A DNA stretch of 64,000 bases from Psammoneis japonica (Eukaryota). Position 1 is the stretch's first letter; the number at the start of each line of letters is the position of its first letter. The position numbers and the translations under genes are program-made. The notes beneath the pieces are model-generated. The model was given only the letters and a program-made list of their open reading frames with translations. It was not told the origin of the DNA and ran no database searches. Below, piece by piece: positions 1 to 64,000 of this stretch. The stretch covers positions 459,939-523,938 of the forward strand of contig QPGO01000038.1 of the NCBI GenBank assembly GCA_008632985.1. Direction: 5' to 3'.

Positions 1-2872
1 TCCATGCCAGTGCGTTTCCGAATGTGACCACTCTGAAAGTTAGCCCGCGTCAGTATTCCAACAACTGTGCCTGATGGGCCAAGGACAACGGCATGTCGCA
101 ATCCAAGCAAAGCAAAGAGAGAATGCGCCTTGGAGACAGGACAAAACTCTGTTACACAGTACGCGCCACGATTCATTACCGACGACACGTTAACCCTATG
201 TCTGCGGTAGTCAGGATTAAGCCACGGGATAACAAGCGTACCGGAGTCGTTGATGCCAACAGTGGCATATCCTGTGGGTGCCGAGTGCGAAGAAGATCGA
301 GAGGATCCGCGCGACAACGCTTTTCCTCCATGAACATTTTTGGCGGATCTACTCTGAACTGCTTGAAGCAGATTTGCAGCTGGAAGAGGGGGGAGGGAGT
401 CGTCGCCAATCACGGAGAATTTCGACTCGGAATCGTCCATACCGGTTACATTCAAAGCTGGCAGAGAATCTAAGTTGGTGCGCATAGAAAGGAGCCAGGC
501 ATGGTCGTCAAATTCATCGGACTCTTCCATGATGGCGGAAGCGCGTCGGACGTAGTCATAACGGTCGTCCTTGATATGATATGCCCAATGCATCATTGGG
601 CTCTTGCCAACTCCAGGTGATGGAGTCCACGATGGGCTGGGACGCATGCTACCACTGCCAGCGCTGCTGGATGTTTCGTCGTCGTCGGGTGATTCAAATA
701 TGCCGCATTCAAGCAGGGCAGCAATTTGATCTCGACGAATCAAACCAAGAAAGGCGTTGGTACTTGGGTCAACCACGGGAAATCCATGGTGTGTTGAGTG
801 GTTCAACAAGTGTACAAGCTTCTGAGCTCGCTCTGTAGGGCCGATGGTGCGCACTGGCTCACTCATTATGTCCTTCGCTTGGACAATGTCATAACGTTTC
901 TGCTCTTCGTGCGTTAGGTATGGGTATCCTTTAAGTTCCATGGCTGTCTCATAGATTCCCTCCGCATGGATCAGCTGAGCGACGTATCGTGCCACAATGA
1001 CCGTGATAATTACAGGAATCAGCACTTTTATCTGACCCGTTCCTTCCACCAGTATAACGCAAAGGCTGACAGTAGAACGCTGCACTCCGGTGAGAAGAGC
1101 CGCCACTCCCAGTAACGCGAAAGTTGCCGGCGTAATTTCGGGATCAATGAAATCTTGAAAAGAGAGCCCAGCGGCACCACCCAACGATGCGCCGATTAGA
1201 ACCGTGGGCATAAAGACGCCAGAAGGCAAACATGTTCCAAAAGTCAACGTCATCAAGAAGAAGAAAAGAATACCAACAGTCATCAACGTCTTGATCTGAA
1301 ATTGAGAAGGATCGGTCAAGATTCGTTTAATGGCGACATCGCGGGACCCCAAAAGGATAAACGCCAGCTCATTGATTTCTCCTTCTTCACAAAAGAACTG
1401 GCGTTTTGCCATGCTGGTATCGCTGTCCATATGCATCTCGCTGCCCTCTACGTTCTTACACGGCCATCCCATGCAAGGCAGACCAAACAGGAGCGTAGAC
1501 GTGACAAGACTCAGAATGGCCACTTCCAATAGCTTTCCATTGGCACCACGGAATTGCCGACTTGAAATGTGCGTTTTCAAGAACCGAAAGCAATAGCAAA
1601 ATACGCCACCCATGGCTCCTCCAATGATGCCAATCAAAACGTAGAGAGGAACCTCTTCAAAGCGATTGAAGAAAATATTGCCGTTAGGTGAAGTAAAGGT
1701 TCCCAAATTGATAACGCTGTAGTCCGACAAATCGCCATGATGCACCGCCAAACAAAACGTGCCAATTGCATTGGCGACCAACGTTCTGAGAAACATGTTT
1801 TTGGAAAAGTAGCTTGAAATGTCATCGAGAACGAACAACAATCCTCCAATGGGCGCTCCAAAGGATGCGGCGAAACCACAAGATGCCCCAATGCTCACGA
1901 GATCTCGTCGCTCGGCATCTGTGGCAAAATGAGACAAATCTGTCGTCGTCCACGCCCATAAACTGTGCAGCCAACTTTCCCGAACGCAGCAAGAGGAAGA
2001 AGCTCTGCACTGTGGTCCTCTTGTGAGGAGTCGTGACAGGATTCCAGATATCTTTGTACACATGGCACCGACAATGGCTCCAATGTGCACAAGAGGACCC
2101 TCCATGCCAATTGCCAATGAAGACGATACACTTAAAACTGTTCCGACAATTTTGACTATAAAGAGAGGAAGACTCGAAAAGCGTTTGACTCGCACTCCGT
2201 TCAAGTAAGCCTTGACTTCAGGAATGCCCGAACCAGCTCCTTCAGGAACCCATCCGACACATAGTAGGCATGAGACCAAGGCCAGTACCAAGTTGATGAC
2301 TGCAAAAAGAACATACTCCTGCACGTTGGAGAAATTTCGATCCTTCGCCATAACATTGAGTTGATAGATTCGTAATGAAATCAACTCTTCTGATGCCCTG
2401 ACAATGAGAATCGCAGTCAAACCAGTCATTAAGCCCGCCAAGGCCGACAAGGCCCATCGAGTGGCAGTTCGTCCAGTGTATCCAAGAATGTTTGTTTTTG
2501 GTCGCTTCTTCCATACAAGATGATCTTCTGTTTCTCCAATCGTGCCGTATCCATTCTTATAGTCGACCTGTTGTTCTTCTGGAGAGATCAGTAGACGGTC
2601 TCGTGTAGCTTGAATCGAGTATTCATTTACAACCCGTTCAAAGTCCAAGCTGCTGATTTGCGTTCTTGGAGCATCTGTATCCCGAGATGGAGGAGGTGGC
2701 GGCGGCACGTTTTGGAATATATCATCTCCATCAACGCTGCTCAACGAACTTGAAGACTGCATTTCTGTCGAGAGATGCTTGTATATCTATCCCTTATCGT
2801 GATCAGCATAAAGAGGGTGGGTGACGTTAACAGACAATCAATGAATATGATAGTTCCTCCCCCCGCCGCCAT
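1..2872 (-). CDS. CLC-family chloride channel/antiporter with CBS domains; multi-exon; 3' end runs off the window; start uncertain
   Basis: Minus-strand translation gives the CLC signatures GSGIPEVKAYLNG (~2240-2195), GMEGPLVHIGA (~2110-2075) and PSGVFMPTVLIG (~1225-1195), an N-terminal SLDF motif (~2650) and C-terminal CBS-like segments. Confidence 0.9.
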
Positions 2873-3165
2873 GGCGTCTTCGAAAAAATGAAAACAGAAA
2901 AAGATGCGCTGCCATACGGACGACGGACGATCGAAGGGAAGATCGTGCTTACTGTACGTCAATGATGATTTTTTAGTCGGACGAGACAAAATCGGCAGAA
3001 GAATCTGTCGACCGACGCGACTGAAGGATGCGCGAAGATCGCAACTTTTTTTTTCTGGCATTGCTTTTTACTTTGGCATGTCCTGCAGAAGAGCAGTTGT
3101 GCTTGTTACGTATAAGGTCCGAGAAGTAACAGCGTTCTTAGAGCCATTATTAGTTCGAGATAAGA

Positions 3166-4566
3166 ATGCCTGGTCTCAATGAAGAGCCAGACAAAGATGA
3201 ATCACTCTCCGACATCAAGGTCGTCGGCGACAAGCTGAAAAAACTTTTGGAGGTTGCGGATGCCAAGATGAAATCGAGGACGCCCGACGAGGAACAAAAG
3301 AAAAAGTTGCATCTGTCACTCTTGGCATATATTCAGCTTATCGGTCAAATCAAAGAAATGGAAGCTGAGGTTCGTGACAATGCATTCATGAACGCGGGGC
3401 CTTCGGCAACGTCAAAAGGTAGGTTGGGCATAGCTCTCTGAACGCGCTGATAAAAGGTACAGTGAGACCGAATTTAATGCCATAGCGTACTAACTATTCA
3501 TTCCCATCATAACAATACAGATGCTGAGGGGTTGAAAAGGGCATTAAACTTTTCAGACTGGGCTTATGATGTCGAAACGTCAGACCTCAAGGAGCATTTA
3601 GCGAGTGAAAAGTACACGTTGTTGCACCACGATTTAAAAAAAGAGGTTGGATATGTAGGTCACTATATTGCCATTAATTCAGACGAAAAGAGAGCGCTTG
3701 TTGGTATCAAGGGTAGCTCCAATTTTGAAGATCTCATGACGGATGTATGCGCCCTCTCGGTGACTCACACGAGGACGGAGATGCATTGTCACGAAGGCAT
3801 ACTCAAGAGCTTGGTCGCACTTGCAGATATTCTTCAGCCGTGGATGGAACACTTGTTTGCTCCGCTTGAGTATAAAATACTCATATGCGGACATAGCCTT
3901 GGTGGCGGAGCCGCCTGTTTGGTGGCGCCCATACTTCGTTCGCGTGTTCCAGCCCTGCAGGTGCAGGGCCGTTTGAATGTAATTGCATTCGCATCACCTC
4001 CCGTAATGGACAGCCAGTCTGCACTGGCGTGTGCTCCATGGACACGAACTATTGTAAACAACTCGGACGTGATTCCTCGTTGTAGCATGGGTAATTTGGA
4101 GGTTCTCGTGGAGTGTCTTGGGAAGGTTCATGACAAAATGGAAGAGAAGAAAATAATCAATCGCCAGGACAGTTTTGGAAGCTTCGTTTCTGTTTTCAAA
4201 AGGCTCACCACGGATCAGTCCGACATGTTAATGTCGGCAGACGAAGCACGCGAAGTGATTCTAGCCGCGCAAGCGGACGTCAAGGTGGATTGCTTTGACA
4301 ATCTTTGTATTCCAGGCAGAGTCTTGGTGTTGTATGAAAACTGGAAGGATCAGGCCAAGAAGGAGAATGGTGACAAAGCTTCAGAGGAAAAAGAAAAGAA
4401 AAACTTGCGTATTGGAAGCTCCATGACGAACGGAATGTCGTCCGTGTTGCGACTGATCGAGATGGACGAACGCATGGTGTCTGACCACTTTACTGCTTCG
4501 TACCACGCAAGCATCGATGCACTGGAACCAACGAAGAGCAACTACGAGAACTGCAGGATAATGTAG
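3166..4566 (+). CDS. Class 3 lipase (alpha/beta hydrolase), two exons; intron 3419-3520
   Basis: GHSLGGG nucleophile elbow plus HEG and NNSDVIPR motifs. A GT-AG intron with a TACTAAC branch site joins ORF 3166 in frame to ORF 3532. Confidence 0.9.
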
Positions 4567-4684
4567 AATTAAACAACCATACTCTAGTTCACTGTAGTTC
4601 ACTGCATGGTAGGGCTACAACTTGCTGTTCGAGTCAAGAGGAAAGGGCAATCTCTCGAATCGTACCGGTGCGCCGAGTCCCTAG

Positions 4685-5400
4685 CTAGGGTGCATGTTGC
4701 TTCTTCCATGGATGTCGCGAAGTGACTTCAGAAGATTGCAATTCGTGGCACGTGGGCCGGTCCTAATGTCGCTTGCTCCAAGCAGGCATGCAGCGGAGCT
4801 TGTTGCTGCATCGATTCGCGTGGCCGCACTGCTTCGAAAACGAAGGAATCAGAAAGTGCAAAAATGGGGTTTTCGAAGGAACAGGAACTTTCTGTGAGGA
4901 TTCCGATGATGGCTACACTGCTCTACCGCCAACACCCTCTCATGCTTCTGCACCAACACCCTCTCCTACACTTCAGATGAGTGCCCCCTTTAGAATGCTG
5001 TGGCACATTTGTTGGTCTGGGTGGCAAGTGCTCAAATCACGTGTTTTTGCAACGGGGTCTGCTGCACAGATTCCTGCCATGTTGCTTTGAAACAAAGGAG
5101 TCAAAGCACAAAAATGGGTGTTTTCAAAGGAGTTGGAACCTTCTGCAATCATCCTGACACACACATCTGACCAAAACAGTCTCCAGTGATGTCTCTCCGT
5201 CCTCTGCTCCAGTGCTGGAACCAGCTGGTGCGCGCTCATTCCCAAAGCACTCACAACATTTGGGCAGGTCAGAGGAGAAATTCTCCAACTCCATTGGGTG
5301 TGTGATTTGCTTTGGCATTGAGACAAAATGTTTGGATGACAAGCTTTCCCGGATGACTGGTGGGGCTTGCTGCACCAAGAATCATTTTTCTGCCTGGTCC
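4685..5400 (+). pseudogene. Frameshifted Cys-rich repeat (GACC-type) gene relic
   Basis: Repeated peptide units GACC...C...G.(W/F).G...C across frames. DNA similarity between ~4833-4885 and ~5087-5146 (FENEGIRKCKNGVFEGTGTFC-like unit). Confidence 0.4.
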
Positions 5401-7436
5401 TCCTGGTGGTGCAGCGCTCATGTGGTGACAGCCCAAAATGTCTCTTGTGGCATTTCGGCATCAAATGCACTGATGAAAACACTGGCATCCTTTGGCAACC
5501 CCAAATCCAGCCCCTGAAAAAGCTGTTGTTGCAATCTGAGACAGGGGAGTTGCTGGTGCTTGCAAGGTGGGGAAAGCCTTTTGCTGGAAAATTTCCAACT
5601 TTCCACAAGCTCCACTTGCTGAAGACATCATGGGCAAAAAACTCCAGCTCCCACATCACCTCAAGAAGCCATTGGCAAGGGTGCCTGCTCCATTTCTCCA
5701 GTGCAAAACACAACTTGCTGTCATCTTGCAGAAGTCAAAGAAGGCATGGAAACCACCAAGGAGATTGTGTCCAGAGCAATCTCAGCTGGACCACTTGTCC
5801 TGCTGAAGATGTTAAAACACCAGCTCCCACACATCAAGCCATTGTCAAGGGTGTTTGCTTCTTTTTTGATGGAGGGCAAAACAAGTCATTGACAGTTTGC
5901 AAAAGTCAGAGCAGGTGTGGAAGCCACCAAGGTGATTTGCACTCCATGAAGTGGCCTTGGCTGGGCTTCTTGTCCTGCTGCTCCATGTGATGCCATGCCC
6001 TTGTCTTCAATCTTTCTGCCGTGTGCTGCTTTGCCCCACCAGCAGCAAAAGCACTTGAAAAATGTCCAACAAGGGAAAGAAGAAGTGTGCACTTAAAAAG
6101 AATGAGGGCCATGTGCTCAGCAAGAAAAAAGCACAACATGAGAGATTTGTCCAACACTGCATTTAGAGCTCATTGCCTGTCAGGGGTGGCTTCTTCTCGA
6201 GTTTCTTTCAGATTGTCTTTTTCCTCAAACAAAAGGGGGGCAGAGTCAAGGGGTGCACTCTTGTTGCTCTGAGAGGTCAAATACAAAGCAAGAAAGGGGG
6301 GCTGCCACTGGAAAAACAGAGTCTCCTTTTGGTGCTCAATGAAGAGAAGTGCTGGAAGAAGGGTGGGTGCTTTTTGTGTTGACCAAGGTTCCAAGCAAAA
6401 GTGCAGGCATGGGTGCCACCCAGTGAGGTGCGCTGGCTGATCTTGTTGGAAGACACATGGGTGTCTTGCCAGCAAAAGCTCCAAATGTGTGTGTTTTTAG
6501 CACCCAGTCAAGGTGTGTCAATCAGAGGTTTTTTCAGTCCTGACAGCTGAGACTAGACCCAACACAGCATGATGGTCTTTCTAAAAACAGCTGGTTGTTG
6601 CTCATGTGTGCTTGTTGTGCAAGTGACTCATTTTGTGCATGATGTGTCACGACACTTCTTGTTGCTGTGTTGTGGCTGAATGCAGGCTCACAAATTTCTT
6701 GTGCTCTCATTTGTTGAACTCTTCAACATTGAGGGCTGTTCCACCCTTGATTTCAGATTGCTGCTCAGCACCAGAGACTTGCCCTCTGTTCTAAAATTTG
6801 ATCAAACACCACCACATCAGGTGTCTGCCCCACCCATTTGCCAACACCACAAGGATCTTCTTGCAGTGCTGTGAGCAAGCAACATGCATTTCTGATTTTC
6901 TCTGGCAAAGTGAGTTTGAAACACACTTGGCACTCACTCTCATGGAATGCAGTGCTGGTGGCAGCAAATTTGATTGGGGCATCTCATGGCCACAGTTGTG
7001 TGTTGTTCTCAATCCAAACCAGGCCCGTCATGCACAAATGTGCAACAAGGCATCTGCAAAATGCAGAGCATCACAAGAATGTGGTGCCAGTGCTGCTGGG
7101 ATGATGGTGGCTGAGAGGCTCTGACTTTTTTCTAATTCAACAAGTGCCCTCCAGTGCACTTCAGGCAGTGCCTCCCTGAAAGTGGTCTCTGCTTCCAGAC
7201 TTTGCAAGCCAACTGTTGGGTTGGAAAAGGTGGGTCCAAAAAAGATGCACAATGCAGGGTGCAGACAATCTCATTGTGGACAGATGGCAAGCAACCTCAG
7301 AAACACAAGGAGTGCATTTTGGAATTTAGTCAGGGTGTCAGAGCATGCTGCCCAGATGAGAGCAACAAGGATGGCTCTTTGACAAAAACAGCTCTGACAA
7401 CAAAGGATGGGTTCAGAGCAGCAGGAAGCAGCAACA

Positions 7437-7467
<31 letters not shown>

Positions 7468-8465
7468 ACAAAATCACAAGAAGAGTGAGGGTGTGATGTG
7501 CGAGGATGCCGGGGCAAACAACTCCATTGGAAGAGTTGATTGTTCAAAATGATTTTGATGATGTGGGTGACCCCATGCAGTGTTCAAGGGCACAGGCAGT
7601 CCCCATCCATTTGGCAACATCCTGGCTCTTCAGATGGCACTTTTTGGTTTTTTGCGGAGAGGGCTCATGGCGCAAAGAGGCGTGTTGAGGTTGGAGGCTG
7701 AACAATCATGGGAGCTGTGTTTGTCAGTTGCAGCAATTGCTGCCACTTTGACACAGCGGTGGTGTGTGATGGAAGACAATGGAATCTCCCTCCTGACAAA
7801 ATGCATGCAAAAGCAGAAGAGTGTGCTGCATTGTGTGTGCGGCCAAGTGTGCACAGCAAACAACAACAAAGCAACAGCGCGATTTCTTGCAAACAGTTTG
7901 TTGCATCCTCACTTGCAAAAGGAGCTGCACTTGTGTGGAAACAGACTTTGTGTGTTGTGGCATGGCACATGGCGCAAACATGTGATGGTTGAATTTTGGG
8001 CAAAGAGCCCACACCATGCTGAGCCACTGAGCTCTGCTGTGTTTTGTCACACGCCAAGATGGTGCAGCCCAGGAAGAATGCTTTGTGTTGATTGTCTGTG
8101 GCTCAGCTTGTCCATCTGGGTTTCAATTCATCACTCTAAGCTTCTCACTGTGCTGGGTTCTTGGGTGGCAGCAGCAGCATGCACAGATGTCGTGTCTTGC
8201 TGCTGTGCTGTTGGAAAAAAAAAAAAAAACACACACACACACACGAGCTGCTGTGCCAGAGGACACACACTCTGTCATGTGTTTTGGATCTCTGCCAGCA
8301 TCAGCCCTCAACAGCAACTGTGGGGCACACAGCCACTGTTCTTGCCCATGGTGACAGTTGTGTGAGAATGCTGGAGGGTGTGTCAATGAGGATTCAGTTT
8401 TGTGGTTGTTGGGAGCAAATGCCACTCGCTGTTCGCGTTCGCCGCAGTCATGGAACAGGAATCCG
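4995..8465. other. TpA- and CpG-depleted hypermutated domain 1
   Basis: Only about a dozen TA dinucleotides seen in 3.5 kb, nearly all TTAA/TTAG/CTAA/CTAG. CG is also rare and TG/CA very abundant. Normal TA content resumes abruptly at ~8470. Confidence 0.85.
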
Positions 8466-8846
8466 GAATCTCTAAATCAATCCGTAGTAGAATGATCGTT
8501 TCTCTTGAATATTTGGATTTTCCCACCATAACAACACACCATGACTGAGACATGCGACTCTTCTCCGTTTCGGCCTCACAGACGTAAGTAGTGACCATGG
8601 CAACACGTGGTGCTCGCTTATTTTGAAAAGGGCTTCAGCCTCGAGCCATGAGCCTTTTCTCGAGTTGCGGCTCTTCCGATCTCGAAAGAAAGAATAGAGT
8701 GCCCACCGTCCATCACTGTTAGATTTCGATTTCTTTCGAATTCTCAGTCGTGACACGTGCGAAGCGAACTGCGGTGAAGCTCGCTCTCCAGACTCGCCTT
8801 CTCATAGTTAAGAAGAAAGCTTTCGACATACATCAAGATTTCCACC

Positions 8847-9710
8847 ATGATGATTCGCTCGGGTCTTTACAGCCTATCAACTCGCTCTCCCTCCACGGTG
8901 TTTACGACAGCGTTGGGACGACCTGCAGCAGCGGTACTTTCAGGACACATCCCAGAACGCTTGTTTTCGACCAACCCAAAACGTCGGGATGACAGCATCT
9001 TTCAAAAGGCGTACTCGGATGCTTTTGATGAGAGTGATTCTATAGAAGTCGGAAAGAAGGAACCTGTTGGTGGCTCCAACGTGCGCGATTGGCTGGGGAC
9101 GAGGGCTCCCAGTAGTGTTCGATACAATGGCCCCATCTTTCGTCCATTGTTTCGTGGATTCGATGATTTCTTCGATCGAGATCCATTTGCACCCTTCTTT
9201 TCGCATCGTGAGTTTCCCTTTACGGATATCATGCCCGCCTTTCGCGACTCTCCGTTCATGGACAAGCCCGCCATGACGCTATTGCGAGCTTCGCCGGGTT
9301 ATGAAATCAAAGAAGATCATGGCAAGTACGAGATCTCCGTCACTGTCCCAGAGGGATTAGACGCTTCAAATCTCAAGGTCGAACTCGAAAATGATGGAAC
9401 ACTTCTTCATATCTCTGGAAATCAAAAGACAGAAGAAGAAGATGGACGGGTCGTATCGGAGATGCGGTTTGACAAACGCTTTTCGATTGGTGTCAATGTT
9501 GATCCCGAAAATATCACTGCCAACTTTGACAAGGGCATTCTCGTGCTTAAGGCTCCCAAGAGTGAACCTGAAAGTCCCCCGAAGCACACTATTCCCATCA
9601 CGCAAGAACCACATGCTTCTCTCGACGAAGAAGTTATTCAGAAGAATTACAGCGATGCCTTCGACGAAAGTGATTGGGCGGAGACGGGCAAGATTGGCCA
9701 CGAAAAGTAA
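8847..9710 (+). CDS. Small heat shock protein (HSP20/alpha-crystallin domain) with likely mitochondrial presequence
   Basis: C-terminal ...YEISVTVPEGL...LHISG...RFDKRFSIG...ITANFDKGILVLKAPK...IPI. The N-terminus is Ser/Arg/Thr-rich and lacks acidic residues. Confidence 0.9.
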   Translation: MMIRSGLYSLSTRSPSTVFTTALGRPAAAVLSGHIPERLFSTNPKRRDDSIFQKAYSDAFDESDSIEVGKKEPVGGSNVRDWLGTRAPSSVRYNGPIFRPLFRGFDDFFDRDPFAPFFSHREFPFTDIMPAFRDSPFMDKPAMTLLRASPGYEIKEDHGKYEISVTVPEGLDASNLKVELENDGTLLHISGNQKTEEEDGRVVSEMRFDKRFSIGVNVDPENITANFDKGILVLKAPKSEPESPPKHTIPITQEPHASLDEEVIQKNYSDAFDESDWAETGKIGHEK

Positions 9711-10179
9711 ATTGCACAGACGAAACGATACATTTTAGGTTTAGTTGAGGGAAGCTGGGTCGTTCAGGAAAATCTAAGCCTGGACCTCTCGAGTGTATTG
9801 GATCCTCTTTTTCTGGTCCTGCGGTTTGGCCGTGATGATTAGTTTGGTCGGATCAGTCGAATATATATGCGTGGTTTATGCGTATATAGTATACGAATAG
9901 TTTTATAATAGATGCACATATAACATTTAAAAGGGATATATATAAATATTAAATATAGGATTATTCATGATATTATTTTTTAGTTAGAAAAAGTTACACG
10001 ACTGACCGCGGCGATGGCTCTTTCATCGCCACTTTTTCGCTTGTCGCCAAAAATCAACGACAGGGCTTTCCGCTCTGTTGCCAAAACACTTTGATACAGG
10101 TAATCACAAGTGTGTCACTGCAACAGATTCGACAGATCTTTTGTGCCTACGAACTTACCTACAACTTCCAACAATCGCC

Positions 10180-13100
10180 ATGTCTTTCTTCGGGTGGTGC
10201 GATACTTCTGTTCCTCCTACGGTGTCAACCGATGAGAATGAGGGAGAAACAAAACAGGCTCGTGAAGAACCTACCGAACCTACTGATTGTCCTCCTCTGA
10301 AGAATAATGAGTCTCTGAAAGAAGAAAAGGAGGAGAAGGAAGAAGAAACAAGCCCGGTAGAGACGTCTTCTTCTGAACAGATGCAGCCTCTGACTGACGA
10401 GAAGGAAGAGAAACAAGAAGAAGCTAGCCCGGTAGAGACATCGTCTTCCGTACAGATGGAGCCTGTAACGGTGGAGACATCGTCTTCTGTACAGATGGAG
10501 TCTGTAACTGAAGTGGTGGGAGAAGAAACAGACCCAGTAGGAACATCGTCTTCCGTTTCATCCCACTCGTTTTGTGGTTTCTTCGACGAGTGGCGAACGA
10601 AATGCAAGTCACAAATTCGTCGATTTGTGTGTCATAGCATGAGGGTGATTGAGCCTTTACTCCTTTTTGTTGTCTGTACTTTTTTCCATGTTGGCGTCTC
10701 ACTTGACAACAACAAACATGGTCTGCTGAAGGTAAGTGATGAGTGGCGCTGCGGGGAGGAGGGTAAAAGAGTGAAGAGCGGAAGCTAACGTGCCGTGCGG
10801 TGTTTTCTTCCACTGTACAGGAACAAGTAGCGTTCATCAATGAGATGCATTACAACAACTTTGGCCCTGATATTAGAGAATTTATTGAAGTTGCGTTCCC
10901 CACAGGGACCGACGTGTCATCCTATAATCTCATATTGTATCGAGGTAGAAATGGCAGATCATATGCAACCCTACCGTTGGGTACCGCTAAAAGAGGCAGT
11001 GATTCGAATGGCTTGTCATTTTACTATGTGGAAACTCAACGAATAAGAGACGGGGCCAGAACTGGTGATGGAATCGCCTTGGTAAATCCAGAAGGGAAGG
11101 CTTTGCAGTTTTTGAGCTACGGAGGAGCTTTCAAAGCTGTCGGCGGCCCAGTAAAAGGAAGGACTTCGGTGGATATTGGTGTCAACGAAAACGCAGATAC
11201 AGCAGTAGGATATTCGCTTCAATTAGGAGGTACAGGCTGCGTCTACGATGATTTTAGCTGGCAGCCCAATCCAGTAAATGACACGCGAGGTACTGTGAAC
11301 AGTGGCCAGTCAATCTCATGTTCTCAAACTGACACTACTAGTGATGCAAACACCACCGGCTTTCTTGAATTTGTTGGAATAGCTGCTAAGGATCGATCGA
11401 TTAGGCCGCTTGGTTCATGCAAAGGCGATTGCAACAAGGGTACGTAGATATCGACGAGTCTTTCATTGTTCACTTTTGTGGATGCTCAAGCTATATGGTT
11501 CCTCCTATAACTATTGGATGCAGATTCTCATTGTGCACTGGGGCTTGCGTGCTATAAACGTCGTTGGTGGGAGCCAGCTCCTCCCGGTTGTAGTGGACGC
11601 CCCGTAGCAGGCCACGGTACGTGTATATTGCTAGGACACATTTACATTCCTTTTTGTGTCTCTTTGTACGTTAGTTGCTAACAGAGCACCTTCTTTTACA
11701 AACCAGACTATTGCTACAAACCCAACCCTGGGGGGGGGAATTCTTGTTCAAGTTGTAGCGAAGAACGGAAATCCGCTGGACAGCTTTCCATTAGGTCTGG
11801 GAATGTGTCGCGGACACTGTTCCGACCATTCAGACTGTGGCCCTGGTTTGTCTTGCTTCTTCCGCAGCGGGACTGAAGCTGTACCTGGTTGTCGTTCAGT
11901 GGGATATCCCCAAGGTGTCTGGAACACAAATTACTGTATTGACAGCTCACTGATACTGCAGCCTCCTCTAGAATTGTCACCAGCTCCTACAACATCCGAT
12001 AACCCAACAATGTCACCGACTTCTTCCGCAGCGTTGCTCCCTACAAGAAGCCCAACTGTAACCAAGCAAACCCAAGATATTAGTTCGTCACCAACAGCAA
12101 GTCCAATTGCAGTTGCTTCGCGCTTAGAGCGTCCATTAGGCTATCCTAAACCCCTCAAACTGGACGTATGTACAAGCGAAAGACCTTGTGACAGATGCGA
12201 AGGAGATTGTGTCAACGATGACGCAAAGTGCAGAGCAGACCTTGGACTAGTGTGCTACAAAAGGACCGGCAGCCAGCCAGTTGTAGGCTGTGTCAACGGA
12301 GGATCGGGAGATGAAGCACCAAAAGATGGTCCAATTACCTATGTTCCAGGTGATTTGACGGTATATGAAAACGGCTTGGTTTTATCCACAGGGTTGACCT
12401 CTCGCATAATTGCGGAGCAAAGGAAGAAAGTAAGATTTGAAGGACGCGGTCGAGGTAGGAGCTCCATTGTCTTCCATCTTGACCCAGATGGGTAAGTATT
12501 CGCTCGTACTGCTTTGGTTCGTGGTTGCTAAAGAGGCATGTCATTCTCATTGCTTTTTACAACCTACATCATATTCAGTGCTGCCGTTTTTGAGGACCCA
12601 TCTACAGGTGGATTTCGTTACGTATCCAACGCAGAAAGTACCGCTGCAGGTACTGTAGGAGCTCTCATTTTTAACGCGAAAGCCCAGGTCGTCGGGTATG
12701 AACGACTTATCGAGAGAAACATAACTCGACGCAACTGTGGAGGCGGCAAAACTTTCTGGAACACATGGCTATCGTGCGAGGAGACAGACGGTGGACAGGT
12801 GTGGGAAGTTGATCCATTTGGTATCAGGCCCCCCAGAAAGACCCTAATTGGAGGATTAGCGGGCGACTGGTTTGAAAGCGCAGCATATGATAATCGCGAT
12901 CCCATCAACGTAAAATTCTACATCACAGCAGACCGAGAAGCTGGACCGGTGCACAGATTTTCGCCAGACAAACTGGCTATTGCAAGGGCAAACGTTTCTG
13001 GAAATTACACTGACTTGCTACACACTAATGAAACGGGGACCGCAGGTGTTGACTATTTAGTTCTGGAACCCGATCCCTTTGAAACTGACAATGGCAGGTT

Positions 13101-13701
13101 TAGGTGGACAGACAATATGGCGATTGCAGAGGCAAGCGCTCGGGAATATTACAAGTAAGTTGTCCCCGTTAGGTTTTGAAAGCATGCCATCAACAGTTTG
13201 TCATCTGATGCACAGCTTTCTGACATGGCCATGCCGAATAATTATCTTCTTAACAGGAACCCAGAGGGAATTGACATTCGAAATGGATTTGTCTACTTTA
13301 CATGCAAAGGAAATCAAAAGCTATTTATTTTAGATCTTGATTCTGGAGTATACGAGAGCAGTTCTACCGACTCTGGAGCTTTTGATAAAAAGCCTGATCA
13401 GGTGGCGCGACTCTCCAGTGGCGACGATTCAATCCTTTACTTTTGCGAAGAGAACAAATGGGGAGCCAATGGCGTCCATGGGCGCGATTCACTGGGCAAC
13501 TATTACACAGTTATCGACGGCTTGAATTACACCGGAGATTCGACTGGGTTGGCATTCTCTCCAGATAACCGCCACATGTATGTATCCTATCAAAAGCCTG
13601 GCTTCATATTTGATATTACCAGAACAGACGGATATCCATTCGATGGACAGAGACTCGACATCAAGTACCATAATCCTGATGCCGTCTACCACCCTGTGTA
13701 A
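10180..13701 (+). CDS. Multi-exon secreted/membrane protein: acidic repeat N-terminus, hydrophobic segment, lamin-tail-like domain, Cys-rich repeats, C-terminal PhoX-like (DUF839) alkaline phosphatase; alternative start 10639
   Basis: FINEMHYNN..D..EFIEV (LTD-like); C.GDC..D..C..GL.C repeats; YVSNAE, NCGGGKTFWNTWLSCEE and TGLAFSPD (PhoX-like). GT-AG introns at ~10732-10820, ~11440-11523, ~11617-11707, ~12492-12578 and ~13155-13257. Confidence 0.8.
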
Positions 13702-14087
13702 AGTTACGAAAGAAAACTTTTAAAAAGCATACCGAGTAATGTATATCCCCTCATCTATCATTTTCTTTCGACAATACGCACATAGGAGCAAAAAGGAAGG
13801 ACCAGATTTTGTTGATCGTTGATCGCGAGCTTTAGACCCGTTCCGTTACCCTTGCGAACCCTTGCGAAGTCTGCGAAATGACATTTTTCAAAAACATCTG
13901 AAGTGACGTCACTTTCTGAATGTTGACGTCTCTGAGACTGTCCCTGATTTCGCATTCGTAACCGCGAGAGCTGCGAGGTGCGAGGTGTTCGGAGGAGGAG
14001 GAGGAGTCTTCTCTCGTGCGGAGCGCTGAAGCACCACACCAGCAGTGTACAGAAAAAGCAAATCGATCATGCTGACACGAACTCGCC

Positions 14088-15490
14088 ATGTCTTCTTCTG
14101 ATCAAGATGTGCCAGATCTCAATGCATTGGTGGCAATGAGACCAAGGAAAAAGAAAAAGAGGATGGCTTTGTTGGCAGAACTCATTGCTGCATTGTGTCA
14201 GCACGCTGACGCCATTGAACGACGAGAATCATCACACGAGCGTTCTCATGCGAGATGCAACCTTCGGGACTTGCTCGATTCACACTGTGCCTCCTTGCTC
14301 ACCGGAGAATTTGCAACTGTTTTCAGAATGCCTCCACATGCCATGGAGTGCCTCCGAAATGTGTTGTGCCCGCATTTGAAGCCGAAGTTGTCGGATGCCA
14401 ACATGGCCGGCCGACAGGATTGCAACCAGAGGCCACTTGCGGTCAATGAAAAGGTGAAACTTGGCTGCATGGGGTCTGGAGGTTGTTCTTTGGGTGCTCT
14501 CATGTTTGCTTTTGGCTTGGGTCACACGTGTGTGGAGGGCACGTTGTTTGATTTTTTCAAAGCCATTGTTGAAGCCGATGTTGGTGCTGTTCATTTTCCC
14601 ACAACAGAGCCAGAGCTGGGATGCATGGCAAATCAATTTTTACAAAACAAGAACAACCTTCCGGAATTGCACATTGGTCATGCAGGAGCAGGAGATGGAC
14701 ATGCTGTGAGAATTCGCATGCGCCAGGCAGCGACGAATGCGAGAATCCAATGGCGTGCATCAATCGGAAGGGTTTTCCGGCCATCAGTGTTCAAGTGATT
14801 GCAGATGCAATCTTAAAGTGTCAAGTGTTGGGCATCCATGCTGCAAGAAATGCTCATGACAGGACAGCTTGGGAAATGTGCGACATGGCCACAAGATGGG
14901 AGAATGAAGTGCGAATCAAGCATCGAGGCACCGAGAGGCACCACCACGTCTTTTTGGATGAGGCTTGTGGCTGTGGTGCAAATTAGGTTGGTCCATGGCC
15001 AGGCACTGGGCTTGCAGAGCATGAGCCATGCAAGGATGCCTTCAACCATCATCTGAACAAAGGCCATCACAATTGCATTGAGCGCATGTGGGGCAATGTC
15101 TGCCAGAAGTTTGGGATTTTTTGGCGTCCTTTGCTTTTTCCATTGCACAGGTGTCCTGTGGTGATTCAATCTATTTTTTGCCTGCACAATTTTCTGAAAG
15201 ACCTTGGTGTTGATGATGATGAATTGTGCGTTCCTTCAGTCAACACTGGACCGGGTCAGCATTGACAGGGTGAGCCATTCCTTTCCGCAGACGAGCCCAT
15301 GGGGCACGACCAGAACCTGCATCCCATGGACCAATGCTGGCTTGAAGAAAGGGCCATCCCACAGGTGCATCATGGGCAGTGTCCAACTCGGGAACAGATT
15401 GCAGAGTCATTGAGAACTGCAAACATTGTTTGCCCAGCTCCCGGCGGCGGCAGAAATGTTTCGTTGATGGCATTGAACCCCAACTAGAGA
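14088..15490 (+). pseudogene. Harbinger DDE transposase (DDE_Tnp_4-like), frameshifted
   Basis: GAGDGHAVRI, NRKGFPAISVQVIAD, AHD, FLDEAC, AFNHHL and CIERMWG match the Harbinger motifs GAIDGTHI, NRKG..S.NVQ..CD, THD, GDxAY, FNY.L and IERAFG. Confidence 0.85.
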
Positions 15491-15759
15491 ACCGATCTGC
15501 TAAAGTCATGGAAATTAAAGTGGTGTCATTAGAAAGCTGTTGTTCTGTAGATGATGTTGTTGCTGTTGACAGTGTCACAATTCCAAGTCATTGCAAAGAT
15601 GCGCCTGCTTGAGCAAGACGCACTGTGATTTTGGCGCGCAAGTGCGGGATTGTTGCAATGTCCAAATGCCGATTCAGATCCACCAGAGAGGGTCACAGAA
15701 GCAAAAGTTGCACCACAAGAAAGCTGTGATTCTGTAAATGATGTTTGGTGCATTGCATT

Positions 15760-17575
15760 CTATTCACTGCTGTCTGAAGATGGACAATCACCATCCGTGG
15801 TGTCATTGTCCAAATTGGCACACGTTGCAAATGCACAAAGTTGCGACCCGCCAGTGCAATCAGGGTGCCCACAAGTCAGGGAAGTGGGGTCATCTTTGTC
15901 AAGGTGAGCTTTGCAACCAACACGGTGCAAGTGATGCCCACAATGTTCAAAGTTGGAGCACATGTTTGAAGACCAGGAACCCAAATCCGAGCAGTTGAAA
16001 TCGTGGTGTTCCACCTCGTCTCTCATGCCAACCGGCTCGTTCGGCTTGTTGCATTCTGTGCAGCCGCAGCACACCAGTTCATTGCATGAATTGCTCTTGC
16101 TGTCGGACTGGCCATCTTCTTCACGCTCTGCAGACTCATTCCCTCCATCGTGGCCATCAGAGTCATTCCCAGCAGAGACTTCCCTGTTCCTTCCTTGGTG
16201 TTGGTGGCTCTTGCGTTGAGAACAAACATTGAGTTGGCACAAATCATTGACATTGCAAACAGCTCAAAGAATGTGCAAGGCACTCACCTCATCATCGCTG
16301 CTGCTGGATGACACAGACAGAAGAAAAGAAGCATCATCGTGCTCAACATTGCCATCCAGCTCAACTTTTCGCACTTTTGCAACCTCTTTCTCAAGATCCA
16401 CGCACTCACTGTGGCTCTTTTGCACTGCTTGATCTTTCTCTCACGCTTTCTCAAGTCACCAACCTTTTCACATGCATCATGGCCCGAATCTCATCGCCTG
16501 GTCACTCCAACTTGTTCTGGGCACGGTCTCGATTCTGCTGCAAGAAAAACATGTTCTCTTTGTTGCTGTTGTCCATCATGTTGCTTTTCAACTCCTTGAC
16601 CACGTTCAAGATTCTTTCAGACACGCAAGATGGAGTTGGCGGCGTCAAGGCTGCGTTGAATGGTGCTGGGATCCGACGAGTCAATGCCACAGCCACCTGG
16701 GAGGAGACACACAAACTTGTTGAGAACAGACAAATCACCATTTTGGTCAATTGCCTTCCACCAACAGAGAATGGATTGGTCCAGTGGGACAGTCAGATCA
16801 AGAGCATTCTCAAAAGCTTCCGCACCCGAGCTGCTCTTCGTGCCGACCTTGTGCACTGCTGTCAACCTGCTGCGAAGCTGTCCAACCCTCAACTTCAAGA
16901 CATCTGGAGCACGGGAAGAAATGGTCTTGTCATTGGGATTGAAGGCCTTGAGAAGTGGGCCACCTGGAAACCGATGGGTCGGTTTGCACTCGTCAAAATT
17001 GTTGTGCAGAAAACAGCAATGAACTCTCGGTGCACAGCCATGAGGGGTGGGTCGCCTTCATCAAGCACAACACGTGGAGCCTTTTGGTGAAGGCACTGGA
17101 GGGGTTTCTGGAAGGTCGGGTCACTCAAAATCTCAATGATGCAAGAATCTTCTGCCTGGCTCCAGTTCTTGGAAGCGCTGAAGGGGCGCTTTTCGATGCA
17201 TGCTTCTTGCTGCCGGAAGATGCAGAACCACGTCATCAGATGCTTCTTCAAGTCACCAGAATTGCCTGTGGTGGAAACGTTTTTCGGTGTGGGATTGTCA
17301 TTGTGAACATGCTTGCACTTGTGGCAAAGAGATCTGAGACTGGCCACTTTCATTGACAAGACACTAGCATCTGCAAGTGTCTTTTCTTCCGCAGACAGTT
17401 CTTCGCCATCACAAACATGCAGGGAGAAGAACAGCTTTTGATCAAAGAGGTGAGGGGTTGGCACAAGCCCCATGTCCTCATCACAAGGTGTGCCATCATT
17501 GTTGCTGTCTTGTGTTGGTGGCACTTGGTTGGTGCCATTTGTGTCATCAGTGCCGTCGCTTGAAGACGACATGGT
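15760..17575 (-). pseudogene. Harbinger ORF2 (Myb/SANT-like DNA-binding protein) relic
   Basis: NWSQAEDSCIIEIL resembles the Myb-like WS.xED.xL motif; convergent with the transposase and inside the TIRs. Confidence 0.5.
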
Positions 17576-17993
17576 GCCATCAATTTTTTGTGTTGATTGT
17601 TGCAGAGAGTGCATCTCGTGATGCACCCGGTTTCAGCTTCAGGAGGTGCACAGTTGGGCTGAACATGCCAGAAACTCACACACAGGTTCTGCACAATTGT
17701 GAACTTGCCAGTCAATTTGAATTGACTGGCAAGTTTGCAACAATTGTGGGCAAGGGAAATGTGAGAAAAGTCATCAAATGTCCCTTGATGTTTTTGTCAA
17801 AATGTCCGGCCTCGTAGTTTGCAGGTTTCACAGGATTTGCAAGGGTGACAGCAGGGCCCTTGGCTGTCGCGAGCGGCGCCGTGAGAACAAAGTGAATCAA
17901 AACCGTTGAGAACACGCAATTTGATTGTAAACATGTTTTTTGTGCTGACAACCCTTTTCAAATTTACGATTCATGAAAGTGAATCGCAAATCA

Positions 17994-19986
17994 GAGCATC
18001 TTCGCCAGTGAGTCGTAAATGCAAACACAAACACAAACACAGGAACACAACCCAAAAGGACAAGCAAGCAGACTGCCCTGGATGAGTTTGCGATTCTGCA
18101 TGCGACCATCATTTTCAGTTGATCACAATCGCACTCACATTCGGCCGATGGTTGGGCAGACGTTGAGGTGACAAGCAACCTCATGCACGTGTGTCAACAA
18201 ACAACTCTGATGGCAGGACGGACTTGATGAACATTGCATGATGCCATGGCGGCTTTGAACGCAATGCACAACACAAACCACAGTCTGTTCAAAGATGTGT
18301 CAACGTTTGTCAACAGAGAACAATTCACACCACATGTCTGTGTGTTGCCATGTTGTGAAAGTCATTCTACATCATGAAAACAAGCAAAGTGTTGTCGCAT
18401 GGTTTGTGCCTTGTTCTCTTCTGACCCCACAAACCCCCCACATGTCCGTTCTCCTCCCATGTCTCGATGTGTCCGTGTGCAAGTTCATAAGACACGACAA
18501 AGTGTCAATTGTTGGGCCTCTGTGAGACGTGCTCCAGTTCCAGGTGACGCACAAAACGACAATCAATTTTGAACACAAATCATGTGTCCTTTAGTGCACG
18601 CAGCATTTTCACATAAAATGCTTGAGCGAATTTGCTTTTATGGGCCTAAAGAGCATGGACATTTAAACAGTTTTTTGTGGGGCATTCAAGTCCTCATGGG
18701 ATGTGTGTCACAAACCTCCTCAGTGGACTCAACGCTGTTTTGCACGTCAGTGCATTTAACACTGAGATTTCTTTGCAGGCAGAAAACCTGCCAAGCAGCA
18801 TGGTGAAAAGACACATTTAGGTGACATCCAAATGACGGCAGCAATTTCGCCGAAAATCATCTGCTGTGTTGTGATTCGTTCAACGCAATGAAAAACACAA
18901 ATGGCACAATGACAATGATTTTGCAACACTCACACGAGTCTTGTCAGTGTTGCAAAACATTCAAATTTGTGCAAATCTGTGCTTTTGGTGGTGAAAATTC
19001 GTTCGTAAGTCAGAGACCGTGCAAAAATTGCGCAAATGTTGTTTTTGTGCACAATTTGGGTCACGTGCGGCTGGAACACGTCGTGAGGTCCTCTCATCAA
19101 GAAAGCATCGATTGTCATTTCATCGTGGTGACACGCACTTTCTGCAGGATTTCTGCACCCTTTTTGCACCAGAAATTTACAATTTTTGTTTAAGATTTTG
19201 GAGGTGGATTGCATCCAAGGCCTGATTTGCGATTCACTTTCGTGAATCGTAAATTCGAAAAGGGTTGCAAGCGCAAAAACATGTTTACGATCTACCAAAA
19301 ATGACGATTTTTTTGTGAATCTCATTTGCATCTTCATCCACCTCCAAAATCGCAAACGAAAACCGCAAATTTCTGGCGCAAAAAGGGTGCAGAAATCCTG
19401 CAGAAAGTGCGCGTCACCATGACGAAACGACAACCGACGCTTTCTTGATGAGAGGACCTCACAGAGGCCCAACAATTGACACTTTGTCACATCTTATGAA
19501 CTTGCATGTGGTCGCATTGAGATGTGGGAGGAGAACGGACATTTGGGGGGGTTGTTGGGTCAGAAGAGAATGAGGCATGAATCGTGTGGTGACATTTCGC
19601 TTGTTTTTTCGCGATGTAGAATGACTTTCACAACACAGTGACACACAGACACATGATGTGAATTATTCTCTATTGATAGACATCGACATGTTATTGAGTA
19701 GACTGTGATTTGTGTCGTGTGTTGCGTTCAAAGCCGCCATGGCGTCATGTGATGTTCAACAAGTCCGTCCTACCATCAGTTAGTTATTGTTATTCGTGTA
19801 TGCAGTTGCTTGTTACCTCAACGTCTGCCCAACCATCGGCCGTATGTGAATACGATTGTGATTGACTGAAAATGATGGTCGCGTGCAGCGAATCGTAAAC
19901 TTATACGGGGCAGTCTGTTCGCTTGTCCTTTTAGGTTATGTTCCTATGTTTATGTTTATGTTTACGACTCACTGGCGAAGATGCTC
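17994..19986. mobile_element. Non-autonomous foldback element with ~650-bp inverted arms (left 17994-19209, interrupted by a MITE; right 19336-19986)
   Basis: Ends GAGCATCTTCGCCAGTGAGTCGTAAA / TTTACGACTCACTGGCGAAGATGCTC, and the arms align over their length. Flanks tca/tta and the GAGCATC terminus suggest a Harbinger/Tourist type. Spacer 19222-19291 is also an inverted copy of 17924-17994. Confidence 0.85.
18526..19082. mobile_element. Nested 557-bp MITE with 4-bp TSD GTGA
   Basis: Imperfect TIRs gacgtgctccag... / ...ctggaacacgtc. GTGA is duplicated at 18522-18525 and 19083-19086. The other foldback arm shows the empty site ctct-gtga-ggtcc. Confidence 0.75.
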
Positions 19987-20149
19987 TTACTGTACAGTGA
20001 TCATTCCCGAAACAGCGCGACGCATGACTCAGAAATTGATTCCGACAGCAACGAGAAACAGCTCATGAGAGTTTGATAGTTCGAACAACAACTATCATCA
20101 TGCCTTGCTCATAATTCCTAACAGCATCTTTCACTCAACGCAATATATA

Positions 20150-20866
20150 ATGAAGCTTGCAATCTTCTCCGCAACTCTTGGCGCAGCATGTGCCTTTGCC
20201 CCATCGGCATCTCACTCCTCCTATTCCACTCTTTCCCTGTCCACCGAAGTAACCAACGATGCTCCCGTTGAGACTGAAGATGAGGAGATCACCACACCAG
20301 CCGTTGCCCCAATCAACGGATGGGTCCCTGACGAGACCAAGCCTCTCTACGGTCTCCCAGGAGCCATTGCACCCCTTGGGTTTTTCGACCCTTTAGGCTT
20401 CAGCAAGGACGTGGAACTAACGGGAGCCAAGAGACTTCGTGAAGCCGAAATCATGCACGGCCGCGTCGCCATGATGGCCACCATTGGATACCTCATTGGT
20501 GAGAGCACGCCCACCATTACGTACGGAATGGACGTCCATCATACGATTGCAAACAACCAAATCCCTGAGGTTCCCGGAACTGTTCTCTTTCCGTTCTTCC
20601 TTGCCATCAACATTGCCGAAGCCATTCGCGCCAACATTGGTTGGGTGGAACCCGGTCTCGGACCGCTCTTTACCCTTCGAGAATCGTACTACCCAGGTGA
20701 TATCTATTTTGATCCTCTTGGCCTCAAGCCGACTGACCCCAAGGAATTTGAAAACATGCAAAACAAGGAGCTCAGCAACGGCCGTCTTGCCATGTTTGCT
20801 GCCGCCGGCATGTGCGTCCAAGAGCTTGTCAATGGCAAGGGTATCCTCGAGAACCTTGGATTCTAA
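20150..20866 (+). CDS. Lhcx: Lhcx-type fucoxanthin chlorophyll a/c light-harvesting (photoprotection) protein
   Basis: ACAFAP bipartite plastid leader; FFDPLG, REAEIMHGRVAM, IGWVEP, YYPGDIYFDPLGLKP, KELSNGRLAM and QELVNGKGILENL. Confidence 0.9.
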   Translation: MKLAIFSATLGAACAFAPSASHSSYSTLSLSTEVTNDAPVETEDEEITTPAVAPINGWVPDETKPLYGLPGAIAPLGFFDPLGFSKDVELTGAKRLREAEIMHGRVAMMATIGYLIGESTPTITYGMDVHHTIANNQIPEVPGTVLFPFFLAINIAEAIRANIGWVEPGLGPLFTLRESYYPGDIYFDPLGLKPTDPKEFENMQNKELSNGRLAMFAAAGMCVQELVNGKGILENLGF

Positions 20867-21469
20867 AACACAACGACCCTGTACTTTAAAATAATTTGAC
20901 TGCCTAATAGCCAATAAGTTTCCCACATACCGTGCCTACTGGTAGTATTGAGTATCTTAAACTTAGTAGGTTTTTCCCATTTTATGTATGTGGATAATTG
21001 GATCACAAAAGAAGCTACGTAGACCATCATATCGCACATCCACAAGCCGGGGTGCCGTGGGCAGGAGACGGGAAATTGTGTTTTCGCGTATGTGGGCCAT
21101 ATCGCATGTGCCGGAGAGTAGGTAGAGCAGCCTCTCCATCTCTACGATGTGTACATTAAATAAAATGTACTACATAGGGCCCTAGGTAGAATTGCTCTCC
21201 TGTTGCGCATGTGCGGTATGCTTGTCTTGTTTCATAAGCACGACGCAAAAAAGCCGGTTGAAATGATTCGCGCTCTCTTGTATTCGCCAACACACATGCA
21301 GGTGCTACATCGCCTTTCCAAATGTGAAATCAATGCTCTAGAATACTCTAAACAAAAAGAACAATGGTACTCCAACAACAACTAGCTCTGTCTGCTGGTA
21401 ACTTGAAGAATCTCTATAATTATTCGCAGTGTAGTATACCATATAGCATATTATTATGCTCGACTCCTT

Positions 21470-23017
21470 TCAACACACACAACACAAATCCCAAAAATAC
21501 TCAGCCTCCTCTTCCAAATCATTTCGAGGCGTCGGCAGTGGCGCCTTGTCGACAAATTGCATTTCCACAGAACGTTTTCGAGCCTCCAATTCTTGAAAGA
21601 GCCCATAGGCATAGTCGGATTGATAAAATACCGTGATTGAAATCTTGTAACCATTCTCGTCAATACCAAAATGGCGTTGTTCCGAAACCTTTTTGGAATC
21701 AAACGCCAATGGCACGCTCGACTCGAGACGCAGCTTTTTGCGGGCCCGGGAGGGTCTCTTTTGTTCCAACAGTGCCAGTTCGAGACACGCATCATCCACC
21801 AAGAGCGGCACTTCCCATTCAACCGGTTCCTTGCTGTACCATTGTTGCTTGGCCTCGTCCAGACACAATTGAACGCGATACTCATCATCCGCCAGTTTGA
21901 GTTTGAGAAACCATATAGAGGATAGGTTGAGTCCTTCCAAATGCGTCAGTCTCGCGAATAGCCGCGAGGGTTGAAAGCTACTGGGCCGTTCCACTCGATA
22001 GGGAGCATCCAACAGTGCCACTTCGGTACCATCTTGCAACTGAATCAAAGCGTGGTTCCCTCCCATCACAAGCCATTCCGGTGGAGGCGGTGTCAATCGC
22101 TTGGTAGAATTGGCAGAGGACGCTTTCGCTAAAAAGTCATCATCACACATTTTTCTCAACACCACCAATCCAATCTTCGAGCCAGCCAGCCATCGAAATA
22201 AAACACCGTATTGTATCGTCATGAATCCCACCTTGAAGCTAAAGACCGATCGCGTTTCCGTATAGCCGGACGCTCGTTCCGTCACGCGTGCTTGGAGTCT
22301 CTTGAGATCGGAAATCCCCCGCTTGGTGCTGCTCAGAGTCAGCATTTTCATTTTGGATTGGAGTTTCTGAAGACACGCGTGTCGTCCTCGAGCACACACG
22401 GCCAGTCCCGGTTCTTCTCCGAGGCCTTTATCTTTTTGCAACAAACAATCCTGATCTAAAAACGAAGTGGGATCGGGGTATTGACGATTCGATTCTGCTT
22501 TTTGGAGCAAGAGAGAATCGAGATTTTCAACTTTTCGTAAAGAGGAACGCGTGCTTTGTCGTCGTGGTAATCGTCGTTTCTTGCTGCTGTCCAGAGACGA
22601 ATCATTCGACGGTACCATGAGTATCGTAGAGCACGACGAAAGGCGCGACAAGTCTCGAGTGAGTGTGGTAGAGGACCCAATCGAGGCCGCATCTCCGTCG
22701 CATGATGAACTCAATTGCTGCTGTTCATACAAGAGCGCCTCAAGGAATTCATCGTGTAATTTTGCATAATCACGAGGTTTTTGAGGAGGTCTCGTTTGTT
22801 GTGGTTGTTGTGGAGTAGTAGTTGCAGTGTGGGATGCTTGTCGTGTAGTACTACTTTGATTGTCTGTGTTTTGTTGCGTACGGCACTGACCATCAAAAAG
22901 CGTCAACAATTCAATCGATTGCTCCACCACCGAACTCATCCATGTGCCGTTGTTTTGGTCTTGCAACGATTTGTACCATGGAATCATGGCACTTGTCGTT
23001 GTTGTTGTGCTTGCCAT
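21470..23017 (-). CDS. Hypothetical protein, 515 aa
   Basis: Long uninterrupted ATG-initiated ORF with normal amino-acid composition in a gene island; no family recognised. Confidence 0.75.
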   Translation of the reverse strand: MASTTTTTSAMIPWYKSLQDQNNGTWMSSVVEQSIELLTLFDGQCRTQQNTDNQSSTTRQASHTATTTPQQPQQTRPPQKPRDYAKLHDEFLEALLYEQQQLSSSCDGDAASIGSSTTLTRDLSRLSSCSTILMVPSNDSSLDSSKKRRLPRRQSTRSSLRKVENLDSLLLQKAESNRQYPDPTSFLDQDCLLQKDKGLGEEPGLAVCARGRHACLQKLQSKMKMLTLSSTKRGISDLKRLQARVTERASGYTETRSVFSFKVGFMTIQYGVLFRWLAGSKIGLVVLRKMCDDDFLAKASSANSTKRLTPPPPEWLVMGGNHALIQLQDGTEVALLDAPYRVERPSSFQPSRLFARLTHLEGLNLSSIWFLKLKLADDEYRVQLCLDEAKQQWYSKEPVEWEVPLLVDDACLELALLEQKRPSRARKKLRLESSVPLAFDSKKVSEQRHFGIDENGYKISITVFYQSDYAYGLFQELEARKRSVEMQFVDKAPLPTPRNDLEEEAEYFWDLCCVC

Positions 23018-25344
23018 GGCATCTAAAGAAGAAGTAGTAGTGGTTTTGCTTTACGGGTTTGAGACACACCGTGAAAAAGAGGCGCTTCTTGTTTTTGCAT
23101 GTTCCGTGCGCCGATCGAGGGCGTAACGAGATGAGTCCCTTGAAGCGAGAAAGCAATGCCCACGGTTTATAGTCGTTGCAATAGAAAATTCCAATTCAAA
23201 TGTTGAGTATGCTTATTCAAACAAAAAAGAACCGTTCCCGCCATTTTGAATTTTTGTCAGACTCAACGGACCGAGTCGTGTAAAAATCGACCTGACGTGT
23301 TGTGACACTCGTATTCGTTGTGTACAATCAACACGACTCTGAAATTTAACGGTTAACAAATTTTCATTAATAATATTAAAACACTGAATGCTATATTGCC
23401 TTCTTTCTTTGTTATCAATAGGCTACACACATGGATATAATAATTATGTGTTAAGCGAATTGAACGTTCCGATCGGCGACTTTTTTAGTCATCGTTGGAG
23501 TCACGTAAAATCTGATACCAGTTGTACTGTACGATGGAATCTTTTACATTGCATATCATTATCCAAGTCTTAATAAGTGATTCCTTTTTTCCCGCCATTT
23601 TTTGCATGACTCGGAGTCCGTTGTGTCCACTCACAAATTGACGACAAGAGCAAGACAGACAAGAGAACAAACCACCCCGAGTCGTCTCCGCACCTTAAAC
23701 CGAGGAATCTTCCGTCGGGAGCTGATTCAAGTGAAGAGAGAGACGGGAAAATATTTTTCCGGATTGTGATGAGCACGAGTGTCGGATTTGTTGGGTTGGT
23801 TGATTTCGGTTTGGTCGTCGATTCTCCGTCTAGGCCCTATCATAAAGATAATTGGTCGGGATGAAAAATCTCCGCCAAGAGAACGCTTGATCGACTCTCT
23901 CGATTTATGCTGACATTTTTCCGCAAGAGACGGCGTCGTTTGTTTGCATCATGATCCAACGAGCACACAGAAGAGACGGATTGCGAGACATGAGAGCGAG
24001 CGAGGAGTTGCAGTTTTGTCCCTGCCGGTCGGTTATTGATTCGATCACTCTCGACCTCGCCCGAGTGAATGCTGCCGCATTTGTGCATGTGCATGCTTGA
24101 ATTGGGTTTTGACGCATTTTTGCTCGAATATCGATATACTTTATCATTGGCATCGGGTTCCACGCATCAGCCTTGCGTCTCCTTGGACAAGAAATCCTAT
24201 GAATCAAGGCCACCATCAGATTCCGAAAAGAAGATAACGCCTTTTTCTCCATTGACGATTTTGTGGCCTTTGCGTGTTTTTGTTTGACAAAAGTCTCTGT
24301 AGAACAACCCCTGGCTTTGAGTACCGGACGCGGAGAATGAAGAATTACAATATGCCGTGACAAAGCGGGATCGAACCATAATTGATAGCGTCTCCAATGT
24401 TGTTTGCGCTCTCCGTGACGCAGTTTATTCGTAGGACAGCCGGAGCTTAGAGGTGTAGCGGCGTGTCGTCAGATTGCGTAAAGCGTGCGTGCTACGTGCC
24501 GTCTAATTATTTCCATTGTGTAGGCTTGTTTCTGCTCAGTGGCTCGCTGCGTACTGGTAAAACACTTTTAGCATTCAGCTTCTGTCGATGAACGAAAAGA
24601 TATTGGTGCTGGGCCTGCCAGTAGCGACTTCTATGGCAAATCATCTGTCGTTCTCATTTGCGTCCACATGACGTGACCTACATACATGCCCACCGGCGGT
24701 GCTAGCGCCGCCTTGCTTCTTCTCCAGTTCCCTCATTATTAGACTCTTTAGTTTACATTTCTCCCTAAATTTTTGCACCGTTTTGGGAGGTCGAATCCCT
24801 TGTTTTTGCAAAACTCTTGATCCCATTCACTCAACTCAGAAGTGCCGCAAAAATCCCGCACGGGTGATATCCATGCTCTTGATGTATTCGACGTTCCGCT
24901 TTCCCCAACACCATCCTACTCCTCTCAAGAATGGAACCTATACAGTGAAGGCCGAAGCTTGAGGGGAGGGATTGATTGGAGAGCTGGCAGCACATTAGGT
25001 GGCGCTGGCGTGTTGGAAACCACATGGTCTATACTGTAAGTAGACGACGATACAGTACTCTAAGTAAGCCTAAAACTGCAACACGCATGATGGATCACGA
25101 GAGCCTAGGTATTCAGAATACACCACGAGTTGTCTGAGTTTGATGGCGCGACATTAACTATGATAAGCTGATGCTGCGCTGTTCCTGCTGCTGCCGAAAC
25201 TACGGATTGCTTTCTAGGAGTACTCTCTGCAAACGAATAGCCCTTGAACGTAGCAAAGTCTCTTTGATTGACAGAGAGATCGCAGGCGCTCCTTGTACGA
25301 GTACACTAGTCAACATCGGAAAAGGGAACCCAAGCTTCGGTTGT

Positions 25345-26568
25345 TTAGGAAGCACCGGAGCCGACAATCTGGCTGGCAAACTTGCGAGCCCCATCACGCG
25401 AAAGTTCTGCGTTCGATCGATCAACAACATCACAACGAGTCTCAATCTCTTCTGGTGTGTACCCCTGAATAAAAGGTAGAAGGGACAAGGAGTAGTAATG
25501 TTAGAAATACCGCAAAATCCATCTTATGCATATATAGGCAGGCAGCATCAAATTATCCACTTGCCGGAATGCACTTGTTTCGCTCTTTCAGTCGTTCAAT
25601 GCATGCATCAACATCGGCGTCAATGTAGATTGTCCAGTCAAAGAAACTCTTGATGTTTTCCCATCCGTCATTGTCATGCAGCAGATAAATTCCCTCACAA
25701 ATGACAATGTTGTGACGAGAACGATCAAATGTGTGTTGATTTGGCACGGGGTCCCCTTTGGCGTGATCAAAGCCCGGTATCGTGACGGTCGTTTCATTCC
25801 CCGACCGAATGCGCTCCAATGCGACGGACAGCCCTTGGGGATCAAAGGTATCTGGGGCTCCTCGTCTATAAATCATATCCGGCGCATTTGACATCTGGCC
25901 AAGTGTTTCTAATGAAAGGTGGAATCCATCCATGGGCATGACAATGGCTTCTTTTTCCGAGTCAGTAGTGTTGAGCAGAGCAGCCAAAATCTCTGCTGAT
26001 GTGCTTTTCCCACTTCCAGGGATTCCCACTAATCCAATCATCAGGGGGCGATTGGGATTACTAAGACGAACCATGTGCGATAAGAGCTCAGCTGCAGTCG
26101 GTTCCCATGTAACGAGATTGCTGGCAATCTTGGCTGTGGCAGGGTTCATGTAAAGCGATGCCGAAACGGCGGCTTCTTCGAGCTCTGGCTGGTTGACAGA
26201 GGCACCTTCAGAAGCAATTTCTGGAGGAGACAGAGCCGTTTCGTTTTCTAACAAGACTCGTTCAATATCTTCAGTCAACGTTTCCTTGTCGAGATCGGCA
26301 GGAGGTTCTGGCAGATCATTTTCAATGGCAATAATGACCTCTTCATCTTCTGCTACAACTTCTTCTACTGCTGGCTCGAAAATTTCCGCCTCCTGCAGAG
26401 CTTCTACGGCCTCTTCCACGTCGGTCACCTGCACTGTCGTTTCTGGCGGCGCAGCAAATAGTCGAGGGCTTCTGGTCCCAAAAGCGCGTCGCCCCCCACA
26501 AACAGGGAAACCAAGGAAAAAAAGAGCGCAGCACGACTGCAGCAGCTGGTGAGGTTCGAATAGCCCAT
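25345..26568 (-). CDS. P-loop kinase (uridine/pantothenate kinase-like, YggC-type), probably plastid-targeted; GC-AG intron 25564-25465; apparent frameshift near 26485
   Basis: Walker A GIPGSGKST plus PMDGFH, RRGAPDTFD and EGIYLL. The splice joins NKCIP to GYTPEEIE, with a stop at 25345. Confidence 0.85.
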
Positions 26569-26866
26569 CCTTCTCTCAATCTGAACGAAAAGTGGCCACT
26601 TCACCGCCACGCACTGACGTTGTGGATGGCGGATGGAGAAGAGGAATGCGAGTCGTGCTTCCACGTCAGCAAAACCTACTTCTCATCATGGTCGTCGCTC
26701 CGTCGCCCGCGCCCTCATCCACGCCCGCTTGCCGACTTTACGCAGGCTCTTGCACAAATTCTATGCAGGGACAAATAAACCCGTTGGGCTCAGTTTTGTT
26801 TGATTGCCGACAAACGCCAACAAGGCGTTGACGATGGCGACGGTGCAACATCTCAACGGCTTACAT

Positions 26867-26959
26867 GTGATCTGGCCCCAGGTCCATGCCTTGAATCTAT
26901 GTTGGTGTTCGTGCGATCTGGCCCCAGGTCAATGCCTTGAATCTGTGGTTGTTGTGTTC
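26867..26959. repeat. Two-copy ~46-bp tandem repeat at the gene/TE boundary
   Basis: gatctggccccaggtc(c/a)atgccttgaatct occurs twice, followed by AT in copy 1 and GT in copy 2. Confidence 0.85.
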
Positions 26960-27397
26960 CACTGAGAAAGCTCTTCACTCAGGAGTTGAATTGATGCACG
27001 GATGCCTGCAAGATTCGAAACAATTTTGACCAAAAAACGAGCATGATTCATGATGAAGTGCGATGAGAAGATGATGAGGCAAAGAGTCTCGCTGTGAATG
27101 GTGAAAAAGGAGAGTGAACATCAGCCAAATTGTCCACCCAAATTGTTGACCACCATGACTGCAAATCCTTCAACAAGAATGACAGCACGTCATGGTGTGT
27201 GCCTGCACGGCTGTTTGTGTTGACAAATCATGTGCTGCATTGTCATCTGCCGCTGTTTTCTGGACTCATCAGTGCTGCTGGGTGAACCACCTTTGTCTGT
27301 GCTTGGCAGCATGAAACCAAGATGATGCCAGGAGAAAGAGTGTTTGTGAGCACTTGTCTCTTCACAATGTTGGAGCATCAAGCTCGAGGGGACAACA

Positions 27398-27669
27398 ACA
27401 CGTGGCCTGTTCCAGCTCCAGGTGATCCGCTTTTCATCACGCGAGAGGCCGATTTTCTGCGGAGTTTGGCGCAATTGACTCCTTCAATTTTGACAGTTTT
27501 GAAAATCGAAAGGTGAGTGTGCACCCAAAAATGCATGTAAAGTGCACACTCACCCTTCGATTTGGCAAAAAACGGATTTTGAAAAAGTTAATTGCGCTAA
27601 ATGCACAAATTGCCAAATGATGGGAATCGAACCCGCGCGGATCACCTGGAGCTGGAACAGGCCACGTGT
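27398..27669. mobile_element. MITE-like element with perfect 33-bp inverted repeats
   Basis: acacgtggcctgttccagctccaggtgatccgc (27398-27430) and its exact reverse complement (27637-27669). Confidence 0.8.
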
Positions 27670-30213
27670 GACCCAGAAATGAAGTTGTGTCTTTTAAACC
27701 CTGACGTGGCACGTCAATGACTGTTCCATGAAGAATGTCTTTTGTCATTGACCATGATCTCATCAACCTTTTGTGCTCACTCTTTGGAGTCAATCATCTG
27801 GTGAAACAACAACAAGAACAACAAGCGGCGTCTGTTGACATCCAGTTGATCCATTGGCACATGTTCCACCACAACATGTGAGGCAAACCATGGCTGATGC
27901 AGCATCCTGGACAAGCATGACAAGTGTTGCAGGAAGCATTGTGGGGCTCCCTTTTGGCAACATTGACTTGCTGGTTTGACCTTGTGTCCAGTCCCCAGCA
28001 GTGTCCAAAAAGTGCCCCACATCCGGGTTTTTCTCTTGTGCGATTTGTGCTGTGAACTGCATGGGAGAAAGACTTTGGACACCCAAAATGCAAGGTTTGG
28101 AGAACAAAAACATTGTCTGACTTGCCCTTTTCCATTGATGATGCAAGAGTTGTGCCGATCTCAAGAGCTTGCATGCAAAAAATTCTGCGTTCAACTGGAC
28201 ACAGCAAGGTTGGCATTCACTTCAAAGAGGTGCTGGCACTTGTTGAGTGCACACAGATTCAGTGGAAGTCCACAAGGCCATCCACACCTGCAGGGAATGC
28301 AGAAAACAAGCAAAGAACCACATGACCAATGCAAAGGTTGTGGTGACAGAGGTGACAAAAGAGCCACACCAAGAACAAGAAGTCCTTTCAGCACGTGAGA
28401 TGAAGTTCCATCCTTCAACCCTGGACAATGATGCACCTGACGCAACATGCAAAGATGTCAAGAGGAAGATCTGCAGACATGTGCAGAAAGAATTTGAGCA
28501 GGGTGAATGCATTGCAAGATCACTGGAGGGCACAAAGCACGCCAACTTCACTTCAGAGACACTGACATCTGAGGACATTAAAACCATCAATGATCACACC
28601 TGACCCAAGCGCCAACTCAACTGTGAAGCACAACAAAGCAGGCTGCTTCAAGAGGGAGGCAGCAAATGCTCAGGTGGCACTGCAACTGTGCCATGAGGCC
28701 AGGACTCCCAGTGTTGGAGATTTCAAACAATTCCTGCATCATCTGTTCACTGTGCATTTCATGATCCGCACGAAGAACAATCGCACTCCCCACTGTTGTG
28801 TGCCACAATTTTCAAATCACCAGCTAATTTTATTTTGTGGGCACAATTTTCATGCATGAAAGGGCTGCAGTGCGCACACTTGTTTTTCCTTTTTGGCTGG
28901 CATGCGATGTCTTGCCATGCCATCTGGGTTGCCATTCTCTAGCCGCCCCCAGCTTGCTCTGCTGTGAGCCCACCACGAACAGAACACTGTTTTGACATTG
29001 TTCTCAACTCACTGGTTTGTTAAAAATTTCCATGATTTTGGTGTGTGCTAGTTTGATCACACACTGTGTGGGCATGTTGGCTCATTTCTTTTCTCTCACT
29101 CATCGCTTGGCCTTGCTCTCACCCTTCTGTCTTCCTCATCTGCACCCGCTTCTTCTCTCTCTGTTTCGTACGATTTGTACAATCGCTCCACAACTTCGCG
29201 CAATCCATCGCAGTGACCACATCTGGCAGTGTGCGCTCCACTGCAAAACACCCTCAATCCCAAGAGCACCTTGTTGCACACCACCATGTCTCTGCTCACC
29301 AGCGGCGGGCAATGTCTCTCTTCGTAAAGCCAGGGTGCCTCACAGTTGTTGTGTTTGGCAAGATGAACCACACTCACTTTTGTCTCTTGACTCAATTCCA
29401 CACCACCATCAACACGGGGCGGCAGAGCACACACAATGTGCGGGTCGCGGCATTCATTGTCAGCCTTTCTGCAAGCCAACACAATCTTGCAAGGCAGCTG
29501 CTGCGCAAGGTGCACCGGTGTCTCCAATTCCAAGTCCACCAAATTTGTCGTCAACATCATTTTGTCCATGTGCATGTTGCAACGGATCTTTCCCCTTTTT
29601 GTCCACCCTTTCACAAATGGTTTCAAGCTGAGCGTGCACAACCTGTCTCCATCCATGTGTCCCACCGCGACACAACAATTGAAAGCTCCTTGGTCGACAC
29701 AAGTTCTGTTTTTATCCAGTTTTTCATGCAAACTCATGGTCCGGAACTGTCCCTCAATGTGTTCTTTTTGCAACTTTTCCAACAGCTTTTTAATCCAGTG
29801 TTTCCGCATTGAAGGGTGTCTGGGATTGCCAAAGTTGCGATTCCAGCAACGCACTGCATTGTCTTGCTCCACTGATTCTCTCAAAGCATTGAGCATGTGC
29901 AGCAACATTGCTTTGTCAACTAATTGGATTTCCAACACCCGTCTGCAATGCATGTAGGAAAACACACATTCCAGGATGCCTTCGGTCGACGCAAAGCATC
30001 CAAGTTTGCCCAGTGGTGGGTGAGCTTGTTGTTGGCATGAGGAACACAACATGTTCGATCGTAGCACCGAACATCAGTGTGGACGGATTGTGGTGGTTGC
30101 AGCTGTGTGTCCAGTTCGATTCTGCAAAGTCTCCTGCCTAGAAATCTGTGGGTGGGCTGTTCCCCTGGGATTCCAGTCGTGCTGTTTGTTTGTCTGCATC
30201 CCTGGAAGAGTCT

Positions 30214-30388
30214 GCAAAATTTTAATCTTTGTCTGTCACCTCAATGATTTGATTCCTCACATGTGTGATGTAAATCAACACACTGTCGCTTAAAGTGAGT
30301 GCAAAATTTCAATGTTCATCTGTCACCTTCTCGATTCGATTCCTCATGTTCATGACATAAATCAACACTCTGTCATCAAAACAGGGTC
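30214..30388. repeat. Two-copy ~87-bp tandem repeat
   Basis: gcaaaattt..tctgtcacct..gattcctca..taaatcaacac.ctgtc repeated at 30214 and 30301. Confidence 0.75.
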
Positions 30389-30540
30389 AGCATTTTGTCA
30401 AATTATCCCCGCCATCACCAAAACAGGAGAGAGATTATGATCAATTCAATTTTTGTTGCTGTTGACAATGTTTTGTGTTTTTTTGTAGTCCCAGGTGATG
30501 CTGTTCACACGGGAGTGTTCGTGCTCACAATGCAACTGTT

Positions 30541-33500
30541 TTGCTGTTTTCTTCCGCTGCATGTCACCACCCACTCTGTGACAAACATCCTTCCTTGGTT
30601 GCCATGTCGTTGTTTTGTTCCAACTGTCACCACATGCATCATCTGCCAACCATCCCATTGGGACTCGATCGCCAAAACAACATGCATTCCCGGCAATGTG
30701 TGCATTTCCATCCCGGTCAGTGCGTCAGCAAGAGGACCTTGATGTGCAAGAAGGTCACTTCCATTGGACTCTCTCCCACTGACATCACTCGTGTGTTCCG
30801 CACTCTCAATGCGGATGGATTTCTCGACACACTGCCGACGGGACAAGCTTTGGTCATCCAGCCTGCGGCGCTGCACGAGTGTTTGACTGTGTGCAACAAC
30901 AAACATCTGTCATGTGCATTGAGGGAGGTTGCTGAGGAATTGTCATCGCAGACAACCAGACGATGGCAGGCTGCTGCCAGGAGAAAATCCATTGCCAGGA
31001 AAAGGAAGCGAGTGCGAGAACAAGATTTACAAAATTCAACAGACAGCGACATTGTCAATTCTGCAAGTGATGCAGGAGACCCTGCAAGTGTTTCTCAAGT
31101 GCCACTTTTGTGCACCAAGTCCGTTGTCCAACGATTGCCAGATGGAGGAACCGCTGACAACTTTTGCAACGAGCCACTTTTTGCCGATCAAGCCATTTGG
31201 ACAATCATTGCTTCGGATGCAGCGACGACTCATCAGACTTGCCCAACACATGCAACACCAAGAATGCCATTGTGAACAACAACACATTGGTTGTGGGGCC
31301 AGTCTTTGGTGACAAGACAACTGACATGTCCAACCAGGAGCGCAGAGATGCCGCAGTTTGCATGGCACTTGTGAATGACGGATTCAATGTCCACACCGTC
31401 AACTGCCGTCAAACAGACACCACAAATCCTAACCACGTGATGGCCGATGTTCGTGCTCTTGATCATTGCAAAAATTGGGCTGCCAATGAATGCGTCCACA
31501 ACTCCATGTCAATGAACATTGTGCCCAAATGTTTTTTCAACGACAGCATCTTGACAGATTCTTTTTTCAGTCAATCATTGACCCGCTTCTGTCAAAAGCT
31601 GTTGGACGTTGACAGTGTGTTTCTGCCTGTTGACAGGATGGTTGCCCATTGCATCTGTGACAGCTGGGCTGTGATTGGCAAAGTGTGGATTGTCAGGTGC
31701 CTGCGCAATGATCAGCTGGAGGAAATGCCTCTTTTCCATCCCTCTGTAGTTGCACACCTGCACCAGCACAGAAAGAATGGCACGCATCGGCATTGTGAAG
31801 ATTCCGGAGTGACATTGTTGGAGGTGCGTCTGTCGTTCAGTTTTTTCGCACAGGCTTGTCGTTTTGTTTGTTGCTGACTTCTTCAATGTTGTTCATGTGC
31901 AGATCAAGGACTTTGTCTCCGACAACACACATGAACCAGTGGCTTCATTCCCACAGGGCATTGCTAAAATCAACTGCACTGCTCTTGCTCCACGAAGAAC
32001 AAACAGCATGACTGCCCCGCTTGTGAGGTTGCAAACTTGTTGCAGGCAGGTGATGGTGTTGACGGCAAGGTTTGCGCTAGATGCTCCTTTGAATGTCTGG
32101 ACAGCTGTGCAATCTGTCCCATGTGCTGTCAGATGCCACTGCGAAAGGCTTGGAATGCCAAGTCCCTTGCAGACTGTGACCACAAGCTAGACGAAGCTCC
32201 AGTGGCAATGGATGCAAACTGCACTCACCTCGGAAGAAGGAACAAGTGCAAGAATGGGGAAAACAGCAAGGCGGAACCGCTGGATGCCCCAAATGGGCAA
32301 GACAACAAGCATTGGGGAACCACCTCGTTCTTCCCAATGGACGAGAAGAAGTCACAAGCACAGTTGTTCCCGGATTTTGATCTCACCAATCTGGAAAAGA
32401 TCAAAGCTTCGTGGAAAAGGCAGCTTTTGTTTGTTGAGAAAAAAAGTGGATGCCAAACTCAAATGCATTTCCGTTTGCACGTGAACTGGCACGCCGCAAC
32501 TGGACTAGAGTCAGCAAAGAAACTGGCATCGGATCCAGGCGGCAATGTTCGTGTGATTCCGAATTCGTGCAATCATCCTTGTTCCTCGTTGCACCCAATG
32601 GATCCCATCGTCATCAACGAACACAATGTTGCTGGCATTGATGCTCATGTGGACGGCAAACATGTTCTCCACATGCTTCAGTTGCCACCGGAGATTGCCG
32701 CCAAGGACCTTTTGTCTCAAACCACAAGTGTCATCAAGGATGGATCATGCACTGGACTCGGAGAGGAGTTTGTCACCCTTTCAAAAGCAGACAAACACAG
32801 AAAGTTTTGCTCCATGGACGGTGGGATCAACGCAACTGGTGAGAAATGGAGCAGAAAAAAAACTGTGGTGTGGGAGTGGCAATGCCGGGATGCCCACCAG
32901 GAGTCACCGACAGAGCAACTCCCAGGTTGCGCAGGTGGATGCTCCAGCTCTCTGCAATGGTTGTGCGCGGCATTTGCCGTGGGATGTTGGATGGAACGCA
33001 ACGATCGCAACAGGGTGTTGCAAGTTACATCCGACGAAGTGTCACCTCAAAACACCAAAAATGGCTGAACTGCCCAGACGAGCTGTGGGCCGTTCTGAGA
33101 GAGTTCCATGCACACACCTCCTCAATTGGAGAAGCAACTTGGCATTCAGATGCAAGCAATGGGAAGGACATTGATCACGATCACATGGGACTGGCCTTGC
33201 ATTTTGTTGAGGACTGGTCCATGCATCTGTCCCAAGAAAATGTGGACAAGCTCATGGAGAATTGTGTGCCTGTGAGGAACAGCCACTTTGCTCACTTGTC
33301 CTGCACAAGGTCGATCGTTGATGGCCAATTGAAGAAGCTTGATTTAAACATCAATTGTCCACATGCGGAGTCCCTGATTACGGCACTAAAGGAACATTCG
33401 GATGTCATCAATCTGTGCACTCTCAGCAACCAGGAAGAAATTGACGAGGCCACGGAAATGATTCTGTCTTTGGCAGAAACACACGTGATGTCCGACTGCA

Positions 33501-34598
33501 GCAAAGGCAGGTGTGTCAAGATGAAGGAGGGCAAGACTCAAACCACAATGCTTGGTTGCATCGCGTGGATGTGGACTCTGTTTTGTGATTGCTGCAATGG
33601 AGCTGTTTGCCTGTGACATGTTGCTGAGTGCAAGGGGTTGGTTTGCAGGGAACACAATGGAACACCTCTGCTAGTTTGGTCCATGTCAACCGCAATGTCC
33701 TTGCCGTTTTGTGAGAGAGTGCTCAAGGCTTTGACTCAACCAAGGTGCAAGCTGTTTGAGTGCATTGTGCGATCAGTGAAAGAAGCAAAATGTGGTGGTG
33801 ACCTTGGCAAGGCACACTGTTCCTCCCATCCAAGGTGGCAGAACTTCAGCAAGATCCCACATGACGGCACACCCGAAACAGAAGATCATCCACATTTGTT
33901 TGCGTGTTTTTTGGAAGAACAAGACAGGGTGCTACGGAACCCAAAATTGACAGAACAGGAAAAGGACACAGCTCGTCAGTTGACAACAGACGGCAAAAAA
34001 CGAAAGGAACTGGGGGTGCCAGAAAAAACAAGGAAAGCAGCAGCTGGGAAGTGCAAGAGGAACTTTGCACATCCAATCTGCCGCCTGCCTCGGTGATTGT
34101 CCAGCTGAGAATGCAACATTTGCTGCTTTAAATGATGATGACAAAAACAGATTCTATCAACACATCGTTGACATGGTGGCAGAGAGTTCTCCGGTTGGAC
34201 ATTCCAGTGGAATCGAGCTAGACGAGGCACGGAAGATGTGTGAGGCTGCGCGGCGGCTCATGCGAAACAACAAAATGTCAGTGACCATGGCGTGCATGGA
34301 CCAGCTGTCGAGCCACCTGCACCGTCTGAGGAAACATGGTTTGAAAGAGGACTTCATTTTCCTCCACGATGACGGCACAGTCTTTTTGCCAATGAGACAT
34401 GAGGAATTGTGCGCCACTGCTGCCAAGACACGTGGATTCAAACATGGGATCGAATTTTTCTTGGTCGACAAAGGGTGGGGACTGGAGGAATTTGTTGCAA
34501 AATGCGATCACACAACCAACCCGGAGAGTGTGTGGTCGCATTCAAATCTTGTGGCATTCCGCCAGAAAATGTTGACGGAATTCCAGAAAATCATGTGA
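30541..34598 (+). pseudogene. Long degenerate accessory gene(s) of unknown function, convergent with the Plavaka-like transposase
   Basis: Chain of successive protein-like + strand ORFs (244, 237, 343, 256, 152 and 177 aa) broken by stops and frameshifts. Confidence 0.45.
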
Positions 34599-34833
34599 GG
34601 AGAAAATTCTTGTTTTATGAATGATTTGTCAAACTTCATGTGCACTGCTGCCTCCCGAGCATGGGCCGCCTTTTAAAAAAAGGTCCGGCCACTCATTCTT
34701 CATGTCGATGACAAACAAAATCTTGTCGTCAGACACCTCTTGATTGGACATGGAGCTGGACAGGGACAAATTGGCTGGGTTGTTGCTGTCCTCTAAATTT
34801 TTCAACATTTTTGTTTGGTTTTGGGTCTTTCTT

Positions 34834-37800
34834 TTATTTTTTCCCACTGTCAAAAACGCCCATTCCGCCGCCAACGAGCATGTTCTTCTGACAATGCCCA
34901 AAGGTGCGTTTGGGTGACGTGCCCTCCATTTGCCAATGCTGAAACAAACCGTTCTTGCTCATTTTCCTTTCCATGTTGCTTTGCTCATGACAAGTCCTCC
35001 CAAAAGCAACAACTTCTTTTTTGTCGTCACTCAGAAGAAACCCATGCAATTGCATTGAAAACAAGCTGTCGGTTCCATCGTCATTTCTGCATTTAACACG
35101 TGCAAAGTTGTGCCATCGCCCACCCTTGCAGCAATTGGGGTGTGCCCGAATTTGCAATTTGTGTTCGGCCTGTAGATTTGGCTCGGAACACAGAACAACG
35201 TGCCTGCGCCGGATTCCCCACTGGTTGCAATGACACAGAAAATCAACAACATCGAGTTCTAGATGAGCGCTGCATTCCCTTTTCACCTCCAGGGTGGCGG
35301 TGCACTTGCAGCATGTTTTTTCGAGTTGGTCGACTGTGAAGGTAGCGCAACCCATGTTGTGGTGCAATGGTGCTGCCACTGATGAATCTTGAGCGGCATG
35401 TGGATGGACAATCAAATCATTGGCTCTCTCCAAAAGACTCTGTTTGCACATTTGGCTTGCAAGTTGACGTGTGAACTCTTCTTTGCCTTGCAATGCTTGG
35501 CATGTCTGACTTGGAAGCTTTGCCCATTTCTTTAGACCAGACTTGCCGGTTGTGGCATCCCATCCTGAAAACACACCCAACCGACAAAGAGCGGTGATCA
35601 AGTGTGGCAGGTTGTGGAACTTTGATGTTTTCCATCCATGTGTGCCTTCGCCACGATTGATCATGCTGCGCAGCTTGAACATTAGAAGCAGGAGGCGGCA
35701 TTTCAGGTTGGCATGGTTGGCGCGTGAATGCTGGGAAGAACCACAGCTGTAGAAGGAGTGGAACAACAACAATTTGTTGAGCAAAAGCAACAAGTGATCC
35801 ACATTGTTGCAGTCCACTGAACAACAAGCTGGCTCCAGGTCATTGCACAGGCTGTTTAGCCTTTGGCGGAATGAAAGAGGCAGCTCCTTTTCAATCTCTG
35901 AACATGCAAAAGGTGGGTCGTGAGAATTTGCGTTGGTGTGAAGGGACTGGTGTTGATCCGCACAGCATCTAAAAACATCAGAAACGGAGGAATTGTCATG
36001 GTTGGGGATGCAGAATTGACGATCTAGGTTGACATTTCTTGTTTGCATCCTCACAATGTTGTGACAAATGTGAGCTTGAGCCGTGGTCATCTGCGATGCA
36101 CAAGGACACATGTGCATTAGCCCGTGATGTTGACGTTGATCCTCCAGGTGTTCATTGTGGAGTGGGTCGTCGTGTTCGCATTCTTTGTCAGTGAAAGGCT
36201 TGTTGACAGAGGATGCGGAGGCATGCTGTGTTTGATCCACATGGGAAAGTTCCTCCTTGTCACTCTCTCCCTCTTCGTCTTGCTGATTTGGTTGCTGTTC
36301 ATCTGAATCACATGCGGACTCATCGTCGTCAATGAGCACATCATCGTGATTGTCGGAAACGGGCTCACCTTCTTTGCATGCATGACCATCATTGTCTTCT
36401 TCTTTGCATTCACAACTGCATTCTGAAGGCTGGTCATCGAAATTAGAGGCGCGTTTTTTCTTTGTCTTGTCAAAATCTGGATGGCAACGAAGACGGAGCA
36501 TGCTCCGTCCCTCCTTGGTCTGACCCATCAGTGTCAACGCAAACAGCTTTCCCATTTTTTGGTTGCAGGTCAAACCGAACAAGGTGCAAAAGCCATTTTG
36601 CAAGACAACCGGTGGAAAGTTGGATCTCTGACCTGGTCTGCACCACTGAGATCCAAACACGCGGTTTGCCAAATCATTCAGTCGGGATTTGGCGGAATCG
36701 GGCAAATCGTCTGCAATGACGGAGAGCATCTGAGGGACTGTGCCACCTTGGAATGTGTGCATTGGATTGGGTGACGCAAAACCAAACACACCCTGACAAT
36801 TGTCTCCCATCCGAAGACGAAAGAATGAATTGTCAACCGTGTGTTGGCCAAACACCTCATGAAGTGTGGTGGAACAAATGTTCATGCACCGGACGACTGC
36901 AATGCGTGCCTGGGAACGGATTGAATCGGCTTTTGACTCAGACGTCGCTGTGTCCATTTGTGATTCAACACACAGATGCCATGGACTGTCGGTGGAACCA
37001 GGTGGTGGTCCAAGGGCTGCTGCAGCCAAACGCTCCATCAGTTCTTGGGAAAAGCACCTGCAGCAATGTAAAGGTTCATTGCTGTTGGTCCAGGAAGCAT
37101 GACAGGCATGACCAATGCGGCAGGAGTTTTTGCGCCCAGAATCATGACCGGTGACTTGTGTGGCGTCAACAGCATCGCCCAACAATGTCACGCTGTGAAC
37201 AATGATGCCCTCACAACAACACTGATCGCCAAGTTGGACTCGGCAGACAGGAGGTGATTCTTGTGCTTGAATTACAGATGCCAGGATGACAGACAAAATT
37301 CGGTGATGATTTCTGACGTTCATCCCAAAAACGGGATTCTTTGTTTTGCAACCGGTGTGTTTTGGAACGAATCCAAGAGGACGCCATGCTTCAAAACGAC
37401 GGTGGGCACATGACTTGATGAGAGTCATAGAGAAAACAAATGGCTCCATCAAATGAGGTGAGACCTGTCCTTTCCCGGTTTTGTCAGTGCAACACAAAAC
37501 AAACACATGAAAGGAACCGGGGACAGCGGGAAAATTGCTGCCACGAACACAGTTCCTGTGAGTGTCGCCGTCCTTCATTTCGGCATCGTCACAAAGTTTC
37601 CAGTCACCATTCTCGTCCAACATGGGTTCACTGGAGAGCTCCTGAGACCAACGTGAATCGGGAGGAACATCAAGATTTGAAAGGTCGGCAAAAAGGGGAT
37701 CGTCAAACAGATCCTGCAGTTGGAGGGAAAAGTTGCACACAGGGATGCCAGGAGAGAGATCCTGAGGCGGGTTGGTCTTGAATTGGTTGATGATGGAAAC

Positions 37801-38568
37801 AGACTCGAGAGGAATGTGCTGCAACACCAGGGCCACAATGCTGGGCAACATTGACTTGAGCTTGGACATGAAAGTTCAAGAAGAGGGAACTTGTCTTGTG
37901 ACGGACAACCCACCACTGGAGAATTCCTCCTGCACAGTTCTCAGCAATTCATCTGTCACACTTGTTGGGACACCCTTGGAGCAGCACAAATTCAACATGC
38001 AGGCCATGGATGTTGTTTTGCAGTTGTGCACTTTGAGCACCACAAGGTCCTCGTCCGCGGAGAGGTGCCCAACTTGATCGAGTGCAGAAAAGGGGCCAGA
38101 TTCTGCAACATTGATGGCAGAAGCCTTGGTGTCGGAAACAAATTCTTCGGGGTCGGGAAACTGGTGTTCTGAAACATCATCAACGTGGGGAAGAATGGAG
38201 TTGTTGTGGGAAACACGCAGCTCTGGCGTGGATGAAGATGCACGATGGGAATGCGGCGGCCATGGATTGTGTCGGGTGTAACCTGGTGGAGATGGAGATT
38301 TGTTGGCATCGGGGCCTGCGGCGACAAATTCGAATGGAGGAGAGCCAAGAGCAGAAGAGGTGGCAACATCCACTTGTTCATCTGTTTCTCCAGTTTGGGG
38401 ATGTTCTCCATTGGCGGGGTGGGATTGACGGGAAGAAACATCATGAAGGCTTTGAGAAAAGGACAGTTTGCAGGGAAGATGAGTTCTCAGGTGGTGTTGA
38501 AGACCAGTTGGGAGAAAACGTTTGCCGCACACGGGACAGTCATTTCCGATGGCAAAGGGGGGCGCCAT
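34834..38568 (-). pseudogene. Plavaka/CMC-like DDE transposase relic with N-terminal C2H2-like finger
   Basis: CPVCGKRF...LQHHLRTH; CTDKTG...MEPFVFS...AWRPLGFVP; NPMH; GWKTSKFH.L.H; IRAHPN...W. The 230-aa and 1011-aa ORFs are in the same frame, separated by one stop. Confidence 0.7.
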
Positions 38569-38841
38569 TGTTCATGTTGTAGAAACGAATGAGATGAAAA
38601 TGAGTGGGACGAACCACGTGGCAGTGACGACATGTGGCAGGTGACAAGATTGTGTGGCATGAATCAACTCGGGCATGAGCGTGTAAGATCATGGCATGGT
38701 TTAATGAACAACATCAGTTGTCTGCACGCCGGTGTGCAGACTTAGCATCAGGCAATTAACAACACAGGACAAATCCGACTTTCTGCAGCAACGGAAAATT
38801 TGCCATGCTGGCTTGCATCTCAGATCAATGCCACACCAGAC

Positions 38842-38985
38842 GATGCAACGCTGGCACTCAAGGAACTGGGCCGATGCTTCAGGATGAAGCCTGGATCTGT
38901 TGGTGATCCAGAGATGTGTCTCGGGGCAAAGACCTGTGAAACCAAATTGCCAAATGGTGTCCATGCTTGGGGCATGAGTTCCAGC
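38842..38985 (+). repeat. Isolated copia RT fragment, near-identical to 56458-56601
   Basis: Encodes LALKELGRCFRMKPGSVGDPEMCLGAK...NGVHAWGMSS, as in ORF 56257. Confidence 0.9.
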
Positions 38986-40365
38986 CTTTTTGGGCATTTT
39001 CATGCCTTTTTCTGGGCATTTTTACAACTCTTGCAAATTTTGGGGCCAAAGTGTCACATTGTTTCTGACCATTTGTTGAGTTGGTTGAAGTCAGTCAAAC
39101 CAAATGGTCTGCAGCCCATGAGCGGTTGAGCACTCTCATTTTTTAGAGCACGTTGACTTTCTCATGTGTGATTTGTCACACGCTGGCTTTTGCATTGCAC
39201 CCTTTGAGCGTTTTGTCACATGACGGCTTGTTCAGCACTTTTTTGCATGAAGGCAACAGCAAAGGAGATCATGTGTGCACCTCCTGTGTGCATGCTTTTC
39301 TTGCACAATGGGTTTTTTTGTTCAACCCTTCGAGCGTCACATCAACTGACGTCTCGCATCCAAGTGTCAGAGGGCGCAGTCTTTCTCACTGTGCATCATT
39401 CTTTGTGCAGCACTTTCGTCTGACACGCTGTTTGGCCTTTTTCTTTAGATGCAGTTGCTGGTGTCTTTGCCACAGCATGGTCATTCGTCATTCTCACATT
39501 CAAGTGTCAACAAATGATGTGTGCATGACGATGCTGCTCATGCACAGAATCAATTGCATCCAGCGCTGTGTGAGAAGCAGCTCCAGGCCATTTGCAGGCC
39601 TCGCGGAAATGTCATGTCCATTCTGCGTCCCAGAGACATGAAAAACATGCCACAGGCAGTGTCAAACGTCATTTTCTGTTGACTCTTTGTCTCAGGCCGT
39701 TTGGCATGTCCAAACTGCTGTTTTTGAGCAGTTTGCAGTGCTGCCTTCTTGGCAGTCATCGGTGTCAGCATCTTTCTCACTGGCGATGAATGAAATTTAG
39801 AACAAGATTCTCAAATCACTCACAAAACGTGACATCTGCGGTTTTCGTGTCAAGCGTGTTGAATCTTGGAGCTCTCTTCTTGCGCTGACATGCATGAGGT
39901 CTGCCATTCAATGAGGTCAATTTTCTCCTCGCTTGGCAGTGCATGCTGCACATCATCGCCATTGTCAATCGCTGAAAGTTCTAAAAAACACTCGCGCGCG
40001 AACAATCGCCATGTTTGATGATTTTTTTGCTCTCTGCTGTCCTCCCAAGGAAACAGTCACAGAGAGCAGGAAATTGACACTCTGTTGCATCCCACTCTTC
40101 TCTGCAGAACAGCTGAATGTCATGGCCAGCCAACACAGGAAACGAGAACAACCCAACCTGCCAAGTGTTGGGGGACATTTCGGTCAGAATAGCTCCGGCA
40201 TGATGGGGGAGTGGTTTTCTCCCCTAAGACATGCCATCTTGGGTGTCTGCATGTTGGGGGGTGCTGCATGTTGGGTGAGCTCAATTTCTGCTCCCCCAAC
40301 ATGCCACCCCACAGCCACGCCTCCTTTCCTGCCACGTCAGCACAATTTTTCTACTTGACAGTGTT

Positions 40366-43300
40366 TTGTCATCATTGTTCTTCTTGCCCCAAGTTCCTTG
40401 TGATGTCACCTCACAGTCACGGATGTCCACATCACCAATGACATGTCCTTCTCACATCATTGCCATTGCGCTCATGGTGGCCCGAGCAGCGAGCAGCCTC
40501 CATCCTTTTTGTCAACACACAGCACTCATCATTGGCTGTTGTCCAAAAGACATGTCCTTTCAATCTGTGGACCCTGTGTCACTCTCCCGTGGTTTGTGTG
40601 GCAGTTGTCCAACCAATTTGCTTGAATGCCCTCATTGCCGTCAAATGGCTCTTCAAATCTCATTTGACAAGTGCCCATGCAAGTGGGCGGTGACTCTCCA
40701 GTGCCCTCCCTGCAGCGCCTGCTGGGTTGTTTGCAAAGATTGTCCCTGATGCAAAGACCACATTCTCAGTTTTGCGGAAGCCAGCTGCCATGACACACAA
40801 ATCCACCAGCGCAAAAAACGCGCTGCTCCCTCTCCCTTGCCCCCGACCAATGATGCAGATTCTCATTCTATGGCCGTCCCTGACAATGATGTCATCACTT
40901 TTGCAGCAGATGATTCTGTCATGTCTGCAGACCTTTTCGGTGCAGACCTGCCTTTGACCAACATGCTGGAAGAAGCCGACCATTTTGCCGCCCCTCCAGC
41001 CATTTCCACAGATTTGGCCAATCCATCCTACGTTGAAAACACTGATTGGTTGCTCTCTGTTCAACGCACTTGTTCCGATCCTTTTTTTGCTGCCAACAAT
41101 TGGGCAGCAAAAAACGTCACCTGCTTGCCAAGAATTTGTTCAACAATGCACAATTTGCAGAAAAAGTGTCAGACGAGGACGCTGAGGTTCACTTGTTGCT
41201 GGGCAAGTTAATGTTGTCCCTGTCTGAGCCACAGCAGCACATGTTGTGGGACTTGTTCAGATGGTTGGAACCCACAATGCTGGTGGGGGAAAGAAACAAG
41301 AGTCTGGATCACTTTCGGTTTGTTCTGCCCACAACACCCACACATGTTTGCAACATGCATTTAGAAGGATCTCATTTGCTTGAGAAGACGGTGCCCTTGG
41401 TGCCAATGCAAACACTCGGCTCTGGCAAAAACACTCACTCCCATTGCAGTGTGATTGACTCAATGTGCAACTTTTTAGCGTTCGGAACTGGCCTGGAAAA
41501 TCTGTGTGTAGCCACTGACAAAAATGGTTTGTTTCAAGAAAATCAACCTGTTTTCCATGCAAGACAGTGTCGTCGGGTTAAGGAAATTTATGACACTTCC
41601 ATTTCAATTTGGAACAATGACCAACACACCGATTGTCCATTGCTTGTCACAGCCTTTGAAACATTTTCTGATGATTTTAACCCTGCCGTGAGCCTGATTG
41701 CTTCCAATGTCAATGGCACTTGGGCTCACCACATTGGGTTTCTTCGCCAACCACGTCGTGGACCTTTGTTCCCTGATGACTCAAGCATGACCGCAACCGA
41801 CATTGGTGAGTTCAACAACCGCTTTCTCATTGCGCTTGGGCCCAAAGGTGCAAATCATGACGTGGTTGTGTCTGAGGTTGAAAGGGAATGTCACCTTCTC
41901 CGATCTGGGCAGGTGCCACCCATGTTTGTTGGCAGCACTGGCAAATTAATGAAGCCCATCGCAGATGTTTGGTTGCGATCTGGAGACCAACCTGAAAAAC
42001 ACACCATTGCTGGAATGAAACTTGGCATAAAAACCAATCATGCATTGTTCGGCCATGTTTTGAACATCAAGAAAGTTGGTTGTCATCTTGCGTCTTGCAT
42101 CCACTGTCACAAACGCATTGAAGAAACCCTTGTCAATGGTTTCCAAACGATTGCAGACTTGACATGTCCATTTGGATTGTGCACCAACTGGTCTGTTGAT
42201 GCCTCCAATCCGTTGCTGCATGCCCCCCCTCCTGCCAACTTTCCACTCAGCAAACTCGGTGGTAAATCGGTTCTCCCTCCTTTCAAATGGACCTGCAAAT
42301 TTCTCCAAACTGCCGCAATTAAAACGCACACAAATGTCTGTCAGAACCAGTGGACCATGGCAGAAGGCGAAGCTTGTCTTGGTGATCATTGCAGTGTGAA
42401 CACACAAGTTGTTTCTGGTGTTTTGGAAAACACCAACAACTGCAATCTGTTGAAAGTTTTGCAAGATGAACCCGATCAAAATCCAGAATTGTTAGAAGTG
42501 CTTTTGCTTGATCGTGAACGTCATCCTGAGAAACGCCGCATGTGTCAAATGCCACCCATTTGGTTTAGCGGGACACCTCCTGACCAGTGGCAGGAGGCAC
42601 CAATGCATGGTCTCAGCAACACCGCAAAGGCCGTGATGCATTTGATGGAGAAAGGTTTGGCTTGCTGCTCACACGGGCGATGGGAACGGATTGTAGATTC
42701 CTTGCTGATGAGCCAGATGCGACACTGTTGTGAAACACTGAGACTTCCTTGGTTGAATGTGCATCCATTCACAAAGGACAGTTTTGCTGGATTTAAATGC
42801 AAAAATTGGATTGCGTTTGGACTTTTGTTTAAATTCTTTGCCAACTTAACACTTGAAACACCGGATGGCCCACCTGTGGTGTTTCCGCCTGCCAACAAAC
42901 AAGCAAGTTGGACCATGCCATTTGACAAGGCATGGCTGAAAATGCGTGGATTGCCAATGGATGGCAATGCCAAAGAACTCCGTGAACGTGTTGTGGATTA
43001 CATGGCCATGACAAACCCTCCAGGCATGTTGCCTTCCACTGCATTGCAGGTGTCTGACATTGTTAAAATGCTCAACTCTGCCTCAAACATGTGTGCACAC
43101 GCACTTTCTGGATTCAGTTCAGATGATTTGGAGTTGTGTCTCAGGCATTGCATCATGCGATTTCTCAATGACATGGATGCTTTAGATCTGCCAATGTGAA
43201 AAAACCGTGGCAAAGACGGCAAAGATCTGGCCCCAATCTGGCATGAAAGACACACTGTTCTTAGCATGTTGTCTTTTCCTGACGACATGCATGACAAAGG

Positions 43301-44786
43301 ACCGGTGCGAGCACGTTGGGAAGGGGAAGATGAAAAGGTGCTGAAGCAGACCAAAAGAGAGTTCCATTCATGCAGCAAAAATTTTGCTGCAAACATGCAC
43401 AGCAGGTTCAATGTCACTGCTGCAATGGACCGTGTGTCTTCAACTGGTGAGAAGAAGAAATCTGCCACATGCATCAAATGCCACCCATTTGGTTTAGCGG
43501 GACACCTCCTGACCAGTGGCAGGAGACACCAATGCATGGTCTTGGCAACACCGCAAAGGCCATGATGCATTTGATGGAGAAAGGTTTGGCTTGCTGCTCA
43601 CGCGGGCGATGGGAACGGACTGTAGATTCCTCGCTGATGAGCCAGACACGACACTGTTGTGAAACACTGAGACTTCCTTGGTTGAATGTGCGTCCATTCA
43701 CAAAGGACAGTTTTGCTGGATTTAAATGCAAAAATTGGATTGCGTTTGGACGTTTGTTTAAATTCTTTGCCAACTCAGTGCTTGAAACACCGGATGGCCC
43801 ACCTGTGGTGTTTCTGCCTGTTGACAAACAAGCAAAGTTGGACCATGCCATTCAACAAGGCATGGCTGAAAATGCGTGGATTGCCAATGGACGGCAATGC
43901 TGAAGAACTCCGTGAACGTGTTGCGGGTTACATGGCTGTGACAAACCCTCCAGGCATGTTGCCTTCTACTGCATTGCAGGTGTCGGACATTGTTAAAATG
44001 CTCAACTCTGCCTCAAACATGCATGTGCGCGCACTTTCTGGATTCAGTTCAGATGATTTGGAGTTGCATCTCAGGTTTTGCATCTTGCGATTTCTCAATG
44101 ACATGGACGCTTTAGATCTGCCAATGCAAAAAAACCGTGGCAAAGACGGCAAAGATCTGGCCCCAATCCAGCATGAAAGACACACTGTTCTTAGCATGTT
44201 GTCTTTTCCTGATGACATGCATGACAAAGGACTGGTGCAAGTGTGTTGGGAAGGGGAAGACAAAAAGGTGCTGAAGCAGACCAAAAGAGAGTTCTGTTCA
44301 TGCAGCAAAAATTTTGCTGCGAACATGCACAGCGGGTTCAATGTCACTGCTGCAATGGACCGTGTGTCTTCAACTGGTGAGAAGAAGAAATCTGTGGACT
44401 CTGATGCATTGTTGTTAGAGCATCGGATTAAAAAGGTGATGCCAGATCTGCATGTGTGCAAGACATGGCAGCATCTTCTTTCTCTTGTGGATGGAAAAGA
44501 TGACAAAGAACCAACAGTTCTTGCACAGTTAGAAGATGGCAAGACCGGAGCTGCAGTGGAACCCAACTGTCTGCTTCATGTCCAGCTGGAATGCAAGGAA
44601 ACATTTGGTTGCAAGGATCATTTGCTGCCACCATCACCAGTGAAGAGTTGTCCAACAGACGTTTCTTGCAACCGAATCAGATTAAAGCCATTTTGGTTGG
44701 CTTCTGCAGGAAAACACCGGATGGATCAAATTGTTGGGGATTCGTTGACTCAGAGCACAGAGACTTGTGCCAAGATTTGGTTCTAA
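40366..44786 (+). pseudogene. CMC/EnSpm- or Plavaka-like DDE transposase relic containing a tandem duplication
   Basis: FSDDFNP, IALGPKGANHDVV, GDQPE, CxxC, APMH and GPVRARWEG motifs in the expected order; family assignment from motif recall only. Confidence 0.6.
42535..44394. repeat. Tandem duplication, ~929-bp unit (42535-43463 and 43464-44394)
   Basis: The two copies align end to end and differ mainly by transitions and one indel. Confidence 0.95.
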
Positions 44787-44789
44787 GAC

Positions 44790-47700
44790 GGGTGACCAAG
44801 TGAAACAGCAATTGTCATGCCTGGCATGCATCACAAATGACATTTTGATCTCCCTTGCCTTGCGTTTGTTCAATCTTCTGCGGATCACCTTGGGCAAATC
44901 GAATTGGCACATCACCAAAATTTTCTTTGACAAATCATTGGTCACACGGACTGCTTCTTCCGGCCGGTTTCCTGAACACCAATTCCAGCAATCAAGACTT
45001 GTCACAGACATGGCATGTGTGTGATTGGAGTCAAAAATCCAACCATTGCACACAGTTGCACAGTGGTTGTTTGACAATCCACACAAGATCAGCTTCTTGC
45101 ACAACAAATCTTCCGTCGTGATGCTGGCATCTCTGGTGCAGTCAATCTTCCTGCCTTTGTAAAACTTCATTGGACCATCAACCGGAGGACACTCCTTCCT
45201 TGACAGACCTTTCATCAGAGAGACCGCAAACCACAACCGTCAGTCACCATGATTGGCTGATGTTGCAGAAGCCTCAATTTGACGGCTGACATGATGAGTC
45301 ATGCGCTCGTCTTGCAAGCAATGCAACGCACTAGCCAACAAAGAAAAAATGCACGTGTCGTTGTTGCCTTGTAAAAAGCAAACCTTGGGGCCAAAGGTCA
45401 GAAGCCAGTTTTCCTCTGGCTTCAACAACACCAATCCTTTGGGCATTTCATGAATCTCACCTGGCTTCAATGCCATCATGGCCTTGTGCACACTTGGGTG
45501 GCAACATTCAAAGTTGCACTTAGCCCACCAACCTGAGTGAAATTTTTGCTCATCACCCATGACGGTCCGTGCACGGAATTTTGGGTGCTTGTTGCCCGCA
45601 TCCTCTGTGCTGTCCACTGAGTCCTCCGCAAAATGCTCTTTTGCCTCATCCTGCCGCAGGGCTTGCACTTTCTAAATCTGGTCTGTTTCGATCTGCTGTT
45701 GGGCCCATCGTTGAATGATTTTCCTCAACTTCTTGCTGAGTTTCTGTGGCCTGTTAGGCTTCTCTTTTGCCTTTTTAACTAGACTCTGCAGCTTGTCCAT
45801 GTTGGCTGCTCCCTCATCATTGCTTTCTTTGAAACGGTCTTTGATCAGTGCTCTCCTGTTTTCTTGTTCTTCACACCAACCAAACAAATGAGGCACATCA
45901 TGTTCCAGCGAATCCCTGGGACGTTTGGGCGCATCTGCACTCCTGTCTTTGGGCACTGTCCATTCCACAAAGTGCAATTTGGACAAATTGATCACATTGT
46001 TGCACTCCACTTTGGCACAGCAACATGCATCCATGTCCTCTTTTGCAGACACTTTGCGTTCTGCAGGCCTGCACAACAAACCTTGAATGTCGTCTTTTCC
46101 CATTGACTTTTTCAAAAATTCTTCCTCCCTGTCCACAAAAGTCTCTTCCTCTGTGCCTCCACTTCTTGAAGAACGCTTGGCAGCATGAGCATGAGTTCTC
46201 CTGGCAAGGTTTTGACACTGAACATGATGGATCGCTCTTTGTTCTTGGTGCTGGTTTACACAGCAGGTGGATTTGCACCAACAAGCGACATGGTTCATCT
46301 CAGCAAGGAAGAACTTTTGTTGATTCAAACCTTGAAATTGATTTGAGAGATCACGGTCATCTTGAACCGCACTCAACAATGCGCTGTGCAGCTTGTGTGA
46401 CATTTTTTTCTTGCATTTTGGTGGGTGCATCTGTGTGACATGGTCGAACCATGTCATCATCAGCTCTTCGAACAACCATTTCCCCACGTGCGGAAGCTCT
46501 CCAGTGTCATCATCAGTTGTCCCCTTTTTTGCAAAGCACTTCGCATTGACACACATGTGGCAGCTGTCGAAAGAGAGTGTCACCTGGGCCTCTGGCTCAT
46601 CTGCGTCGATGCCGGCAGTGTCGTGAGTGTCCTCCAAATCAACACATGCTGCTGTGTCTTCCAGGTCAGCATCAGAGTCACTGCGCCACCGTTGGCAGCA
46701 ACCGTGGAGAAGCCTGCATCGTTCGCAGTTGTTGTCTGTGAGCTTCTTGCTGCATTTCCCGGCTGACTTGCTCACTGGGCCCGCTTCCACACCGGCGCGG
46801 AAATGCAGCATTTGTTCACACCACTCATCTTCGTCTCCCGCTGTTTGATGCGGTTGCACCTCCTCCTCGTTCAGAAAAAAATTAACTGTTCGCATCAAAA
46901 AGCGCAATGCCTCAATTTCCGCACGTGCTCTTGGATCATTTGATTTGACTGCATGGTTGCGACAACTTTTGTGAATGTGCTCACCAAGCGGAAAATCCCG
47001 GAACTTGGAGAACTCCATGTTGCTGACTGCAGCAGAGGGTTTTTTGTTACGCAGTCCATGTTCTGACAGATCAATTGCAAGTTGGCCGTACATTTCCTCC
47101 TCCTTCATGGTTTTCAGAGCCTCCTTGAACCATCAAGGATCATCCTCTTTCCAGACAGCGCTGTTGTTGAGAGTTTTCTTCATGCAGTTCTGGCAAACAT
47201 CCTCATCGTGGGGGAATGGCAACAAAAATAACTTCGACCGGGTCTGCACCCACTCGGTTGTTCTCAAGACTTTTCAGCAGTCATCTTCAATTTCTGCCAA
47301 TTCTTTCCAGTTCCACCATGCCTCTACGTCTGCATGGCGGGCCTCCTGGAGGAACCCATCCGTCACATCTTGGAAGCCCATTGTTTTTGAGCAGTGCTCG
47401 ACGAGATGCTCCTGGCAATGAAGCAATGCATCCCACTTGCTGCACACGTGAAAACAAAGGGATTGGGTGAGACCAAATAAAAATGGACAAACACCGCACT
47501 TTTTGGTCATGACATCGTCTCGCGGATGGTCGATGGTGCGCACAAAGTCAAACGCAACTCCAACATTTTGAAAGCAACGGCAAAGGAGCGCAGCCACCAC
47601 ACCGTTGGACATGTCGCAGTCAAGTTCCTTTGCTGATTTTTGCTCGCAAATAATTGGCATGTGTGAGTGTTTGTGCTGGACAGCCTGACGGATGACTGAG

Positions 47701-48080
47701 CGGTTTTCCTCTTCAAAAGAGCCAAGAAAGAATTCTGTCATGGCATCTTGAAACCCCTTTTTGTCTTTAAGGTTGTTTGCGCATTTGTTGCTGTGGTGAA
47801 TGATGTCAAACAAGAAGACACTGGAGCCTGGAGACCTTTTGAATGTGGCCATTTTCACCAAGCCGTTGGTGGCATGCTGGCCGTTTACCACCCTTGTCAA
47901 TGCAGAACAATGCCAAGGGTGAACGTTTGCACCCTTCCTTGCAAAGTGCACTTTGACACTCTCAATGAATTGCTTGATTCTAGCGGGGGTAGGATCAACA
48001 TTTTCATCCAACGGAGAAACTTGTTCAACAGCGGTCAGCAGTTGCTGCAGGTTGTTGAGGGACTTGTTCCCCTTCGACAT
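44790..48080 (-). pseudogene. Accessory gene relic with a GNAT-like segment and a C-terminal papain-like peptidase segment
   Basis: GVVAALLCRCFQNVGVAFDFVRT...KKCGVCPFL (GNAT-like). Q....TCIFSLLASALH ... HCATVCNGWIFDSN has the Cys-His-Asp order of papain-like folds. Confidence 0.45.
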
Positions 48081-48120
48081 GATTGATGATGAAGCAGTCT
48101 GAGCCGCCGACACACACAGT

Positions 48121-48674
48121 GCAACTTGTGTCCACGACAGAAAACAATGTCTCTGCACAGGTCGCCAACAGACACACAGCACCCAGCTCTCCTGTCAATC
48201 ACAACGAACGCACTCCAAGAAGGATGCACAGCCTGAGCACCAGTGAAGGAAGGGCAGCCACAACCTTCAAGGCAGTCACGGACGATGCATGACAACAATC
48301 AGAGTGGGTTTGTGTCAAGTTGTGCAGGCAGGCTCTCTAGAGACTTGCACCTGGGACGGAAAAATTTGTTGCAATGTTGGGAGGTGGCAAATTGTGTCCA
48401 CGACATGTTGCAAGGTAGCAACTTGCACCCACAACGGAAAGCAATGTCTCTGCACAGGTCGCCGCCAACAGTCACAGCACCCAGCTCTCCTGTTGATCAC
48501 AACGAGCGCACTCCAAGAAGGATGCACAGCCTGAGCACCAGTGAAGGAAGGGCAGCTGCAACCTTCAAGGCAGTTGCGGATGACACACAACAACAATCAG
48601 AGCGGGTTTGTTTCAAGTCGTGCGGGCAGGGCCCTGGGCTCTCTAGAGACTTGCACCCGGGACGGGAAAAAATT
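48121..48674. repeat. Two-copy ~300-bp-period direct repeat
   Basis: 48121-48368 aligns with 48418-48674 (both encode TAPSSPV.HNERTPRRMHSLSTSEGRAA). Confidence 0.9.
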
Positions 48675-49496
48675 GTGCATTGCGTGCACGCGCGGGTGAC
48701 TCTTCTGCTTCAACAGCATCCGCAGAATTCCTCTTGAATGGGAAATTCCAAAAAACGAACACCTGATTGCGCCTGTTTCCACAAAAAAAACAATGACATT
48801 GTTGCAGCGCCATTGAGCGGATCGACAACATGGACATGGCTGCACTCACACAAAGGCAGCAAAGTGCATTGTGCTTGCAATTGATGCCAAATCAAATGGA
48901 GATGAAGTTGTTGTCAACAGAAACAACAGATGGTGCCGGCATTGACAGAGAGATCAACTGCTGCAGTCGTTGTTGATTGTGTGCTGCTGGGTGGTTGACG
49001 CTTCGTGTTCTGTGGAGAGAGCACGCGCAGGCTGTTGCCGTAGAAACAGTGCCCAAATGCACGTGTGGCAAGCACCTGGGCGGTGTCAATGTAGATTTGC
49101 ACATCGCGGTGCATCATGCTGTGGCCCAGAGAACAAATGTTGTCACAATTAAGAGTTAACGGAACAGCAAGGGTGAATGTTGTCAATGTGCCAGTGTGTC
49201 AATTTGTGCATGTGTCTTCGTGAACAACATTCAGAAACGAGTGCGATTCTCTGGGAACAAAAAAAAGGGGCACAATTCGAAACAATCACACAGACCGAAG
49301 ACGGGCGATGGGATGTGTTTCAAAAAATTTAAACAGAATCGACCAGTTTTGAAATCCCACCCTTTAAACTAAAGAAATGGCAAATTGTCTGTGCCAAGTT
49401 GCAACCATCGGCAATTCAAAAAAATCATGTTTCGGCTGCAAACTCGCAAGAACCAAATTCACGACGTGACTTTCCCACACAATTTCATGGCACAAC

Positions 49497-52334
49497 TTGA
49501 ATGAGACGATGTTGGCATGGCTGGATTCAAAAGCGGCGTCCCATTGTCAGAGCGACAAGGGGCCAGGGACATTGCGTGCACAAGCACCATTGCCAAACAT
49601 TGAGCTAAAAGCAGGAACAGAAGGGCGGCACTGGATGGATGTGGATTTGGCAAAGGAGCCGCACGCCACCATGTTGTTTGGGAGACGAGACATCAGTTGT
49701 GAAAAGTGCACAGAGAAACATGCTAAGGCGCTCCTCCGTCAGCATTGCAGGGAACAGACAAAAAAGACAGAAGACAAGGATTGCATCAAAGAGTTGCAGA
49801 AGAGACACAATGAGTTCTTGAAGAAGATGAAGCATGATGCTTTAAGCAGAATTGAGGCGGTGTGCTTGGCGGTGAGCATGGGAATGGGGATGCGCGCCAG
49901 CAACTTGGCTCACTTTGCTTTTCGTGAGATGGCAAAGCACGTGGGAAACAACCAAAACTTCATGGGGTGGCTGCGAGCATTTCATGTCAACAAAGGCATT
50001 TGGGACTTGCAGAAAGGTTGGGCGTTAGACACAGAGCAAGCGTCTTGGAATGTTTTGGGGTGCGCATGCGCCAACGGGTTTAAACCAAGTGCTAGATTGC
50101 ATGGATGTGCCACAGTTGTTGTCACAAAGGAAAAGTCGAGGAAGCAGCAGGAATTGGAATTTAATGACGCGCTTGAGAATCATTGCAACGGGTGTTGTTT
50201 GTTGACGAAGGATGCAGTGAACCGATTGGAAGAAACCAAAAGTGGGTGCCGCAAGGAAGCGGTGTTTTGTCACAGAGTGATGGTGGTGCCAAGCAAAAAA
50301 ATCCATTGAGGCAATTGTGGTTGGAGGATGTGTTCCGTGTGCAGACGTGTGCCAAACTGTTGTCCATTTTGCTTTGATGCTCGTGTTTGACAGGATGCTA
50401 ACACAGACAATTCGAGTGTGTTTGTCATGCCCAAAGAGGCGCCAGTGCAAGATGATGGTGGTGTTGACCTGCGGAGGCACAAAATCACGTTGTTTGGTGC
50501 CAAAGTTGTTGTGCAGTTTGACATGGCCTTCCAGTTTGCGCACTCGAATCGTTTGGCATTTCAAAAACGAGGTGACGACACAGTTTTCAAGACAAGGAAC
50601 GACGGCTTGGAAGTGGCACCGTTGCCATTGGAAATTGGCCAGAAGGCGGCGCCTGCTGCAAGGAACAATTGGGAAGCAGAGCCATCGCCATTGGAAACTG
50701 GCGTGAAGGTGGCGCACGTTGGAACAGACGAGTTGCAATTGGATCGCTGGGAAATCAGCAACAAAGTCGCGGACAACAATGACACGGAGTCCGCAACCAG
50801 TGCATTGTCGAAAGCGGTGTTTGACGCATTCCACAATCACGCAGATTGGCCCTCCAGTGCGGACGCCAATGCAACCACAACAAGTTCAAGTGCAGAAGAA
50901 AGCCAAGAGACGTTTTGGCAAGAGATCCAAGAGAATGACAGCACAGCCACGGACTGGCTGTTGTGTCAAGGCAAGGAAAACACGGCTCCGACTGGCGTGG
51001 AATGGTGCCGTGGGGGATTGCAGGGCGCTTGTGCAGCAAACGCGAGAGGAAGTCACGAAAATGGCAAAGCAACATGGTGCACCAATGCTCATGCAACAGA
51101 TCAGAGGAATCCGCATGATGAAGTTTTGCAGGGCATGAGCTTGTACGCAGCAAGAATGCAGCAACGTGGTGATGAGGCTGAGTTGATGGAACAGCGTGAA
51201 AGAATCAAAAAGGTGAGTCAAGATGGGTGCGGCAACACATCAGCGGTTGGCACCGTGCCAACCTGTTTTTCATTGGAATGGCAGGCGGCAAAAAACAATC
51301 GCAGAGCACTGGGAGACAGAGCCAGAAAGGAGCGCAAAAACGGAAAGGTTGAAACAGACAAAATCAATCAGATTGTCTCGGCAAGGCAACTGGCACAGCA
51401 ACAGGCATCTGGTGTGCTGCCAAATTTAACCAGGGATTTGAACATGAGCACCAAGGGTGACAAAACAGGCATCAAGTGTTCTAAGTCTAAAGCAGCACCA
51501 TCAGCAAGAGCCCCATCAGCAAGGGCCCCCAAGGCCAAACCAAAGCCCCAATCCAAGCCGGTTGAACCCAAGTGCCTGGTCTGCAATGCGACTGTGTCAA
51601 ACGAGTTGAAGTGTCATTTGTGCGCTGCGTCCGCACATGCAACCTGTTTGTTGGCAGATGAGAGCAACAAAATGTTTTGTTGGGATTGCAGCAATGACTT
51701 GCAACAACTTGCAATTAAAAACAATTTGAAGTGCAATTGCCATGATCACAAAAGCCAGGATCATTTCTGTCTGTGTGAGAGTTGGTGGGAAGTTGTGGGT
51801 TTGGTGTGCAAGAAAGACGGGTGCAATTGCAAGTGGGAAAAGAATGACAAGAAAAAAGCGTGGTTGTGTGATGGAAAAAATCAGGGTTGTTGTGGAATGG
51901 TGCATTGTGCACAGGTGAATGTTTTGAGCAGGCTGTGCCCATGGAAGGGCGTGGTCGCAAGTCGAGGCGACGCAACTGAGGTCGATGCGGCAGCTTGTTT
52001 AGCCAGTGATGTGTGGCATGACAGTTGTCAGTTTGGGCAGTTCAACATTTCTGTCAAATGTCATGATGCTCCACAGTGCTCTTTGTTGTGGTTAAAATTG
52101 ATGAACAAAGAAGCCAATGCGCAATGGCTGGCTAGAGCCTGCTGTGTGGAAAAGGGGCATCGGCTTCTGTCATTGCCAGCATCGGGAAAAATCCCACCAT
52201 GCACGCATTCTAAAAAGAGCCGATGTTCAAAAGGTGGTGTGCTGCAATTGGTGATGCGGAGCAGTTGTTTTGACGGTCAAACATTAAAACGTCATGATGT
52301 CAGGATGATGTGGGAGAGGATGACGCAGTTGTGA
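49497..52334 (+). pseudogene. Accessory gene relic with a PHD finger
   Basis: CLVC-x9-CHLC-x4-H-x2-C-x10-CWDC (C4HC3 spacing) at ~51573-51690, after a Pro/Lys/Ala-rich linker. Confidence 0.55.
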
Positions 52335-52440
52335 CGATGCGAAGCACCTTGGAAGGTGTTCATGATGACATGGGCATGACATGGACAGGTGCACGTGGGG
52401 GGAGTGCATGTGGGGGGTCATGCGACATGCACTCCCTCCA

Positions 52441-52502
52441 CATGTGCGCAAACCCCCAACATGTGCGCAAACCCCCAACATGCGCGCAAACCCCCCAACA
52501 TG
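52441..52502. repeat. Three copies of a 19-20-bp unit catgtgcgcaaacccccaa
   Basis: Direct inspection; lies at the putative right subterminal region of the 12.4-kb element. Confidence 0.9.
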
Positions 52503-52837
52503 CTTTCATGGTGAAATCATGTGGAGCGCATGACAGGGGACACCCAACATGTCGATTTCACTCCCCCATCACGTCGTGCAACATGGGTTGATCTCGTTTC
52601 CTGTGAAACAAAACGGTGTTCTTGCACTCGCTGGGAGTGACGTCACTGTGCCCCATGCAAAAAATGGGGTCGAAGCACTCAGTTGCAAAGAGGTTGACAA
52701 TTCATGTGTTGCACAAATTGCAAGACCGTTTCATGCAGAGCACGTGCGTGTGTGACAGTGGGGCATGCAGAGCTTCAGTCCTTCCATGGAACCAATCATG
52801 CTCAGTGCTGCGTGCGCCCTGTGCATGCCCTTCACAC

Positions 52838-53146
52838 AAGGTGAGTCACGCGTGTGATGGCCAGCCGTGCCGGTCTCAGTTGCACGGATCTCCCACAGAC
52901 CATCACAGGTCTTGCACTGGGAGTCTTGTCATCTGATTTGTGCTGCTGTGGGATCAGCATTGCTGTGGACAGCCTGCAGACACAGGAAAGTGGCATCAAC
53001 GGCGGCTGCGGCAGGGACACCTGCTGCAGCCAGCAGATGAGAAAGTGAGAGACAGATCTCAGAGAGATCTGCTCGTCTGTCTGGGTGGTCCGGTCGTCAT
53101 CCATGCACAGTCTGTCAATCACACAACAGACAGACTGACACACGCT
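52838..53146. repeat. Dispersed repeat X; inverted copies at ~58907-59187 and ~55386-55452, direct partial copy at ~63602-63725
   Basis: Shared sequence, e.g. gaccatcacaggtcttgcactgggagtc and ggcatcaacggcggctgcggcagggacacctgctgc. Confidence 0.85.
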
Positions 53147-54725
53147 TGCTTTCCTTGAAACAACTTGTTTGTTTTCCTTGAAACAACTTGTTTGTTTTCC
53201 TTAAAACAACTGCTCATTTTCCTTGAAACAACTTGTGTGTTTTCCTTGAAACAGCTGGTCATTTTCCTTGAAACAATGTGTTTGTTTTCCTTGAAACTGC
53301 TGGTCATTTTCCTTGAAACAGCACGCTTGTTTTCCTTGAAACAACATGTTTGTTTTTCCAGAAATGACATGTTTGTTTTTCTTGAAATGACATGTTTGTT
53401 TTCCTTGAAACCACAGGTTTGTTTTCTTTGAAACAACATTTTTGTTTTCTTTGAAACAACATGTTTGTTCTCCTTGAAATGAAATTTTTGTTTTCCTTGA
53501 AACAACATGTTTGTCTTCCTTGAAATGACTTGTTTGTTTTCCTTGAAATGACGTGTTTGTTTTTCTTGAAACAACATGTTTGTTTTCCAGGAAATGACAT
53601 TTTTGTTTTTCTTGAAAGGACGTGTTTTTTTTCCTTGAAAGGACATGTTTGTTTTCCTTGAAAGGACATGTTTGTTTTCCTTGAAACAACACATTTGTTT
53701 TCCTTGAAACAACATGTTTGTTTTCCTTGAAACAACATGTTCATTTTCCTTGAAATGACATTTTTGTTTTCCTTGAAATGACATTTTTGTTTTCCTTGAA
53801 ACAACACGTTTGTTTTTCTTGAAATGATGTGTTTGTTTTCCTTGAAACAACATGTTTGTGTTTTTTCAAATGACTTGTTTGTTTTCCTTGAAACAACATG
53901 TTTGTTTTTCTTGAAATGACACGTTTGTTTTTCTTGAAAGGACATGTTTGTTTTTCTTGAAAGGACATTTTTGTTTTCCTTGAAAAACACGTTTGTTTTT
54001 CTTGAAATGACATGTTTGTTTTCCTTGAAACAACACGTTTGTTTTCCTTGAAACAACAAGTTTGTTTTCCTTGAAACAACATGTTTGTTTTCCTTGAAAT
54101 GACATTTTTGTTTTCCTTGAAACAACACGTTTTTTTTTTTTGAAATGACGTGTTTGTTTTCCTTGAAACAACATGTTTGTTTTTCTTCAAATGACTTTTT
54201 TGTTTTCCTTGAAACAACATGTTTGTTTTTCTTGAAATGACATGTTTGTTTTCCTTGAAACAACATTTTTGTTTTCCTTGAAACAACATGTTTGTTTTCC
54301 AGGAAATGACATTTTTGTTTTCCTTGAAACAACGTGTTTGTTTTCCTTGAAATGACACGTTTGTTTTCCTTGAAACAACACGTTTGTTTTCCTTGAAACA
54401 ACATGTTTGTTTTCCTTGAAACAACGTGTTTGTTTTCCTTGAAACAACACGTTTGTTTTCCTTGAAACAACACGTTTGTTTTCCTTGAAATGACATTTTT
54501 GTTTTCCTCGAAACAACACATTTTTTTTTCTTGAATGACTTGTCAGTTTTTCTTGAAACCACAGGTTTGTTTTCTTTGAAACAACATTTTTGTTTTCCTT
54601 GAAACAACACGTTTGTTTTTCTTGAAATGACTTGCCAGTTTTTCTTGAAACCACAGGTTTGTTTTCTTTGAAACAACATTTTTGTTTTCCTTGAAACAAC
54701 ACGTTTGTTCTCCTTGAAATGACAA
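53146..54725. repeat. 23-bp satellite array (consensus TTCCTTGAAACAACATGTTTGTT)
   Basis: Head-to-tail degenerate 23-mers; translations show a 23-aa period. Confidence 0.95.
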
Positions 54726-54809
54726 AAAGCTCGCCGCTCAAATGCAAATTTGTTGCTCTCTTTCCGTGAAAGTGAAAGAATGTGACACGAGCAAAATTTT
54801 TTTGCCTTG

Positions 54810-55200
54810 TCCATTGCCTGTCAAAGACAGAAAGGGTGTTGCCGTGACAGAGATTGGAGCCTGATCAACTCTGCACATGTGTCGATGCGCCACCTTTTTT
54901 TTTTAACCAGGGTGAACTCCACAGTGGAGCGCACGCAACTTGACACTGTGCACTGCATTTTCTTGATGCAGTGCTTGTGCTCGTGCAGCGCTCCAAGTGC
55001 AAGACATGGAGTTGGACAAAGATGACCCTTGGGCTGAAACTTTCTGCCGCACAACTGCGCACACCACCACCAAGGCAGCTCTGATGCAGTTGGTCTTTGG
55101 ACGTGACATGAGATCTTCCGCTGCCTTTTGCAAAGAGTGGAGGCATGTCTCGGACAGAAATCAGAAAATGCTCCACTCAACTGACAAGCGCGAGAGTTGA
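54810..55200 (+). pseudogene. Ty3/gypsy integrase C-terminal fragment; inverted copy at ~63721-64000
   Basis: NSTVERTQ, DDPWAE, HTTTKAALMQLVFGRDM and W..V..RNQ resemble the gypsy IN pattern NAIVER..DPW..HTT.KATP.QL.FGRDM. Confidence 0.65.
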
Positions 55201-55452
55201 GCACAAAAAAGACAAATGGCGGCACCAACAATTGTTGTGCAGGGCCAGCTGCAGTTGTTCAAGTCAATGAAAATGTCATCATTTGTGCTCGAGAAGGTGT
55301 GCTGGTTTTTTGGACACAACAAAAAATGTCCCTTTCCAGCAGTGGGACCCTTCTGTCACTCACACGACCTTGTCACAGGGGTGAGTGCAGCAGGCATCCC
55401 TGCCGCAGCCGCTGCTGATGCTGCTTTCCTGCATTTGTGGGCTGTCTGCAGC

Positions 55453-57420
55453 GAACATGTTTGCACAAGGTGACAATGAGGGCAACCAGTGCTTGCTGCT
55501 GGACGCAATTGTTGACCACAAGACAGACGGACATGCAGTCTGGAAGGAGGGTGCCTTCACCCAAGATGGCAGAGGATGCAAATTCATGCACAAGACAACC
55601 AAAGGCTGGCACCTCTGTGTGCAATGGAAGGACAGCACCGCATCTTGGGAAAGACTGTCTGACTTGAAGGAATCTAACCCTGTGGAAGCAGCTGAGCACG
55701 CTGGGGCCAGATCCATCAAGGACAAGCCAGCTTTTGCCTGGTGGGTTCCCTTTGCCTTCAAGAGGCACAAACAGACAACAGCTGCTGTGAACAAGCAACA
55801 TCACAAGAGCACTCACAAGTGCGGGACACACATTCCCAAGACCTGTGAAGAAGCTGTCAAGACAGACAAGTCCAGCGGCAATTGCATGTGGCAGGATGCC
55901 ACAGACAAGGAAATGGATGTCATCAAGAAAGCTTTCAAGGTCATTGATGATGAAGAGGATCTTGTGGGATGCCAGCATGTCAGCTGCCATCTGGTCTTTG
56001 ACACTGAACTTCAAGGCTTCAAGCAAAAGGCTTGTCATGTGGCAGGGGGACACATGACTGAACCTCCAGCAATTTTGACACATGCAAGTGTCGTCTCACG
56101 TGAGAGTGTGTGGATGGCCCTCACTCTGGCGGCTCTGAATGATTTGGGGGTTGAGGCTGCAGACATTGAGAGTGCATGCATCACTGCACCTGACAGCAAA
56201 AAGATCACTGAGACTCCAGGACCTGAGTTTAGATCTGATGCAGGCAATGTGCTGTTGTGACGCGTGCATTGTGCGGTCTGAAGAGTGCAGGTGCATCCTT
56301 CAGGAACCACCCGGCATCATGTGTGCGTCACTTGGGATGGCAACCATGTCTGGCTGACCCTGATGCATGGATGAAGGAGGAAGTTAGACCCGATGATGGG
56401 TTTGGACATTGTGCTTGTGCACCGTTGCATGCAGACGACGTGCTCATGGCTCGCCATGATGCAATGCTGGCACTCGAGGAACTGGGCCGATGCTTCAGGA
56501 TGAAGCCAGGATCTGTTGGTGATCCTGAGATGTGTCTTGGGGCAAAGACCCGTGAAACCAAATTGCCAAATGGTGTCCATGCTTGGGGCATGAGTTCCAG
56601 CAAATGCATCCAGCAGGCCATTGAGAATGTCTGGGTGCATCCAGACAAGAACAGCCCTGGATGGACCTTGCAACGTTGGGCAATGGCTCCATTTCCACGT
56701 GACTGCCCAGCTGAACCAGACACTGTGCCAGAGCTCAATGCAGATGAAGCTCAGTTTCACCAGTCACAGGCAGGTGTCCTGCGCTGGACAGCAGAACTTG
56801 GGCAAGTGGACCTCATTGCCGAGGTGTCCAAACTCGCCTCATTTCTTGCCATGCTGAGAGAAGGTCATCTCAACACAGTCCTTGATGTTTGTGGATGCTT
56901 GAAGAACAAGCACAATGCCAGGTTGGTGTTTGATCCAATGCACCCGGACATTGACGTGTCTGACAATTCCACCCAATGTGCCAGAAGCTCTGGGCAAGGA
57001 TGTCGACCCATGCTTGTTTGCAGACTCTGACCATGCAAATGACAAGTTGACAAGACGCTCTTGCGCTGGTTGTTTTGTCCACTTGAACATGGCATTGGTC
57101 TCCTGGTTCTCCAAGTGCCAGAGTGCCACAGAGACCTCAGTCTTTGGAGCTGAGTTTGTGGCTGTGAAACAGGGCATGGAAGCCTTGCGAGGCCTCAGGC
57201 ACAAACTCAGGATGATGGGAGTGCCGCTCAGCAGGCCACCATGCATTTGTGGGGACAACCTGTCAGTCCTCCACAACACCCAAAGTCCAGAGTCAACTTT
57301 GAAGAAAAAGTCCAGCTCTGCACGCTGCCGTGCTGTAAGAGAATCAGCAGCTGTGGGTGAGTCACTCACTGGACACATTAGATCGGAGTGCAATCCAGAA
57401 GATCTTGCAACTGAGATCAT
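55453..57420 (+). mobile_element. Ty1/copia (CoDi-type) pol relic: post-integrase domain, RT and RNase H
   Basis: TTKGWHLCVQWKD..SWERL.DLKES.P, PAFAWWVP, WQDA..KEM, SVVSRESV, ALCGLKSAG, LHADDVL, DSDHA.D..TRRS, ETSVFGAEF and GDN.SV. Confidence 0.95.
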
Positions 57421-57764
57421 GTGCGGTGGTGTTGATGACCAAGGATTGGCCATGTGCCGGCACCCTTGTCCCACAGGGTTTCTAGAAGGTCGCTGGGGTT
57501 TTCTTGCCACACATTTGTGGCTGAATGCTGTTGAAGTGTAAAGTTGGTCAAGCCAATTCAGTGCCTGCTTCAATGACTTGAGGGGACTGAAGAATTTGCC
57601 ATGTGGTGTCATGATGGATGGTTGAATGCACTGCATGTTTTGGCAAGTTGGAACAAGCAAACTGCGTCCAAGGCAAGGCTCACATTTCTGGAAACAGTGG
57701 CACGATGTCACATGACTTTCCCATGGCCTTGCTCTCTGGCATGCGACTACAAGGTGATTCATTC

Positions 57765-60700
57765 TAAAACAAACCACGTTGTTTCAAGGAAAACAAACAT
57801 GTTGTTTCAAGGAAAACAAGTGTGTCATTTCCCAGAAAACAAACACGTTGTTTCAAGGAAAACAAACACGTTGTTTCAAGGAAAACAAACACGTCCTTTC
57901 AAGAAAAACAAACATGTTGTTTCAAGGAAAACAAACATGTCCTTTCAGGAAAAACAAACGTGTCATTTCAAGAAAAACAAACACGTCATTTCAATGAAAA
58001 CAAACGTGTTGTTTCAAGGAAAACAAAAATGTCATTTCCTGGAAAACAAACATGTTGTTTGGAGGAAAACAAACATGTCATTTCAAGGAAAACAAACATG
58101 TCATTTCAAGGAAAACAAACACGTTGTTTCAAGGAAAACAAACATGTTGTTTTAGAGAAAACAAACATGTCATTTCAAGGAAAACAAACACGTTGTTTCA
58201 AGGAAAACAAACACGTTGTTTCAGAGAAAACAAACATGTCCTTTCAAGAAAAAAAAACATGTCATTTCTGGAAAAACAAACATGTTGTTTCAAGGAAAAC
58301 AAACATGTTGTTTCAGAGAAAACAAACACGTCATTTCAAGGAAAACAAACACGTTGTTTCAAGGAAAACAAACCACGTTGTTTCAAGGAAAACAAACATG
58401 TTGTTTCAGAGAAAACAAACATGTCCTTTCAAGAAAAAAAAACATGTCATTTCTAGAAAAACAAACATGTTGTTTCAAGGAAAACAAACACACTGTTTCA
58501 AGGAAAACAAACATGTTGATTCAAGGAAAACAAACATGTTGCTTCAGAGAAAACAAACATGTCATTTCAAAGAAAACAAACACGTTGTTTCAAGGAAAAC
58601 AAACATGTTGTTTCAGAGAAACCAAACACGTCCTTTCAAGAAAAACAAACATGTCATTTCCAGAAAAACAAACATGTTGTTTCAAGGAAAACAAACATGC
58701 TGTTTCAAGGAAAATGACCAGCAGCTTCAAGGAAAACATGCACGTTGTTTCAAGGAAAATGACCAGCTGTTTCAAGGAAAAAACACAAATTGTTTCAAGG
58801 AAAACAAGCAGTTGTTTCAAGGAAAACACACAAGTTGTTTCAAGGAAAATGAGCAGTTGTTTCAAGGAAAACAAACAAGTTGATTCAAGGAAAGCAAGCT
58901 TGTTTCAGCCTGTCTGTCGTGTGATTGACAGACTGTGTGTGGATGACAACCGGACCGCCCAGACAGATGAGCAGATCTCTCTGAGATCTGTCTCTAACTT
59001 TCACATCTGCTGGCTGCAGCAGGTGTCCCTGCCGCAGCCGCCGTTGATGCCACTTTCCTGTGTCTGCAGGCTGTCCGCAGCAAGGCTGATCCCGCAGCAG
59101 CGCACATCAGATGACGAGACTCCCAGTGCAAGACCTGTGATGGTCTGCGGGAGATCCGCGCAACTGAGACCGGCACGGCTGGCCATCAAACATGTTGTTT
59201 CAAGGAAAACAAATGAGTTGTTTCAAGGAAAACAAATGTGTTGTTTCAAGGAAAACAAAAATGTCCTTTCAAGGAAAACAAAAATGTCCTTTCAAGAAAA
59301 ACAAACGTGTTGTTTCAAGAAAAACAAACACGTTGTTTCACAAAAGACAAAAATCTCATTTCAAGGAAAACAAACTTGTTGTTTCAAGGAAAACAAACAC
59401 GTCCTTTCAAGAAAAACAAACGTGTTGTTTCAAGGAAAACAAAAATGTCATTTCAAGGAAAACAAACATGTTGTTTCAAGGAAAACAAACACGTTGTTTC
59501 AAGGAAAACAAACACGTTGTTTCAGAGAAAACAAACATGTCCTTTCAAGAAAAACAAACATGTCATTTCTAGAAAAACAAACTTGTTTTTTCAAGGAAAA
59601 CAAACACAACTCGCCAGCTTTCCTTGAAACAGCTGGTCATTTTCTTGGAAACAGCTGGTCATTTTCCTTGAAACAACATGTTTGTTTTCCTTGAAACAAC
59701 TTGTTTGATTTCCTTGAAACAGCATGTTTGTTTTCCTTGAAGCAGCACGTTTGTTTTCCTTGAAGCTGCGCGTTTGTTTTCCTTGAAGCTGCACGTTGTT
59801 TTCGTTGAAATGGCTGGTCATTTTCCTTGAAACAACACGTTTGTTTTCTTTGAAGTCATTTTCCTTGAAATGAAACAACACGTTTGTTTTCCTTGAAACA
59901 ACACGTTTGCTTTCCTTGAAACAACACGTTTGTCATCTCTGAAACAAAAGAATTGTTTTCCTCAAAACAACGTGTTTGTTTTCCTTGAAACAGCTGGTCA
60001 TTTTCCTTGAAACAGCACGTTTGCTTTCCTTGAATTGGCTGGTTATTTTTCTTTAAAACAGCTTGTCATTTTCTTTGAAACAACGTGTTTGTTTTCCTTG
60101 AAACAAAATGTTTGTTTTTTGTTTGTTTTCCTCCTTGTTTCATTTCAAGGAAAATGACTTCAAGGAAAACAAACGTGTTGTTTCAAGGAAAATGACCAGC
60201 CATTTCAACGAAAACAACGCGCAGCTTCAAGGAAAACAAACGCGCAGCTTCAAGGAAAACAAACGTGTTGCTTCAAGGAAAACAAACGTGTTGCTTCAAG
60301 GAAAACAAACATGTTGTTTCAAGGAAAACAAACGAGTTGTTTCAAGGAAAACAAATGTGTTGTTTCAAGGAAAACAAAAATGTCCTTTCAAGGAAAACAA
60401 AAATGTCCTTTCAAGAAAAACAAACGTGTTGTTTCAAGAAAAACAAACACGTTGTTTCACAAAAAACAAAAATCTCATTTCAAGGAAAACAAACTTGTTG
60501 TTTCAAGGAAAATGAACATGTCCTTTCAAGAAAAACAAACGTGTTGTTTCAAGGAAAACAAAAACGTCATTTCAAGGAAAACAAACATGTTGTTTCAAGG
60601 AAAAGAAACACGTTGTTTCAGAGAAAACAAACATGTCCTTTCTAGAAAAACAAACATGTCATTTCTAGAAAAACAAACATGTTGTTTCAAGGAAAACAAA

Positions 60701-61620
60701 CACAACTCGCCAGCTTTCATTGAAACAGCTGGTCATTTTCTTGGAAACAGCTGGTCATTTTCCTTGAAACAACATGTTTGTTTTCCTTGAAACAACTTGT
60801 TTGCTTTCCTTGAAACAGCACGTTTGTTTTCCTTGAATCAGCACATTTGTTTTCCTTGAATCTGCGCATTTGTTTTCCTTGAAGCTGCGCGTTCTTTTCG
60901 TTGAAATGGCTGGTCATTTTCCTTGAAACAACACGTTTGTTGAAATGGCATTTTTCTTTTCCTTGAAACAACACATTTGTTTTCCTTGAAACAACATGTT
61001 TGTTTTCCTTGAAACAACATGATTGTTTTTCTTGAAATGACGTGTTTGTTTCCTTGAAACAACATGTTTGTTTTCCTTGAAACAACGTGTTTGTTTTCCT
61101 TGAAATGACATTTTTTGTTTTCCTTGAAACAACATGTTTGTTTTTCTTGAAATGACATGTTTGTTTTTCCTGAAAGGACGTGCTTGTTTTCCTTGAAAGG
61201 ACACGTTTGTTTTCCTTGAAACAACGTGTTTTTTTTCCTTGATGCAACATGTGTGTTTTTCTTGAAACAACGTGTTTGTTTTTCTTGAAACAAATTGTTT
61301 GTTTTCCTTGAAACAACGTGTTTGTTTTCCTTGAAACAACATCTTTGTTTTCCTTGAAACAACACGTTTGTTTTCCTTAAAACAACGCATTTGTTTTCCT
61401 TGAATTGGCTTGTCATTTTCCCTGAAACAACATGTCACATGTTTGTTTTCCTTGAAGCAACGCATTTGTTTTCCTTGAAACATTGTGTTTGTTTTCTTTG
61501 AAACAACATGTTTGTTTTCTTTGAAACAACACATTTGTTTTCCTTGAAACCACATGTTTGTTTTCTGTGAAAAAACAACGTCTTTGTTTTTTTTCTTTGA
61601 AACAGCCAGTCATTTTTCCC
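57765..61620. repeat. 23-bp satellite arrays in alternating orientation, interrupted by repeat X
   Basis: TTTCAAGGAA orientation at ~57765-58895, 59187-59605 and 60143-60703. TTCCTTGAAA orientation at ~59619-60110 and 60717-61620. Confidence 0.95.
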
Positions 61621-61639
61621 AGAGGAAAATCAAACACTC

Positions 61640-63200
61640 AAGTTGTGTGACATGAACAGTTTTTTGGATCGCGTTGCATGTCACTTGCACACATTTCTGT
61701 GTGTGATGTTCTGCAGAATTGTCTCATGCTCCCTGTTTTGTGAAGCCAAAGGCTTTCTGTTTTCAACATTTGTGAGAATGAAAATGCACTGGATGTGCTC
61801 CAGCTCCAGGTGGGACCTTGCGCTGCTGAGCTGTGACACAAAATTTGTTTGTCATCTGTCGCATGTTTTGCACGTGCATTTTTGCGTGTTCCATCACAAA
61901 ACAATGTCCCATGCTGCCTGTTTGAGAGGGGTGGGAATCTGCCAATCTAGCAGCCTTGTGATCAAAAGCCGGGTGGCTCTTGCAGATGATCTGCTTGAGA
62001 GCCTTTCATCCATTGCCGCAGCAAGATGTGACAATCCAATGATGTTTGCTGTTCTCAGGGAACTCGCCCAAGTTGGAAAGGATCTTGTGAAGGGAACTTT
62101 GGGCTTCTTTGCTGTGAACACACACTCATTGGGGCAAGTCATCATCTTGGCCATTGCAAGCCTCAAAGCCCTTCTCACCACCGTGATCCTTTGTGAAGCA
62201 CCACAAAGGATGCAAGCAGCATCCCAAGTTGAGTGAGTGATGTTGGAAGTTTTTGCGCCATGCACATGTCCCAGTGGGAGAGTCATCATGACAGACCGGA
62301 GGTTCTCTGAACAGCATTTTCTGATCAGGGGTCAAGCTCACAACAAAGAGAGTGCAGCCATTGAGAATGATGCAATCAGAGGCATTGATGTGATGACGGA
62401 ATCCATGGTCACAATGGACGAGTGAGCTCTTCAGGGTGGCGTCTCCATGTTCTTTGCGGCTGCAGCATTTGCGGGCATTGGCAGGCAGAGCATCAGGGTT
62501 GAAGAGATGTTTGGATGCAGTGGAAGTTGCAGTGCTTCCAGATGTCTTGCCGGAGGCAGCAGAAGGCAGAGCAGTGCTCGGCGCAAACTTGTTGAGGGCA
62601 GTGATTGAGTCATTCACACCAGTGGTTGCAGGTCCGGAGCTGGTGGCAGGCGAGGATGCAGGCTGTGGTTTCTGCTGGCAGGGCTTGAGGGAAAACTCTT
62701 TCCAACCCCAACAATGCCATGTCATGTCAGGATCAATGCAAATGTGTTGTGTGGAAATGACAATGTGTGTCGTTTGATCATTGCTCCAGAGATTGTCTTG
62801 ATCATCAACGACATGGCTGGAGACGTCGCGCGGATTGCACGAGGCCTGGCGGGGTTTGCAGCACGGAATGCAGCTTGACCCACAATCGTCTTGACAGGCT
62901 GCATGTCCACAGGATCAGCCGTGCATGGTGGGAATGTTGTGCAGATGATGTGATCTTGAGATGAGCCCACATGATCATTCTTGGGTTGAGCGTGCTCTGG
63001 ATTGTCAAAGAACGGGCCCAGGTCAATTGTTGAGTCCGTGCGCACCTCATTCAAACACGCGCGGAGATGAGGTGTCAATGCATGTTCTTGAAGCTCACAA
63101 TGGATCTCTGCAAGAGACGTTGGAGTGGCCTTTGCAAGGTCAGGGGATGCCATGGTTGCACTTGGTGAGAGCATTTTTGGTCGCGCACATGCAGAAATCT
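61640..63200 (-). pseudogene. Probable copia (CoDi) gag relic
   Basis: W.KNFQHHSLNLGCCLHPLWCFTKDHGGEKGF...DDDLP and NG*KALKQIICKSHPAF recall diatom copia gag, with Tyr->Cys/His changes. Confidence 0.5.
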
Positions 63201-64000
63201 GGTGTGTTTCTACGATCGTGAAAAATGCCGGGAAAGCAAGCAAAAATTGTTGCTGGAACAGACAACGAGGCTTGCTTTGTTGGCTCACAAAACAAATGAA
63301 TCAAGGTGGAAAGTGTGGTGCAGAGTTCTGTGGCACAGCACAAGGCCACAACCTGACAGAACACTGACGGTCAATGATGACAGAGGCACAAAAGACTCCC
63401 CAAGCACTGGGGCTGTGACAACACAAGTGCCATGCCCTGTGCAAAAAACAGGGTCCAAGCACTTGGTTGCAAAGAGGTCAACAATTCTTGTGCTGTGCAA
63501 ATCATGGGGCTGTTTTTGCAGAGTGCGTGCATGTGCGACAGCAGGACATGCGGAGCTTCAGCCCTTCCATGCAGCCAATCATGCTTGGTCCCTTCACATG
63601 CAAGGTGAGTCACGCGCGCAATGGCCAGTCATGCTGGTCTCAGTTGCATGGATGTCCAGCAGACCATCACAGGTCTTGCACTGGGAGTCACGTTGTCCAG
63701 TGTGCACTTCTGCGGGATCAGCATCGGAGTTGCCTTGGCAGTGGTGTGTGCAGTTGCACGGCAGAAAGTTTCAGTCCAAGGGTTGTCTTTGCCCAGCTCC
63801 ATGTCTTGCACTTGGAGTGCTGCACGAGCACAAGCACTGCATCAAGAAAATGCAATGCACAGTGTCAAGTTGTGTGCGTTCCACTGTGCAGTTCACCCTG
63901 GGTTAAAAAAAAAAGGTGGCGCATCGACACGTGTGCAGAGTTGATCAGGCTCCACTCTCTGTCACATGGCAACACCCCTTCTGTCTTTGACAGGCAATGG

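Follow-up and report, generated by a model that had tools for sequence, protein, structure and literature searches.

A well-controlled border of TA-erasing mutation within a transposon upstream of a diatom light-harvesting gene

We found a well-controlled border of a mutational process that erases TA dinucleotides from transposon DNA in the diatom Psammoneis japonica, which is a variant of a process already described and, as far as searched, is new in print for this lineage. The border falls inside a MITE upstream of an Lhcx-like light-harvesting gene and separates a gene-side tip that keeps most of its TA sites from an inner part and an inverted partner arm that have lost nearly all of theirs, giving one locus and one edge with a known ancestral state. 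Taken as a whole, the explanation that we favor, at a rough probability of 0.65, is a region-limited TA mutator with a stop near genes, which acted on nested MITEs and spared the promoter-side tip.

The window and the elements at the locus

Along the 64,000-nt window (the whole stretch of P. japonica DNA that was analyzed), gene blocks alternate with blocks nearly devoid of TA. In the TA-poor blocks (39,255 bases), the observed-to-expected ratio (O/E) is 0.08 for TA, 1.70 for TG/CA and 0.49 for CG, versus 0.60, 1.13 and 0.99, respectively, in the remainder (16,872 bases), with block borders taken from the composition profile and satellites excluded. Every mutated stretch of the window that could be classed is a transposon or a satellite; the genes outside the TA-poor blocks are intact, and a dead Harbinger-type transposon lies within one of them. 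The locus studied here forms the right margin of the block at 14.0-19.7 kb.

Elsewhere in the window, there are AT-rich 23-bp satellite arrays in both orientations that are nearly without TA (53146-61577), and a 930-bp tandem duplication (42535-44394), the copies of which differ at 60 positions, 50 of them in TA/TG/CA/CG slots, indicating that mutation continued after the duplication. Between a lipase gene and an HSP20 gene, one isolated block (5000-8400) has almost no TA or CG (CG O/E 0.0-0.35), opens with a decayed tandem duplicate of 4791-4960 and gave no Pfam match in its two longest ATG-initiated ORFs. A 270-bp MITE (27398-27669) displays perfect 33-bp terminal repeats resembling those of the 557-bp insert described below, and its flanks, CA and TG, are possibly a TA target site mutated both ways. 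A phosphoribulokinase/uridine kinase-like gene (25500-26570, minus strand) has its probable start, read by eye, at ~26568, out of frame with the remainder, and this break is perhaps a homopolymer error near 26495.

The light-harvesting gene (20150..20866, plus strand) is intact and unmutated and encodes an LI818/Lhcx-like protein of 238 aa (PF00504, E 2e-40), which is 78-83% identical to ten relatives, the named ones being from diatoms and their kin, and keeps the conserved tyrosines. A cluster 76% identical to it includes one member named as of the LI818 clade; together with the PF00504 match, this makes the label Lhcx, under which the gene was originally described, a reasonable one, while solved-structure matches do not separate LI818 from other antenna proteins. 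In two sequencing runs (X1 and X2), the region corresponding to 20077-20300 also occurs in a second, diverged version of the gene's 5′ end, with 27 differences, 13 gaps and other upstream sequence, which would represent a paralogue or a distant allele.

To the left of the locus lies the dead Harbinger-type DNA transposon (13835..17859, ends approximate, plus strand; TA O/E 0.05), recognized with the help of a loose terminal repeat match. Its DDE_Tnp_4 transposase (~14088-15500, plus strand) is interrupted by a frameshift and stops; Pfam finds it weakly (E 0.008, below the curated cut-off) in the read-through translation and misses it in the stop-free pieces, and it shares 62-64% identity with two intact proteins of PF13359. 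For this element, a clean TTA/TTG target-site pair was considered and fails in register; its gene-side end keeps one TA at a site that reads CA at the inner end, a weak sign of protection near the gene.

The locus itself is composed of several MITE segments, of which the two long inverted arms had been interpreted by the earlier note as the arms of a foldback element. The left arm and a centre belong to a first copy (copy 1; 17994..19332, plus strand) that has lost its last ~50 bp and had TA erased throughout. Copy 1 is interrupted by a younger 557-bp MITE of another, very abundant family (18526..19082, unstranded), with ends read by eye, a 4-bp flanking duplication and a TA O/E of 0.17; its empty site is seen in the right arm, contigs skip it, and 25 contigs have loose ends at 19082. 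The right arm belongs to a second copy (copy 2, minus strand), which is made up of a mutated inner part (19335..19660) and a gene-side tip that retains TA (19661..19986). The tip ends in a 33-bp terminal inverted repeat (19954-19986, minus strand), next to which the sequence at the element end is an unmutated TTA of the Tourist/Harbinger target-site type (19987..19989, plus strand). A short host upstream region with a normal TA O/E of 0.65 (19990..20149, plus strand) leads from the element to the gene; copy 2 ends 163 bp from the Lhcx-like ATG, and one contig bridges 19962-20200 without differences. Beyond the opposite side of copy 1, the segment 17923..17993 (minus strand) is an inverted match of 19222-19292 (90% over 72 bp), and from its order and orientation we infer that it is the distal remnant of copy 2; the TCA in which it ends is the probable target site of copy 1.

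Contig joints argue against the foldback interpretation. In contigs of depth 531, the sequence runs from 19326 through 25 other letters into the repeat found at 19954-19986, and a lower-depth form departs from 19332 with CA for TA twice; this second end of the family thus comes in two forms, one with TA and one with CA at two positions, and depth is higher for the former. Pieced together from these joints, the family is one of ~830-bp MITEs, in which the terminal repeat measures 33 bp and the two ends are unlike. Its second end is short and unlike the arm, and an inverted piece of the centre lies to the left of the left arm, so the two long arms are probably not the termini of one element and the foldback reading is not supported. 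The flanks of the arm pair, TCA on the left and TTA on the right, fit a single mutated pair and equally two separate TTA targets. We take the locus to be probably two ~830-bp MITE copies, one nested in the other. As for the order of events, we consider it quite probable that copy 2 was split by copy 1, followed by a ~70-bp deletion at the junction: in the family, the piece seen at 17923-17993 (= 19222-19292) lies only ~10 bp from the start of the arm, and a contig spans the junction without differences. Alternatively, three copies and a larger deletion may have been involved. If the nested reading is right, the protected tip is part of the oldest layer, and it is the younger layers that have lost most of their TA (O/E 0.08 and 0.17).

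The family resembles Tourist-like (PIF/Harbinger) MITEs, for which TWA is described as the target-site duplication (PMC2997013), in its short terminal inverted repeats at both ends (33 bp), a TTA at the intact end, the lack of coding capacity and a gene nearby. Neither arm proper contains an ORF of at least 120 aa, and one 135-aa ORF (18930-19337) spans the insert and the centre. It departs from Tourist-like elements in that no intact target-site pair is left here: the TTA at the gene-side end and the TCA at the end of copy 1 each stand without a partner end. A transposase with the same terminal repeat was not found in the window, the neighboring Harbinger having other ends. Folding predicts a strong hairpin for the centre, which follows from the inverted copy and offers no account of the outer asymmetry of the arms. 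The exact 22-base terminal pattern had a sole metagenome match (L001), which shows no likeness beyond the pattern and is ascribed to chance; this match falls in the end of a prophage-like stretch (L001 1-2389) with, as judged by eye, phage-like lysis-type genes and a tRNA-like sequence.

Ancestral state, asymmetry of the arms and shape of the edge

Aligning 17900-18560 to the reverse-complemented segment 19440-20080 recovered all six pairs of right- and left-arm sequence that were originally quoted as evidence for asymmetry. The 655 aligned columns (excluding the insertion in the left arm) include 103 mismatches, and TA/TG/CA/CG slots account for 70 of these. Within the outermost ~330 bp, the right arm has TA where the left arm has lost it at 18 sites (CA at 11 and TG at 7 in the left arm), all of them 28-321 bp from the right end (19986), and there is no reverse case (sign test p 8e-6 for a zone picked post hoc). 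Over the whole arm, the ratio is 18:2 (p 4e-4), the two reverse cases (left TA, right TG) being in the innermost arm, more than 600 bp from the end, where homology resumes beyond the insertion (19087-19209/19335-19460). The deeper part is mutated in both arms as had been claimed, with nine TG/CA mismatches beyond 330 bp and TA common to both at two sites; four such TG/CA pairs also occur in the outer 330 bp. The tip has a TA O/E of 0.88, compared with 0.09 for the inner part of the right arm and 0.08 for the left arm. CG is also better retained in the right arm (24/29 versus 14/28 in the left, p 0.01). A strand skew is seen in the mutated right arm, which on the plus strand at 19523-19719 has 10 TG versus 3 CA, the left arm being even (18 versus 15); this skew may reflect processive bursts.

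To polarize these differences, we used public contigs aligned to 17700-20300, which come from three runs of one sample, possibly the source of the window itself, and the depth of which is a hint of abundance, nothing more. They contain a sister form of the arm, at a depth of ~490-530 in run X1 versus 25-50 for contigs matching the locus itself, and represented in X2 by one 497-bp contig with 41 differences. The sister comparison rests on 31 of these 41 differences, which are listed, with the unlisted sites counted as equal to the right arm; 15 of the 31 restore a TA lost by the right arm. The sister carries TA at eight inner sites that read TG in one arm and CA in the other. In an independent protein-level record, 14 of the 15 aligned tyrosines of an intact relative (P0156) are replaced in the dead Harbinger transposase by His (nine) or Cys (five), and none is Tyr. 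The sister TA and the Tyr to His/Cys changes together show TA to be the ancestral state of the arms, so that the less-mutated state is indeed visible in this DNA, as the earlier note had proposed; the converse, that the TA-rich state is derived, was checked and fails against the sister copy.

A three-way comparison with the sister yields 37 inferred ancestral TA sites. The right arm retains 20/24 of these in the tip versus 2/13 inside (Fisher p 9e-5), the latter where the sister is visible, and the left arm retains 3/37, including 1/24 at the sites homologous to the tip (p 2e-8 against the tip); even if the 10 unseen sister differences all fell on retained sites, p would be 0.006 against the inside and 0.001 against the left arm. 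From the end inward, right-arm retention is 9/9 in the first 100 bp, then 4/5, 3/3 and 4/7 (260-330 bp), and 2/13 deeper. Sequence context does not account for the sparing of the tip, as a context model fitted on the mutated blocks predicts that only 2.1 of the 22 TA sites in it would remain. Nor is an effect of the end of homology the explanation, as the left arm shows mutation starting 28 bp in from its end.

A change-point test that corrects for the choice of zone places the best change point at 322-329 bp from the element end (permutation p 1e-4). A step (negative log-likelihood 14.7) and logistic ramps with scales of 40-80 bp (14.8 and 15.8) fit comparably; a long gradient was rejected, with scales of 150 and 300 bp fitting worse (17.8 and 20.6). 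Thus, the claim that protection grades with distance from the gene stands insofar as position sets the stop, but its form is a step or a ramp of at most 80 bp rather than a gradient. The edge (~19660-19720, within a transition zone of ~19655-19720) lies 430-490 bp upstream of the Lhcx-like ATG. Comparable edges are found 370-420 bp upstream of the start codon of the HSP20 gene and about 330-410 bp upstream of that of the kinase gene (start inferred by eye), and two more lie 80-260 and 120-480 bp downstream of stop codons; none of the window's five edges reaches a gene. Near 13850 and 26900, the loss of TA starts ~560 and ~800 bp nearer to the gene than the loss of CG, whereas the TA and CG fronts coincide on both sides of the 5.0-8.4 kb block. 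As the TA edge differs from the CG edge at two of the five borders, CG methylation alone does not mark the target.

Chemistry and relation to known mutators

Among 49 lost TA sites, 46 are transitions (28 to TG and 18 to CA) and three are transversions, with no double hit from TA to CG (0/49). Survival per strand depends on the 3′ base (TAT 0.065, TAC 0.18, TAG 0.60 and TAA 0.78): a two-strand product model far outperforms a uniform one (negative log-likelihood 26 versus 170), and the 3′-base bias stands against a non-ORF baseline (p ~2e-18) and within each large block. The pattern fits a mutating agent that reads the sequence one strand at a time; of the 29 sites that are informative on the product strand, the context rule predicts no more than 20 correctly (p 0.03). 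Among 26 A/G transitions between repeat pairs in the window that lie outside the TA and CG slots, 25 are followed 3′ by a pyrimidine; 16 of the 26 are unpolarized, and the polarized ones by themselves give 9 of 10 (p 0.045). The agent may thus also act weakly on any A-pyrimidine. As A-to-G and T-to-C changes look alike in duplex sequence, the chemistry is a matter of inference. Adenine deamination in DNA is the simplest option and, in our estimate, has slightly better than even odds; thymine modification in a purine-T-A context, which would leave an identical sequence record, is a considerably less probable source, and an error-prone polymerase a less probable one still, being expected to leave more transversions than the few seen here.

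In its sequence-level features, the process at this locus matches the TpA hypermutation of integrated giant-virus and virophage DNA reported from Bigelowiella natans (Mettrop et al., bioRxiv 10.64898/2026.01.13.699255). According to that preprint, the main target is a single-copy, silent viral insert, the mutation is ongoing with a measured rate raised about 1000-fold, and an ADAT2-like deaminase is proposed, not shown, as the enzyme. Shared with it are the conversion of TA to TG/CA on both strands by nearly pure transitions (46/49 here), regional TA-poor and TG/CA-rich clusters, and the presence of transposon domains among the targets. The differences are that we deal with a diatom, a stramenopile, and not a rhizarian; that the loss is near complete (O/E 0.08 versus 0.45 in the Bigelowiella viral region); that the targets are transposons and a satellite rather than mainly viral DNA; and that the record is fossil sequence only, whereas a rate was measured there. 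Further, the border mapped to ~100 bp and the preference for a 3′ pyrimidine are described here, whereas the main text of the preprint is silent on borders and context. Given its single-copy target, independence from homology is not a new idea in print.

Likewise, the RIP (repeat-induced point mutation) of Neurospora and other ascomycetes is a dinucleotide-specific transition process that kills transposons (10.1101/344036). It is opposite in direction, changing C to T at CpA and making TA from CA, where here TA is lost and TG/CA gained, and it is triggered by homology; the similar mutation of both close copies that is typical of RIP is absent here (20/24 versus 1/24). RIP is in addition premeiotic and dependent on RID or DIM-2. 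On these grounds, the distinction from RIP drawn by the earlier note stands for direction and asymmetry, but not for position as such: under RIP, paired copies also differ according to position (10.1101/344036), and RIP leaks into flanks (PMC7296669) and is proposed to be escaped by elements near genes (PMC9970103). The paired-copy differences described for RIP are modest shifts over ~150 bp by a linker (10.1101/344036), whereas here one copy is erased and its partner intact.

The decay of CG methylated by DNMT5 is a third process for comparison. Diatom transposons carry CG methylation with H3K9/H3K27 marks (PMC9998398), and, as at our locus, transposons are targeted and genes spared; the same blocks that lose TA also lose CG (O/E 0.49 against 0.99), with TG/CA as the products. 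This decay differs in acting on C, in being slower and less complete here, and in its edge, which is 560-800 bp deeper at two of the five borders. A search, mainly of openly accessible literature, for adenine hypermutation or loss of TA in the repeats of diatoms or stramenopiles yielded the Bigelowiella preprint and work on fungal RIP only, and no paper on such erasure in diatoms.

What sets the border

In the explanation that we favor, the mutator would rewrite TA to TG or CA over transposon-filled blocks and halt a few hundred bases from genes. The ~830-bp copy 2 would have landed 163 bp upstream of the Lhcx-like gene; copy 1 would then have entered it in the opposite orientation, with a small deletion taking out the junction, and the third MITE would in turn have entered copy 1. 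DNA more than ~430-490 bp from the start codon would have been mutated, later insertions included, and the tip of the oldest copy, being within the promoter zone, would have escaped. We posit that the block is a silent chromatin domain and that the open or transcribed state of the promoter acts as the barrier, an assignment helped by the finding that transposons of diatoms bear both CG methylation and repressive histone marks (PMC9998398).

Despite an inverted partner at a distance of 1.3-2 kb and close sisters in other places, the tip is spared. Being repeated yet intact, it shows that homology is not sufficient for mutation and that position decides where mutation stops; this bears out one half of the earlier claim that the mutator depends on position and not homology, the other half, that homology is unnecessary, going further than these data. 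Accordingly, the alternative that best survives, though we regard it as improbable, is a mutator triggered by homology or small RNAs that spreads from the trigger and is resisted by the promoter zone, with homology necessary though not sufficient. All data from the locus fit it: the classifiable mutated stretches are without exception transposons or satellites, all of the mutated DNA examined may have further copies elsewhere, both MITE families are abundant in contigs, and RIP offers precedents in a heterochromatin-linked pathway that mutates single-copy linkers, with paired copies differing by position (10.1101/344036), and in the leakage into flanks (PMC7296669). It is disfavored by the sparing of the tip despite its partner and sisters, by the high-depth sister form, which retains TA over ~500 bp (and may merely be young), and by the single-copy main target reported for Bigelowiella (10.64898/2026.01.13.699255).

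A distinctly less likely alternative is that selection sets the border, either because chromosomes with mutation reaching the promoter were purged or because the tip was co-opted as a promoter with its TA sites conserved. The element is indeed only 163 bp from the ATG, and the edges stop short of genes in five of five cases. The conservation of 20 TA sites is, however, hard to reconcile with the other changes in the tip, namely five private ordinary substitutions and a 2-bp insertion (against up to seven in the left arm over the same stretch), the loss of CG by transition at two sites and two newly made TA sites. The site-by-site form of selection is thus disfavored, and a haplotype-level form may apply.

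These same changes bear on two further readings, both of which we hold to be very unlikely: that a young, unmutated copy recently overwrote the tip by gene conversion, or that the right arm is simply younger. The TA-rich, high-depth sister form is a possible donor, and the edge is short. Yet both arms share alleles against the sister at 19704 and 19809, within the tip, and at 19537, the tip has its private substitutions and insertion, and it is itself partly mutated, having lost TA at 268 and 297 bp. Its divergence at ordinary sites matches that of the other arm, and, if the copies are nested, the right arm belongs to the earlier insertion. The check for a recent conversion patch, proposed originally as a way to overturn the asymmetry, therefore gave no sign of one; the reading of the tip as freshly converted is largely refuted, and even without the nested reading the tip and the inner right arm are one insertion with age controlled. 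The reverse polarity, in which a RIP-like change of CA/TG to TA struck the tip, draws on the direction being unreadable from two arms alone and can be dismissed given the sister TA at the eight inner TG/CA sites, the transposase Tyr to His/Cys changes and the TA-poverty of the blocks (O/E 0.08 versus 0.60).

With the region-limited mutator as the preferred reading, the locus serves as an age-controlled internal experiment, in which one insertion of known ancestral state straddles the border, with repeat identity and age fixed, and it narrows the question of targeting to a 100-bp interval. As far as searched, the TA-erasing process is in print only in the 2026 Bigelowiella preprint, with the enzyme and the targeting rule absent; the preference for TA followed by T or C provides a motif for assaying candidate deaminases. 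For P. japonica, it follows that transposons can survive intact within a few hundred bases of promoters and that the divergence of arms or LTRs is unfit for dating elements in this genome. More tentatively, and at less than even odds, we propose a diatom DNA adenine editor that would act on T-A-pyrimidine, and weakly on any A-pyrimidine, on single strands in turn, be recruited independently of homology by silent chromatin that extends past CG methylation, and meet a promoter barrier 350-500 bp upstream of genes. If this is true, the TA sites retained in transposons would record past chromatin as a fossil map that can be read from sequence alone, and, together with Bigelowiella, the editor would point to an old, SAR-wide genome defense.

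Follow-up and report, generated by a model that had tools for sequence, protein, structure and literature searches.

Genes and TA-poor domains in the window

The window, which is the whole 64,000-nucleotide stretch of DNA analysed here, can be split into three TA-poor domains (45.8 kb) and a gene-bearing remainder (18.2 kb), the latter formed by positions 1-5000, 8401-14000 and 19301-26900 and referred to below as the outside set. Pfam matches outside the domains correspond to a CLC channel (3-2762, minus strand), a lipase (3532-4566, plus strand), an HSP20 protein (8847-9710, plus strand), a light-harvesting protein (20105-20866, plus strand) and a PRK-family kinase (25553-26434, minus strand). 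The last two lie in the interval 19301-26900, a reference both for its Pfam matches and for its observed/expected (o/e) ratios of TA and CG. The domains extend over positions 5001-8400 (D1), 14001-19300 (D2, the least advanced of them) and 26901-64000 (D3, which reaches the end of the window), and together they retain 226 TAs, as opposed to 740 in the remainder.

From the perspective of composition, the hypermutation is confined to discrete repeat domains and the neighbouring genes are unaffected. The number of TAs per 500 bp is 0-9 in D3 and 11-42 in the gene regions, with the fall occurring at the domain edges. In 2-kb bins, D3 presents TA o/e values of 0.01-0.14, CG o/e values of 0.35-0.72 and TG/CA o/e values of 1.46-2.03, while the gene-bearing sequence shows 0.50-0.70 for TA and 0.80-1.26 for CG; in D1, CG o/e is as low as 0.13. 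Losses and gains are close to balance: per kb of domain, 35.7 TA and 28.1 CG were lost (63.8 in total) and 66.5 TG/CA were gained.

The domains consist of sequence that is repeated in the genome, since 2411 contigs match at a likeness of at least 90% and the summed depth is 100-1640, compared with about 40 in genes. D3 contains a tandem duplication (42535-44394, plus strand) of two units of about 930 bp that are 93% identical, as well as arrays of a 23-bp satellite (53146-54719, 57766-58904 and 59187-61577). It also contains an open frame of 1013 codons (34837-37875, minus strand), a relic of the protein of a multi-copy element, with a summed contig depth of 400-1640 versus about 40 in genes. 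This frame has one relative, P0001 (E 5e-37, 26% identity), which itself has a weak, sub-threshold match to Plavaka transposases (E 0.049). Among the 129 stop-to-stop frames, neither a viral or transposon Pfam family nor a reverse transcriptase was found. In the four long domain frames, tyrosine codons (TAY) are nearly gone and cysteine and histidine are raised (Tyr 0.17%, Cys 5.1% and His 4.5%, against 2.37, 1.72 and 2.25% in the outside genes).

Such a composition could also arise in the absence of any mutator, as the native oddity of foreign DNA, through selection against TA or through errors that modified bases cause in sequencing or assembly, and composition alone does not show a direction of change. 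The TA-poor sequence is nonetheless reproduced by contigs of a public sequencing run at a depth of 27-39, with 0 differences in 7 of the 8 pieces among those listed, although the runs containing the stretch come from one sample only, possibly the source of the assembly itself. This reproduction by short contigs that match exactly, at a word depth of about 30x, together with the balance between TA plus CG lost and TG/CA gained, the replacement of tyrosine in the relic frames and the presence of TA in one copy and TG or CA in the other of a repeat pair described below, makes an origin without a mutator highly improbable. It is, in addition, implausible that selection acts across 45 kb made up of satellite and dead repeats.

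Flanking context of the surviving TAs

According to the purines (R) and pyrimidines (Y) that flank them, TAs can be grouped into three classes: RTAY, the mixed class RTAR/YTAY, and YTAR. In strand-merged counts over the three domains, RTAY falls to 6 inside versus 226 outside, the mixed class to 78 versus 393, and YTAR stands at 142 versus 121 (chi2 205.7, df 2, p 2e-45). Normalised by length, and with the ancestral state taken from the neighbouring genes rather than from true ancestors, survival is 0.011, 0.079 and 0.47, respectively. The individual tetramers demonstrate the same hierarchy. ATAT (0 inside versus 73 outside), ATAC/GTAT (1 versus 99) and GTAC (5 versus 54) are the most depleted, followed by ATAG/CTAT (6 versus 83), ATAA/TTAT (16 versus 109), CTAC/GTAG (26 versus 110) and GTAA/TTAC (30 versus 91), while CTAA/TTAG (63 versus 73), CTAG (26 versus 17) and TTAA (53 versus 31) are the most spared.

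The original prediction, made by eye, held that the TAs left in 26900-64000 were mainly TTAA, CTAG, TTAG and CTAA, that RTAR/YTAY were fewer and that RTAY was very rare. The counts bear this out, with 119 YTAR among the 183 TAs of D3, 60 of the mixed class and 4 RTAY. These four are all GTAC (29168-29171, 29177-29180, 47088-47091 and 51143-51146) and lie at most one base from where they had been placed. D1 retains 11 TAs (1 RTAY, none mixed, 10 YTAR) and D2 retains 32 (1 RTAY, 18 mixed, 13 YTAR); YTAR is the biggest class in four of the five sub-domains counted singly, D2 being the exception. When the expectation is drawn from the dinucleotides of the domains themselves, conditional on the TA count, o/e is 0-0.40 for RTAY, 0.31-1.19 for the mixed class and 1.9-2.7 for YTAR, so that the ranking of the NTAN classes holds after composition correction and the classes are far from equally depleted. 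The ranking is likewise unchanged once the satellite arrays are excluded. In the tandem duplication, YTAR accounts for 6 of the 8 shared TAs, and the two units differ at two sites by TA/CA. Surviving TAs are unclustered, with gaps below 20 bp making up 9.3% of the total against a Poisson expectation of 9.5%.

The independence of the two strands is demonstrated by a model that assigns a single rate to each strand, which fits TA survival in the domains without any extra term for RTAY. By simple arithmetic, survival of 0.466 for YTAR and 0.079 for the mixed class predicts 0.013 for RTAY, or about 7.6 sites, and 6 are observed; a term added for RTAY in a half-site regression comes to -0.21 +/- 0.50 (LRT 0.18). 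The same regression gives the survival associated with each base 3' of the A, relative to A, as 0.79 for G, 0.215 for C and 0.093 for T at +1 (LRT 231.5, df 3), and as 0.47 for C, 0.43 for G and 0.32 for T at +2 (LRT 54.4, df 3). The second flanking position therefore also counts, A at +2 being protective. Bootstrapped rates are 2.82 (2.35-3.58) for T at +1, 1.69 (1.48-1.98) for C, 0.50 (0.19-0.81) for G and 0.21 (-0.01-0.42) for A; T thus outdoes C as the +1 base for TA conversion.

Two known sources of A->G change can be weighed against these rates. Polymerase eta has a WA hotspot (A after A or T), to which A->G at T-A belongs, and error-prone repair synthesis by a WA mutator of this type, recruited to heterochromatin, would write G for A at TA; a comparison with this signature was put forward along with the original prediction. 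However, such a mutator should erode AA too, and TA is the one A dinucleotide to be erased: no reduction is seen in AA, CA or GA, and the AA and TT classes in the domains are 0.99-1.31 of those outside. Runs of at least five A or T are commoner inside than outside (5.44 versus 3.74 per kb), which indicates that poly-A is intact, as had been noticed from the sequence. With the change limited to TA and the strong rule for Y at +1, the pattern does not match the WA signature, and an origin in polymerase eta is very improbable.

The second source would be ADARs editing the double-stranded RNA of repeats, with the changes entering the DNA when this RNA is reverse-transcribed and inserted again. As in ADAR hyper-editing, a U (here T) is preferred 5' of the edited A and repeats are acted upon, ADARs working on repeat-derived double-stranded RNA (PMC11276115; 10.64898/2026.01.13.699255). 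The available text of one of these sources reports a 5' neighbour preference of U>A>C>G, with A second-best, and a 3' preference of G > C~A > U or G > C > U~A (PMC11276115). In the domains, by contrast, T and C are preferred on the 3' side, T being the best target and G spared (0.79 relative to A), and the 5' A that ADARs tolerate is not accepted, AA remaining untouched. The substrate is also of another kind, as it consists of contiguous DNA blocks, 3-37 kb long, with satellites, the tandem duplication and a DNA-transposon-like relic among their contents, and the 129 frames contain no reverse transcriptase. We assign hardly any probability to an origin in RNA editing.

Direction of change and CpG loss

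Survivors alone cannot separate A->G at TAY from A->G at RTA, but the products can. With rates taken from the survivors and zero free parameters, the TAY reading predicts moderately well how much each of the 16 NTGN tetramers has gained (RSS 68/85, r 0.63/0.45), the mirror reading does so poorly (RSS 161/244, r -0.13/-0.39), and TAY came out ahead of it in all 300 block bootstraps. In the domains, NTGY and RCAN are up 1.68-1.75-fold and NTGR and YCAN 1.15-1.26-fold. This bulk excess is confounded by TCG-biased CpG decay, and simple arithmetic places the share of mixed-class conversions in the predicted direction at about 0.54-0.94.

Conversions can be polarised with a pair of repeat copies that are 82% identical, one heavily converted (17993-18526, minus strand, 3 TAs) and one less converted that straddles the domain edge (19458-19987, plus strand, 24 TAs). 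Three of the 21 TAs compared are kept, and 15 of the 18 changed ones became TG or CA. YTAY gave YTGY eight times and YCAY three times, and RTAR gave RCAR three times and RTGR never, which amounts to the TAY->TGY direction in 11 of the 14 mixed-class conversions, a small sample. YTAR sites were converted as well, and the preference for TAY is not absolute, as the original prediction had anticipated. Some counter-evidence comes from TG/CA dimorphisms between repeat copies, which by flank are 14 of 41 for R__Y, 12 for R__R, 7 for Y__Y and 8 for Y__R. The R__Y share is near the 31% share of RTAY among outside TAs, that is, without the concentration that a strict motif would give, and CpG decay together with a slow path can account for the shortfall. 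Overall, the placement of A->G on the strand where Y follows the A is supported. The proposal that the TAY target lies on both strands of RTAY, on one of RTAR/YTAY and on neither of YTAR agrees with strand independence, product direction and the copy pair alike, and this half-site motif is very probably correct.

CpG loss has a context of its own. Within the domains, CG survival is 0.28 in TCGA, 0.41-0.46 in TCGB, 0.80 in CCGC and 0.96 in GCGC, and the loss rate is 0.63 for TCG against 0.16-0.32 in other contexts; TCG is the most eroded CpG context. In 261 of 300 bootstraps, assignment of this effect to the 5' base fared better.

In formal terms, T->C at RTA on one strand and A->G at TAY on the opposite strand are a single event, and every count made here fits chemical attack on either base. 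Attack on thymine would require a TET/JBP-type hydroxylase that marks the T of 5'-R-T-A-3' in repeats, after which 5-hydroxymethyl- or 5-formyl-uracil would mispair with G and lead to T->C. This is improbable, as 5-hydroxymethyluracil (5hmU) is weakly mutagenic and we know of no T modification in diatoms. Deamination, moreover, is the easier explanation for the C that is lost alongside at T-C-G. In favour of thymine, the 5hmU of dinoflagellates is reported to be enriched in repeat elements, where it helps to silence transposons, and to take the place of T preferentially at TA and TC (PMC11572971, in the text available). Against thymine, TC is not depleted beyond TCG in the domains, its classes being 0.84-0.90 of those outside.

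Proposed mechanism and comparison with known systems

Taken together, the domains are probably multi-copy repeat DNA of a diatom-like nuclear genome after near-saturating TpA->TpG/CpA hypermutation and CpG decay. The leftover TAs would represent the kinetic footprint of the mutator. Each strand is struck independently of the other, with a hit, read as A->G, set by the bases 3' of the A in the order T-A-T > T-A-C >> T-A-G > T-A-A (relative rates of about 13 : 8 : 2.4 : 1), and A at +2 confers extra protection. RTAY would then disappear because it offers two good targets and the mixed class offers one, while YTAR, above all TYTARA, would persist because neither strand carries a good target. We infer a polynucleotide adenine deaminase as the agent, and the chances that adenine deamination specifically is involved are about even. 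The enzyme, aimed at repeats or heterochromatin, could act on transiently single-stranded or flipped-out DNA and convert A into inosine, which is read as G. A more tentative idea, which we consider rather unlikely, is that one repeat-directed deaminase with a 5' T pocket hits both the A of T-A-Y and the C of T-C-G in single strands. If so, one natural A-and-C DNA editor would account for the disappearance of TA as well as for much of that of CG; it would serve as a RIP-like genome defence in diatoms and share its logic, and perhaps its ancestry, with the ADAT2/TadA enzymes.

The removal of a single dinucleotide from selfish DNA by a mutator that runs counter to RIP has one earlier report, on an unrelated alga, whose main text contains no flank rule. 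The quantitative rule obtained here consists of the order TAT > TAC >> TAG > TAA, the independence of the strands and A->G on the strand where the A precedes a pyrimidine. It constitutes a testable enzyme signature, says what an oligonucleotide assay in vitro should show and sets the process apart from canonical TadA, ADAR and polymerase eta. For coding sequence, the rule predicts Tyr -> Cys, or His if R precedes the codon, with TAA and TAG stops spared unless R precedes. For base editing, an adenine deaminase that acts naturally on DNA and has a defined motif would be of interest.

With TadA and ADAT2, the process shares the need for a T (U) directly 5' of the A. TadA edits the U-A-C of UACG (PMC11472039, in the text available). 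A TadA-type signature (UACG or YUACGAA) was rejected, as T at +1 (2.82) exceeds C (1.69) and the requirement for G at +2 is absent (G 0.43, C 0.47 and T 0.32, alike relative to A). The amphioxus enzyme BjADAT2 is reported to deaminate DNA, with TCG as its cytosine context and GAA as its adenine context (PMC10354150, in the text available). The former coincides, as a resemblance of context only, with the most eroded CpG context of the domains; unlike in BjADAT2, GAA is untouched and AA is not depleted.

The closest known system is that of the chlorarachniophyte Bigelowiella natans, for which the available text of the preprint describes TpA->TpG/CpA changes measured as de novo mutations, at a rate about 1000-fold over background, that hit integrated giant-virus (NCLDV) and virophage DNA and for which an adenine deaminase was proposed as the cause (Mettrop et al., bioRxiv 10.64898/2026.01.13.699255). 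In both cases, A:T->G:C transitions occur at TpA only, yield both TpG and CpA, and are confined to discrete non-host or selfish regions whose long-term trace is TpA depletion with CpA and TpG enrichment. The flank rule, with its order of +1 bases, its +2 A and its strand independence, is absent from the main text of that preprint. In the present case, a diatom-like lineage is involved, repeats and satellites are hit (viral genes were not found in the 129 frames), CpG loss accompanies TA loss, and erosion has come close to saturation (TA o/e 0.01-0.14, versus a Rho of 0.45 for the NCLDV region of B. natans). The same chemistry at saturation in a diatom-like genome suggests that a TpA-erasing process occurs widely in marine protists and moulds the repeat landscapes of their genomes.

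In Neurospora and other fungi, RIP changes C->T at CpA in repeated DNA, is transition-only and dinucleotide-specific, and ruins transposons. The process described here resembles it in outline, as a dinucleotide-specific, transition-only hypermutation of DNA that is multi-copy by summed contig depth (RIP is cited in the Discussion of 10.64898/2026.01.13.699255). The direction, however, is reversed: RIP makes TpA from CpA, whereas in these domains TA is erased and TG/CA is enriched (o/e 1.46-2.03).

Composition and content of the TA-poor domains

The window comes from the nuclear genome of a photosynthetic eukaryote. The proteins encoded by its gene-bearing parts are a CLC channel that has a CBS domain, a lipase of class 3, an HSP20 protein, a light-harvesting protein whose nearest clusters are mostly from Bacillariophyta, and a PRK-family kinase. 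The density of TA splits it sharply: bins of 500 bp hold 0-9 TAs in three domains (5001-8400, 14001-19300 and 26901-64000) against 11-42 in the gene regions. In 2-kb bins, the observed/expected ratio of TA is 0.01-0.14 in the domains versus 0.50-0.70 outside, and that of CG is 0.35-0.72 (0.13 in the first domain) versus 0.80-1.26, with TG and CA reaching 1.46-2.03 in the domains. Altogether, 226 TAs are left in the 45.8 kb of the domains, compared with 740 in the 18.2 kb outside.

With almost no TAA or TAG left, the domains carry many long, overlapping open frames on both strands (129 frames of at least 110 codons, for example 41046-43196 and 50391-52331 on the forward strand and 45675-47132 on the reverse strand), and gene callers would over-predict genes there. 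No transposon or viral Pfam families were found in 18 long ORFs or, subsequently, in the 129 stop-to-stop domain frames. Hits to LbR_Ice_bind ("grass antifreeze beta roll") were rejected as translation artefacts, located on a 23-bp satellite that forms arrays inside a TA-poor domain (53146-54719, 57766-58904 and 59187-61577; about 200 units in both orientations). The domains also contain a 930-bp tandem duplication and, at 34837-37875 on the reverse strand, an open frame of 1013 codons without a Pfam family. The one relative of this frame, P0001, is a protein of 1313 residues with no assigned function (E 5e-37, 26% identity) and a weak, sub-threshold match to Plavaka transposases. The frame may represent an undescribed diatom transposase family. 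At 26% identity, P0001 was rejected as too distant to polarise codons reliably, and a metagenome scan for unmutated relatives of the 1013-residue frame matched 27 pattern stretches, none of them a relative.

The sequencing runs comprised three entries from one sample in one study, with no RNA data among them. The contigs gave 648 variant entries, of which the 40 inspected were too few to build a motif logo. The summed contig depth in the public run is 100-1640 in the domain versus about 40 over the genes, which indicates that the domain DNA is multi-copy. At the left edge of the domain lies a very high-copy short element (27336-28002), where the summed depth is about 12700 versus about 40 over the genes; an imperfect palindrome lies at the same edge, at 27398-27669. 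Seven of the eight listed contig pieces match the TA-poor sequence exactly, at a word depth of 27-39 in one public run, which weighs against a base-calling artefact, with the qualification that this run, for which no library type is recorded, comes from a single sample that may be the source of the assembly. Over the kinase gene region (25290-26108), many positions distinguish the public-run contigs from the window, with mixed substitutions, including transversions, and small indels. These differences look like a second allele or a paralogue and, unlike the changes in the domains, are not centred on TA.

Survival of TA sites by flanking base

Which TAs survive depends strongly on their flanks. 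According to the original prediction, the residual sites of 26900-64000 would be mostly YTAR and very rarely RTAY, as expected from an A->G change at 5'-TAY-3', a target that RTAY carries on both strands, RTAR and YTAY (the mixed class) on one and YTAR on neither. With tetramers merged across strands, the counts inside and outside the domains, respectively, are 0 and 73 for ATAT, 1 and 99 for ATAC+GTAT, 5 and 54 for GTAC, 6 and 83 for ATAG+CTAT, 16 and 109 for ATAA+TTAT, 26 and 110 for CTAC+GTAG, 30 and 91 for GTAA+TTAC, 63 and 73 for CTAA+TTAG, 26 and 17 for CTAG, and 53 and 31 for TTAA. By class, this amounts to 6/226 for RTAY, 78/393 for the mixed class and 142/121 for YTAR (chi2 205.7, p 2e-45). 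The predicted ranking is borne out in 26900-64000, whose 183 TAs comprise 4 RTAY, 60 mixed and 119 YTAR sites, the four RTAY sites that had been picked out by eye being the four GTAC that remain there. Depletion of the NTAN classes is unequal also after correction for composition: the ranking holds against a null model based on the dinucleotide content of the domains themselves. It likewise holds with the satellite arrays taken out. YTAR is the biggest class in four of the five sub-domains tallied separately, and the surviving TAs show no clustering. The observation is therefore real, and the TAY reading is supported. Runs of A or T are commoner in the domains than outside, and a WA mutator is ruled out by the intact AA of the domains.

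The two strands are at risk independently. Normalised for length, 0.466 of YTAR sites and 0.079 of mixed-class sites survive; independent strand risks would leave RTAY with a survival of 0.013, or about 7.6 sites, and 6 are observed. In a regression that gives each half-site its own term, fitted on the survivors, an added RTAY interaction term is -0.21 +/- 0.50. Compared with A at +1, a T there lowers survival to 0.093, a C to 0.215 and a G to 0.79 (LRT 231.5), and the +2 base has a further effect (0.47 for C, 0.43 for G and 0.32 for T, with A as reference; LRT 54.4); the most frequent surviving hexamers are TTTAAA, TTTAGA, TCTAAA and TCTAGA. The product logo is too weak to assign the +2 effect to the same or the opposite strand. 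Strand-coordinated patches were not detected either, the heterogeneity of RTGY versus RCAY (chi2/df in 500- and 1000-bp bins) being 1.10 and 1.34 inside the domains and 1.12 and 1.24 outside, without excess inside.

Direction of change and the accompanying CpG loss

By symmetry, survivors cannot tell a flank effect 3' of A from one 5' of T on the other strand. Among the products, NTGY and RCAN rise 1.68-1.75-fold per kb in the domains, compared with only 1.15-1.26-fold for NTGR and YCAN. From this bulk excess alone, the share of mixed-class conversions in the predicted direction is about 0.54-0.94, because TCG-biased CpG decay also feeds TG and CA. A parameter-free prediction of the 16 NTGN gains, with precursors set to the outside densities and rates taken from the TA and CG survivors, gives RSS values of 68 or 85 (r 0.63, 0.45), depending on the assignment of CpG decay, under the TAY rule, and of 161 or 244 (r -0.13, -0.39) under the mirror rule, A->G at RTA. 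The TAY direction is preferred over its mirror in 300 of 300 block bootstraps.

A pair of repeat copies agrees with this direction. The copy at 19458-19987 holds 24 TAs and its inverted counterpart at 17993-18526 holds 3; between them, YTAY has become TG eight times and CA three times, and RTAR has become CA three times and never TG. The first 200 bases of the former copy (19458-19660) are already converted, with one TA, and the sequence beyond is TA-rich; the edge of the second domain thus cuts through the repeat element and does not coincide with its end. One result points the opposite way: across six repeat pairs, 14 of the 41 TG-versus-CA dimorphisms have R__Y flanks, so that the enrichment expected under a strict motif is not clearly seen; this can be explained by CpG decay together with a slower TAR path, yet these dimorphisms lend no support.

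Each kb of domain lacks 35.7 TA and 28.1 CG and has gained 66.5 TG/CA. In the four longest domain frames Tyr accounts for 0.17%, Cys for 5.1% and His for 4.5% of residues, compared with 2.37% Tyr, 1.72% Cys and 2.25% His for the genes outside, as expected for the conversion of TAY codons to TGY or CAY. Survival of CG in the domains is lowest in TCGA (0.28), 0.41-0.46 in TCGB and highest in GCGC (0.96). The fitted loss rates are 0.63 for TCG, 0.32 for ACG and 0.16 for CCG and GCG, and assignment of the context effect to the 5' side is preferred in 261 of 300 bootstraps. With TCG the fastest context, about 2-4 times faster than the others, the losses of TA and CG share a T 5' of the changed base.

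Mechanism and known signatures

The pattern most likely reflects strand-wise adenine deamination directed at repeats. A modification of thymine leading to T->C at RTA would yield an identical pattern and is a less likely alternative; in its favour, 5hmU marks repeats in dinoflagellates, with a preference for TA and TC (PMC11572971). In Bigelowiella natans, integrated viral DNA is reported to undergo hypermutation of TpA to TpG/CpA, with 231 de novo events (Mettrop et al., 2026 preprint, 10.64898/2026.01.13.699255); the main text of that study contains nothing on flanks, context or trinucleotides. Judging by titles and abstract openings, no report was found of such TpA depletion or hypermutation in transposable elements of diatoms. 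To this picture, the present analysis adds quantified half-site rates, strand independence, the +2 effect, a test of direction and the link to TCG.

Among known deaminases, ADAR prefers U>A>C>G on the 5' side and G on the 3' side (PMC11276115), whereas in the domains a G at +1 is protective and AA remains unaffected. The targets of TadA are UACG or YUACGAA (PMC11472039); here, in contrast, T at +1 beats C and G at +2 is unnecessary. Finally, amphioxus ADAT2 deaminates DNA in the contexts GAA and TCG (PMC10354150), of which the former has no counterpart in the domains, whereas the latter resembles their CpG bias.
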